From contig CM075991.1 in NCBI GenBank assembly GCA_038087875.1, forward strand, positions 12,712,001 through 12,776,000: DNA of 64,000 nt, read 5' to 3'. Both the position numbers and the translations under genes were made by a program. Below, in pieces: positions 1-64,000 of this stretch. Under the pieces are notes generated by a model, which ran no database searches, was not told where the DNA came from, and worked only from the letters and a program-made list of their open reading frames with translations. The stretch is from Malacoraja senta (lineage: Eukaryota). Positions within the stretch are counted from its first letter, which is position 1. Every line of letters starts with the position of its first letter.

Positions 1-63
1 GTAACTCAACGGATTAGACAATATCCCTGGAGAAAAGGAATAGGTGACGTTTCAGGTCCGAAA

Positions 64-512
64 CTGTCATATGCTGAGAGAATGGAGCAGCTGGGCTTGT
101 ACACTCTGGAGTTTAGAAGGATGAGAGGGTATCTCATTGTAACATATAAGATTGTTAAGGGCTTGGACACGCTAGAGGCAGGAAACATGTTCCCGATGTT
201 GGGGGAGTCCAGAACCAGGGGCCACAGTTTAACAATAAGGAGTAAGCCATTTAGAACATAGACGAGGAAACACATTTTCTCACAGAGATTGGTGAATCTG
301 TGGAATTCTCTGCCTCAGAGGGTGGTGGAGGCAGGTTCTCTGGATGCTTTCAAGAGAGAGAGATAGATAGGGCTCTTAAAAATAGCAGAGTCAGGGGATA
401 TGAGGAGAAGGCAGGAATGGGGTAGTGATTGGGGATGATCAGCCATGATCACATTGAATGGCGGTGCTGGCTCGAAGGGCCGAATGGCCTACTCCTGCAC
501 CTATTGTCTATT
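64..512 (+). mobile_element. CR1-clade LINE 3' fragment
   Basis: ORF2 C-terminus (LGLYTLEFRRMRG) plus 3' UTR ending GGCCTACTCCTGCACCTATTGTCTATTG, the same as 5830-6275. Confidence 0.9.
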
Positions 513-659
513 GAAACATCACCTTTTCTCCAGAGATGCTGTCTCGCTGAGTTACACCAGCTTTTTCTGTTTATCTTCGATTTAAACCATCATCTGCAGT
601 TCTTACACGCATACGCACACACCTCTAGTTCTTTTTTTTTTAATTCCCCTACCATGCAT

Positions 660-970
660 AAAAAACTGACCATTCATCCTATCTAGCCCCTCATTATTTT
701 ATACACCTCCATAATATCATCCCAACTCCTGCACTTGAAGGAATAAAGTCCTAGGCTGCCCAACCTCTCTAGTGCAGGCACTCGAGTCCTGACAATATCT
801 TCATAAATCTTCTCTGCAGTATTTCTGGCTTAATGACATCTTTACTAAAGCTGAACACAATGCTCCAAGGCCGGACTCACCAGCATCTTGTACAACTGTA
901 ACGTAACGCTCCCAACGTCTATACAGTTCCCTGACTGATGAAGGCTCACATGCCAAAAGTCTTCGCCACC
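660..970 (-). mobile_element. Old CR1 fragment
   Basis: Degenerate match to the minus-strand CR1 copies at 52500-52900 and 59150-59400. Confidence 0.6.
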
Positions 971-2279
971 CGATCGTTCAGGGAACTATGTACTTCTTGA
1001 ATATGATTCTCCTGATTTTTACTATCCTTAGAACCATGGCTCAGGAAGGAGGCCGACTTACTTCCACTCTGGTTTTGTGGTTTCCGAGGGAATTGATGAG
1101 GCTAATGTAACCACAAATTCCTTCACAAATGCGGAAGCTAGTGCCCTATTCCTCGATCAACATTTCTGCCACACTGAGTTTCTGAACAGGTATTCCAGGT
1201 CAGGGGAGTAAGATTGAGCCAAGACCATCACATCAGTGCACCATGAAGCATTGACCAAAATACAGACAACCTGACCTGACCAGCACGACAGATAGCCAAT
1301 GTTGCGTCTGTGGAGAATAATCAAATAAACGGCAGCTTGGATCCAAGGTAGCGCCCAATCCAGGCCACTCTTAGAAGTGGATCAGCAATCACACATTATA
1401 ATTGCTCCATTCTTTAAATCTCTGCTCCTTCAGCTGTACACTGAATGGCTCGATTGTAATCATGTATTGTCATTCTGCTGACTGGTTAGCACACAACAAA
1501 AACTTTTCACTGTACCTGTGGCAATAAACTAAACACAAACTCAATTCTTCATGAACAACAATGCATCTCACCCTGGTGCATCCATACGGCCAGTGTGGAA
1601 AACCAGTGGCTTGAGGTTACTATCCATTAATTAAGATCAATTGAATGCAGTGACACCAGTCTGAGGCGCATGTATTGCCATCAGACCTCCTACTTGATTA
1701 GAAATAGACAAACATAGAAACTAGTTTACACAATCACAATTCAAGCATAGCGTTAAGTTTTCTACTTAAACATAACCTATTGGGTTTGGATAATTTCCCT
1801 CATTAAAGGATAACCACTGTAAATGTGCTTTTAAATTGAAGAATAACAAGAACATAACAAGAGATACATAATTCTCCAATTATTTTCACCTCCACAGGCA
1901 ACAACATTAGAGGAGTTTTCATTGCCCAATAATTTGTACATTTATGAGTGATAATTTGTATTACCCTGTGTGTGGGTGATATTTATTTAGCAACATATAT
2001 TAACCAGAACTGCTGCTCTTTGATAAAACTATCAACTTAAAAGCAATGCTTCCTAAGAAGAATTCCACCTGGTGAAACAACTGCCTTGTTTGATCCTTTG
2101 AACTTGGTTAGTGATAATATGCCAATACCTCTTAAAGAGGAGATGATCTTTGAAAGCTACTACTGGTGGCCACCATTCCAGAGTTTCGGGAAGGAAGGTG
2201 AAAATCATGCAATCGCATATAAAAGAGTAGGCTGCTAAATTTTAAGATGCAGTCTTCCATATTATCACTGGAATGTCCT

Positions 2280-2798
2280 CAATGCTATGAGGATGCAGGG
2301 TGACATGGACAGGTTGGGTGAGTGGGCAGATGCAGTTTAATGTGGATAAATGTGAGGTTATCCACTTTGGTGGCAAGAACAGAAGACAGATTATCATCTG
2401 AATGGTGTCAAGTTAGGAAAAGGGGAAGTACAACAAGATCTGGGTGTCCTTGTTCATCAGTCACTGAAAGTAAGCATGCAGGTACAGCAGGCAGTGAAGA
2501 AAGCGAATGGCATGTTGGCCTTTATAACAAATTTAACAGACTGGTCATTCATTTCATGAGGAAATCATTTTTTACACAGAGAGTGGTGAATCTGGAATTC
2601 TCTGCCACAGAAGGTAGTTGAGGCCAGTTCATTGGCTATATTTAAGAGTGAGTTAGATGTGGCTAAAGGGATCAGGGGGTATGGAGAGAAGGCAGGGATG
2701 GGATACTGAGTTAGATGATCAGCCATGATCATATCATATGGCGGTGCAGGCTCGAAGGGCCGAATGGCCTACTCCTGCACCTATTTTCTATGTTTCTA
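2280..2798 (+). mobile_element. CR1 3' fragment with internal deletion
   Basis: RT C-terminal region ([12 protein letters not shown]) joined directly to the 3' end and tail. Confidence 0.88.
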
Positions 2799-3074
2799 TT
2801 CCTTCTCCCTGCTGCTGTGAGGCGAAAGGTACAGAAATCTGCACCACCAGACGGAGCAACAACTCCTCACTCTGCACTTTTTTTGTAGATTGACCGGTTG
2901 TGTTACTCCAGTACTTTCTGTCTTGTTTTGTAAACCGGCATCTGCGGTTCTTTGGGGATAAACCAATATTTCTAGTGTTATACGCAGTAGTACCAACATC
3001 TCCCTTTTTCCCTGAACTCATGTTGCCCCCTGGGAGAGTGGACCTTCCCTTGTGCGAGGGGTCACCCTCGGGAG

Positions 3075-3275
3075 TTGGTCCCTCATCCCCTCAATGTCCC
3101 TAAATCCCTCAGCATCGTCCGTCCCGCAGTTCCTCGCTGCCCCTCATCGCCTCAGCGTGCCTCATTCCCTCAGTGTCCTCATTCCCTCAGCATCCACCAG
3201 ACACTCAATGAGCAGCGGTCCCTCATCCCCCCCAATGTCCCTCATCCCCTCAATGTCCTTCAGTCCCTCAACTTC
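3075..3275. repeat. Degenerate C-rich tandem array (about 18 bp unit CCCTCATCCCCTCAATGT)
   Basis: Repeated CCTCATCCCC/CCTCATTCCCTCAG variants. Confidence 0.65.
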
Positions 3276-3329
3276 GGTCAGTGTCCGGTGCTCCGTCAAT
3301 GACCCTTACGTGGATCTTGGACAAGCAGC

Positions 3330-6275
3330 AATCAATGAGAAGTAGGGAGAAGAGCTTATTGGCTGAAACCCGTGGGAAAGGTGAGTAAGTCACAGGGGAA
3401 AAACAGTTTAAAACTGAGGAATTTGGTTTGTAAATTGGTAAATTAGGCAATTATCAGTCAATATAAGCAAGGCTGCTCTAGGGGGGCATGGCAGTGAGGG
3501 AAGTGCATTGTGAGTAAAGTGTGAGTGGCTCGAGAGTCTTCGGCGAGGGGGCTGAGGAGAGGAGGCTATGCAAAAAGCTGGAGAGGACGGGATGCGGTGA
3601 ACACATGACAGATGAGACATGTTTGCAGAATGTGGGAGCCCAGGGACACGGATGAAGCCTCTGGCTGCTACAAATGTGGCAAGTGCGTCCAGCTTCAGCT
3701 CCTGAAGGACCGTGTTGGGGCACTGGAGAAACAGCTGGATGACTTTAGGGCCATCCGGGAATATGAGAGTTTACTGGACAAGACCTACAGTGAGGTTGTT
3801 ATGCCGAGGATACGGGAAGAACAAAGGTGCGTGACTGAGAGAAAGGGTGGTAACCGTGGAGTGCAGGAGACCCAGGTGGCTGTGCCTAATGAAAACGGGT
3901 ATGCCCTCTTTGGAACTGTAGGGGGAGACGATGCTTCCAGTCCGAGCAGCGGACACGTTGGTGGCTCCAATCCTAGAGATGGGACTCGACCGGTGTCGGG
4001 CAGAGCCATAGTGGTGGGTGACTCCATTGTCCGAAGAGCAGACAGGAGATTCTGTAGCAGCAGACGAGACGCGAGGATGGTCTATTGCCTCCTTGGTACC
4101 AGGGTTCAGGATGTCACGAGCCGAATTCAGAACATCCTCGAGAGAAGGTGAACAGCCGGCAGTAGTTGTGCATGTAGACACAAACGACGTCGGGAAGAAG
4201 AAGAAGGAGGTTCTCCAACGTGAGATCAGAGAGTTAGGAAGAAGACTGAAAAGCAGGACTTCTAGGGTGGTTATCTCTGGATTGCTTCCAGTACCTCGTG
4301 CTAGTGAGAGCAACGTAGCAAAGATGAGCGGGAAGCAAAAGGATTGGGTAATGTTTAAAGAGCAACAGAAGATAACTAAAAAAATACAATACGGGGAGAA
4401 AAGATGAGGTACGAAGGTAAGCTAGCCAAGAATATAAAGGAGGACAGTAAAAGCTTCTTTAGGAATGTGAAGAGAAAAAAATTAGTTAAGACCAAAGTTG
4501 GACCCTTGAAGACTGAAAAAAGTGAATTTATTATCGGGAACAAGGAAATGGCAGATGAGTTGAACAGGTACTTTGGATCCGTCTTCACTAAGGAGGACAC
4601 AAACAATCTTCCTGATATAGTAGTGGCCAGAGGATCTGGGGTGATGGAGGAACTGAAGGAAATCCACATTAGGCAGGAAATGGTGTTGGGTAGACTGATG
4701 GGACTGAAGGCTGATAAACCCCAGGGCCTGATGGTCTGCATCCCAGGGTACTTAAGGAAGTGGCTCTAGAAATCGTGGATGCATTGGTGATAATTTTCCA
4801 ATGTTCTATAGACTCGGGATCGGTTCCTGTGGATTGGAGGGCAGCTAATATTATCCCACTTTTTAAGAAAGGCGGGAGAAAACAGGGAATTATAGACCAG
4901 TTAGCCTGACATCGGTGGTGGGGAATATACTGAAGTCAATTATAAAAGATGAAATAGCCGCGCATTTGGATAGCAGTAACGGGCTCAGTCCAAGTCAACA
5001 TGGATTTACAAAGGGGAAATCATGCTTGACTAATCTTCTGGAATTTTTTGTAGATGTAACTAGGAAAATGGACAATGGAGAGCCAGTGGATATAGTGTAC
5101 CTGGACTTTCAGAAAGCATTGATAAGGTCCCACATAGGAGATTAGTGGGCAAAATTAGGGCACATGGTATTGGGGGTGGAGTGCTGACATGGATAGAAAT
5201 TTGGCTGGCAGACAGGAAACAGAGTGGGGATTAACGGGTCCCTTTCAGAATGACAGGCAGTGACTAGTGGCGTACCGCAAGGCTCGGTGCTGGGACCGCA
5301 GCTATTTACAATATACATCAATGATTTGGATGAAGGGATTCAAAGTAACATTAGCAAATTTGCAGATGACATAATGCTGGGTGGCAGTGTGAACTGTGAG
5401 GAGGATGCTATGAGAATGCAGGGTGACTTGGACAGGTTGGGGAGTGGGCAGAAACATGGCAGATGACATTTAATGTGGAGAAATGTGAGGTTATCCACTT
5501 TGGTAGCAAAAACAGGAAGGCAGATTACTATCTAAATGGTGTCGTTGGGAAAAGGGGAAGTACAGCGGGATCTGGGGTCCTTGTTCATCAGTCTATGAAA
5601 GTAAGCATGCAGGTACAGCAGGCAGTGAAGAAAGTGAATGGCATGTTGGCCTTTATAACAAGAGGAGTCGAGTATAGGAGCAAAGAGGTCCTTCTGCAGT
5701 TGTACAGAGCCATAGTGAGACCACACTTGGAGTATTGTGTGCAGTTTTGGTCCCCTAATTTGAGGAAGGACATTCTTGCTATTGAGGGAGTGCAGCGTAG
5801 GTTTACATGGTTAATTCCCGGGATGGCGGGACTGTCATATGCTGAGGATGAAGCAGCTGGGCTTGTACACTCTGGAGTTTAGAAGGATGAGAGGGGATCT
5901 TATTGAAACATATAAGATTGTTAAGGGTTTGGACACGCTGGAGGCAGGAAACATGTTCCAGATGTTGGGGGAGTCCAGAACCAGGGGCCACAGTTTAACA
6001 ATAAGGGGTAAGCCATTTAGAACGGAGACGAGGAAACACGTTTTCTCAGAGAGTTGTGAGTGTGTGGAATTCTCTGCCTCCGAGGGCGGTGGAGGCAGGT
6101 TCTCTGGATGCTTTCGAGAGGGAGCTGGATAGGGCACTGAAAGATAGCAGAGTCGGGGGATATGGGGAAAAGGCAGGAACGGGGTACTGATTGGGGATGA
6201 TCAGCCATGATCACATTGAATGGCAGTGTTGGCTCGAAGGGACGGATGGCCTACTCCTGCACCTATTGTCTATTG
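3330..6275 (+). mobile_element. CR1 LINE with ORF1 (Cys motif, coiled coil, SGNH esterase) and frameshifted RT; endonuclease region missing
   Basis: CGKCVQLQLLKDRVGALEKQL, RAIVVGDSIVR and [10 protein letters not shown] in ORF1; jump at ~4310 into ORF2; [25 protein letters not shown] and KFADD; CR1 tail. 5' boundary approximate. Confidence 0.92.
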
Positions 6276-6874
6276 AAAGGTTATATTGAATCTAATAAAA
6301 ACGCAGACACCATTGTCTTGATTTGTATGCCAGAGGTTTTATTGTATAGTCACCAACAGTAAATGAGGAAGTAGGTAAACACTAGATGACTGATCTAATA
6401 AAAGATTTTAGATGGCAAGTATTTTCATTTTTATTTAGGACTGCAGGGTTTTCATCAATTTTCCCTGCCTCCTTCCTGGTACTGTCACAGAACGTGTCTT
6501 TCAATGTAAATTTGCATGGGGACATGCTTTGGAGGTGTGTGGCGGTTGCCGGTCAAGTGAGAAGAACGATGCTGTCTTGTCAACAGACGCACACACAAGC
6601 AGTTGGTGTTAGTTTGGAAATTCTCGTTGATCACAGAATTTCTCACGACAGAGCGTGAGAATTGCGCGAAATGCATGAGTCTCGTGCTCAATGCGTGCGA
6701 GTCGGCAGCCCTGTTACTAGAGCAAGCCTTCTATGATCTTTGGGTCAGACAGCAACCCTGCAGAACATGGAATATTGACGTCTCGACCTGAAACATCATC
6801 ACCTGTCCATGTTCTCCAGAGATGCTGCCTGACCTGCTGAGTTACTCCAGCACTTGGTGTCCTTTCAGGCTCTA

Positions 6875-7015
6875 TCATAGATACATAGAAAATAGGTGCA
6901 GGAGTAGGCCATTCGGCCCTTCCAGCCTGCACCGCCATTCAATATGATCATGGCTGATCATCCAACTCAGTATCCCGTACCTGCCCTCTCCATACCCCCT
7001 GATCCCTTTAGCCAT
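6875..7015 (-). mobile_element. CR1 3' end (young subfamily)
   Basis: ATAGATACATAGAAAATAGGTGCAGGAGTAGGCC is the reverse complement of the tail at 38650-38708. Confidence 0.9.
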
Positions 7016-8059
7016 ACCCCCTGAGTCCTTTTTTTTCCTTACCGGGTCGGAAGGAACTGCAGATGCTGGTTTAAACCGAAGATGGACATAAAAAGCTGAA
7101 GTAACTCAGCAGGTCAGGCAGCATCTCTGGAGAGAATGAATGGGTTCTTCTTTTGTTCGTGTTTAAAATGATGGCCTTCGGATCCGTTAGATCCTTTTAC
7201 ACCCTGAAGCAAGATTTTGCTGCAACCATCTCAAGTTATTTGCAGTGCCTTACATTTGTTTTTCCAAAGATAACTTTAGATGCATCGATTTTTTAGAACA
7301 ATAGTTCACCTTAGGTTTGTAATCTGGCTTATTTTTCTTCTCTCGAGGCGAATTGATTCCGAGGTTCCAAAAGGCAAGGCATCTTGACGAGAGTAAATCA
7401 GAGGGGCTGTCTAGCTTGATTCCGTTATTTAGTTGAACTGGAGAATATCCCTGAGGGAGATGGTGTTGTAAAACTTGGCGAGGACACAAAGGCCGGCAGC
7501 GCGGCCATGACGGGCCGGGCCCTGGCCTGGCCTGGCCGGGCGGAGAAGCTTCTGGAAGCCGCCCGAGCCGAGCGACGAGCGACGGCCGCGGTAAATCAAT
7601 GCCGCGCTTTTTCACAGCCCCGCTCCTCGACGGTGACTCCGGCAAAGCAGCTCATTTAAAAATTAAAGATGTTTTTTAAAAAGCCGCATGAATTAAAAAC
7701 ACTATTCTGCCCCCCCCCCCCCCCCGTACACTGTAAAGTGGATCCTTTTATATAAATGCCAAGCATTATTTATTCATTCATCTTTACGTGTCACAGAGCC
7801 GCATTTTTTATTTGCAACTTTGGCACACTATATATTTAACGTTTATCCATAATGTACATACAAATATATTTAAATTTATTTGCAGGGATTTCCAGCCGAT
7901 TTAGTGATAAAAATGTAAGGAAATGTCCACTGTACGCAGATTGGTGACGACGTCCCTGTTTTTTTTGTTGTTTAAATTCAATTTTCAATTGGGCAAGGAA
8001 TTGGGATATAGAATAACGGAGGGTTTTAGGCGAGTGAAATGTGCACATTTATGTATTTT

Positions 8060-9040
8060 TGGTTAAAGAGCAGACGCTGGTTACTGCGGGCCGCTGCCCT
8101 CCCCACTCCTCTCCACCCTCCACTCCCCGCCAGCGGGAACGGGGCGTCGTGTCGAGCGCTGGCACCGTTATGCCGCCGTGAGCCCGCCCCCGCGCTGTCT
8201 ACCGCGCCTCATTGGTCAACCTGTCTGTCCATCATCAGCTGCTAGCGAGGCGACTGGTTCAGATGGCCGCCTGTCAGGCCCGGGGGGGCGTGACGTGCAC
8301 CCGGTATATAAGCGGAGCGGGCGGCTGGTCTTTCTCGCGGAATTCACCCGGTCTACGGCGCGGCAATTGTTGATCGGTCGCCACCAGAGGAGAACTTTTA
8401 AGCAAAAAATACAGATGGGCAACCCTCGGCCTCGCGTCTTCTTCGACATCGGGTTTAATAACCAGCCCCAGGGCCGCATCCTTTTCGAGGTGATTGTCCC
8501 CGAGATGTGGGTGCGTGGGTGGGTGGTTGCTAGTGGCCGGATGGCCGCAGGATGTGGGGTGCGGTCATGCGGAGTCGGGCGGCCGCGCCGCCCTCCCTTT
8601 ACCCCCCCCCCCCCCTACTCCGACTAGGGGTGATCCAGGCTGCTGTACCCGCGGTCTGAACATCAATGCTAAGTTTGAATGGACCCGCGTCAATCGGCCG
8701 GCGGGCGGGCGGGAGGGAGCGGGACTCATGGCGCCCCACCGGCGACGGATCGAGGCCCGCGACCGGCCACGTGTCGGGCGGCGTCCCCTGCCGCTCCTTT
8801 CCCACGCCCTCGGCTTGCCGCACCGGTCTAACCACTTGCGGAAAAATAATGCCGTTAGAAAAACAAAAAACGGGCTTTTAAAATAAAAGACGGAGCAGGA
8901 TGATGCTGGCGTTTGGTGATCGGGCGCCCAGGCTGGTGCCCGCCATTTTACAAATGGGTCCGTGCAAATGGCCCGCCGCCACCATGCCCGCTCGCCCGAA
9001 GGCAGGTGCCGCAGCAGCTGTCGAATAAACCGGCGATAAA
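8060..9040 (+). promoter_or_regulatory. CpG island and promoter of the cyclophilin gene
   Basis: GC/CpG-rich. GC box CCCGCCCC ~8183, inverted CCAAT (ATTGG 8211), CRE-like TGACGTG 8291, TATATAAG 8305-8312, pyrimidine tract CTTTCTC ~8330, YY1-like CGCCATTTT 8941 in intron 1. Confidence 0.8.
8415..8489 (+). CDS. PPIA: Cyclophilin coding exon 1
   Basis: ATG 8415, [25 protein letters not shown], donor GAG|GTGATT. Confidence 0.92.
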
Positions 9041-9807
9041 TGCGACCAAAGATATGATGGAATTTCTCTACCCGCTTTAAAAAAAACGCAGTACTGTTAT
9101 TTAACCGACTTTACAGTTCGTGCAAGGCTGTAAATCTGTGTTACCTTAATAACTTTTCTTTTATTTCTACCCATTAGCTAAGGAACGATGTAGTTCCAAA
9201 GACTGCAGGTGAGGATGATATTTATATTTACATATATTTCTATTTTTCTTTAAAAGTGTTCCTGAAGTATGTCTTCAATTGCTTCACTGCGGACGAATGA
9301 TTCTCTTGCCGCAACCTATCCGTGCATGACATCTGCATTTTGCTCGCATGGCTAGGAATTGCTACTCATTGATGCCCTACGTAGGCGGTGAGCTGCTGCT
9401 GCATTGAGGGGCTGTAGGAAATTAACAGTTTTGCGGATTTTTCTATAAATGTGATTATTGTTTTTACGACGGAGTAAAAAAATAAATTAGCTGTTGAAAT
9501 TGGGACAAAATGTTTGGGACATAGACCCATCATTATTTATTTGCCTCTACTGCACATTTTGAGATTTGTAATAGAAAAAAAATCACGTGGTTACTAGAAA
9601 TTACAGCAGTGTTTATACACACAAACACAGTTTTCCCTTCAGCATATAAAAGGCATGCTCAATTGGGTTCAGATTGGGTGATTGACTTGGCCACTCAATA
9701 ATTGATTATTTTTTAGCTTTGTAAAACTCCTTTGTTGCTTTAGCAGTATGTTTGGGATCACAGATGTCCATGGCACTTTATTTTATATATATATGTGTGT
9801 ATATATA

Positions 9808-9838
<31 letters not shown>

Positions 9839-12800
9839 CATCAATAAGTTTTGCAGCTCAAAATAGTTTTTTTGTGTGGGATACATAGATACATAGAAAA
9901 TAGGTGCAGGAGTAGGCCATTCGGCCCTTCGAGCCTGCACTGCCATTCAATATGATCATGGCTGATCATTCAACTCAGTATCCCGTACCTGCCTTCTCTC
10001 CATACCCCCTGATCCCCTTAGCCACAAGGGCCACATCTAACTCCCTCTTAAATATAGCCAATGAACTGGCCTCAACTACCCTCTGTGGCAGAGAGTTCCA
10101 GAGATTCACCACTCTGTGTGAAAAAGTTTTTCCTCATCTCGGTCTTAAAGGATTTCTCCCTTATCCTTAAGCTGTGACCCCTTGTCCTGGACTTCCCCAA
10201 CATCGGGAACAATCTTCCTGCATCTAGCCTGTCCAACCCCATAAGAATTTTGTACGTTTCTATAAGATCCCCTCTCAACCTCCTAAATTCTAGCAAGTAT
10301 AAGCCAAGTCTATCCAGTCTTTCTTCATATGAAAGTCCTGACATCCCAGGAATCAGTCTGGGATGGGGCAATTGCTTTTAAACTATTCTGAATGTAGAGT
10401 TTGGGGCAGATTGAATTAAACTAAAGCATGGTAATATGCATTATAGTATTGTCTGAAATTTAAATCTAAAGCTTGAGTCTGGAAGTGAGGTGCAGTCATT
10501 CAATTGTGTGTCTTGAGGGTGGAAGCTTGCTCATTCTGTTACTTGTCTATTTAAATAGAGAACTTCCGTGTGCTTTGCACCAAACCAAAGGGTGAAGGGT
10601 TTAAGGGATCAGTATTCCACCGAATAATTCCTGATTTTATGTGCCAGGTATGTACAATCCTTTACTAATTGATAACTTTTTTCTTGTACTGAATTCAAGC
10701 ATATTTCTAATTTCAGTATGCTGGGATCTTTTATGTCATTCATCACGTTTTAAACAGTTGGAGCATGTTTATCAAACATCAGAGATATTTAATAAACTAA
10801 AAGCTGGCCTCTTGGGGAGCAGGAGGTGGCAACTTTGTGTAGTTGATGACTTGAACTACGGTGGCTGTCTGGGTTAATGAATTCCAATGGAATGAATATC
10901 TTAAAAATAGGTGTTGCCCTCTTGTAAGTTTCTGCCCAACCATCTTAGCATCTACCCTACCATCTTTTCTAGACTATCCAGTATTTCTCATGAGATTATG
11001 CTGTTGACTCCCAGGCCTCTTCTGTATCCATCCATGGCTGCTTCATATGGGGCAAAATAGTACATGGCATTACGTCAGTAAATGCAGTTATATCAGGTCT
11101 TCCCCATTTTTGTACTATTTATCGTACTAAAGACTGGTATTTTACTTTGCCTTTAATTGCTTGGTAACTTTGTTCCCTGTGGTAGCCAAGAGCCTTCTTT
11201 AAGAAAAAAAACATTATTCTTGGATATCTGTAAATTGACCAATACTTTTCTGATTTGGTGTGCTGTCCTTGACACCACATCTTCACAAAATCTTGTGGTG
11301 TGTGTATGTACGATGTATGCATCCATGTTGACTTGGCTCTTTCATCTGCAGTCCCATAACCATCACTTCCTTAATAAAACTCTCATTTCTTGAAGACATT
11401 TGGTTTACTGCCTTGTGGTTTCCTACTCTGTTTCTAGGGGGCCAACATGTGAATTTGATGCTTTTAATATACTCACAAGGGCTGCTATCATTTCTTGCAG
11501 GTTTCTCTTGCATCTAAAATGTTCCCATTTGTCAATAACAGACTTTTTCACTTTTATAATGCAACAGGTGACCCCATACCATATGACAATCGCCTGTTCC
11601 GTATTTGCAAAGTCTATAGAAGGGCCTTGACCTCAAACGTCATCCATTCCTTCTCTCCAGAGATGCTGCCTGTCCTGCTGTTACTCCAGCATTTTGTGCA
11701 TTTGCTAATTTGAGATATAGAATAAAAGTTTCTCATGGAATTATTGATGGGTTTATTAACCCTTCACACTTTTCATCTCATGTATCTTGATAATGCAGGT
11801 GACATAGCTCTATCTAACAATGAGCTCATTGATGATACGGTTTTCCTTTTGACAGGGATAATAAGGTGAATTGTTGATGTTTTGAGGTTTATTTTGGATG
11901 AGTTGGTTCATTGAGTAAGATCTGGTCAGTTCTTTAATTGGACTTTACCTTGCACTATACATTTATCCTATATCTGCATTGTGGATTGTAATCATGTACA
12001 CTCTTCATTGTGTGCTATTCTGACATGAAAAGCTTTGAAAAAGTACAGGTGACAATAAACTAAACTGGAAAGCAGTTAACTTTGTAGGTCGGTGTAGATT
12101 ACATTGTATTCCAGTAATCAAATAAGATGGTTTCCAGCAGAGTGATCGTGACGTGGTTATGAAGGGTTGAATGGTTGAAGTAGACTTCAGAGATGTGTTG
12201 GCAAATTGAACTGTAGAGTTTGTTTTTGCAGCAAAAAACACTGACCGATCAGATCTCCCATGCACCAGAGCGTTAGTGATGGGCTATGGAGCTGCATTCA
12301 CTTGGAATTATTCCTTGCTGAAAAATGGTGGATCTTTCTGAAGAGTAGAAGGCAGTGATGGCAAGGCTCGTGTGTGCTGTGTATCCAGTGCAATTATATT
12401 GGGGCTACTACTGGTGCTTGTTTCTGAATAGCTCAAATATCAGACTAGTAAGCAAATAATAATACTTCATGTGGAAATAATGGTTTGTGTGTTCAACCAT
12501 GTGTGATAACAAGGTTAACATTTGAGGCTTTGGTTAAGATGCTGGCTGAGAATAAGTTAATTTTTTCTGGGCAGGAATGTTATGGACAAAGCTAGGAGTA
12601 GTGAAATTGAATAGGATAACTAGTACTTGGGAAATGGGGCATAAATTTGTGCGTTGAAGCCATTTTGGGAAGTTGAATCTTGTATAGTTGTCACTCTCCG
12701 AATATTGGGTGGTATAGATGAGTTAGGCCAATTTCTGTGGAGTAAGATTCCATAATGAAGGCAGTTTGAATTATTTAGAATCTTTGTGACAAACGTACAG

Positions 12801-14701
12801 CACACACAGGCCCTTTGAGTGAACCTCTCCGTTGCAATCAAGATGCTCACCTTAACTAGCCCAATTTGCCTTTTTGTTTGACCCATTTTTTTGCACTTGG
12901 ATCTGACATTTTGATAACTGCTGATTTCCAGTGCCTTTTCCTTCCAGATTCTAGCATCCATACTTTCTTGTGTATTCTTCATCTTCTGCACTGTTCAGCT
13001 TCATGGGATTTTTTTCAATAGCAGAGCGACCAAAACTACAGACCACTCAAATGTGGTCTTGCCGATGTCTTGAACAACCGCAATATAACATCCCAGATTC
13101 TATACACAATGAATGCTCTGAGTGAAGGCCAGCGTGCTAAAACCCGACTTTGCCATCCTGTCTGCCTGTGGTGGTACTTTCATGGGATTGTGTTCTTGTA
13201 CTCCAAGGTCCCTTCTACAAAACTCCCCACGGTCCACACAGGATGTCACATCTAATGTTACATGGTTTCAAATTAGAAAAATTGTTCCTAATGGCATATT
13301 TGAGTAATTTACAAGTCATGCTGTCTTGATTTTTACAGGGTGGGGATTTCACAAAAGGCAACGGCACTGGTGGCAAATCAATCTATGGTAACAAATTTCC
13401 AGATGAGAACTTCATACTTAAACATGAAGAAGCAGGTGAGAGTGGGCAAACTAAAATTTTTGGTTTTCATGAAACAGATTTTTTTGGGTGGGCATCTATT
13501 ATTTTAACATTGAGTTGCAATTCATTTAAATTTGCATATAAATTGCCTGATGGGGGCTACATTTTCTAACTACTTGGAATACAGTTCATGAGTAAAAGAG
13601 TGGACGTAGTCTTATGATTCCCAAATGGGGAGTTGGTTGAAAATAATGGAGGTGGGATATCCAGTGAATCCTGTGGAATGAATATTAATGTCTAATACCA
13701 ATACCAGGGATCAACCCAAAGGTCGTCTGATCGGGGTACTAAATAATGTTTATTTTATTGGGGTAGGGGTGTGAAGAAAATAATGTTTTATGTTGTTCAT
13801 TCTGACCTATGCATTTTTTAAGTATTTGATATGCTGTTTTTCCCAGGAACATTGTCAATGGCAAATGCTGGGCCCAATACAAACGGATCACAATTTTTTA
13901 TCTGTACTTCAAAAACTACCTGGTAAGTTATTTCTGGTGCCGTAGAGGGATTTGTGTTGTATTGACTGAGGTGTGAATTGATTGTCCTTTAGTGGTGTGT
14001 GCTCCAAGGTGTACGATGTCCAGTTTTGAAATATCAAACGATATGGAATTACTTAAATGTTTCACCCCCTGTACTTTAGTCCACTCCTGCGTGTGTTTGT
14101 AAGACTTGTACATGAGCCAGGGCTACATCAGTCCAGCAGTTGCAAATACAACTTACACTGAACTCTGGTTTTACTTCTCTAGTGCTCACCTCATGGAATT
14201 TCTATTTACAATGTGCAAATGACTAGTAAACAATGATAGTTTGCAACAGAGTGCTGTATTTCAGCAAGGAATGTTAAAATGGAACGCTACTGACTATCCT
14301 GGGGCATAAATCCACTTCTGTTAGTTTGTATGAAAATAAACATTTGTTGACATGGTGTTAACTCTTTATGGGGCTAATTATGCTTTAAATCCCTTTCCTT
14401 GTAGATTTTTTTTCCTTTGGCTCCTTTCGCATTTTAATTCTGTCTATTTACATCAGTCTTGCCTCCAGGTGAATTTCAGATCATGACCACTCTTTTGCTA
14501 ATGTGAGATTCTTAAATATGTGTCTTGCTATGTCAACAGAATATTAATCCACCTTTTGTATTTTTCAGGTTGGATGGAAAGCATGTTGTGTTTGGGAAGG
14601 TCGTAGAAGGCATGGATCTTGTGAAAAAAATGGAATCAAAGGGATCTCAGAGTGGAAAGACGAGTGTTGTTGTTAGTATTATGGACTGTGGTGATGCATG
14701 A
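8415..14701 (+). CDS. PPIA: Cyclophilin-type peptidyl-prolyl isomerase (PPIA-like, PPIF-like exon layout), 166 aa, 6 coding exons
   Basis: Exons 8415-8489, 9178-9208, 10559-10647, 13339-13435, 13847-13922, 14569-14701 (75+31+89+97+76+133=501 nt), all GT-AG and in frame: [166 protein letters not shown]. Cyclophilin motifs FHRII, MANAG, GSQFFI and [10 protein letters not shown] are intact. The family is certain; exact orthology (PPIA vs paralogue) is not. Confidence 0.93.
9178..9208 (+). CDS. PPIA: Cyclophilin coding exon 2
   Basis: Pyrimidine tract + TTAG|; [10 protein letters not shown]; donor G|GTGAGG; 31 nt. Confidence 0.93.
9785..9838. repeat. (TA)n/(TG)n microsatellite
   Basis: Direct read. 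Confidence 0.9.
9881..10360 (-). mobile_element. CR1 3' fragment (young subfamily) in cyclophilin intron 2
   Basis: [21 protein letters not shown]; near-identical to 38225-38708. Confidence 0.93.
10559..10647 (+). CDS. PPIA: Cyclophilin coding exon 3
   Basis: [30 protein letters not shown]; donor CAG|GTATGT; 89 nt. Confidence 0.94.
13339..13435 (+). CDS. PPIA: Cyclophilin coding exon 4
   Basis: [40 protein letters not shown]| and G|GTGAGA; 97 nt. Confidence 0.95.
13847..13922 (+). CDS. PPIA: Cyclophilin coding exon 5
   Basis: [32 protein letters not shown]| and TG|GTAAGT; 76 nt. Confidence 0.95.
14569..14701 (+). CDS. PPIA: Cyclophilin coding exon 6 (stop)
   Basis: [51 protein letters not shown]|; TGA 14699-14701. 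Confidence 0.95.
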
Positions 14702-14944
14702 CGGAACCATTCCTAATAGCTGTTCAAGGAAAGTCTCTACCCAATGGTATTGTCATAAAGATGGCAGAATTCAAATTGTCAAGTTAATTATGTGATTTGT
14801 ACATTTCCAAACAACCTGAGGCTTTTGACCAGGTTGGTCTAACCCATCAATTTAGTGATCTGTAGTAGTGCTTGGCCATTTAACTTTCTGGTATATAATG
14901 GAACTATTCATTAATTTTAGCCTCGTACGAAAACACTTCATTCA

Positions 14945-14950
14945 AATAAA
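14945..14950 (+). terminator. Polyadenylation signal of the cyclophilin gene
   Basis: AATAAA about 245 nt after the stop, followed by T-rich sequence. Confidence 0.7.
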
Positions 14951-15139
14951 AGTATGCACTTGCTCACCAAACTTGCTCTTAATTGTTTAAATTGATTCCA
15001 ACATGTTATACTCTTGTACCAAGACACTGTGAAAAGCTGTGTGCGCTTTCTAGTTAAATCATACCACAATCATACAATTGTGTGAGTAAAAGGGTGGAAA
15101 AATTGTGATGGATTATAGTAGATCATCTTCTGGGACAGC

Positions 15140-15345
15140 AGGTGGCACAGCAGTAGAGTTGCCTCCTTACAGTGCCAGAAACCCAGTTTTGATCCAAGCT
15201 ACAGATGTTTGCACAGAGTTTGACATGGGTTCTCCAGGTGATCCGATTTCCTCCTACACTCAACAACTACATTTTGTACATGAATTGGCTTTTGTAAATT
15301 GTTCCTAGTGTAGGATATTGCCAGTGTACAGGGTGATTGTTGGTT
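15140..15345 (+). mobile_element. Degenerate HE1/V-SINE
   Basis: GGTGGCACAGCAGTAGAGTTGCCTCCTTACAG head shared with 55184 and 45779. Confidence 0.7.
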
Positions 15346-15777
15346 AGTAATCTCAAGTCTAAAGTAAATCTTGCAATTTTCAAGTCTCTGAAAATACAAG
15401 TCTGGCACTGGATTGATATAGGGATCAATGTTGGTTTCTTTCACAAACACCACTGGCCACCCTTCAGCTGTGTTCTACGTGGCTGTCAAACTACAACCCC
15501 AGGTCTTCCTCGACAAAGCTACACAAGATGTTGTAAAAAGCCAACTCTTGCTTTCTCTGCCTCCTTTTAATACACTCCAGTTCAGACGTAACAAATCATT
15601 AAAAGATCAAATGCAACATATAATTAGGAAAGCACATTTATTGTCCAAAATTTCCTGGATTTGGGGATGATTTCATTGGATTTAAAATGTCTGAATCTAT
15701 TATACAGCTATTTGCCTAGTACTGCTTCCCTGGTGACTAACTCCCCAAATTCCTGATTTGGAACTATTTCTGTAATA

Positions 15778-16748
15778 TAGTAATAGTAATTTTATTGTCA
15801 ATTCACATAATGTAACGAGTAGTTACACAGAGGATTGAAATTGCGTTTCTCCATACTCCAATGTGCAAGTAATATTTATAAAACAGACAGACAGTGTACC
15901 AATAAATGTAGACAATGGACATATACATTATATAAAATATTCATTAATAAAAGGTGCAATATAGCATACTGTGCAAGTAGCATACTGCAGACATTGTGTT
16001 AAAGTTAATTTGTCAGTCAGTTGGTCTTTGTGTAATGTTCATGGAATTTTCTTTAGTGTGTTGAGAAGTCTGATGGCCTGAGGGAAAAAGCTGTTTTTGA
16101 ATCTTGTGGTTTTGCTCCGCATGCTGCGGTAGCGCTTGCCGGATGGTAGGAGGGTGAACAGTTTGTGTGCTGGGTGGGTGGTGTCTTTGATGATGTTAGT
16201 TGCTCTCTTGCGACAGCGAGATGGATATAAGTCTTGAATTGCTGGTTGGGGTGATCTAGTGATCTTCTCCGCTGTCCTCACCACTCTCTGTAGGGCCTTC
16301 TGGTCAGCAGCAGAGCAACTGCCATACCAGACTGAGAGACTGCTGGTAAGAATGCTCTCAATGGCACCCCTGTAAAAAGTTGTGAGGGCAGAAGGGGGGA
16401 GGTCGGCTCTCCTCATCTGTCGAAGGAAGTGGAGGCGTTGCTGTGCTTTCTTGACTAGGGAGATGGTGTTGGTGGACCATGTCTGATCATCTGTGATGTG
16501 TACTCCCAGGAACTTGGTGCTTTTCACAGACTCCACTGCACTGCCATTTATGGTGAGTGGGATGTGTGCTGCCTGTTTCTTCCTGAAGTCCACAGTTATT
16601 TCTTTCGTTTTGTTGACATTGAGTTGAAGGTTATTGATGTCACACCAGTTGATGAGTTGTTGTACCTCCTCTCTGTAGGCTGAGTCGTCATCGTGGCTGA
16701 TGAGGCCCACCACTGTTGTGTCATCTGCGAACTTGATGATGTGTTCAT
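15778..16748 (-). mobile_element. Rex1/Babar LINE 3' fragment (RT)
   Basis: IIKFADDTTVVGLI, LNVNKTKEITVDFRK, FYRGAIESILT, RFKNSFFPQAIRLLN; tail TGACAATAAA + (TTACTA)n. Confidence 0.9.
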
Positions 16749-19089
16749 TGTATAAGCAAAGACAGTCAAAATAACGTTTAATTCTTCATGCACCATGTAC
16801 CATGCACACTTTGGTTCTTTTTTTTATACATGTATAGGAAAAACTAGCTGATTTTATATTTCTGGTTTATTTTGTCTCATGATCTACTATTTGCATTACA
16901 TTCTTTGTTCATATTCTGTCCAATCTTCTGACCAACTAACCATCCTCTTTATTTTTGATTTGATCTTACACATTTTTATTTAACAATGAAATGCTACTAC
17001 CATCTTACACCATCACCTCGCAGTGATTTGGGATAGTTCTCCCTCTTTCAATTTACACTCAGTTCATCTGTTTTGTTTCTGTGTACATTCTGCCAGAGCA
17101 TTCTTTCAGCCTCATCTACAAAATGATTCCTGGATATGTATCCTACATCCTATCCCTTCAAAGTCCATCATTTTCCACATTAATAGCTTTTTCTCCACAC
17201 TGATATACCACATCTTTGCAACTTATGACATCGTTATTTAAAATTGACAAATTCCCATTTCCCCAGTACTGGTCCCAATGCCAAACCAATCAGCCTACAT
17301 CAGTCTTTGATTTATGTATTAATATTTCTAATCTTATTTGTCTATATCAATTTACATGTAGCCTAGAAATTAATGGGAGATTATACTTCTGAATATGGTC
17401 CCATCTTCTAATACTAACTGTAGAACCTCTTTGTCCTGCCTCTGTGGTTGGTACTTGGTTTCAACGATGAGTAAAGCCTCCCCCTTCTGCTGTAAGTTCC
17501 TTTCCCACTTAATGCAGATATTCAGAATCATAAAAGGTGCACCATCTGTGGTGAACTGAAGAAGTGAAGGGTCTGAAGATGAGGTGTAATCCAAAACATC
17601 ATCTGTCCTTTTCTCCAAGTTAAAGATGGTAGTAGATTGAGAGACAAGCCATCTGTGAAGATCAGCAGTAGGTCTATGAATTAGAAGATGACACTAGGGA
17701 AATATGAAGGAGAAATGGCAGATTCTAAATATTGGCTGGAAACATTAAAAACAACGATAATTGAAAATCAAGGATTGTATGGAGAATGGAACATGAGGCA
17801 ACATGGCATGGAGGTGGTACTGGTAGATTAAAATTAAACGGGCAAAGTGATGCATTTTGAGAAGAGCAAAGAGTGCTTAATTGTCACGTATCAACAATGG
17901 AACAATGAAATTCTTATGGGTCCGCAATAAAACGCATAATATATGATAATCAAAAATACAATAAATTAATAACTAATACTAGATAACAGTGATAATGCAA
18001 AAACAAAAGTCCACAGAAGATCATAGGTGCTGAGATTAACGTTTCGAGCCAAGAACCTGATGGCTAACGAGAAAAAGCTGTTCTTAACTTGGTCAGTTTT
18101 CACGCCTTCCCAATGGTAGTTACGAAAGGAGAGCATAACCAGGATAGTGCAGTGGGTCTTTCATGACAATTGCTGCCTTTTTGAGGCAGCATCTATAGCT
18201 CCCTTCAATGGTGGGGAGGTCACTGATGATCAGGCCGTGTCTACCACTCTAGATACAAAGTGTGGTAGGGCTCCAGGGAGTGTTGAGGAATGGCAGGAAC
18301 AACTTCAGTGTTCAAATTGTAAGATGCCAGAAGGTGGCAGCACAGTTAGATAAGGTGATGAAAATGGCATTCGTAAGATTCGGAGGGGATATAAGTGTTT
18401 TCATTCATAGGGTGGTTGGAATCTGGAACATAGGTCCTATTATTGCACAGGAAAGTACATGAGGAGGTGAGTGGTTGGCGCGGATGAAAGTTCGGACCAG
18501 GGACTGGTGATAAGAACTGATCTGAATACTAAAAAGGAACGCAAAGATGTGTCTGATGGTGGATTACACTCAATGGTGAGAATTACAAAGGGTGAAGCAT
18601 AGATTGAGAGATATATGGTATTGGTGTATTATTGTCACGTGTAACAAGATGCAGTGCCAAACCTGTTATTTGAATTATAAGGGAGATAAAGGATATGGGA
18701 CAAATTGGAACGTAGTGTTGGGGTCAAGACTCAATCACACATTGATAATCAAAATAAGTAGATAATAGAATATCTGAAGTAAAAACAAAATGTTGCAAAT
18801 ACTTAGGAGGTCAGACAGCATCCATGGAGGGAGCAACAGAGTTAATGTTTCAGTTGGAAGACACTTCATCCGAAGTGAGAAAACAAGCAGAGTTAAGTTG
18901 CTGAGAAGATGAGGATGGGGTAGATGGGTGACTTTTTGAAGGGGGGGGGGGGGCAGTCTTACCCAGGTGTGGTGCTGATGTTTACTGGTGAAGTTTGGTA
19001 ATAGAGGGAGAGCATACAGATCGGTTACATCATGGCCTGGTTGGACAACTGGAATACCCAGGAACAATGGAGATCACAGAGAACAGAAT

Positions 19090-20315
19090 ATTGTAGGCAT
19101 AAATACAGATCAGATCAGTGTGACCATATACCATAGAATATATATATATATATACACACATAAATTAACAGATAAAGTGCAATAGGTGGTTATGGTTCAG
19201 AGTTTGTTTGAAGTTGTGTTTAATAGTCTGATGGCTGTGGGGAAGAAGCTGTTCCTGAACCTGGATGTTGCAGATTTCAGGCTCCTGTACCTTCTACCTG
19301 ATGGCAGCAGAGAGATGAGTGTGTGGCCAGGATGGTGTGGGTCCTTGATGATGCTGGCAGCCTTTTTGAGACAGCGACTGCGATAGATCCCCTCGATGGT
19401 AGGGAGGTCAGAGTCGATGATGGGTGGGCAGTGTTTACACCTTTCTGCAGCCTTTTCCGCTCCTGGATGCTCAAGTTGCCGTACCAAGCCACGATGCAAC
19501 CGGTCAGCACGCTCTCTACTGTGCACCTGGAGAAGCGCTAATGTGCTTTCTTTATGATTGCATCAGTGTTCTGGGACCGGGAGAGATCTTCGGAAACATG
19601 CACGCCCAGGAATTTGAAGTTCTTGACCCTTTCCACCATCGACCCGTTGACATAAATGGGACTGTGGGTCCCCATCCTACCCCTTCCGAATTCCATAATC
19701 AGTTTCTTGGTTTTGCTGGTGTTGAGAGACGGGTTATTGTGCTGGTACCATTTGGTCAATCAGTCGATCTCACTTCTACACGCTGACTCGTCCCCATCAG
19801 TGATATGTCCCACAACAGTGGTGTTGTTGGCGAACTTGATGGAGTACTATGGGTACAGAGTGAGTACAGCAGGGGGCTGAGCACGCAGCCTTGAGGTGCT
19901 CTCGTGCTGATTGTTATCGAGGCTGACACATCTCCACCAATACGGATAGACTGATCTGTGAATGAGGACGTCGAGGATCCAATTGCAGAGGGATGCGCAG
20001 AGACAGATCTGAGAGCTTGGTAACCAGTTTGGAGGGGATGATGCCGAGGGTATTAAATGCCGAGCTGATACCCTGAATAACAGCCTGACATGAGTTTTTG
20101 TTGTCCAAGTGGTCCAGAGCGGAGTGGAGAGCCAGTGAGATTGCATCCACCGTTGATCTGTTATGGCGGTAAGCGAATTGCAGTGGGTCCAGTTTTTTTT
20201 TGAGGTACGAGTTGATTTGCGCCATGATCAGCCTCTCAAAGCACTTCATCACCACAGACGTTAGTGCCACTGGTCGATAGTCATTGAGGCACGCCACCTT
20301 GCTCTTCTTGGGCAC
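19090..20315 (-). mobile_element. Rex1/Babar LINE fragment, frameshifted and internally deleted
   Basis: [45 protein letters not shown]. Confidence 0.9.
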
Positions 20316-20530
20316 AGAATGCTACAGGAGATCCTTCTTGCCTGTGGCTATCAAACTGCAACTCCTGCCCCTTCTGTCGTGTGGTAGACTGACTCCCCTA
20401 CCCCTTCCCAATCTTTGCACATCCACAATCCTGGACTGTCCACTCGTCACTTTAATTTCATGTATCTTGTTGTGTTTTATGACTGTTGGCAGACCAATTT
20501 TCCTCCTGGGACAAATAAAAGTTCCATCGT
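20316..20530 (+). mobile_element. Rex1/Babar 3' end (second subfamily)
   Basis: [15 protein letters not shown] followed by 3' UTR ending GGGACAAATAAAAGTT. Confidence 0.7.
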
Positions 20531-20614
20531 GTGGCACCAAGGGGGAAGAAGGTGCAGGACCCTGAATTCCTCTGCTGGGAACGTGGGAGCCAACGCTCTC
20601 CGTCGCTCCCAGTA

Positions 20615-21176
20615 CGTCAAGAAAGCCCACCTGTCCCCCCAGATCCTGACCAACTTCTACCGGTGTACCATCGAGAGCATCCTGACCACCTGCTTCACGG
20701 TATGGTACAGCAGCTGCACTGTTGCGGACAGGAAGGCACTACAACGGGTGGTGAAAACCGCGCAGCACATCATCGGTGCCCCGCTCCCTGCCATGGATGC
20801 CCTCCACCGAAAACGATGTCTGAAACGGGCTGGGAAGATCATTAAAGACCCCTCCCACCCCAACCATGGACTGTTTGCCCTCCTCCCATCAGGGAGGCGG
20901 TACGGGAGCCTCGGGTCTCGTACCAGTAGGATGAGGAACAGCTTCTACAATTATACCGTCGCATTGCTGAACTCGGAATCCCGCCGATAGATTCCTCCGG
21001 TCCCTCCGTCCCCATTGTTAATTATTCCGTATTTTTGATTATTCTGTATCCTCTTTTTTTTTTTTTTAAATTTCTATATTGCACTACTACTACGGACTGA
21101 CGCAAAACTGCATTTCGTTGTACCCATACTCAGTATTTGTGCAATGACATTAAAGTTGAATTGAATTGAATTGAAT
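20615..21176 (+). mobile_element. Rex1/Babar 3' end abutting the TMEM150A promoter
   Basis: NFYRCTIESILT...LFALLPSGRRY...RNSFY; tail GCAATGACATTAAAG(TTGAA)4. Confidence 0.9.
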
Positions 21177-21178
21177 GT

Positions 21179-21500
21179 CGCGGTGCACGCCGGGAGCTGT
21201 AGTCCAGTAGGCGAGGCGCGTGCGCGGTGCGGCGTGGCGGGGTGGAGCCAGGGCAGGGCGGGCCGGGAGCTGTAGTCCTGTAGGCGCGTGCGCGGTGTGG
21301 CGGGGTGGAGCCAGGGCAGGGTGGGCCGGGAGCTGTAGTCCTGTAGGCGAGGCGCGTGCGCAGTGCGGCGTGGCGGGGTGGAGCCAGGGCAGGGTGGGCC
21401 GGGAGCTGTAGTCCTGTAGGCGAGGCGCGTGCGCGGTGCGGCGTGGCGGGGTGGAGCCAGGGCAGGGCAGGGCAGGGCAGGGCGGGGTGGAGCCAGGTGC
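21179..21500. promoter_or_regulatory. TMEM150A promoter minisatellite: four 63-73 bp units, each with ZNF143/THAP11-type, NRF1-type and GC-box motifs
   Basis: GGGAGCTGTAGTC (reverse GACTACAGCTCCC) at 21192, 21265, 21328 and 21401; GCGCGTGCGC and GGCGGGG in each unit; followed by (GGGCA)n; CpG island runs through exon 1. Confidence 0.8.
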
Positions 21501-21682
21501 AGGGCGGGCTGGGCCGGGCTGGGCCGCGCCACGGGGGCGGGCCGTGCCGTGCCGTGTCGGGCCGTGCAGCAGGTGTGGAGTCCGCCGGGCCGGCTCCCAG
21601 TCGGTGAGGCGCGCCGTCCGTCCCTGCGTATGTAGAAGGCCGTGGCCCACCCGGGCTCAGGCGGCGAGCTCTGGGCTTCCCG

Positions 21683-21747
21683 ATGACTGCCTGGGTCATC
21701 CTCCCCGTCAGCCTGGCCGCCTTCTGCATCGCCGGCATCTGGATCGT
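21683..21747 (+). CDS. TMEM150A: TMEM150A coding exon 1
   Basis: [22 protein letters not shown]; donor GT|GTGAGT. Confidence 0.93.
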
Positions 21748-24700
21748 GTGAGTAACCTGATCTCCCCGGGGCTGCCGCCTGCCCACCTCCCTGCAGGCCT
21801 CTCCCTCCCTCTCTGGACCCCCCGCCTCACCTCGCCCTTTCTCTGGTCTCACTCAGCCACGCCGGCTCCGTAACTGGGTCCACCTCACGCCGCCTTTTGG
21901 CACTGATTTGCCAGCAGTGCTGGCTGGTGGAAGCGATGCACACACAGCGCAAAGAGTTTGCTCTAACCATGTCTGAAGTTTGCAGACAGACTTTCTGACC
22001 CTTCTGTATGAACTGTAGATGCAACGCACCCTTAAGAATAAGAGCTTGGCCGTTTAGAACTGAGATGAAGAAAACCCTTTTCACACAGAGTTGTGAATTT
22101 GTGGAATTCTCTGCCTCAGAAGGCAGTGGAGGCCGATTCACTGGTTGCATTCAAAAGAGAGATCGAGCTCTTAGGACTAGCGGATTCAAGGGATATGGGG
22201 AGAAGGCAGGAACGGGGTACTGATTGTGGATGATCAGCCATGATCACATTGAATGGGGGTGCTGACTCGAAGGGCCGAATGGCCTGCTCCTGCACCTATT
22301 GTCTATGTATCTATGTATGCAACCATAGCCCTATCTACACACCCTCCCCCCTCGCACTGCATTCACTATATTCACTTTAAAAAGACGACACATGCTGTAA
22401 ATCGGAAACAAAATCAAAATGTTTGAAAATCTCAGCAGCCTCTGTGGAATTGGATGTTCAATGTTTTAGTTTACCAAATACTGCCTGACCTACTGAGTTT
22501 TATCAGTGTTTTTTGTTATGGTCTCATATTTACTTTATGAAATAGAACTTGCGTGTCAGAAAGCAAGAATGAAAGAAAGGAGATGCAAAGAACTGCGATG
22601 CTGATAACTTGAGCAAAACACAAAGCGCCGGGAAACAGTGGATCGATCAGGCAGCATATGTGAGGGAATGGACAGATGACGTTTCGGGTTGGGACCCTTC
22701 CTCAGACTCATTCAGATAATCTAAACAAGGCTCCTGTTTTGAAAGAGAAGAAATGGTTAGGTGCATAGTTTAAAAGATGAGTTTGAGATGGTTTCCAAAA
22801 CTGGAGAGACAAGTAGATACAAAAAACTGGAGAGACAAGGCTACACTAGTCACACCTGCCTGCATTTGGTCCATATCCCTTCAAACCTGTCCTATCCATG
22901 TACCTGTCTAACTGTTTCTTAAATGTTGGGATATGCCTAATGGCCTACTCCTATGTTGGGATATGCCGAATGGCCTACTCATGCACCTATTTTCTAGTCC
23001 CTGCCTCAACTACCTCCTCTGGCAGCTCGTTCCATACACCCACCACCCTTTGTGTGGAAAAAGTTACCCCTCAGATTCCTATTAACTCTTTTCCCCTCCA
23101 CCTTAAACCTATGTCCTCTGGTCCTCGATTCACCCACTCTGGGCAAGAGACTCTGTGCATCTACCCGATCTATTCCTCTCATGATCTTATACACCTATGT
23201 TTTTCTGTGTTTAGTGGAATAGATGCACAAGTTACAATTTGTTTGCATTTGTGCACTGACTTTAATTGAAACATAAACGACTGTTGGATATTTAGGGAAT
23301 AGGGTTAATATAGGAAATTAGAGATGCAACAGAAGATCAGCCATGATCACATTAAACGGTAGAATTAGGTGCAAATTGCCAATTCTTTCTTCATATAATG
23401 ACAAAGCGATGTGTATTTTCAAACACAATTCAAGCAGGGCAGGTTTTAAGCACTGGTACACAAAAATGCTGGAGAAATAGCGGGTGCAGCAGCATCTATG
23501 GAGCGAAGGAAATAGGCAACGTTTCGGGTCGAACCCCTACTTTTTAAGCACTGTCTGCTTCAGCCTGGGAGAGTCGTGAATTGTATGGAGATTCTGCTAG
23601 GATTTATATGGTCATAAGTGATAGGGGCAGAATCAGGCCATTCGGCCCATCAAGTCTCCATTCAATCATGGCTGATCTATCTCTCCCTCCTAGCCCCATT
23701 CTCCTGCCTTTCGCCCCATAACCCCTGACACCTGTATTTTGGAGGAAACTTTAAAAAAAAAAAGTATTTTAAAGATGATTCCACTAGTCCATGACTTGAT
23801 TTAGTTAAGGGATTTGATAATGTACAGCAACTGATATGGAATTAAATGTTAATAGTGGAAGAACATTACTTGTTGTTCGACAATTGTGGAACCTGGCACA
23901 GTTAGAAATATTCCTAGAAAGTGCAGAATGTAAACAAACGAAAGGATGAACTTGGGACATTCTGGAAATGATTGCAAGGTGGCGAGAGATACTGAATACT
24001 GTACATGGGTTTAGGTGGGATTAGTGGGTCAGGCAAACAGAATTGAATTAGTGAAGAAGAAGTAATGTGGCTAATTATGACCCTGCAGTATTGAGGTAAG
24101 CTGCTTTTGGTACCTTTCCCAAGAGGATAATCCTCAACCATGAAACTGGTTGGCAGCTTATTCAAGTAGCTGAACCTGGTATTCAGTGCAATGCCTGAAA
24201 ATATTTTTCGTAATATTTTTCCACTACCTAATCCTGGATTATAATATTCAGTTGTACCCCTGATCAGCGTATTAACCATAATCTAGGAACCAGGTCTGAG
24301 AGATTCCATATGTGTGAATGTGTTTCCCTTTCATTGCTGTCATCTGTTAACATCAAAATTATACCTAGAAAGTAAAAGCAATATTAATACTTTGTTGCGT
24401 GAAATGATTTCAGAAATTATATTGGAGGAATTTTCTTTGGTCAGCCAGATTTATGATGCACAAAACTGCACTGTGTACAAGGGTCTCTAAAATAAACTGC
24501 TGTGAAATTGGAAGCATCTTCAGCTATGGGAAGCATAGGAATACAGCACTCTCAGTCTGAAGAAGGGCCTGGACCCGAAACGTCACTTAAATACATAGAT
24601 ACATAGAAAATAGGTGCAGGAGTAGGCCATTCGGCCCTTCGAGCCTGCACCGCCATTCAATATGATCATGGCTGATCATCCAACTCAGTATCCCGTACCT

Positions 24701-27700
24701 GCCTTCTCTCCATACCCCCTGATCCCTTTAGCCACAAGGGCCACATCTAACTCCCTCTTAAATATAGCTTGTTGCTCTTATCCAGAGATGCCGCCTGACC
24801 CGCAGAGTTACTCCAGCTTATTATGTCTATCATAGGAATACATTTCACAGGCAGGCAAATGGGTGGAAAGTTAGCAGATTTAATTTAATGCGTAGAAATT
24901 TGTAGAACTGCACTATACTTTTGTTGGAAGAATGAAAGGAAGTAATGTAGATCAGATTTGAAAAGTGGTGCAAGAACCAAGATCTGGGGCTATATGTCCA
25001 TAGTTTCTCCCAAGCAGTCTGTTAATTTGAGAAAATGGTTAAAATTTGAATTTGTATCTGGATCTTTAGAAGTAGGGGGCATGGAGTGCAATATAACAAA
25101 GCAATGGTGATTTTCTATGTCGCTGCAACTGCAGGATTGTGTCCAGATCTGGGCTCCATATCATAAAATTAAAACACTCTGGAAAGGGTGCAGAGGACAT
25201 TTACTTGGGCGATTTCAGAGATGGGGAGAAGCTGGTTTATTTGAGTTAAAACCATGAAGATTGAATAGTGATTGAATGTGCCCATTGGTGGAAGTGTCAA
25301 GGATTAGTTATATAGAATGAAGGTGATTGGCAAGAGAATCAAACATGACATGAAGGACTTTGGGGGGGATCCAGAATGTAGAGTTGGATTTGATTTTAGC
25401 ATTGAAAAGGTTGATGGATAGGTATCTGAAAGGAGAGGGCATGGAAGTGAGACTAGCTGGAGCCCTCTTACATGGAGCCTGGAAGGATTTGATGGGATGA
25501 ATGGTCATCTTCCGAGCTGCGGCTCCATATTCCTGTGGTATGTCATATTTCTCCACACATATCCGCAATTCCACAACCCAGTGAATTTGGATAGCAGGGC
25601 TGTTTAAAGACCCTACGGTGTCACTGGTTACTTCTAGAGTTTGGAATCATAGAATCACTGTGCTGACCAAAGAGCACCTATTTGCTCTGTTCCTACAGTA
25701 ATGCAATTTTTAAAAATTTCAACATTCCTGTCAACTCTCCCCATATTGTACACCTTGTCCACACACTAGGGGCAAGTGTTGAAGGCCGAGTGACCCAGCA
25801 ACCTGCACTTCTTTGGGATGTGAGAGAAAACCTTTAATGTGATAAAACTGAAACTTAACAGCAAGGATAGAACCTTCTGATATCCAGCAGAGCCACTCAA
25901 CTCTGCAGCTAATGTTACCAGGTAATATGGTGCCAAGCGGAGAAAATCCCAATCTGCAGTGATAATGATAAGATTAACATAGATGATCTGATGATGTAAA
26001 TTCCATTGTAAGCAAACTGCAAACATGACCCTACTGACCACTCACTTCTTTCTTACAGATATGCCATGGCAGTTATGAATCATCATGTTTGTCCTGTGGA
26101 AAACTGGTACAGTATAGTTGATTTGCTTGCTCTCAGTAATTTCATTTTCTTTCACAGTCAAGTCTTTGCTGAATTAGCTAACCTTGCCCACTGTGCTTTG
26201 TGATTAGGGAAGGTAAGCGCCAGCCAGGAATTTAATTCTTGCTGGAGGATGGAAAGGAATCAGGTGTACTGTGTAAATGTCTTGGTCTGATATAATAGTA
26301 ATTTAAAACAAAATATCTTTTGTCTGCAAAATACTTTGGAATAAATCCTGGAAACTCTTACGAACATTATTCTTCCCTTTTGTTGGGAATTCTAGCTTAT
26401 TACTGACAGCACCCAGACATTTATATCAATCTTTTCATCTAATTATGTTCTCAGCTAGAAGTAACATGTTTAAAGAATAAATCAGCATCAAATAATCCAA
26501 GGAACACCTTCACATTTGTGCAGCTAGGTAGCAGCAGCTGCCACAATGTGTACACCGTTGAGTGTGAGCATATGGATTGAAGTGTCATTTCTTTAAGTTA
26601 ATTTTCCCTACTCCAATTGTAGCCTAGATAGCGTGTTGGTGGGCTACATGGAAGGGCATCACAACAGAGACTTTAACAGCCTCAACCAGGTGTTGATGAA
26701 CCTTACAACAAGCTTTATCGGATAGTGATCAGGAGGGGTTGTGATCTGTTTCTGTCCGACATTGCTGAGGACAACGACTAATCAGCATAGAAATCAACCC
26801 ACCTTCATTATTTGACTCGTTTTTTAGCTATGAAAGTATTTGTGGAGTTTATTGAGCCCAAATTATTTGTATTTTTTGAAGCATGCTTTGCCTGCCTTTT
26901 TAAAAAATGTATGCAAGTGATTGAAGAAGTACATTTTTGTTTTGTTGCTTCCCCTGATTCTGTTTCTATAACATGTTTATGCAATGTATTATTAATGTGA
27001 AATGGTCGGAACAAATGACTGGAATTAATTAATTCCCTGGTCCTGCTTATGTGAATGTGTAGTTTTACACTACATGTGATTGTGCCCTGGCAGTATGCGA
27101 CTAGAATTTATTACACCTAGCCTCCTAAATGACCTTATCTCCTTGAGAACTTTGCTGATTGGTTTTGTGTTCATTTCAATTCCGTCCTTGAAAATTAAAG
27201 CAAATGGCTTTCAAATCTATGCATTTTAAAACGACTTTTGCTTTTATTTCCAAGGTTGTATAATGAGACTTGCTCTGGGGAAACGTCAAAGCGTGGCTAC
27301 CCTAAAAGTTGCTGCACTATTCAGGATATTCCACTCGTCAGGTAGAGATCATTACTTTCATTGAAGTTGAATGAATCTGTGTGTTTATAAAGCAAGACTA
27401 CTCTTGATGTATAACTTGTAGATCAGAGCCTTTCGTCAGTTTTATTCCATGAGAGAGAGATGAATGATTGCACTAGATGCTAAGCTTGTCCATGTGTGTT
27501 TTATTATTTTGCCACATATTTTAATGTTGACTTCCAATAATTTGATTACCAATTCCATATTTGATTTTACCTTTATCATTCCTGTATATCCTCTTGCATT
27601 TTGGCATAGTTTGGACAAATTATTTATCTCATCTGATAGGGTGACTTTTGATCTGCTGCCCAACTTTCCCTTCCACCAGTCCCTAAATTATCCAACAATA

Positions 27701-30700
27701 GTTTTTATTTAGAAGTGTTCTTATCATGCATGGCTATAGTTGGTTACATAAAATTGACTATTGCATTCTTTGTGGAGAATATGTGTGATTTTAACTTTTT
27801 TCAATGCAAGGAGAGAATATAAAAATATAAATTATTGGTAAAAGAATGCTGCACTGATGGTAGAGGCAAGACCTTTTTCTTTAAACATGAACTAAAATGC
27901 TTAGGAAAGAACTCCAAATGGTGGTTTAAATCGAAGGTAGATACAAAATGCTGGAGTAACTCAGCGGGACAAGCCGCATCTCTGGAGAGAAGGAATGTGC
28001 GACGTTTTGGGTTGAGACCCTTCAGACTGATTTCAGGGTGTGGGCGGGTCAGAGGTAGAATTTAGTCGGAGACAGTAAGACTGGTGGGAGAACTGGGAAG
28101 GGATGGAGAGAGAAAGCAAGGGCTATTTGAAGTTAGAGAAGTCAATGTTCATACCGCTGGGGTGTAAGCTACCCAAACAAAATATGCGGAGCTGTTCCTC
28201 CAATTTGCACTGGGCCTCACTCTGACAATAGAGGAGGCCCAGGACAGAAAGGCCAGATTGGGAATGGGTGGGGGAGATGCTGCTTGTCCCGCTGAATTAC
28301 TCCAGCATTTTGTGTCTACCTTAACTAAAATGCTCATATGTTCATTTGCATCAGATTTCAATAACATAAATTATTGTTCTCTGACCTGCCGTGTTCTGAC
28401 CTTGAATGCTGTTTTAAAAATGCAAATATGTCTACCTTATTTATCCTTTATTGTCAATTTTAAAAAAAAATATTTTCAATAGGCCTGACTTTGGGTGAAC
28501 TGGGATGGGGACTGGACATTGTGCCTTCCCCCACAGTGTTGTCCATTGTGGGGGGATGCTTTTTTTGTGTGTGTAGTGTATGTTAGTTTGTGTCCAAGAT
28601 GGCGGTCGGAAGGGAGAGTGGACGCTGGCGCGGTTTAGCTGCCGCTGCTCTCTCTTCACATTGTGTTTCTGATTTCTTTTTTGTCTTTGGATCCATTTCT
28701 GTCTTTAATTTGTGTATTGGTGATGTCTTTATAACTTATTTTTACTCCGATTATATGTTCTTTGTTAAATTCTGTAAGGTGTCCTTGAGACTTTTGTATA
28801 GGCGCCCACAAATAAAATGTATTATTATTATTATTATAACCTCCCTTTTGGAACTCGCATTAATATTCATGATTTCAGTTTATAGATATTTTCCATTTGT
28901 GACTGGATAGCAATTTTGCAACATTTTCTATATATTGACATTTAGCTAATTGATCTGCAGGTTACTGGGACTTTTGTATATCTAAAATTCATGATTGCAT
29001 TGTGCTGGGTTTCTGGCACCATTCCATAACTGTGTTAGGAACCTGGAGCAGCAGCTCGTTGACCTCAGTCTGATCATGGAGAGTGAGGAGGTCATAGAAA
29101 GGAGTTATAGGGAGGTGGCCACTCCAAGACCACGGGAGGCAGACAAGTGGGTCACGGTTAGGAAGGGCAAGGGGCAGAGGCAGGGACTAGTGAGTACCCC
29201 GGTGGCTGTACACCTTGAAAATAAGTACTCCTGTTTGAGTACTGTTGGGGGGGACAGCCTTCCTGGGGGTAGCGACAGCAGCCGGGCCTCCGGCACAGAG
29301 ACCGGCCCTATTGCTCAGAAGGGTAGGGAAAAGAAGAGGAGGGCAATAGTAATAGGGGACTCTATGGTTAGGGGGTCGGATAGGCGATTCTGTGGACGCA
29401 GTCAGGAGACCCGGATGGTAGTTTGCTTCCCTGGTGCCAGGGTCAGGGATGTGTCTGAACGCGTCCAAGATATCCTGAAATCGGAGGGAGAGGAGCCTGA
29501 GGTTGTGGTACATATAGGTACCAATGACATAGGCAGAAAAAGAGAAGAAGTCCTGAAAGGAGAATTTAGGGAGTTGGGAGGAGAGTTAAGGAGAAGGACC
29601 GCAAAGGTAGCAATCTCAGGATTACTACCTGTGCCACACGACAGTGAGAGTAGGAATGGAATGAGGTGGAGGATAAATGCGTGGCTGAGGAACTGGTGCA
29701 GCGGGCAGGGATTCAAATTTCTGGATCATTGGGACCTCTTTTGGGGAAGGTGTGACCTGTACAGAAAGGACGGGTTGCACTTGAACCCGAGGGGGACCAA
29801 TATCCTGGCGAGGAGATTTGCAAAGGCTACTGGGGAGACTTTAAACTAGAACGGTTGGCGGGAGGGACTCAAATAGAGAAAGCTAGTAGAAAATGTGGGA
29901 GGCAGGGGGCAGAGAAGGGAAGCACTCAGACCCAAAATGTAGGGGAGAAAGAAGAAAAAGATAATAAACAGAGAATAAGTGGTGGTGGGTTTCTTAAATG
30001 TGTATATTTTAATGCTAGGAGCATTGTAAGAAAGGTAGATGAGCTTAGAGCCTGGATTGACACCTGGAAGTATGATGTTGTGGTGATCAGCGAAACATGG
30101 TTGCAGGAGGGCTGTGATTGGAAACTAAATATTCCAGGATTTCGTTGCTTCAGGGGTGATAGAATTGGAGGGGCAAGAGGTGGGGGTGTTGCATTGCAGT
30201 GCTTTGGCAGGATAGATTAGAGGGCTCGTCTAGGGAGGCTATTTGGGTGGAAATGGGAAAGGTGTAGCAACACTTATAGGGGTATATTATAGACCGCCAA
30301 ATGGGGAGCGAGAATTGGAAGAGCAAATATGTAAGGAGATAGCAGATATTAGTAGTAAGCACAAGGTACTGATTGTGGGAGATTTCAATTTTCCACCCAT
30401 AGACTGGGAAACACATTCTGTGAAAGGGCTGGATGGTTTGGAGTTTGTAAAATGTGTGCAGGATAGTTTTTTGCAGCAATACATAGAGGTACCTACTAGA
30501 GAAGGGGCAGTGCTGGACCTCCTGTTAGGAAATGAGACAGGGCAGGTGGCTGAGGTATGCGTCGGGAAGCACTTTGGGTCCAGTGATCACAATACCATTA
30601 GTTTCAATATAATTATGGAGAGGGTCAGAACTGGACCTAGGGTTGAGATTTTTGATTGGAGAAAGGCTAACTTTGAGGAGATGCGAAAGGATTTAAAAGG

Positions 30701-33181
30701 AGTGAATTGGGACATGTTGTTTTATGGGAAGGATGTAGAAGAGAAATGGAGGACATTTAAGGGTGAAATTTTAAGAGTACAGAATCTTTATGTCCCTGTT
30801 CGGTTGAAAGGAAATAGTAAAAATTGGAAAGAGCCATGGTTTTCAAGGGAAATTGGACACGGTTCGGAAAAAGAGAGAGATCTACAATAATTATAGGCAG
30901 CATGGAGTAAATGAGGTGCTTGAGGAGTATAACGAATGTAAAAAGAATATTAAGAAATAAATTAGAAAAGCTAAAAGAAGATATGAGGTTGCTTTGGCAA
31001 GTAAGGTGAAAGTAAATCCAAAGGGTTTCTACAGCTATATTAATAGCAAAAGGATAACAAGGAATAAAATTGGTCCATTAGAGAGTCAGAGTGGACAGCT
31101 ATCTGCAGAGCCAAAAGAGATGGGGGAGATATTGAACAATTTCTTTTCTTCGGTATTCACCAAGGAGAAGGATATGGAATTATGTGAGATAAGGGAAACA
31201 AGCAGAGTAGCAATGGAAACTGAGATTCAAAGAAGAGGAGGTGCGGACACTTTTGAAAAATATGAAAACGGATAAGTCTCCAGGTCCTGACAGGATATTC
31301 CCTAGGACATTGAGGGAAGTTAGTGTAGAAATAGCAGGGGCTATGACAGAAATATTTCAAATGTCATTAGAAACGGGAATAGTGCCGGAGGATTGGCGTA
31401 CTGCGCATGTTGTTCCGTTGTTTAAAAAGGGTTCTAAGAGTAAACCTAGCAATTATAGACCTGTTAGTTTGACGTCAGTGGTGGGCAAATTAATGGAAAG
31501 GATACTTAGAGATAATATATATAAGCATCTGGATAAGCAGGGTCTGATTAGGAAAAGTCAACATGGATTTGTGCCTGGAAGGTCATGTTTGACTAATCTT
31601 GAATTTTTCGAAGAGGTTACTAGGGAAATTGATGAGGGTAAAGAAGTGGATGTTGTCTATATGGACTTCAGTAAGGCCTTTGACAAGGTTCCGCATGGAA
31701 GGTTGGTTAAGAAGATTCAATTGTTGGGTATTAATGGTGGAGTAGCAAGATGGATTCAACAGTGGCTGAATGGGAGATGCCAGAGAGTAATGGTGGATGG
31801 CTGTTTGTCAGGTTAGAGGCTGGTGACCAGTGGGGTGCCTCAGGGGTCTGTGTTGGGTCCACTGTTGTTTGTCATGTACATCAATGATCTGGATGATGGT
31901 GTGGAAAATTGGATTTGTAAGTATGCAGATGATACTAAGATAGGTGGTGTTGTGGATAATGAAGTAGATTTTCAAAGTCTACAGAGAGATTTAGGCCATT
32001 TGGAAGAGTGGGCTGAAAGATGGCAGATGGAGTTTAATGCTGAATAAATGTGAGGTGCTACATCTCGGCAGGACAAATCAAAATAGGACGTACATGATAA
32101 ATGGTAGCGAATTGAGGAATGCAGTTGAACAGAGGGATCTAGGAATAACTGTGCATAGTTTCCTGAAGGTGGAATCTCGTGTAGATAGGGTGGTAAAGAA
32201 AGCTTTTGGTGTGCTGGCCTTTATAAATCAGAGCATTGAATATAGAAGTTGGGATGTAATGTTAAAATTGTACAAGGCATTGGTGAGGCCAATTCTGGAG
32301 TATGGAGTACAATTTTGGTTGCCTAATTATAGGAAGGATGTCAACAAAATAGAGAGAGTACAGAGGAGATTTACTAGAATGTTGCCTGGGTTTCAGCAAC
32401 TAAGTTACAGAGAAAGGTTGAACAAGTTAGGCCTTTATTCTTTGGAGCGCAGAAGGTTAAGAGGGGACTTGATAGAGGTCTTTAAAATTATGAGCGGGTT
32501 AGACAGAGTTGACGTAGATAAGCTTTTCCCATTGAGAGTAGGGAAGATTCAAACAAAGGGACATGATTTGAGAATTAAGGGACAGAAGTTTAGGGGTAAC
32601 ATTAGGGGGAACTTCTTTACTCAGAGAGTGGTAGCTGTGTGGAATGAGCTTCCAGTGGAAGTGGTGGAGGCAGGTTCGATTTTATCCTTTAAAAATAGGT
32701 TGGATGGGTATATGGACGGGAAAGGAATGGAGGGTTATGGTCTGAGTGCAGGTAGATGGGACTAGGGGGAAGTAAAAAATAAATAAAAAAGAGGTGTTCG
32801 GCACGGACTTGAAGGGCCGAGATGGCCTGTTTCCGTGCTGTTATGGTTATATGGTTATAACTGTTTATATATTTTTTTTAAAACACCCTGTGGATTTTCT
32901 TGACACTTACCATAAATTGCAGACTTTGATGGCAGGTCTACCTGTTTAATATTCAATTACTCTTATTATAGCTAATCTTTCAAGGCTACGTTTTATTTCA
33001 AAGGCATTGAAGTGTACTGTTAAATTATGTTGTCCGAGAGTCCCTGAAAAGGTGTACACTCTATTTTGCTTTATAAATTGTGCTCTTTTTTAATAAAAAT
33101 CTTGGCATTTCTATTCCAATTATTCCCCTGCATTTTACACACACACACACACACACTCACACTCACACTCACACTCACACT

Positions 33182-33212
<31 letters not shown>

Positions 33213-36200
33213 GCACACGCACACGCACACGCACACACACACACACTCACACTCACACATCATCTGTTCACCTGTCAAGCAGGTGCTCCCATCTTTATGC
33301 CTGCTTTGACAATAATGAACAGCTACCGTTAGAAAGTGTGCAAGTGTGGTCTCCTAGCAAGATGGAAGTAGGCTTGACACTTTGATGAACTCTAGATTTA
33401 CTCTGATAATTCTGGTGTGACACATTGTTATCGGTGAGGAATAATATACACTGTAGCTCCTTGGGAAGTTAGCCCAGCAAACAAAATGCCTTCATAGGTA
33501 GACAATATTGGCACCTGTCATCAAATCAAACTAAATATTCTTGTTTTTTTATATTTTCTTGACAGTAAATGTGGTTCATATCCTCCTGAAAGCTGCCTCT
33601 TCAGTTTAATTGGCAACGTGGGTGCTTTTATGGGTAAGTCATTGGCTTGTTCATTATCAGGAGCTGCTGCTGCATTGTAGGTTTCTGATATAATTGGGGT
33701 AACACTTTATTGCTACCGTTTGGATACTTATTTCCAGCAATATTGATTGCCTGTTTCAGTGGGAAATCATTTTTTTTCTCCAGAGGCTCTTCAAAAACAG
33801 CTCGGCTGTGGCTAGAATAGAGGCTGTTGCTCGTGTCTCATTCTGCTTTTGAATATTGTCCAGAGGTCTTGTCGTTTCACAGTTTCTTGTCTAATATTCT
33901 GCCTCTGTCTTGGACAGAACATTTTGGGGCCAATTAATAAGAACACTCTACAACCCTCAGCTCCATATCAGCGAAACATTCGAGATTGAGGAAGAATTAA
34001 TGTCCAAACAAGCCACAGAGGTTAAGCCTGTGTCTGGGTTGAATTCTATCCATGCTCTGGGAATTACTGTACCTAAATCTCCTCCCACTCTTAATTATAT
34101 CCTCCTATCTTCTCCCCATAAATGTCCATTCTCATCTCCCTGTGTATAGAAACATAGAAAATAGGTGCATGAGTAGGCCATTCGGCCCTTCGAGCCTGCA
34201 CCGCCATTCAATATGATCATGGCTGATCATCCAACTCAGTATCCTGTACCTGCCTTCTCTCCATACCCACTGATCCCTTTAGCCACAAGGGCCACATCTA
34301 ACTCACTCTTAAATATAGCCAATGAACTGGCCTCACTTCACGGCTCCACTTCACTGCACTAATATTCTTCAGCCGCTCCACACTATACCAAATTTATACT
34401 TGTGTCTTCTGATGAACTTGGGCACAAGTGAAAGTAGTATTGGAGTTCTCGACAATCAGGAGATATTGTTACACAAGTCTTCTAGAAAATTGTGGTCATG
34501 AGTGTAGTCATCCAGTGCCTCTAATTGGAAAATATCTTCCTCTTCTTTCAATCCCTTCATGACATTCCCTTCCATATCTATAACCTTCTGTAGCTTCCTC
34601 AACACTCTTTATCTGACATTGGTCTCTTTATAAACCCACTTCACAATGCTCTCTCTAATACTATTTATCTGTTCCACCACTGATAACTATTGCTACATTT
34701 ATCTCCTCTCTGGTATTTTCTCCCCAAATCTCTCTGCCTTGCTACTTCCATGTCCCATATAATTTGGGTGTTGCTGCCTTAGACCAGGGTGTCATCCTGA
34801 CTATGGGTGCTGTCTATATGGAGTTTGTATGTTTTCTCTGCGACTGCATGGGTTTTCTTCAGGTGCTTCTGTTTCCTCCCACATTCCAAAGACACGCAGG
34901 TTTGTGGGTTAATTGTCTGCTGTAAATTGTTCCTTGTGCCTAGGATAGAACAAGTGTCCAGGGTTCACCACGGACTCGGTGGGCAGAAATGCCTGTTTCT
35001 AAGCTGTATCTCTAAAACGAAAACTAATGTGCTTCACCTTCAACAATGCAGCAATTTATCAAAAATAAAACTCAAATTAGGTTTCTTTATACATACATGA
35101 ACAGTTGCTTTCAATGAATGGAAGCAATTGTTCTTATTAATGCCTGGGTCCACTTATAGGCAATAGCTAGGGCAGTTCCTCTACCCAGTGATAGGAGTTG
35201 CTCTAACTAACGCTGGTGATCACTGATAAGCACTAGTTTGGCTATTTCCTTTGTCTAGTAATGGGAAGACTCTTGCCATTGAGTCATGGGAATTCCAATC
35301 ATAAGGTCATAAGTGATAGGAGTAGAATTAGGCCCATCAAGTCTACTCCTCCATTCAATCATGGCTGATCTATCTCTCCACCTCCTAACCTCCTGCCTTC
35401 TCCCATTAACCTCTGACACCCATGCTAGTCACAAATCTACCTATCTACTGATATTCCTGTCTTTGACTGAAAGGAGCAAGGCCTGAGCTACATTCTGACC
35501 TCCAGTTATGGGAATGTCTCTAACTGTTGTGTGTGTGTGGTGTTTTCTTGCATCCATCTAGTGATCTTGATCTGTGGTCTACGCTATGGTCAGATTTTGG
35601 AGAAGTACCGACCAACATGGATCAACTCTGGAGCTCTGATTGCTGGTTGCATCAACGCAATTGGTCTTGTGATGGTCGGAAATTTCCAAGTAAGATCCTG
35701 TTCTATTTTCCCCGTCTTCCAGGAATATCAAAAAATCCTTTTCAAGACTGAGCCACAAGAACCATTTCCTGTAAAACAGGAGGGTAATTTTGTGAGTTAT
35801 GATGACCTTGTGACTGAAGATGCCACGGTGTAGACTGCAGGATTCAACTGTTGCTGCGCTAACTGATACAATTCATTTCAGCCCCAAGATTGTGAGATTA
35901 ATGAAGTGTGGTTAAGTTGTGGAGCTAATGGGCAGAGTCCTGAATCCGATATCTGAGCTAGAACTCTACCATTGCATCTGGGGTATTTAAATTAATGTAC
36001 TTTTTAAAAATCTAGTCTCAATAACAGTATCTATGAAGTTTCCAGATGTCTGTAAATTTGATACCAATGTAGGTGTGTGTATTTAGATTTTAGGTGACAA
36101 GTTCATCTCCCTTGCCCTTTGTGCTTGAATAGCCAAGCAAAACACTATTCTGAAAAAAAATTAACTGATTACCTATTGAAACAGTTATTAATGACCTTTG

Positions 36201-39200
36201 GGGAAAGGAATCTGCCATTCTAACTTGATTTGGTCTCCTTGTAACACCGGGCCAACCATGGTTATTTGGATTAAATACCTGAGAGCTAATGTTGTTTGAA
36301 GGGCAGTACCTGTAATTTTCTGCATTTAATCAAGTTACCCTAAATACTCCAGCCAAAGGCTGTCACGTTAAGTAGCCCTTTGTAGTGACGTGTTGGGAAT
36401 ACGGAAAAATTAGATACGGGATATGAAATTATGTATTACAATGTGTAAAGTTTCTAATATCCGATGTGGTAATCTTAACCTGTTGACTGTAAATTCTGTG
36501 GTCGAGTTAATGATTCTGTAGTGTGTTCAGGCCCACTCGTGGACAAACTCAATGGTCCTTTATTGTCACGTGTACCGAGTTACAGTGAAATTTGATTTAC
36601 CATACAGTCATACCAAAAAAAGCAACAAGATACAAAACGACATAAATATTAAACATAAACTGCCAGCACAGCAGCGTATGAGAATCCCCAGGGCACACAG
36701 CATAAGCGGATACCCACAGCCATCAGATCAATGTCTGGGCCACACTTCACCGCGATGTGACCAGAGTTGTACGGACCGCTGTCACTCTCTCTGCAGTCCC
36801 TGTTCACCTAAACAGTCAGAAAGCCGTCCACACTTGCACCGAGATCACTGCACTCACGGTAATCCCTCCGAGTCCCTACCAGCGCAGCACGTCTATCTTG
36901 TTTTTCGACGACCTCGCATTCCCCACTGTGATGGAAGGCAAATTATTTGTAGCTTCTTTCCAAACTCTTTCTGCTCGAGATGTTGCTATTTGAGCTGTTA
37001 TCTTGCTAGGTTGAGACAAACTATTAAATAGCTCTCAAAGTAATTGTTAGCATTCTTAAATCAAAGTAAAATCTGCAATAAGACAGCGTTTGGGTTAGTG
37101 ACAAAATGAACAGTGGGTTCAAAAGCAAATTTTAAAAGCTTGAGTGAGAATTTAATTGAAGCCTTTGACAAGTAAGAGTGTTATTACCTCTCCTCTAAAG
37201 GAACTAAAGGTCTGAAAAAGGGTCTCAACCCAAAACATCACCCATTCCTTCTCTCCAGAGATGCTGCCTGTCCTGCTGAGTTACTCCAGCTTTTTGTGTC
37301 TGTCTTCCCTCTAAAGGAACTATTCATCTCATCAGCAGTGTGTCAATGTGGGCTGAGATAGTTGGTGTGTAGTGGGGAAGAGCATCGGTTCCATAGCGAT
37401 GCCAACCTGACAGTACATTTCCCAATGGAGCTCTGAATGCTTCAATTAAATTAAAGCATTCAGATTCAATTCAATAAGAGTGGATAGGGGAGAACCAGTG
37501 GATGTGTTGTATCTGGACTTTCAGAAGGCTTTCGACAAGGTACCACATAAGAGATTAGGATACAAACTTAAAGCACACGGTATTGGGGGTTCAGTATTGA
37601 TGTGGATAGAGAACTGGCTGGCAAACAGGAAGCAAAGAGTAGGAGTAAACGGGTCCTTTTCACAATGGCAGGCAGTGACTAGTGGGGTACCGCAAGGCTC
37701 AGTGCTGGGACCCCAGCTATTTACAATTTATATTAATGAACTGGATGAGGGAATTGAAGGCAACATCTCCAAGTTTGCGGATGACACTAAGCTGGGGGGC
37801 AGTGTTAGCTGTGAGGAGGATGCTAGGAGACTGCAAGGTGACTTGGATAGGCTGGGTGAGTGGGCAAATGTTTGGCAGATGCAGTATAATGTGGATAAAT
37901 GTGAGGTTATCCACTTTGGTGGCAAAAACAGGAAAGCAGACTATTATCTAAATGGTGGCCGATTAGGAAATGGGGAGATGCAGCAAGACCTGGGTGTCAT
38001 GGTACACCAGTCATTGAAAGTAGGCATGCAAGTGCAGCAGGCAGTGAAGAAAGCGAATGGTATGTTAGCTTTCATAGCAAAAGGATTTGAGTATAGGAGC
38101 AGGGAGGTTCTACTGCAGTTGTACAGGGTCTTGGTGAGACCACACCTGGAGTATTGCATACAGTTTTGGTCTCCAAATCTGAGGAAGGACATTATAGCCA
38201 TAGAGGGAGTGCAGAGAAGGTTCACCAGACTGATTCCTGGGATGCCAGGACTTTCATATGAAGAAAGACTGGATAGACTTGGCTTATACTCACTAGAATT
38301 TAGGAGATTGAGAGGGGATCTTATAGAAACGTACAAATTCTTATGGGGTTGGACAGGCTAGATGCAGGAAGATTGTTCCCGATGTTGGGGAAGTCCAGGA
38401 CAAGGGGTCACAGCTTAAGGATAAGGGGGAAATCCTTTAAGACCGAGATGAGGAAAAACTTTTTCACACAGAGAGTGGTGAATCTCTGGAACTCTCTGCC
38501 ACAGAGGGTAGTTGAGACCAGTTCATTGGCTATATTTAAGAGGGAGTTAGATGTGGCCCTTGTGGCTAAAGGGATCAGGGGGTATGGAGAGAAGGCAGGT
38601 ACGGGATACTGAGTTGGATGATCAGCCATGATCATATTGAATGGCGGTGCAGGCTCGAAGGGCCGAATGGCCTACTCCTGCACCTATTTTCTATGTATCT
38701 ATGTATCTAATCTGAGAGTAAAGCTTATTAGGCACTTATGATAGAAGACACCTAATATCATTCCATAGATTTGGCGCAATGTTACATTTATGTTTGGATT
38801 ATTACTGAAGAATATTCAATTTCCTTTCAAAAACAGTTAATTTGCTGAATATGGGAACAGTCACGGAGTGATGTAAGGTGCTCATTTTATATTTCAAACC
38901 ATGCTGCAGTCTGGCATCTGACCAAGGCATTCCATGAGATCAGGTGTGGGGCATGTTTACAACGGTACACTTCCCAAAATATTATTCCATTACATTCCTT
39001 TTGTGTTCCATTCCTGTGGTTTGCAGTTACATAAACGTCACACCTGCTCCCTATTATTTACTGCCAGGGCTTAAGTGCTGGCACTTTGCAGCAAAGGGCT
39101 GCTGGGTTTTTCGTTAGCATAGGCTTCCTTTGCAGTGCATGGTGCTTCAAGCCATTCAGCAAGAAGAGTTCCTGCTATTCAAAAAGCAAAATATTGCAAA

Positions 39201-42200
39201 TGTTGAAAATCTGAAATAACAGGAATTGTTGGAAATAGTTGCAAAGAAAGAAACCGAGTTATTGTTTCAGATTGACATTGCAAAATAACGATCTTGGAAA
39301 CGGGCCCTTTGGGCCATCCATCTTGTTATTCCCTCCTATTATACATCTTTGGGACTCATTTCCATCTTGTTATACATCTTCGGGAGGAAGCCCAGCGTAC
39401 CCAGAGGGTCACGAGGAGATTGCAAAATCCACACAGACAGCACTGTAAAATTGAACCCAGGGTTTCTGGGGCTGTGAGGCAGCAGCTCGAACAGCTGTGC
39501 TAATGTGCTAAGATGTGTGTTCATTTTGTGCGAAGATGTGATCAAGCTTGGGATCAGCCAGAATTGTCTGATAATATTTCCTTGGTTTGCAAATGAATTG
39601 AGAAAGTTACCCGATCGCTCATTGATGCCTACAACTAAGTGAAGGGCCTGTCCCACTGTACGAGGTAATTCAAGAGTTCTCCCGAGTATCCCCTGATTCG
39701 AACTCGGAGAATTACGGTAATAGCCGCTCGTAGGTACTCGGGGCTCTCGTGGACATTTTTCAACATGCTGAGCTTACCACGTTTCCCGAGTACCTGCCGT
39801 TAGCGTTACGAGCCGCTAAGAGGCGTCCCGAGCTCCGACGTACCCGCAACGTAGATTCTACGTGCTTACCACGAGTTTTGGATTTTTTTAGCTCGGGAGA
39901 GCTCTTGAATTACCTCATACAGTGGGACAGGCCCTTGAGGCTATTGGGGAGAAGGTCATGTAATTTCCCACGTCTAATATTTCATTCTCCAACAGAGGTG
40001 ACCCCTAGCTGCAATACCTGCTTCACATACAGTGGGCAGGCTCTGACATGGACCCTATACGGCTATTCTTTATTTGTGTCTTCAAATATCTAAAACTCTC
40101 CTTTTCTCTACAGAGGCCCTTCAAATTTTATTTACCTGATCACAAAGCATTTGTTTTTTTTGTTTCTTTTTTTAAATTTATTTATTTATTTTTATTTAAT
40201 TTTTATTAGAAGTATTGTACAGTGCAGTAATCTCAAACAAACTTAAAATTATACATTTCTTGTACCACTTCTTATTTTAAACTTTAATAAGAAAAAGGAT
40301 AGAAAGAGTTAGCAGAGATAGTAAGTGAGTGAGTGAAAGAGTGGTCCAGGAACACCCATAGGGACCTAAACCACAAGAAAGAGTTAAACAAAAAGAAAAA
40401 ACCAAAAGAAGGAAAAAGATTAAAAAAAGAAAATAAGATAAGATGAGACAAGATAAACGGGATGTACCTACTCATATCTTTACACACCCCTCACCAGGTC
40501 CTGAAACCATTTATTATCAACATTTTGTTGCACTCTATATTTGTAATAAGTCGATAAATGGAGACCAAATCTTTTGGAAATGGTCTGGTTTACCTGCTAA
40601 GAGGAATCTCATATCTTCTAGGTGCAACAGTTCTGACATACTAGAAATCCACATTTTTATCGTTGGCGTGGGAGCGTTTTACCAAAATTTCAGTATAGGT
40701 GTTTTTGCCATTATTAAGCCATAATTAAGAAAGCTCTTTTGAAACGAAGTCAGCTCCAAACTGGCTCGATTGTTCCAAAAATGATCAGTTCTGCATTCGG
40801 TTTCAGTTTTATTTTAAATAATTTCGTGAAAATTTCAATGATTTCATTCCAACATTTTTGAATTTTTATACAAAAAACACATTTGTAAGTTTAGTATAAA
40901 AGTTTATTTGATTACCTTTAAAAGTCTGCATTCCTCTTTCTGCAGGTTGACCATGTTAAAAGCCTACATTATATCGGTGCTGGGGTGGCCTTTCCAGCAG
41001 GCATGGTCTTTGTCTGCCTTCAGTGCATTCTGACGTATAAAGTGGCAGTATCGCTTCTAGATCACTGGACAGGCCACATCAGGGTTATTCTCACCATACT
41101 GGCCTTAATATCTCTCGTTCTCAGTATCCTTCCATGCAGTACTCTTCCCAAACATCTAGCAGAAGAGCAGTGTTACCTGTGAAACAGGAATGAGGATAAT
41201 GTTTGAGAATGTTGCTCCTGAATAAATTCAGGTGGTGAGTACATTGTTTTACATGTCTCCCTCTAATGTACAAAGTCACGTGAAATGTTTTGGCAATTTT
41301 ACAAATATAGAAAGTAGGTGCAGGAGTAGGCCTGTCGGCCTACGAGCCAGCACCACCATTCAATATGATCATGGCTGATCATCCAGAATCAGTACCCCGT
41401 TCCTGCTTTTTCTTCATATCCCTTGATTCTGTTAGCACTAAGAGCTCTATCTTACTCTCTCTTGAAAACATCCAGTGAATTGGCCTTACAATTGAAACAC
41501 TGGAGTAATGCTCACCTCTATGTTAGCAATGTGATTTGAGCGGAGGCCAGATAAACAACCCTGTCTCCAGACTGCGGATGTATGACTGGTGAACAGGCCT
41601 TTCTCTGGGCTGGGGATAACATGCCACGGGGGAATGGATGGAAACCAGAATGAATTTGTACAGAATAGAATAGAATACGTTTATTGTCATTGCACAATAC
41701 TGTGCAACGAAATTCCATTGCATCTCCTCCGGTTAAAAAATACAAACACGACAACCATTAACACATATGTACACTTATTAGTAAAATAATAAATAAGTAT
41801 TTTAAAAGAATTTTAAAAGAATGTTGCATTTCTTGGAATTACATTTTGCTTCCCCAGTATTCTCTGTTGGAATTAAGTTCTACACCGGGTGTTGGAGTGG
41901 AACAAGCACGGTTGCTTTGTGTAAGCATCAGTGCTGACAGTTTTATTCACTTATGTTTTAATTTAAAAGCTGCCAAGCAAGTAACAACATGAAAGGCAAG
42001 CAGAACAAAAAAAATACTTTCCACAAAGTATCATAGTCTTGGATGAAATTAAATTATTTAATGGAAAACAATTTGTATATTTCCCTTAAACTCACTGGTG
42101 ATCCCAAGCACTTAAAGGAACTTTGATGCAGGGCCAAACATATTGAGGTTCACTCCAGCTGTAGAACTTGGGCATGTTTGCTGTCGAATCAGGCCCGGCT

Positions 42201-45200
42201 TGCTTCATTTCATTTCTCTACAGCTATACAGCTACACCTAGTTCCAGTTGACAGCTTTCAAATATATATTAATTTGTACCGAGGGACAGAGCAGATGGCA
42301 AACAACATTTCCTTCTCAACCGTATTGAAGCCATTAAGATGAGGCTTGGAACAGTTTGAAGGGCCTGTTCTGCATTTGCAGATTTGGTATTCAGCCCGAG
42401 ATAGTTGAGGGGCGTCTGTGGTGCTACTAATGATGGAAAACATATTGCAGCAATTATTAGTTCTAAGTTGCAGCTTGTATTCTTGTCCCTACTAACTCAG
42501 ACTGTCATTATCTAATTTTGGAATATTTGTGGAAAGCCAGCAGTTCTGAGCTAGTGTTCATTTATATTATATTGTTCTGAACATTTCCTTATGACATTGA
42601 AGGTGGCCATTTATGTTAATGTTGGCTCATGAAGCAATCCCATATCCCAATAGTTCTCCTTCTCTCCAGAGATGCTGCCTGTCCCGCTGAGTTACTCCAG
42701 CAATTTGTGTGTATCTTCGGTGTAAATCAGCATCTGCAGTTCCTTCCTACACATCCCCCAATAGTTTCCTCTGTTACCCAAGATAGACACAAAAAGCTGG
42801 AGTAACTCAGTGGGACAGGCAGCATCTCTGGAGAGAAGGAATGGGTGACGTTTCAAGTCAAGACTCTTCTTCAGACTGAAAGTCACGGGAAAGGGTCACA
42901 AGAGATATAGACGATGATGTAGAGAGATATAGAACAATGAATGCACAGAGAGGGCGCAGCAAGAGAGGATGTTGCCGAACTCTCGTCAGAGAGAGGAGGA
43001 GAACGTCTTCAAAGTAGACATATCTTGAGGAGATTTTGCAGTGGAGCAGACGAAATGTGTAGGAAGGAACTGCAGATGCTGGTTTAAACTGAAGCATCAG
43101 TGGGAAACCCATGCGGTCAAAAGCAGAGACAGCAGCAGACGTCAGACTTAAACCTGGGCGGCTAGAGTTGTGCCGGAGCAGCTCACCAACTGTGCCACGG
43201 TTATTTCTGTAATGCTATTTTTGAAGGCATCTTTTTTATTGTACGCATTCTTGTAAAACTACCAGGGTTTTCCATTGAAAAACATCTTTAACTGAAATGT
43301 CAGTTCTAATCTGTACTCATTATTATTGCATGGTTTCACTTTTTTTTGGACACTTGAATGAAAATTCCGTTTTTGAAGATGGTGGTGCATTAGTTTGCAG
43401 CCATTTTAGCCTGCACTATTCCAATGGTATAACACTGCAGTAGACAGTTATTATCACCATTTTCCTTAATCATGACATTTTCCTAAAGCATTCCATCACC
43501 TAACCACAGATTTCTTAACGGATAAATATAACTCATTGCGATCCTTTGGTGATCCTGTCCAGTGCTACCTACAGACAGAACCGTCACAGGGCTGTTTATT
43601 TGCAGGGAAGAAAATTTGACATCTAGATAAAGCAGTTAATGCAGTTCTTTGCACAAGAAAATGACTGCAGTGTAGGAGCTGGGAACGGCAGGAGAACTCA
43701 TGCCTTATAAGGAATTGCAGAGAAGATGGCTGATTACAGAATCTCTGTGCTTGCCAGTTATTTACGGCCACACAGCCCGCTGTTTAAATTACCTTGGTTC
43801 ACACCCATTATATTAACAGAACAAAGGAAGTGTTTTCATAATGAAGATTAAAATATTTTGTCATCTAGGAATGAAATGATGATATTGATGTAGCTGATCA
43901 TAAGAAATAATAAATTCTGTCAGAGGAGAAGATTGGTGGGCTTATAGTGGGAGCTAATGTTCAGGGTGGATTATAATGTATTGACACACAAACACAGTCC
44001 CCTCATCCCCTCTAGGCTCTGGGGAAATGTTTGCTTTTTGTTCGGCTAGCATAGAGGACATTAATCAATTCTATTGTGTAACAGCGCTTATTAGTGTTTT
44101 AGCAACCAGAAACGAGAGGGAGAAGCACTTATTGGCTTCCTACGTGGTGCTGGTAAAGCATATCCCCCACAGTGATGGTCTTATTCTCAACCACATATTT
44201 CACCCTATTGTTAGCAAGTTCAGATTGTTCATTTTGCACAATACCCTAGCTCAGATGGCCAGAATTTGGGTAATCTTGATGCAATTTAGTCTGTCGTCTG
44301 AAATCCTGACCACACCTACTCGTGTAGTATTGATTTAATTTCGGGCGACCTCAATCAAGATCGACAGTATTCCACACCTTGGCCAGGATTGATTAAATTT
44401 GTCAAACACTTCCAAGTGAGTCTGAAGAAGGGTTTCGGCCCGAAACTTTGCCTATTTCCTTTGCTCAATAGATGCTGCTGCACCCGCTGAGATTCTCCAG
44501 CACTTTTGTCGACCTCCAAGAATTAAGTTTAATTCATAAACACAGGGATTATTTGATGGGAAGGAAGTGAGCATACTGGTTAATGCCTATTGAGACAATT
44601 TTCTCATTTGAGAATGTTCCACACTCCCCTGTGCCTCTGTTCTAGACCTTGGGTTGTGCATTGAGGTGACGTTAATGCATCTAAAAAAGATAGATACAGT
44701 ATAAAAACATTTATAAGGGCGGCACAGTGGTGTGTAGTGGTAGAGTGTAGATCCAGGTTCCATCCCGACTATGGGTACTGCCTGGACAGAGTTTGTATGT
44801 TCTCCCTGTGACCCGTGGGTTTTTACCAGGTGCTCCTGTTTCCTTCCACATTGCAAAGACGTGTAGATTTGTAAGTTAATTGGCATATTTTAATTAACTT
44901 TATCCATGTGGTGAAATTAAAAGAAACTTTTTACCATATACATTACTTGTGTAGATGGTGAAAATTGAAGCCTCTGCAAAATGAAGATTTGGGCAGCTGG
45001 TGAGTAGTGTAGAGTTTGGCCTATTTATCATGGACGTGCCTTTTATTCAGCAGGTTGCAGAAATGTATTATTGTCTCAACTTGTATTTAAGAATACCTAT
45101 CTCTTTGACCAAGTTTTTGCACATCAGATCACTGTGTTTTGGGCAGATTTTGTCTGATGCCACCCCACCCCTGTGTAAAGGGATTGGTAGATTATCTGTG

Positions 45201-47752
45201 TTTGTGGGTACTATATTCAGGTGAGTTGTTCTGGTGTCGTGCAGCACAGAAGCAGGCTCTTCGGCCCATTCTGTCCATGCCGGCCGTCAAGTCCCATCTG
45301 TACTGAGCCTTTTAACTTGTTCTGTTAAGATCAAGCAGAGAAAAGTATGATCAGGCCACATTATCTCCTTATCATTTAACGTAACTAGTAGGGTGTGATA
45401 TTAATAAACCCTGTTGTTAGGCCCATATTACAGCACATTAGTAAAGCTGAAAAGGGATGGGATAGAAGTTTATGATTTAGTTTAGTTTAGAGAACGCGGA
45501 AACAGGCCCTTCGGCCCACCGAGTCCGTGCAGACCAACGATCCCTGCATATTAACACTATCCTACACACACTAGGGACAATTTTTATATTTACCAAGCCA
45601 TTTAACCTACAAACCTGCATGTCTTTGGAGTGTGGGAGGAAACCGAAGATCTCGGAGAAAACCCCCACAGGTCACAGGAAGATCGTACAAACTCCATACA
45701 GACAGCACCCGTAGTCGGGATCAAACCCAGGTCTCCGGCGCTGCATTTACTGTAAGGCAGCAACTCTACCGCTGCGCCAATTGGCTAGGAATTAGTTGGA
45801 AGTGTGTCGATTTTCAGCAATGGAGAGGTCAAGAGCGATGAGAAATACTTGAATTGCAAAGCCGCTAGAAACCCGTGTCCATAGAGGACTACACCGATGT
45901 TTTAGTTCAAAGGTTGGAGACGTGATGAACTGTGGTTAGTGTAGGTTTGAAGCAGCTACGTGGCTGGAGGCACAAATCATTTTCAGCCACCAATCTGCCT
46001 TAAGGCAGCCAATAAATTCATATTCATTCACAAATTAGCCCACTGAGTGAGGCACAAGTAGTCCATTTGTTGTGGCAGCAGCATAATGTGGAGGCAGGTG
46101 GCTTCCTCTCGCCGGTTGGTAAATAACATTGCCAGATCTAGCTGTCGTTTGAATTGCATCATCACAGGCCTCAAATTGTATTCTGTATTGCCCCAGCTAG
46201 AGGCTGCTTTATTTTTGGCTGCCATGTTTGTTTATAATGCTGTTTATCAAATCCTCTTCCTTCCTATATTAATAACAAGTGAGATCACGATAATCTCCCA
46301 AAGGATACCTGCCTTACCGGTCCCCTGGGGGGTTATGCAGTGGCAGGACAGATTACAGGATCCCGCTTTCCTGCCACAAATGCCACTTCCAATATATGGT
46401 GGTGGAAATGTTGTCCTGGCCCCTCGTGTTACACAGGTAGGGTCACCTGTAGTACCATCAGTAGCGTAATTCAATTAGACAAAAAATGCTGCAGGAACTC
46501 AGTGGGTGAGGCAGCATCTGTGGAGAGAAGGAATAGGTGCCGTTTTGGGTCGAGACCCTTCTTCAGACTTCAGTAACAGTAGCGTAATTCAAGTGATGTC
46601 ACATCAATTTCCTATTTTACTCCAAACAATCAAGTTGAATCTCCACGCTTTGCAAAACACCTACTACTCTGGTCTCAAAAGCAGTTTCTCAAATCTAATG
46701 TAGGAGGAGGCCATTTGGCCCCAAAATTTTGTCTGCTCTCAGACCCATCCCAATCCCATCCCTCCAGTATTTTCCTTGAAATTCCTCCTCTTCTGTGTCT
46801 ATTAATACTCTCCTGATTCTCTCCCCAATCATAGTCATACAGTGCAGAAGCAGGCCCTCCGGCCCAACTTGTCCACACTAACCAATAAGCCCAATCTAAG
46901 CTAGTCACATTTGCCTTTGTTTGGCCCATTTTCCGCTAAAGCTTTCCTATCCAAGTGGAATATTGTTAGGGTATCTGTCACAACTACCTCCTCTGGCAGC
47001 TTGTTGCAAATACCCCTCATATTCCACAACCCTGCGAAACTCCATTGGTCACATACCTCCAACCTGAGTATTTTCCTCCCACCACAACCCTCTCTTCTAT
47101 CAGTAAGACATGACCAAGACACTGTTCATCCCGTGCATTTTAATCTTCTGGATCAGGAGATTAATATATATTTCAGTGATCGTCAAGTCTGGTTTAATCA
47201 CCAAAGAGAGCGAGGTGCTTGCACACTGTACACTACAGACCTGTCTGAGTTGTATATGGTTCTGCACTGTAATGGGTTGAGGTTGGCTGTAAAGTTCTTC
47301 ATTGTAAAATATCCTAATATTTGTAGTCTGAATGACCAGCCAATTGAGCCAGAGAGAACAGTGTATCTAGTGGCTGTGCAAGAAGTTGCTGTTCCAAGTT
47401 GCTGGGGGAGTGTACATAGAAAAGCATGAAGGCTTATCCGAGGGTCTGAAACTAATTACTACTTGCTTCCAAATAATTTTCTTCCAAGCAATTTCCTTAA
47501 CAGCTGCATCCAGGCGGTATATTTTTTATTCACGAGAGTTCCCTGCTCCAACACGCTGCTGCTGTATGTGAGTGGATTTTTACTGTTGATGTCTTGGTTT
47601 TCTACGGCACCTTCTCCCTTGAGTTCGGCTCAATCACCAAAGAAACGGTTCTGGCCATTCTGAGTAGTGGACGCAGCAAGACCTCTAAATCCCCGGGCAG
47701 CAACGCATCTGCACACCTGAATAATATCGCTGAGAGCATTGCTATGATTTAA
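21683..47752 (+). CDS. TMEM150A: Transmembrane protein 150A (Frag1/DRAM/Sfk1 family), 270 aa, 7 coding exons
   Basis: Exons 21683-21747, 26059-26106, 27255-27341, 33566-33633, 35562-35689, 40946-41123, 47514-47752 (813 nt, in frame): [38 protein letters not shown]...[22 protein letters not shown]...[23 protein letters not shown]...AAVCEWIF...[10 protein letters not shown]...AESIAMI*. Matches vertebrate TMEM150A end to end as recalled. Confidence 0.95.
22030..22318 (+). mobile_element. CR1 3' end
   Basis: ORF2 end and tail CCTGCACCTATTGTCTATGTATCTATG. Confidence 0.88.
22675..22709 (-). ncRNA. Minimal hammerhead-ribozyme motif (antisense, TMEM150A intron 1)
   Basis: Minus strand AGT-CTGAGGA-A-GGG-TCCCAA-CCC-GAAAC-GTC. 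Confidence 0.6.
22840..23197 (-). mobile_element. CR1/HER1-type 3' fragment
   Basis: [27 protein letters not shown]; same subfamily as 58820-59405. Confidence 0.88.
24554..24587 (+). ncRNA. Minimal hammerhead-ribozyme motif (sense, TMEM150A intron 1)
   Basis: AGT-CTGAAGA-A-GGG-CCTGGA-CCC-GAAAC-GTC-ACT. Confidence 0.65.
24590..24768 (-). mobile_element. CR1 3' end nested inside a Penelope-derived short unit
   Basis: Reverse complement of the young CR1 tail; the host unit is visible on both sides (24553-24587 and 24779-24830). Confidence 0.9.
26059..26106 (+). CDS. TMEM150A: TMEM150A coding exon 2
   Basis: [24 protein letters not shown]| and TG|GTACAG. Confidence 0.94.
27255..27341 (+). CDS. 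TMEM150A: TMEM150A coding exon 3
   Basis: [37 protein letters not shown]| and AG|GTAGAG. Confidence 0.92.
27921..28322 (-). mobile_element. Penelope-like element remnant with inverted terminal segment
   Basis: Minus strand [37 protein letters not shown] (GIY-YIG C-terminus) then the terminal unit; about 48 bp inverted copy of the terminus at 28275-28322. Confidence 0.85.
28481..28838 (+). mobile_element. Non-LTR 3' end or SINE with L2-like tail
   Basis: Ends AGGCGCCCACAAATAAAATGT(ATT)n; no ORF. Confidence 0.55.
29034..32856 (+). mobile_element. Near-full-length CR1/HER1 LINE (5'-truncated ORF1 esterase; APE and RT ORF2 with frameshifts) in TMEM150A intron 3
   Basis: ORF1 [65 protein letters not shown]; tail (TTATGG)n; flanking direct repeat ATAACTGT at 29026-29033 and 32857-32864. 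Confidence 0.96.
33137..33259. repeat. Compound (CA)n/(CACACT)n/(CACACG)n microsatellite
   Basis: Direct read. Confidence 0.95.
33566..33633 (+). CDS. TMEM150A: TMEM150A coding exon 4
   Basis: [27 protein letters not shown]| and G|GTAAGT. Confidence 0.95.
34146..34335 (-). mobile_element. CR1 3' end (young subfamily)
   Basis: Near-identical reverse complement of 38515-38700. Confidence 0.9.
34770..35025 (+). mobile_element. HE1/V-SINE
   Basis: V-domain GAGTTTGTATGTTTTCTC...TTTCCTCCCACATTCCAAAGAC and HER1-like tail. Confidence 0.8.
35562..35689 (+). CDS. TMEM150A: TMEM150A coding exon 5
   Basis: [47 protein letters not shown]| and CAA|GTAAGA. Confidence 0.93.
36552..36940 (-). mobile_element. 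Rex1/Babar remnant: compacted endonuclease fragment plus 3' tail
   Basis: Minus strand [13 protein letters not shown]...[15 protein letters not shown]...[21 protein letters not shown] resembles Rex1 APE; tail ACACGTGACAATAAAG. Confidence 0.6.
37477..38708 (+). mobile_element. Young 5'-truncated CR1 LINE (RT) in TMEM150A intron 5
   Basis: 293-aa open RT ([32 protein letters not shown]), one frameshift at ~38340, (TATGTATC)n tail. Confidence 0.96.
39643..39935. mobile_element. MITE, PIF/Harbinger-like (293 bp)
   Basis: About 44 bp TIRs AGGGCCTGTCCCACTGTACGAGGTAATTCAAGAGTTCTCCCGAG with 2 mismatches; 3-bp TSD TGA (39640-39642 and 39936-39938). Confidence 0.88.
40155..40883 (-). mobile_element. 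L1-clade LINE 3' end
   Basis: Minus strand [15 protein letters not shown]...LIIFG...[13 protein letters not shown]...PTIKMWI...FQKIWSPFI is typical of an L1 ORF2 C-terminus; A-rich tail with AATAAA repeats. Confidence 0.8.
40946..41123 (+). CDS. TMEM150A: TMEM150A coding exon 6
   Basis: [64 protein letters not shown]|; ends at U12 donor GTATCCTT. Confidence 0.94.
41305..41487 (-). mobile_element. CR1 3' end
   Basis: TAGGTGCAGGAGTAGGCC...GATCATGGCTGATCATCC. Confidence 0.85.
42655..43095. mobile_element. Cluster of Penelope-derived terminal units in both orientations, including an internally deleted copy
   Basis: + unit 42655-42752; - unit 42782-42878 with CTGAAGA-AGAG...CTT-GAAACGTC core; further terminal sequence to 43095. 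Confidence 0.75.
44717..44885 (+). mobile_element. HE1/V-SINE (3'-truncated)
   Basis: GGGCGGCACAGTGG tRNA-like head, B-box-like GGTTCCATCCC, V-domain. Confidence 0.8.
45476..45779 (-). mobile_element. HE1/V-SINE, near full length
   Basis: Head TGGCGCAGCGGTAGAG (A box), GGGTTTGATCCC (B box), V-domain, GGGCCGAAGGGCCTGTTTCCGCG tail shared with the HER1/CR1 end, (CTAAA)n. Confidence 0.9.
47514..47752 (+). CDS. TMEM150A: TMEM150A coding exon 7 (stop)
   Basis: [82 protein letters not shown] 47750-47752. Confidence 0.94.
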
Positions 47753-48097
47753 CTGCTCTGGTCCTGGGAGTTATGGTGATTGTGAAAGCCGGGGCACACT
47801 GGAGGATTGATTCTACTCTTATCATCGGTAATCGAGCTGAGACCCTCTGACACTGTTTTTGCAACAATTTTGTATTTTGGTGCAAGTTTGTGATTTAATT
47901 TAATACGAGGAGGTGGACAGTGGAACAGCCCCTTCAAATCGGCACTGTGCCACAGTGTTGGACAGCTAATTATTCATCAAGCTATACTAAACGGGTCACT
48001 CATTTCACAAAAACAGCAGCCTTGGAATAATGCCGAGTGTGACGGATGATTGGGACAAGATGAAGAATAGCATCACCAGTCTCGTCACTTATTTTTA

Positions 48098-49312
48098 TGG
48101 TGTTTATTCCATTCTAATAGAATAAGGATCCTGCTCCATTTCACGAGGAAATGGTGGATGAGGTACTGATTTGAAACTAGTCCCAAGTGAGGGGATGCTA
48201 TGTGCCATTGTAGAGTTGATACACTTGTCACATCATGCTGATGGGTTTGAACTCATCACTTCTGGATTCAAGCCCAGATGCCTTTCTGCCTCAAGATTCT
48301 CAGTCAATAATTTCAGTAAATAAGTGATCCTTAAAGTTAAGATGAGTACTTTTGGATGTACATTTTATAGATTCACTCAGGCCATTTCAATTTCTGTGTC
48401 TCTGTTTCTTTGTGATGTGACTTCTTTTAATTGCTCTTAACATGGAAAGCAGATAGCATGGTTCAAAGTATGTGAGCCTGGGCAACATGGGATTGGCCTT
48501 TATCACTAATGTACCATGTGATTCTTTAAACAAAGTAACTGTGAATGGGGCTTTGTCAAACTTTATACTTGTAAGCAGGTTCTTAGATGTGAAATGGGTG
48601 GAGAAGTCGCCTCAGTGCAAGGTTGGTACTGATCACACCCATACACAATATAGGGCAATACACTCCATCCCAAAACAAAACACGTGGGCAGAGCCTGCGC
48701 CAGTCCTCTTCCCTGGAATAGGTTTGTGTATCCTCTATACGGTTCGACTATCACTCTTCAGGGACACAATGAAGCCAAAGTTTCAGGGAACATTCTGCTC
48801 CCTGCCATTCATCAAGGAATGGAACGAAGTGGTTTGGAATATGGTCTTCTTTTGCTTCTCTGGGGTTAGTTAATTTTGTAGAAAGGTGAAAGGAAGAGAA
48901 ATTTGGCTTTGGGCTTGGCATGAAACAAACAAGACAAACTGGGAGCTCAGTGGCGGAGAGGTTAACAATGTAATACTGGGTGGACAGTAAAAGTTGGCCG
49001 GGGAGCGGATCTGGTTAATTTACTCATGTCTATGTGTTACTATTCCAGACAAATTATAACCAATGATACACAAAGGTTCTAAATCAGTCGTCTGGTTGGT
49101 GTTTATTCCATTCAAATAGAATAAGGATCTTGCTCCGTTTCACGAGGAAATGGTGGATGAGGTACTAATTTGAAACTAGTCCCAAGTGAGGGGATGCTAT
49201 GTGCCATTGTAGAGTTGATACACTTGTCACATCATGCTGATGGGTTTGAACTCATCACTTCTGGATTCAAGCCCAGATGCCTTTCTGCCTAAGGATTCTC
49301 AGTAAATAATTT
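48098..49312. repeat. 216-bp direct repeat pair (48098-48313 and 49097-49312), offset 999 bp
   Basis: The two copies differ at only about 7 positions by eye. Confidence 0.92.
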
Positions 49313-50691
49313 AGCTGGCCTGAATCCTGTTGCTTAGGAATAGTTCCACTGTACAAAATCGCCCTCATGATGACACTAGTAAAACATCACTAAAATCTGC
49401 TTGGAGCCGATGAAGTGGGAGCGTGGTTCGGGCTGCGTAAGGGATATCACCAGTGTTGGGGAAAGGCGGTGCGGAGAATACAAATCTCCAAACACAGCAG
49501 AACTTGACGAGGCATAGATTTTGGTAAAATGAACACCCTGGTCACAGTCAAGGTATAAAGTCAGTCCACATCTGACGTCCGCATCAGATTAATGTTGGGC
49601 TCTATGTCAATGAAATATTTGTGTCTGTTTTATTGTTCAGTCAGTTACACACTACTCTGCACACTGAGGGTTTTCTTGAAGTTTATTTACTGGGTTCACA
49701 GTAAGTAGAGAATCTCCAGATCTCTAGAAGGCAGATCATGAAATATTTTTAGCTGCTTAATGAAATAAGGCAGGAATTATTCAACCCTCTCACCAAAGGC
49801 GCTGTGTCACTTTACAGTGGCCATGTTGTAGACATTGCACACCAAGGTTGACTAATATCAGCAAACTCCCTTCACCCTTTCAGTGGGTCTTCCGACTAAA
49901 CAGTAAGGTCATTGACTGCCTGGTGCTGTCTTGCTGGATGTTTAATAGAAGATGGATCTTTGTATGAAAAGTAAGAAACTCAGGGAAAAAATACATAATT
50001 GAACGGTACATGGATTGAGGAAGGCACAAAGTGCTGGAGTAACTCAGTGGGTCAGGCAGCAGCTCTGAAGAACATTAGATAAGATGTGACTCACCCAGTT
50101 ACTCCAGCACTCTGTGTCATCTTTTGTAAACCAGCATCTGCAGTTCCTTGTATCTACTGGTATGTGGATTGAGTTTGCCAAGTGAAGTTGGAGTCTTGAC
50201 CAGCCATTATGTTATTTTGCTGACACAGCCATGTTCACTCGTACACTTCCATTATTGCTGAAATATCCATTTTGAAACTCTTTGGAGGTTTGATGTTTCT
50301 TTTATTGTGGCCTCTAACGATAATGTTGCAACAGGAAAGACAGAACCCAATGCTTTCCATGAATATGTTTGTTATCTAACAAGAGAATGCTTGCATTCAT
50401 GCACAACAGAGTATCTCAACATGGGAGAAATATCTGAAGTATTAATTATTTAATGAAATATGAACCAAATCCAGCTGTCTGCCCTTTTGTAAATTATTTG
50501 TCTGTTGGAGCTAATTGTTCTCCCTCTCACTTTCCCTCCATTTGACAAACACTGTCTTGTTGTGATGTGTTTCACCCCAGTGACTTACTCCTCATGCAAG
50601 GCTGCATGACGCAAGGGAGCAGGTCTAGGGGACAGTCCAGTCACAAGCCCACTCCAAAACAGGAACTAGAGAAGTGGGGCAGTGCCTATAG

Positions 50692-51050
50692 AGGCACAGC
50701 CATCTAAGGGTAGTGGACTAGTAATCCAGAGGCCTGGACTAATGATCTGGAGTGCAACAACAAATCCTGCCGTGGTAGCTAGTGAGTCCTAATAATGTTT
50801 ACCAGGTAAATAAATCAACTTCAACTTCTGGATTATTGTTAAAAATCTATTTGGTGGTTGGTGACCATCAAGGAGAGATATCTGTTGTACTTAGTCTGGT
50901 CTTTATGGAATTCTATATCCATAACAATGCAAGTGATTTTTTTTAAATTGCCCTGTGAAATGGCCCTGCAATCTTCTCAGTTCAAGAGCAATTATGTTAG
51001 GACAAACTTTGTCCTTGTTAGTAATGTCTGAATTCCATGAATTTAAAAAA
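50692..51050 (+). mobile_element. Old tRNA-derived SINE
   Basis: GGACTAGTAATCCAGAGGCC head, CAAATCC B-box remnant, TGCCCTGTGAAATGGCC body and A tail; related remnant around 35920-36290. Confidence 0.65.
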
Positions 51051-51677
51051 GATCACCAGCTAACATTAACTGAAAACAGAACTGGCATTTTCAGTCTCTG
51101 TGGTTTCATTTATTTACAGGGATGCTGGGGGCAAAAGTTGTAGTGGGCTTATAGGTCTTACGAAGTATATTTTAAATAATGAATATGAAATTCAAATTTG
51201 TTCAAGTAGCTGCAAGTTTCATTTAGCTGCAGGACAGCAACATAAAATAAAGGAGTGAAGTTACTGACTAGAAATATAAATTTAATCAGTTACTGGATGA
51301 ATTTGCTTTAAACAGCTGCCTGGCCATTTTTTGTTTGAGAATTATTAAGTAAAATTGATTTAACATAAACATGACAACTGAAATGTTCTGACTGCTTCAA
51401 AGCCTTCTGTGCACCAGTCATCACCAACCTTCAATATGCAGACAGAGCTGAGAATTATGTGTACCTTGGCTTTTTATGTTTTCTAATTTATTATAAATGG
51501 GGAAATATGTCTCCTGTCAGATTTTTAACGAATATTTTTACGTCTGTGTGTCATTGTGCTTAAAGAAGATTTGTATTTGTATTGCGATTTGCAAAAGCAA
51601 CATTCAGCACTACCGATAATATTCTTGCAAAGAGCCACAAATTTAAATTATGTATCAGGAAGTTTTAATTTTTTTTA

Positions 51678-51683
51678 AATAAA
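51678..51683 (+). terminator. Candidate distal polyadenylation signal for TMEM150A
   Basis: AATAAA at the end of a long AT-rich tract, followed by TTGTAGTTCCTTTCTTTGTTT; other AATAAA copies exist upstream. Confidence 0.35.
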
Positions 51684-52369
51684 TGTATTTTCAAATGTTG
51701 TAGTTCCTTTCTTTGTTTCCAAGCCTTTGGCACACATGAAATCTGCCGCCACCTGCAGGCAAGGTATGGCATATCCAGGCTGGTGGGGACGGGAGCTGGG
51801 TAAGATCGACAGTGAGGGAGGAACACAGACCTTTGGCCAACTATAGGTAACACAAATGGTGGAGTAACTCAGCGGGACAGGCAGCATCTCTGGAGAACAT
51901 GGATAGGTGACGTTTCCCATTCCTTCTCTTCAGAGATGCTGCTTGTCCCGCAGAGTTACTCCAGCATTTTGTGTCTATCTTCGCATTATGACGATATTTA
52001 TTTTGCTGAATTACATTTTCTTCCCTTTTCTGACAATTTTGCTGGGAAAAATGACAATCAGGTGTTTATATGTTACCTTTAAGCAATCTAAATCAAAACA
52101 AGAAATATATTTCTACTTTGTATTGTTTTGAAAACAATGATTTGTATAATAAATCTTAAGAAGGGTCCCAACGCAAAGTGTCACCGATTCCTTTTCTCCA
52201 GAGATGGTGACTGACCCGCTGAGTTACTCCAGCCTCTTGTGTCTATGTGTGGTATAAACCAGCATCTGTAGATTTATATAAGCAAATATGATGAATCAAT
52301 TCGAGACTGAATTTTAAATAAAGTTGTTAATTTCAAATATTTTTTAAAAAGGTTCCTTTGGGTGCTTCC

Positions 52370-52915
52370 AAAGTCAATACAGCATGGAGGTGGGCACTCC
52401 AGCCCAACTCCTCCGTGCCAACCAAGTTGCCTAACTGAGCTAATCCCACTTGCTTGCACCTGACCCATATTACACCAAACATTTCTTATTCATGTACCTG
52501 TCCCAAGTGTTTTATATGTTATTATTGTACCCACTATCTCTGGCAGCTTGTTCCAAGTATGTATCACCCTCTGTGGAAAAGTTGCCTCTTGTGTCCCATT
52601 TAAATCTTTCCCCTCTCACTTTAAATCTATGCCCTCTAGTTGTTAGATTCTCCTACCCTATCGAAAAGACTGTGGCTATTCACCTTAACTATGGCCCTCA
52701 TTTTATGAACGTTTATAAGGGCAGCCCTCAGCCTCCTTCTGCTCCAGAGAAATAAAGTCCTATCCTATCTGGCCTCTCCTGGTAACTCAAACTCTTCAGT
52801 CATGGTAACGTCCTAGTATCTCTTCCCAGTATAGCAGGGTGAACAGAACCGTACCCAAGACTCCAAATGTGGCCTCGCCAATGCGTGGCACAGTTGCATT
52901 GTGATGCCACAACTG
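52370..52915 (-). mobile_element. Old CR1 3' fragment
   Basis: Degenerate match to 58820-59405. Confidence 0.75.
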
Positions 52916-53449
52916 TTACAGTGAAGCATAGCAGGTAAGGAAATAATGCAAAAAGTTAGATCAAGTTCTGATGTGATGATGTCCAAGGACATAAGAAAGC
53001 AGTCAATTTATATGTGGAGTTGGGAATAGTAAAGAAAAAGCAATGACACTTTAGATAGAATGTGAACATTGTTTTTGCCACCTTTTCCGATTCTGTTAGA
53101 CAAGAATATTGTTGCTAGAAATAATGTTTGTTTTATGTAAAAAGATCTTTAAAATTACAATAAATTCCTTTTAATAAGAACATTACACGTTTGTTCCATA
53201 TGTAACATGATTTCACATGCGAGTGCCAGGCCTGCAATTCCAAGCACAACTCGGCAAACAATCTTTGGAGAAAATGGTCATCATGTGTATCTGTACCTGC
53301 AGGGACTCTGCACAGCACACGTCTGAGAAAGTGTTGGGGAAACTCAGCGGGTGAGGCAGCATCTATGGAGCGAAGGAATAGGTGACGTTTCGGGTCGAGA
53401 CCCTTCTTTAGATATGTCAGATTACTAGTACTGCACTTTTGAGGTTAGA

Positions 53450-54005
53450 CCATAAGAGTATAATTAAGCCATTCGGCCCATTGAGTCTACTCTGCTATTT
53501 GATCATGGTAGGTCTATTTTCCCCCCTCTACTCAATTCTTCTGCCTTCTTGCAATAACCTTTGATTCCCTTACTTCTCCTTAACGAGTCCACAACCCAAG
53601 ATTAGAAATTGTTCAGCCAGAGCTGAGCACACATCTCGGCATCTGCATACAATGGCGTCTTGCGCTTCTCGTGGAAAGATTGGTGGAAATGGGTCTGTGA
53701 CATGAACGCACTTTCCTTGATCCCATTCCCTTACTAACAAAGAACCTATGAATCTTTGCTTGGCCTCCACAGCCATCCACAGTATCAATGAATTCCACAG
53801 ATTCACCACCCTCTGGCTAAAGAAATTCCTCATCTATTCAGAGGCTGCGTCTGGTCCGAGACGCTCCCATTACTGGAAACATTCTTTCCACATCCATTCT
53901 CTATCTATTAATTCCATTATTCGGTAGGTTTCCATGGGATTCAACCCCCCACCCCCCCCTCACTTCATCCTTCTAAACTCCTGCTAGTACAGCCCAGAGC
54001 CGTCA
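53450..54005 (-). mobile_element. CR1 3' fragment with internal insertion
   Basis: [15 protein letters not shown]; tail GCCATTCGGCCCA. Confidence 0.75.
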
Positions 54006-55183
54006 AACACTTCTCAAATATAGTTTACGTTTTAAATAGAGGTACATTTTGACAGGAGGACATTTTTTAAAAATTCATTTTAAATAAATCAACACAAAAA
54101 TGAAAAAAGACATGTTAATAAGAAACACTCAAATAATATACAAAAGAAAAAAAGAAAAATATACAGAAACCTAAAATAAATAAAAATAATAAACAAAAAT
54201 AAAAATTATATTAAAAAAAATAATGATACAATGCAACCCATACCATCAGTCACACATCCCACCCTGGCTAATTAAGAGTGAAGTGTGCACCTACACATAA
54301 CAACATTTAACAAACCAGCCATTGTTAAATGTAGTTATGTGTAGGAGCACTCTTCAGGAGGGAATCTTGGGGGGTTGTACATTTCCAGATAATGTCAATC
54401 AAAGAATGTAAGAAATGTTTGAAACAATTTTTGAGTGATAAATTGAAGTGGGGTGAGAGATGGAAAGTGAAATTGTTATTTCTTATTGTAACCACAGTTA
54501 CTGAAACACATCACTTTATATCAGCCAAACACCAAATATTGTGCAATGGGCATGGTTCTTCAGGCAGTTTCAAAGGAAATAGCAAAACATAAATGTCTCG
54601 CCATGGGAGATGTGATTATGTGTAAAAATGCATTTGTTGAGTATAAATATCACTCCTGAGTGCACCATTCCGTGAGGTACTCAAGCATGTGAAACTGAAA
54701 TGTTCGACCCAAATACCTTCTGCCTTGAGCAAACCACCTACAACACCTCTACGATTCTTTAGACTCATTTGAACGAAAAATGATCGGTTAGATTGCGACT
54801 GAGTGACTAGTGCATGTGCCATCACTTAGCTGAGAACAGAATTGGGTCATTTGTACGAGCCCAATGGAGCAGTTAACTTATATTGGATCAAAGGTAGACA
54901 CAAAATGCTGGAGTAACTCAGCGGGACAGGCAGTTCTTTCCTACACATTATATTGGATCAATCTCCATTTGGTTGAGGTAGTAGAAAGCTGGATGCTTTG
55001 GAGTAATTGCCGTTAACAGATTTGTCACTTTTTTCAGCTGTTGATGGTTCTGTAAACATTTGAAGAATATTTGATTTGAAAACAAAGCTACAGACAATAA
55101 AGATGACACATAAGGGACTTAAATCCTCAGGGAAATTTTTCCCTTGTAACTTAATAGTCTCAGATGTGCCATCTCACCTTGAA

Positions 55184-55460
55184 CACAGCGGTAGAGCTGT
55201 TACCTTACAGCACCAGGGACCCGGGTTCGATCCTGACTATGGATGCTGTCTGTACAGAGTTTGTACGTTCTCTCTGTGACCTGCGTGGATCTCTGGTTTC
55301 CTCCCACACTCACAGGTTTGTAGGTTAATTGGCTTGTTATAAATATAAATTGTCCCTAGTGTGTGTAGGAGATAGTGTTAGCATAGGGGAAATCGCTGGT
55401 CGGCGCGGACTCAGTGGGCTGAAGGGCCTATTTCCTCGCTATATCTCTAAAGTAAACTGA
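55184..55460 (+). mobile_element. HE1/V-SINE
   Basis: CAGCGGTAGAG, B box GGGTTCGATCC, V-domain, GGGCTGAAGGGCCTATTTCC tail. Confidence 0.88.
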
Positions 55461-55918
55461 ACAATGTCAGTGTTTTCTTCTCCTTTTTTTCTTACGACGT
55501 GTACAGCTTGGCTCAATAGGAGGCTAGTTTGGTCTAAGTCAAAAGTGTGTTTGAGACCTAAACTGAATTACATAATCTAGATTAGTACTCAAATGGAGCA
55601 GCAAGTTGGTGTGTGTTTTGGGGAAAGCGTTTCAGTGACAATACAATGCCATAATCACCCATTCCTTCTCTGCAGAGATGCTGCCTGTCCTGCTGAGTTA
55701 CTCCAGCTTTTTGTGTCAATCTTTGCCAGAATTAACTTTTGTGAGCTCTTGACTGATATGATCAGCAAAGTGAAATGGCGCTGCCTGGTGCAATAACCAA
55801 AACATTGCATAAAATGACATCCTCTGCCCTGCACTGCCTCACTAATGTAATAAACAGATGGTTTAACACAGATATTTGTCCATGTGATATTACAGAACAG
55901 GATCGTATAAGAGAAATT

Positions 55919-55937
55919 GTGGCGCCATCTTGTGGCC
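55919..55937 (-). promoter_or_regulatory. Putative CTCF binding site
   Basis: Minus strand GGCCACAAGATGGCGCCAC fits the CTCF core, with CTGCAAC ending 11 nt upstream of CCAC, resembling the upstream motif. Confidence 0.6.
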
Positions 55938-57094
55938 GAGCCATTTGTTGCAGAACATGTTGGAGGCGTCCCTGCATTGCCCAAAGATCATAGAGCGGAC
56001 AGTTTCATGAATCATAGGGTTAACATTTTCTTGCTGCTAAATGACTATAAGGCAAACAGTAACCTTTTAGCCCAAAGACTAACGTACACTATCAACAATG
56101 CTAATAACTCAATAATTACTGCCTTCCAACTGGAAAATGCTATATTTATTCTCGCTCTCTGTTTTCTTTACATTAAGTAAATAACCTGTCCAAAAGCTTT
56201 ACACTGTACCTCGGTACACGTGACAATAAACTATACATCCACTTATCACGGATACCCCTCTTTATCCTTATAACCTCCAAAAACTCTTCACAGATTTGAC
56301 AAACATGATTTCCCTTTCATAAATCCATGAGGACTCTTCCGCATCCTATTATTATTTTGTAAATGGCCTTATATACCATGTTCCTAATTTTTCTGGAATC
56401 TATGGAAATTTGGAGATTTCAACCAGTGCACCACTATAGCCAACTTGGTCTGCAGAATATCGGGTCATTTATTGCCATTCAGATTCATTCATTTTGTTTT
56501 TCTTAATGCTTATTTCTTTCACATTCTCATTCACAACAAAATCCATTGCTCTCCACTATTTTCAGGATGTTTGTGTGTCCTCTATTTAAAGATCGGCACC
56601 AAATAATTTATCTCTCCTTTCCCAAATAATTTATTCTATCTTAACCAATAGGGGCTCAATATTAACCTTAGCAAATAATTGTATTTATCACAGTCTGGCT
56701 ATATGCTTCTCATTTCTTGATTACTCTAAAAATCCCATTTATCTTTAGAAATTTCTCAATGTTCCTTTGGTGAATTCTGAAATATCTTCAGTTCTCAAAC
56801 TAACTGCTCTTTCTAGAAGCACCAGAAATCTTTGATGTAATATTATTTTTCACGTTCGTCATATTGGACTGCATTTCCCATGCTAACTATGTTTTAATTC
56901 TTTACATGTTTGCCATTGCTTATTATACACCATATCTTTCAAGTAATTTTCCAATCTGCTATAGCTTCATATAGTATCATACAACACGGAAACTGGCTAT
57001 TTGGCGCGTCGTACGTGCCATCCAAGATGCCCCATCTAGGCTAGTCTAAATTGCCCACTGCTGGCCCATATCACTCTAAACTATTCCTGTCTGT

Positions 57095-57630
57095 GTACCA
57101 GCATCATCAGAGACCCACACCACCTTGCACACACATTCATTCCTGCCATCGGTAGGGAAGAAGGTACAGGAGCCTGAAAACTGACGTCCAGGTTCAGGAA
57201 CAGTTTCTTCTCTACAGCCACCAGGCTTTTAAACACTAAAGCCTCAAATAAGCTCTGAACTACAAAGACTTTGGGCGAATTGGTTTTGTCTTTTTGCATT
57301 ATTGTTGTTTGTTTTTATATGTATACGATACGATAAACTTTATTCATCAGATGCAAATTGGTCTGTCAAGTCACAAACAAGGTACACAAACATTTGAAAT
57401 TAAGTGAAAAAGAAAAGGATGGCGTATGTGGATATATATATATATATATGTGTGTGTATGTGTATATATATATATGTACATGTGTGTGTATATATATATA
57501 TATATGTGTGTGTTTACTGAACTTATTTTCTCGTTTAAACACAGTGTGCTATGTTTACATATTCTGTTGAGCTGCTGCAAGAGTTTCATTGTTCTATCTG
57601 GGACATATGACAATATGTCAAACACTCTTG
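57095..57630 (+). mobile_element. Rex1/Babar 3' end with embedded TA/TG microsatellite
   Basis: SIIRDPHH...PSVGKKVQ...SRFRNSFFSTATRLLN; tail TGACAAT. Confidence 0.75.
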
Positions 57631-57892
57631 ACCCTTGATGAGTGAACCAGGGAGTTGGGAGTCTGAAGAAGGGATTCGACCTGAAACATCACCCCCATTC
57701 CTTCTTCTCCAGGGTCGGTCTGTCTGTCTGCCTTGTCTCTGCCGTCCCTTCCACCAGAGTTGTGGCTGTGACTGTGACTGAGCCTGAGCCCGCCTTCTCC
57801 TTGGGCTTTGTGGAGGAGGGAGGAGCTGTTGTCCACGACGGGCCTAGCCGGCTCTCAGTCATCCTGAAGCCTGGGAGCGCCGGTGAAATCCA

Positions 57893-57978
57893 ATGGCTTC
57901 GTATTTTGAGGAGCACGACTGCGAGCCGACCAACGCCGAGGAGCAGTACCGACAGAACGCCTTGCTGGAGCTGGCCAG
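57893..57978 (+). CDS. RNF181: RNF181 coding exon 1
   Basis: [12 protein letters not shown]...LLELAR; AG|GTAGTT. Confidence 0.93.
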
Positions 57979-60900
57979 GTAGTTTTAAACTTTAAAACAA
58001 CCTTTACAGCGTGGAGTGAAGCGAATGGAGGGTGGAAATACTTCAGCCAGGCCCCCCGGAGGGAAGCAGGCCTCACGGCCCCCCGGAGGGAAGCAGGCCT
58101 CACGGCCCCCCGGAGGGAAGCAGGCCTCACGGCCCCCCCGGAGGGAAGCAGGCCTCACGGCCCCCCCGGAGGGAAGCAGGCCTCACGGCCCCCCCGGAGG
58201 GAAGCAGGCCTCACGGCCCCCCCGAGGGAAGCAGGCCTCACGGCCCCCCGGAGGGAAGCAGGCCTCACGGCCCCCCCGGAGGGAAGCAGGCCTCACGGCC
58301 CCCCCGAGGGAAGCAGGCCTCACGGCCCCCCGGAGGGAAGCAGGCCTCACGGCCCCCCCGGAGGGAAGCAGGCCTCACGGCCCCCCGCCACAGTGAAATA
58401 AAACACTACTAGTTGGGGAAAGTCACGGCTCGGACAGTAGCTGTGGGCCCATGGCCATTCATTAGAGCTGAGGAATGAAACACATTCTTTATATCCCGGT
58501 AACAGCGCAGAGTGAGTGAACAGCCCCAAAACAATAACATGAAATTGAAAAGAACCAAGAAACAAGGAAAGGAAATGTCTTGGAGAGGTTAATGTGCCTG
58601 GACATTGATTAAATGTCATCAGGGGGGAGTGTGAAGTCACTGCATGCTCTGCTTGTGGCCTTTCACAATTCCATGGGCTCTAGAGGTTTCCACAGGTAAC
58701 TGAGGGAGGGGAAAGAAAGCTGGGGAGTTGGGTTAACAGGAGGTAAAATGCTAGAACTTGTTATAATGGAAATGGTAGCATGGCCCTTTGAGAGTTTCTT
58801 CTATCCAGAGAGGCTGCCTGTCATAGTCATAGAGTGATACTGTGTGGAAACAGGCCCTTCGGCCCAACTTGCCCACACCGGCCAGCATGTCCCAACTACA
58901 CTAGTCCCACCTGCCTGCGTTAGGTCCATATCCCTCTAAACTGGTCCTATCCATGTACCTGTCTACCTGTTTCCTAAACGTTGGATTAGTCCCAGCCTCA
59001 ACCACCTCCTCTGGCAGCTTGTTCCATACACCCACCACCCTTTGTGTGAAAAAGTTACCCCTCAGATTCTTATTAAATCTTTTCCCCTTCACCTTGAACC
59101 CATGTTCTCTGGTCATCGATTCCCCTACTCTGGGCAAGAGATTCTGTGCATCTACCTGATTTATTCCTCTTATGATTTTATACACCTCTATAAGGACACC
59201 CCTCGTCCTCCTACGCTCCAAGCAACAGAGACCCAGCCTACTCAACCTCTCCCTATAGCTCACACCCTCTAGTCCTGGCAACATCCTCGTAATTTTTCTC
59301 TGAACCCTTTCAAGCTTGACAATATCTTTCTTATAACATGGTGCTCAGAACTGAACACAATACTCCAAATGCAGTCTCACCAACATCTTATATAACTGCA
59401 ACATGAGTTGTTGCATCTTCACTATCTGCCTCGCTGAGTTACTCCAGCATTTTGTGTCTACCTTTGAGAGTAGTGTTAGGATATGGGTTATATGCAGGCA
59501 GCTAAGAGTTGGTCTTGGTATTATGTTTGGTGCAGACATTCTGGGCTGAAGGACCTGTTCTTGTGCTGTACTGTTCCCTGTTCTCTGCAAGCCATCTGAG
59601 CTTATAATTTGTCCACCACGACTTCTCTGTTGATTGTAATCTTGCTTCCAAGTCAAGTCACGTTTAATTGTCACATACACATACGAGATGTGCAGTGAAA
59701 TGAAAAGTGGCAATGCTCGCGAATTGTGCTAAAAAAACAAACAAACAAACTACAAACAGAATGGAACAGAATCACATATTCACATATTACATATTTGTGG
59801 GAGGGAAGAAAAAGGGAAAAAACAGCAATTTAAAAAAGACAGCACCCAACAGTAAAATGGTACAGTAAAGTTAGTCCCTGGAGAGATAGGAGTTTACAGT
59901 CTTAATGGCCTCTGGGAAGAAACTCAATCTCATCCTCTCCGTTCGCACAGCATGGCAACGGCAGCGTTTGCCTCCAGTTCCAGTTTGCATCTATGTCTGG
60001 GATGAGGAAGGTCTCGACCCAAAACGTCACCCATTCCTTCTCTCCAGAGATGCTGCCTGTCCAGCTGAGTTTCTCCAACATTTTGTGTTTACCTTCTATG
60101 TTTGGGATGTTACTTTCCAAAATAAATTCTTCACAGCTAATAAAAGTGGTCACTTTCTGAAATATTATCTCCCTATTTCACCTACAGTCACAAAGTATGG
60201 ATCAAAATACTGCAAAAATAAAGTCACACAACATCCAAAGAGGATGGTCTGTGACTACTCAGCTTGTAATCTTTTTCCTGAATTTGTATGCTGGAGTATT
60301 TAATTATTTTCCCTTTTTGCTTGATTGCCTCACTGAAAAACATGCACGTTTATCCTGCCTGTCCAACTCCTACCAAACATTTCACCAGTTTTCTTTCTCC
60401 TTTTTATTCAGTTGCATTTGAAGATTTCTCTTTCTTTAACAAAAAGTCCTCCTCAAAATATGAAGCTTTTTTTCTTCACCCACTCACACAATCAGTCTGA
60501 AAAATAGTCACAACCCAAAACGTCGCCTATCCATGTTCTCCAGAGAAGTTGCTGAACTATTCCAGTACTTTGCCTTTTTTATACTCGTAGGGTCATATAT
60601 AGTCACTAATTGTCATTTGCTAAAACGTACCATTATAAAATAAAGATATTTGTGGACCAGTACCAGATATTTGATATTTTACTAAACAAAGACTATAATT
60701 CTGTGGATTAGTCAGTTGATTTTTGATTAGTTTCAGAATTGGATTAACAAGATAACATCCTTTCTTTGTTGGTTAAAGGTCTCTTTTGGCCGGGATGGAT
60801 CTGGACCTTGGACAGGTAGATTTTTCTGACTGGGAACACAGATTGCCGCCTGCTGCTAAAAAGGAAATTGTAAAAAATCTCCCAACTCTTCCCGTGACAC

Positions 60901-62427
60901 CAGCGCAGGCAGGTAAGTCTTTCAGTTCCAGCGCTGTGTTGTTTGGGATTAGCAGAGTTCATAGTTCAATCTTGTTAAATAATTAACACAATGTTAGGGT
61001 GTGCCTGCTTTTACGAATACTGTATTTTCGAGCTCTACACATGAGGAAGTTGTTGATTTGATCCCGGATATTATAAAGTACGCGCTACTGGAATGATGTG
61101 GTTGCGCTAGAAAAAGTACAGAAGAGATTCTGTGGAATACTTTCATCACAACAAAAGGGTTCACTGCAGGTTTCTCCAGAGCAATGTGTAAATGCAATAA
61201 ATGGGGATACATTAAAAAAAAACGAATTTGATTAATAATCGGGGCCTAAAGAAGTGCATAGTTTTTTTAAAAATTTCTCCAGTGGTGCTGTCAGAGTTGC
61301 TCAATAATTCTTGCTTTTATTTAGGTGAGATATGTCATTAGAGTGTCTTACTAAATGATTCTGTGCTGAAAGGATTATGTCCCTTCATTCAGATAGAGGC
61401 CTCAAGTGCCCAGTTTGCTTGTTAGAATTTGAGGAAGAAGAGACTGTGAAGAAAATGCCTTGTGAACATTTCTTCCATTCTGGTTGCATTGTGCCCTGGT
61501 TAGGAAAGGTAAGTGTTGCTCTCCCTCTCTCTCCTCCCTCTCAAACAGAGACATTGCATTTAATTGTATAATTCATTCCAGTAATTTTTCCCAAGCCTAC
61601 AGTCTCTTATTCTAGTGGGTAGCAAATCAGTAACTTGAGCATCCCTATTCTTGGAGATTTGGAAGGGTTCTATTCTTAACCTTTTCATTTATCTATCAGT
61701 TACCCATTCACATTTTTCCACAGACATCGTCAGTTTACCCAAGTTTGGCCAACATCTTCCTGCCACACTCTGATCAAACTTGCTTGTCATGCAGGGTATA
61801 ACATCACATTCTTGAGATCAGTTTCTGATCCATAGTAAAAGATTTTCCATTTCAAACTTCAAAATGTTATCCAACCATATTTATGTCTAGGCTGGATGAC
61901 CCGCTCAGTTACTCCAGCACTTTGTGTCGTTTTGTTTTAACCAGCATCTGCAGTTCCTTATTTCTACATTGTGACTTACCTTTATGACTATGTCTTACCG
62001 TTTTCATATCATTACTTAATTTTGTTTTATGGAAAGTGGATTAATGATTTTGGGTAATGGCCATTCATTGAAGTCAGGATGCAAATGCTAATAGATTGGT
62101 TTATTTCAAAGGCCCAATTTCCTTTCTTTTTATTTCGAACTTTTTTATCCATGTTTTGTTTCTTGGCATTATCCCTCGCACACCTTTAGGCGCTGTAGGC
62201 ACATTGACTTCCTGAGTTCCTCCCTTAACTGTTTGGTTGACTTTGTCCGTTTGATGGATAAGGAGCTTTTCTCTGCACAACACATTGTTGCATCAATTTG
62301 CTTCAGAAGCTCCCGACTTATTGAAAATTTACATTAGTTTTGTTTCTTGCAGACTAATTCATGCCCTTTATGCCGACTCGAATTGCCCACAGACAATGAA
62401 GAGTATGAAGAGTACAAGCAAGAAAAG
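57893..62427 (+). CDS. RNF181: E3 ubiquitin ligase RNF181 (RING-H2), exons 1-4; last exon outside window
   Basis: Exons 57893-57978, 60779-60912, 61393-61508, 62353-62427: [138 protein letters not shown]3H2C3 RING intact. Confidence 0.95.
58050..58387. repeat. Minisatellite in RNF181 intron 1 (12 copies of a 27-28 bp unit)
   Basis: Unit GGCCCCCC(C)GGAGGGAAGCAGGCCTCAC; copies differ only in C/G run length. Confidence 0.96.
58820..59405 (-). mobile_element. CR1/HER1-type 3' fragment in RNF181 intron 1
   Basis: [19 protein letters not shown]...[17 protein letters not shown]...GRWD*. Confidence 0.92.
59650..59975 (-). mobile_element. Rex1/Babar 3' end
   Basis: Minus strand [18 protein letters not shown]; tail TGTGACAATTAAAC + (TTGAC)n. 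Confidence 0.7.
60779..60912 (+). CDS. RNF181: RNF181 coding exon 2
   Basis: SLLAGMD...[19 protein letters not shown]...; TTAAAG| and G|GTAAGT. Confidence 0.92.
61393..61508 (+). CDS. RNF181: RNF181 coding exon 3
   Basis: [43 protein letters not shown]| and AAG|GTAAGT. Confidence 0.94.
62353..62427 (+). CDS. RNF181: RNF181 coding exon 4
   Basis: [31 protein letters not shown]| and AAG|GTAAGA. Confidence 0.94.
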
Positions 62428-62715
62428 GTAAGATGAGAAAAATACTGCAGTTATTGAAGACGTGGAAAAAAATAAACTGCAGGAAATACCATAGATCGGA
62501 TGTTCACTGCAGGCGGTGATGATTTTTCTAGTCAATTAACTTTCATAAGAAATGCAAAGTTAGAATTCTTATGCAGATGGAGAACTGGAGGCAAGATTAA
62601 GAGATAGAAACAACAAAAGATTTGTGATAGAGCGGAATTCATATGAGGATGAATGATGACAGGGATTAATGGCGCAATATAAAATGGGGCGGCAATGGAA
62701 CAAATAATTAAACAA

Positions 62716-64000
62716 AGGTACACAAAAATGCTGGAGAAACTCAGCGGGTGCAGCAGCATCTATGGAGCGAAGGAAATAGGTAACGTTTCGGGCCGAAACC
62801 CTTCTTCAGACTGATAGGGGGTGGGGAGAAGAAAGGAAAAAGGCGGAGGAGGAGCCCGAGGGCTGGGGGAGGGGAGGAGACAACCAGATGGCTGATGAAG
62901 GGGAGGGGACAGCAAGGGCTAGCAGAATTGGGAGAATTCAATGTTCAAGCCCCCAGGATGTAGACTGCCCAAGCGGAATATGAGGTGCATTTCCTCCAAT
63001 TTACGGTGTTGCTCGCTGTGGCCATGGAGGAGACCCAGGACAGAGAGGTCAGATACGGAATGGGAGGGGGAGTTGAAGTGCTGAGCCACCGGGAGTTCAG
63101 GTTGGTTATTGCGGACCGACCGGAGGTGTTCGGCGAAACGATCGCCAAGCCTCCGCTTGGTCTCACCGATGTAGATCAGCTGGCATCTAGAGCAGCGAAT
63201 GCAATAGATGAGGTTGGAGGAGATGCAGGTGAACCTCTGTCCTCATTCTTCAGGGAACGGGGGTTCCCCTCCTCCACCATAGATGAGGCTCGCACCAGGG
63301 TCTCTGCCATACCCCGCAACACTGCTCTCTCTCCCCATCCCCCCACTCACAACAAGGGCAGAGTCCCCCTAGTCCTCACCTTTCACCCCACCAGCCGTCA
63401 CATACAACAAGTGATCCTCCGTCAGTTTCGCCACCTCCAACGTGACCCCACCACTCGCCACATCTTCCCATCTCCCCCCATGTCTGCCTTCCGCAAAGAC
63501 CGCTCCCTCCGTAACTCCCTTGTCAATTCTTCCCTTCCCTCCCATACCACCCCCTCCCCTGGTACTTTCCCTTGCAACCGCAAGAGATGCAACACTTGTC
63601 CCGTCACTCCCCCCTCTACTCCATTCAAGGACCCAAGCAGTCGTTCCAGGTGCGACAGAGGTTCACCTGCATCTCCTCCAACCTCGTCTATTGCATTCGC
63701 TGCTCTAGATGCCAGCTGATCTACATCGGTGAGACCAAGCGGAGGCTTGGCGATCGTTTCGCCGAACACCTCCGGTCGGTCCGCAATAACCAACCTGAAC
63801 TCCCGGTGGCTCAGCACTTCAACTCCCCCTCCCATTCCGTATCTGACCTCTCTGTCCTGGGTCTCCTCCATGGCCACAGCGAGCAACACCGTAAATTGGA
63901 GGAAATGCACCTCATATTCCGCTTGGGCAGTCTACATCCTGGGGGCATGAACATTGAATTCTCCCAATTCTGCTAGCCCTTGCTGTCCCCTCCCCTTCAT
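62716..64000 (+). mobile_element. Young Penelope-like element (GIY-YIG) with inverted partial copy; runs off the window
   Basis: + strand 63242-63976: FFRERGFP...PLVLTFHP...CNRKRCNTCP then VYCIRCSRCQLIYIGETKRRLGDRFAEHL...VAQHFN...LGSLHPGGMNIEF (one frameshift). 62895-63241 is the reverse complement of 63654-64000. Confidence 0.95.
62775..62813 (-). ncRNA. Minimal hammerhead-ribozyme motif in the Penelope terminal repeat
   Basis: Minus strand CAGT-CTGAAGA-A-GGG-TTTCGG-CCC-GAAAC-GTTA. Confidence 0.65.

What the first reader, a model, noticed from the sequence alone, without database searches (positions are those of the whole stretch)
1..62815. Window-wide family of short Penelope-derived units carrying a minimal hammerhead-ribozyme core
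Seen: about 25 copies or fragments of a ~100-130 bp unit, with by-eye consensus GTCTGAAGAAGGGTCTCGACCCGAAACGTCACCCATTCCTTCTCTCCAGAGATGCTGCCTGTCCCGCTGAGTTACTCCAGCATTTTGTGTCTACCTT. Approximate positions: 1-64, 513-603, 2890-2950, 6780-6855, 7048-7145, 11613-11700, 17570-17618, 22600-22709, 23456-23538, 24553-24830, 27921-28030, 37209-37307, 42655-42878, 44419-44515, 46476-46570, 50020-50155, 51848-51983, 52157-52270, 53330-53412, 54892-54947, 55655-55722, 57660-57712, 59425-59464, 60004-60095, 60494-60570, 61895-61968, 62716-62815. The unit's 5' end reads CUGANGA-A-[GGG-6 nt loop-CCC]-GAAAC-GUH. The loop varies freely (TTTCGG, CCTGGA, TCCCAA, TCTCGA) while the stem and core persist. At 62716-62815 and 27921-28030 the same unit lies downstream of a GIY-YIG ORF. 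Established: Penelope-like elements carry minimal type I hammerheads in their pLTRs; the tiny palindromic stem III (here ACGU) favours cleavage as dimers; an extra nucleotide after A9 is tolerated in natural hammerheads. Inference: this genome holds a very high-copy ribozyme-bearing mini-element family, roughly one copy per 2.5 kb here. Whether it is already catalogued cannot be checked here.
Basis: partly seen in the sequence, partly recalled or inferred. Interest (0 to 1): 0.8.

Follow-up and report, generated by a model that had tools for sequence, protein, structure and literature searches.

The report
Penelope retrotransposon end-copies with hammerhead motif
These ~100-base repeats are short pasted copies of the end piece of a known kind of jumping gene (Penelope-like elements) that carries a small hammerhead-ribozyme motif; they fill about 5% of the DNA sampled from this genome, and the motif's self-cutting is only predicted.

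Summary
All 27 listed places carry the repeat (35 profile hits in the window). In 464 kb of sampled genome it occurs once per 2 kb and covers 5.1% of bases.

[quoted passage not shown] A young PLE family in this genome shows the layout unit, 1250-codon RT/GIY-YIG frame, 105-nt UTR, unit.

The motif matches the published "min-HHR" of PLE terminal repeats (Cervera & de la Pena 2014), except that helix I has only 2 bp. So the kind is known. Earlier notes of this scan describe the same thing in other shark and ray genomes.

Added here:
- About half of the motif-bearing copies start sharply at the motif's 5' edge.
- Copies end at one of two sites about 37 nt apart, the PLE "tail".
- A quarter lie head-to-head.
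- Solo copies belong to the same subfamilies as ORF-linked ones, which argues for by-products and against a separate mini-element.

Only 3 window copies keep an intact motif. Cutting is unproven: RNA reads show no ends at the cut site. However, 2 of 6 short tandem arrays elsewhere in the genome have their junction exactly at the predicted cut.

The parts
1..58 (-). unit fragment, profile positions 40-97, cut by the window start
   Evidence: nhmmer
513..613 (+). unit fragment from GAAAC to the tail end (profile 45-155), abutting a LINE 3' tail at 62-512
2891..2958 (+). weak 3' fragment (profile 82-152)
   Evidence: E 1.6e-4
6742..6785 (-). weak left arm of a head-to-head pair
   Evidence: E 0.006
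6780..6871 (+). right arm of the head-to-head pair (profile 35-123)
7041..7145 (-). unit with tail; helix II to GUC is missing, read as an internal deletion
11602..11732 (+). solo unit with decayed core (CTATAGA)
17568..17617 (+). 5' half of a unit, weak
22477..22515 (+). borderline fragment
   Evidence: E 0.0097
22589..22716 (-). solo unit of a diverged subfamily; intact strict motif at 22678-22705
23438..23542 (-). unit 5'-truncated within the CUGA box
24546..24588 (+). 5' part of a solo unit, intact motif at 24557-24584, interrupted after the GUC site by a 175-bp LINE-tail insertion
24764..24840 (+). 3' part of the same unit (profile 50-126; 7 profile positions repeated on both sides of the insertion)
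27893..28037 (-). unit with tail, continuous with PLE 3' UTR and a partial EN upstream
28129..28275 (-). C-terminal half of a GIY-YIG EN (65% identical to the family b EN)
   Evidence: tblastn
28274..28331 (+). 3' fragment of a unit
37195..37319 (+). solo unit 37207-37307 between 15-bp target-site duplications at 37192-37206 and 37308-37322
42657..42754 (+). 5'-truncated unit with tail, converging on the next copy
42772..42893 (-). unit continuous with a family a PLE 3' UTR
44409..44520 (+). solo family b unit 44417-44512 between 8-bp repeats (1 mismatch); GUH lost
46467..46575 (-). solo unit 46475-46576 between 16-bp target-site duplications at 46459-46474 and 46577-46592
50015..50074 (-). 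left arm of a head-to-head pair of 3' fragments
50087..50150 (+). right arm of that pair
51839..51934 (-). left arm of a head-to-head pair
51910..51997 (+). right arm of that pair
52147..52277 (+). solo unit with decayed core
53328..53418 (-). solo unit, core G5 changed (CTAAAGA)
54880..54933 (-). 3' fragment
55655..55731 (+). copy starting 1-2 nt before the predicted cut site, read as a chance truncation
57658..57714 (+). 5' half of a solo unit
59426..59469 (+). 3' fragment
60004..60101 (+). solo unit lacking its first ~8 nt, between 15-bp repeats (1 mismatch) at 59990-60004 and 60095-60109
60481..60594 (+). old solo unit
61891..61960 (+). 3' fragment
62707..62824 (-). family b unit with intact motif (62782-62809, GUU site), 112 nt downstream of the EN stop codon
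62922..63242 (-). GIY-YIG endonuclease end of a 5'-truncated family b PLE
   Evidence: Pfam; translation
63515..63973 (+). GIY-YIG end of a second family b copy in inverted orientation (head-to-head with the first); its unit lies beyond the window end

Best explanation
The repeats are the 100- or 137-bp terminal module of Penelope-like retrotransposons, carrying a minimal hammerhead motif, and were likely scattered as short reverse-transcribed copies by the elements' own enzyme, not by a separate mini-element.

Shown:
- The module lies between the 3' UTR and the next ORF in tandem PLE copies.
- Copies end at two fixed points about 37 nt apart.
- Many copies carry target-site duplications.
- Half of the motif-bearing copies start at the motif's 5' edge and a quarter lie head-to-head.

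Inferred:
- The RT starts inside the RNA at either of the two end points, as shown in vitro for an Anolis PLE.
- It copies back to an RNA 5' end that mostly lies 2-4 nt before CUGA. That end could be a transcription start or a processing site; which one is not known.
- The short cDNA is then joined to the target.
- Priming on both strands, or fold-back, would give the head-to-head pairs.
- The hammerhead is predicted to cut only rarely and probably with help (a partner copy or the element's protein). Most templates would therefore be uncut.
For: Identity of the module:
- Full-length family b copies read unit, 1250-codon frame, 105-nt UTR, unit, with a 3996-bp period.
- Pfam finds RVT_1 and GIY-YIG in that frame, both below Pfam's own cut-off scores.
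- Units follow EN ORFs of at least five diverged lineages.
- The unit is better conserved between lineages (0.77-0.92) than the EN coding end (0.52-0.82) or the 3' UTR (0.39-0.79).

The motif:
- CUGAAGA, one extra A, GGG/CCC plus a U-A or U-G pair, GAAA, ACGU, then GUC or GUU.
- The three subfamily consensus sequences differ within the motif only at the loop, the fourth pair, H17 and position 1.4.
- These features match the min-HHR description in PMC4209133 (results and discussion read).

Ends of the copies:
- Of 227 hits, 83 end at end 1 and 102 at the tail end.
- Of the 134 that reach CUGA, 65 have unique DNA right before the edge, 34 continue into a PLE UTR, 31 face an inverted unit and 4 a direct one.
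- Target-site duplications of 8-16 bp were found for 14 of 57 core-bearing copies.
- RNA and contig reads pile their non-matching ends at the same 5' edge and the same two 3' ends.
- This fits the two internal RT start sites and the 'tail' of PAc (PMC11167929, main text read).

By-product reading: solo, linked and inverted copies split among families a/c/b as 44/6/8, 22/6/5 and 17/5/2.

RNA ends recorded in DNA:
- One TSD-flanked insertion (L080) holds 2.3 tandem monomers, each starting at the edge.
- Two arrays (L075, L078) have their junction at the first base after GUU.
Against: - Of 3 non-tandem full-length family b copies, none starts at the motif edge. They start at -25, -65 and +76. This does not fit a simple promoter-start model, though n is small.
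- No read-end pile-up was seen at the edge or at the cut site in one poly(A) RNA run.
- Rfam hammerhead models give no hit even at E<=10.
- Helix I is 2 bp and is paired in 75% of cells.
- The minimum-energy fold of the first 45 nt is another hairpin (-10.1 kcal/mol) that ties up part of the core.
- Covariation for the hammerhead helices is weak: 5-16 of 500 shuffles reach the observed values.
- Copies starting at the cut site are no commoner than their neighbours. 2 of 154 hits start at profile positions 53-54. Of 100 listed family b copies, 5 depart from the intact sequence just upstream and none of these breaks is at the cut.
Confidence: 0.75

Rival explanations
1. The solo units are a self-propagating non-autonomous element (SINE-like, or monomers of a retrozyme). 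Each copy would be transcribed from its own start at the motif edge and copied in trans by PLE reverse transcriptase, which recognises the unit's 3' part.
For: - The ends are discrete and the copies carry TSDs.
- L080 shows short RNAs running from the edge to +287 that were copied in series.
- Tandem arrays of 254-384 bp that hold whole motifs exist in this genome.
- A 2026 preprint argues that animal retrozymes derive from PLE terminal repeats (10.64898/2026.07.22.740005; abstract and results read).
- The unit is expressed within many poly(A) transcripts.
Against: - The subfamily make-up is the same as for ORF-linked units.
- There is no tRNA-like head and no tandem unit array in the window.
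- Direct tandems are 4 of 134.
- RNA reads lie equally on both strands, and 95% run on into unrelated flanks. This fits passive embedding in other transcripts.
Confidence: 0.15
2. The hammerhead-like stretch no longer works as a ribozyme here. It would be kept as a protein-binding or folding element of the RT initiation module, and the conserved alternative hairpin (GAAGAAGGGU paired with ACCYAUUCCUUC) would be the functional form.
For: - The alternative hairpin is the minimum-energy fold in families a and b.
- It is paired in 83.8% of cells, the same as the hammerhead helices.
- The downstream 70 nt are as conserved as the core.
- There are no read ends at the cut site.
- In PAc, hammerhead mutants did not change insertion and no reads ended at the cut site (PMC11167929).
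- Naiad PLEs thrive without canonical hammerheads (PMC8557442, passages read).
Against: - Every conserved hammerhead position is kept across lineages whose EN proteins are only about 50-65% identical.
- Differences between subfamilies fall only where a hammerhead tolerates them.
- 2 of 6 arrays have their junction exactly at the predicted cut.
- The alternative hairpin shows no covariation beyond shuffles: 96-128 of 500 shuffles reach the observed values.
Confidence: 0.25
3. The units are ordinary, randomly 5'-truncated dead-on-arrival PLE copies with no preferred start.
For: - 93 of 227 hits are truncated inside the unit, at scattered positions.
- PMC4209133 already ascribed single motifs to truncated PLEs.
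Against: 65 of 134 motif-bearing copies start within a few bases of one point. This is about 25 times the per-base density of starts inside the unit. Read depth falls about ninefold across the same three bases.
Confidence: 0.05

Closest known systems
Minimal hammerheads (min-HHR) in the terminal repeats of metazoan Penelope-like elements (Cervera & de la Pena 2014, PMC4209133)
   Same: - CUGANGA and GAAA boxes.
- A base between positions 9 and 10.1.
- A G10.1-C11.1 pair.
- A palindromic 15.2-16.2 with no loop 3.
- Location in PLE terminal repeats.
- Thousands of dispersed single copies and opposite-strand pairs.
   Different: - Helix I is 2 bp here, as in the paper's Drosophila virilis variant, against 4-5 bp.
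- Helix II is 4 bp, against 6-8 bp.
- The count is far higher: 57,420 exact cores, against about 4,000 (coelacanth) and 9,000 (Xenopus) reported there with another descriptor.
- The paper does not describe a fixed 5' edge for solo copies.
PAc, a Poseidon PLE of Anolis carolinensis (Frangieh et al. 2024, PMC11167929)
   Same: - RT starts at two internal RNA sites whose spacing gives the 30-40-nt 'tail'.
- Both DNA strands are cut and extended.
- The hammerhead lies just upstream of the start sites.
- No RNA-seq reads end at the cut site.
- Uncut RNA is the main template.
   Different: - In PAc the ORF starts inside the hammerhead and RT starts 111-118 nt into the ORF.
- Here both end points (about 65 and 102 nt after the cut) precede the ATG, which lies about 135 nt after it.
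- Nothing was tested biochemically here.
Non-LTR retrozymes of animals (Cervera & de la Pena 2020, PMC7229834, search listing and abstract only; Li, Clavereau & Pollet 2026 preprint, abstract and results read)
   Same: - Short non-coding hammerhead-bearing repeats tied to PLEs.
- Monomer copies spread evenly through the genome.
- This genome also holds arrays of 138-384 bp made from the same module.
   Different: - The window's copies are solo or inverted, not tandem.
- Their ends are RT start sites and the motif edge, not the cut site.
- Circular RNA was not examined.
Complex PLE insertions: terminal pseudo-repeat, inverted 5'-truncated copy and one-sided tail (Craig et al. 2021, PMC8557442, passages read)
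   Same: - Head-to-head copies.
- An optional 30-40-bp tail.
- A tail in inverted orientation at the 5' end of L080.
- Partial tandems.
   Different: Here the arms are often only 30-140 bp long. Some junctions recur at a 15-nt palindrome within helix II of family b.

Membership tests
min-HHR of metazoan PLEs | Conserved CUGANGA and GAAA boxes | tested here: met
   There are 4 strict matches in the window against 0 in shuffles and 57,420 exact cores in the genome. Non-CpG core columns agree in 87-98% of copies.
min-HHR of metazoan PLEs | One unpaired base between A9 and G10.1, and a G10.1-C11.1 pair | tested here: met
   The extra A is kept in 97% of copies. The first helix II pair is G-C, or a standard variant, in 102 of 118 rows.
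min-HHR of metazoan PLEs | No or minimal helix III with palindromic 15.2-16.2, then a GUH site | tested here: met
   GAAAC-GUC or GAAAC-GUU reads ACGU with no loop.
min-HHR of metazoan PLEs | Helix I of 4-5 bp | tested here: not met
   Only U2.1-A1.1 and G2.2-C1.2 can pair, in 75% of cells. No further complementarity is seen in families a, b or c. The source paper reports a 2-bp helix I for D. virilis.
min-HHR of metazoan PLEs | Sits in the terminal repeat of an element with RT and GIY-YIG EN | tested here: met
min-HHR of metazoan PLEs | Self-cleavage, as a dimer | not testable with these tools
   Indirect evidence only. 2 of 6 arrays have a junction at the predicted cut. No read ends lie at the site in one RNA run.
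Rfam hammerhead families | Score at or above the family threshold | tested here: not met
   There is no hammerhead hit at gathering score or at E<=10. This is expected for a motif without helix III.
EN+ Penelope-like elements | A single ORF with RT followed by a C-terminal GIY-YIG EN | tested here: met
   The frame is 1250 codons. RVT_1 matches at aa 722-891 and GIY-YIG at aa 1142-1175, both under Pfam's cut-off. The EN motifs are readable.
EN+ Penelope-like elements | Partial tandems (pseudo-LTR), inverted 5'-truncated copies, an optional 30-40-bp tail, and TSDs | tested here: met
EN+ Penelope-like elements | Clade (Neptune, Poseidon or other) by RT phylogeny | not tested
   A Cys-rich linker (CNRKRCNTC) before the EN was seen by eye. 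That suggests Neptune-type, but no tree was built.
Non-LTR retrozymes | Tandem repeats of a short hammerhead-bearing unit | tested here: not met
   There is no unit array in the window, and 4 of 134 copies have a direct unit upstream. Arrays do exist elsewhere in the genome.
Non-LTR retrozymes | Circular RNA made by self-cleavage and ligation | not tested
   No suitable RNA data were laid.
tRNA-derived SINE | A tRNA-like Pol III head | tested here: not met
   ARAGORN finds no tRNA-like gene in the window.

The most novel reading that the evidence does not exclude
The genome keeps a DNA record of the Penelope RNA life cycle.
- The solo units are complete cDNAs of a short leader RNA that begins at the hammerhead's 5' edge.
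- The TSD-flanked mini-arrays whose junction falls on the first base after GUU are fossils of hammerhead self-cleavage in vivo, followed by end-to-end template jumping or rolling-circle reverse transcription.

If so, this would be the first in vivo evidence that a vertebrate PLE hammerhead cuts and that PLE RT makes more-than-unit copies.
Probability: 0.3. Interest if true: 0.6.

Novelty: new member of a known kind. Interest (0 to 1): 0.35.

Why it matters
PLE hammerheads have been known since 2014, yet whether they cut in cells and what they do for the element are still open questions. This genome is a dense natural data set on that problem:
- About half a unit per kb.
- A young family in which all 150 scored copies are identical over 222 residues.
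- Insertions whose ends and junctions record where templates began and where RT started.

The fixed 5' edge and the two arrays joined at the predicted cut site turn both questions into simple 5'-end mapping experiments.

For annotation, the result is practical. About 5% of the DNA is one PLE terminal module and should be masked as PLE, not as an unknown SINE.

Tried and rejected
- Rfam at gathering score and at E<=10 gave no hammerhead or other ribozyme hit.
- The look-up of sequencing runs listed no RNA holder. One raw poly(A) run was offered by study.
Read starts at the edge of young copies therefore stay unexamined.
It was replaced by the tail-ORF junction pattern.
- Counting copies with a non-T base before the cut was confounded by a GUC subfamily and was dropped.
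- Listing 12 bases upstream of 100 family b copies showed 5 that depart from the intact sequence, none of them at the cut.
- Transcription-start test: 0 of 3 non-tandem full-length copies start at the edge.
- Covariation was weak for the hammerhead helices and absent for the alternative hairpin.
- Cofolding of two 60-nt units did not give the ACGU dimer.
- The window copies at 7145 and 55655, which seemed to start at the cut site, are an internal deletion and a start 1-2 nt too early.
- Lunse et al. 2016 (PMC5785218) is not held. I know it only through the review PMC6765202.
- Searches for PLEs in cartilaginous fish found no paper that describes these units. Of the papers I opened, only the 2026 preprint samples a chondrichthyan (one). 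Its supplements were not seen and may list this family.
- Dfam and Repbase could not be consulted.

Full report
**Observation.**
- A profile built from 54 near-full copies in the window and 20 random 10-kb stretches of the same genome gave 35 window hits. They overlap all 27 listed places and add four fragments.
- The strict descriptor has 4 matches in the window against none in 100 shuffles.
- In 464 kb (the window plus 40 random 10-kb loci) there are 227 hits. That is 0.49 per kb and 5.1% of the bases. 38 of the 40 loci have at least one hit, so the window is typical.
- Exact intact cores in the 1.94-Gb assembly number 30,403 with GUC and 27,017 with GUU. The reversed-pattern controls gave 0.
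- Only 17 of the 35 window hits reach the CUGA box. Only 3 keep the full motif. The rest are truncated or decayed, mostly at CpG sites.

**What the unit is.**
- A GIY-YIG domain lies directly upstream of the unit at 62.8 kb, and a second one faces it on the other strand. A partial EN precedes the unit at 28.0 kb.
- A search of the genome with the RT part of this ORF returned 150 scored matches, all 100% identical over 222 residues, out of 28,886 candidates. Open frames reach up to 1302 codons.
- Three fetched full-length copies read: unit, 1250-codon frame, 105-nt pyrimidine-rich UTR, unit. The period is 3996 bp, and the ATG lies about 35 nt after the unit.
- Pfam sees RVT_1 and GIY-YIG in that frame, both below its own cut-offs.
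- The unit is therefore the junction module, or pseudo-LTR core, of a Penelope-like element. At least five diverged PLE lineages carry it after their EN.
- Between lineages the unit is more alike (0.77-0.92) than the EN coding end (0.52-0.82) or the UTR (0.39-0.79).

**The hammerhead motif.**
- The unit starts (C)AGU-CUGAAGA-A-GGGU-loop-ACCC-GAAA-C-GUC or GUU.
- This matches what Cervera and de la Pena (PMC4209133, results and discussion read) define as the min-HHR of metazoan PLEs:
  - both boxes;
  - a base between positions 9 and 10.1;
  - a G10.1-C11.1 pair;
  - a palindromic 15.2-16.2 with no loop 3;
  - many dispersed single copies and opposite-strand pairs.
- That paper also reports low activity in vitro, seen only with dimeric or trimeric constructs or an added helix III. 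The review PMC6765202 (passages read) says the same and cites Lunse et al. 2016, which I could not read.
- Differences here: helix I has only two pairs, as in the D. virilis variant of that paper, and helix II is short.
- Rfam models do not detect the motif.
- The three subfamily consensus sequences differ within the motif only at the loop, the fourth helix II pair (U-A or U-G), H17 and position 1.4. Twelve further differences lie in the 65 positions after position 1.4.
- Covariation is weak: 83.8% of cells are paired, and 5-16 of 500 shuffles reach the observed values.
- An alternative hairpin pairs GAAGAAGGGU with the pyrimidine run after the cut site. It is the minimum-energy fold (-10.1 kcal/mol for 45 nt). 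It is paired just as often (83.8% of cells) but shows no covariation beyond shuffles. It may be an inactive conformer.

**Ends of the copies.**
- 3' ends fall in two groups. 83 hits end near GUGUCUACCUU and 102 end about 37 nt further on, at CCUACAC. A further 27 are cut short and 15 lie between the two.
- This is the PLE 'tail'. Frangieh et al. (PMC11167929, main text read) traced it in an Anolis element to two internal RT start sites.
- 5' ends: of the 134 hits that reach CUGA,
  - 65 have unrelated DNA up to 2-4 nt before CUGA;
  - 34 continue into a PLE UTR;
  - 31 face an inverted unit;
  - 4 face a direct one.
- That is about 25 times the per-base density of starts inside the unit.
- Target-site duplications of 8-16 bp were found for 14 of 57 core-bearing copies. 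In the window they frame a 101-bp unit at 37207-37307 and a 102-bp unit at 46475-46576.

**Read evidence.** Reads of one poly(A) RNA run, and contigs of runs from three other coded organisms, were laid at 90% likeness on a family a copy.
- The clipped ends pile up at the same 5' edge and the same two 3' ends.
- Depth falls about ninefold across the edge.
- RNA depth is equal on both strands, and 95% of reads run on into unrelated sequence, so the units are mostly passengers in other transcripts.
- No pile-up of read ends appears at the predicted cut site.

**By-product or separate element?**
- Solo, ORF-linked and inverted units split among families a, c and b as 44/6/8, 22/6/5 and 17/5/2.
- There is no tRNA-like head and no tandem unit array in the window.
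- I therefore read the solo units as short products of each PLE family's own activity, not as an independent lineage.

**What sets the sharp 5' edge is not settled.**
- A template RNA that begins there is the simplest reading.
- In support, one TSD-flanked insertion (L080) holds an inverted tail followed by 2.3 tandem monomers. Each starts at the edge and ends 287 nt on, with a few extra bases at the joints, as if RT had jumped from RNA end to RNA end.
- Against a simple promoter start, three non-tandem full-length copies begin at -25, -65 and +76 relative to the edge, and five others continue into an upstream tandem copy.
- In family a the edge reads TCAGTCT. As I recall it, this resembles an initiator. 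That is a recollection and was not tested.

**Does the hammerhead cut in vivo?**
- Among solo copies there is no excess of starts at the cut site.
- The pattern for the tail-ORF junction (399 genome hits, first 100 listed) exposed six short-period arrays on one contig.
- Their monomers span +32 to +169 (period 138), +32 or +31 to +196 (period 165), 0 to +287, -32 to +223, -61 to +226 and -125 to +266, counted from the edge.
- +32 is the first base after GUU.
- Four of the six arrays have TSDs. Five of the six right ends lie at or within about 10 nt of an RT start site (the sixth, L078, ends at +118, between the two), so each array looks like one insertion event.
- Two of six junctions on a pre-specified base is unlikely by chance (roughly 1 in 1000 if junctions were spread over about 230 positions). 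But this is six arrays from one contig, and the second junction is ambiguous by one base.
- I take it as a lead that some templates were hammerhead-cleaved, not as proof.

**Known or new?**
- The kind is known: the min-HHR of PLEs, the complex insertions of PLEs (PMC8557442, passages read), internal RT initiation, and the link to retrozymes (2026 preprint, abstract and results read).
- My searches found no paper describing these units in cartilaginous fish. Supplements and repeat libraries were not seen.
- Earlier notes of this scan report the same short end-copies, the same fixed start before the motif and the same fold-back stubs in other shark and ray genomes. I reached the same reading before seeing them.
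I did not check that.
- I file the finding as a new member of a known kind. Its modest added value is the scale, the end statistics and the array junctions.

Noticed in passing
G000, many places; examples L031-L034: A very young PLE family. All 150 scored copies are 100% identical over 222 residues, out of 28,886 candidates. Open frames reach 1250-1302 codons. Tandem copies have a 3996-bp period, and head-to-head full-length pairs occur.
   Followed up: partly
L075-L080 (G000 contig C1): TSD-flanked tandem arrays of sub-genomic PLE pieces with periods of 138, 165, 254, 275, about 295 and 384 bp. Four periods hold whole hammerhead motifs (retrozyme-like). Two have monomers that begin at the predicted cut site.
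   Followed up: partly
L083-L085, also L086 and L087: Three independent fold-back insertions share one junction at the centre of a 15-nt palindrome (GTTTCGG-C-CCGAAAC) formed by helix II and the GAAA box of family b. Another pair (L087) joins exactly at the motif's 5' edge, where CAG-T-CTG is itself palindromic.
   Followed up: partly
G000 C1:3.87-4.04 Mb (listing): About 25 listed copies, mostly spaced about 2.4 kb apart, carry GAAACGAUG, a change at the U next to the cut site. This looks like a larger tandem or segmental array of one dead variant.
   Followed up: no
window 1-613 and 24589-24763: The 3' tail of an abundant CR1-like LINE lies between two inverted unit fragments at the window start. 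It also interrupts the unit at 24.6 kb right after the GUC site.
   Followed up: partly
window 28995-32762 (+): A LINE with a GDSL-esterase-type ORF1, then endonuclease/exonuclease/phosphatase and RT domains, in several frames.
   Followed up: no
unit positions 6-15 with 32-43 (for example window 37212-37250): A conserved alternative hairpin pairs the purine run of the hammerhead's 5' half with the pyrimidine run after the cut site. It would hold a monomer in an inactive fold.
   Followed up: partly
runs X1, X4, X11: Contigs of runs from three other coded organisms hold the unit at 90% likeness or more, in thousands of pieces. The module is therefore shared across related species.
   Followed up: no
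window 58050-58387 and 21189-21467: A 27-28-bp GC-rich minisatellite (12 copies) and a 73-bp GC-rich repeat (4 copies).
   Followed up: no
window 35471-35830 (+): An open frame with a sub-threshold Frag1/DRAM/Sfk1 match. It may be a host exon.
   Followed up: no
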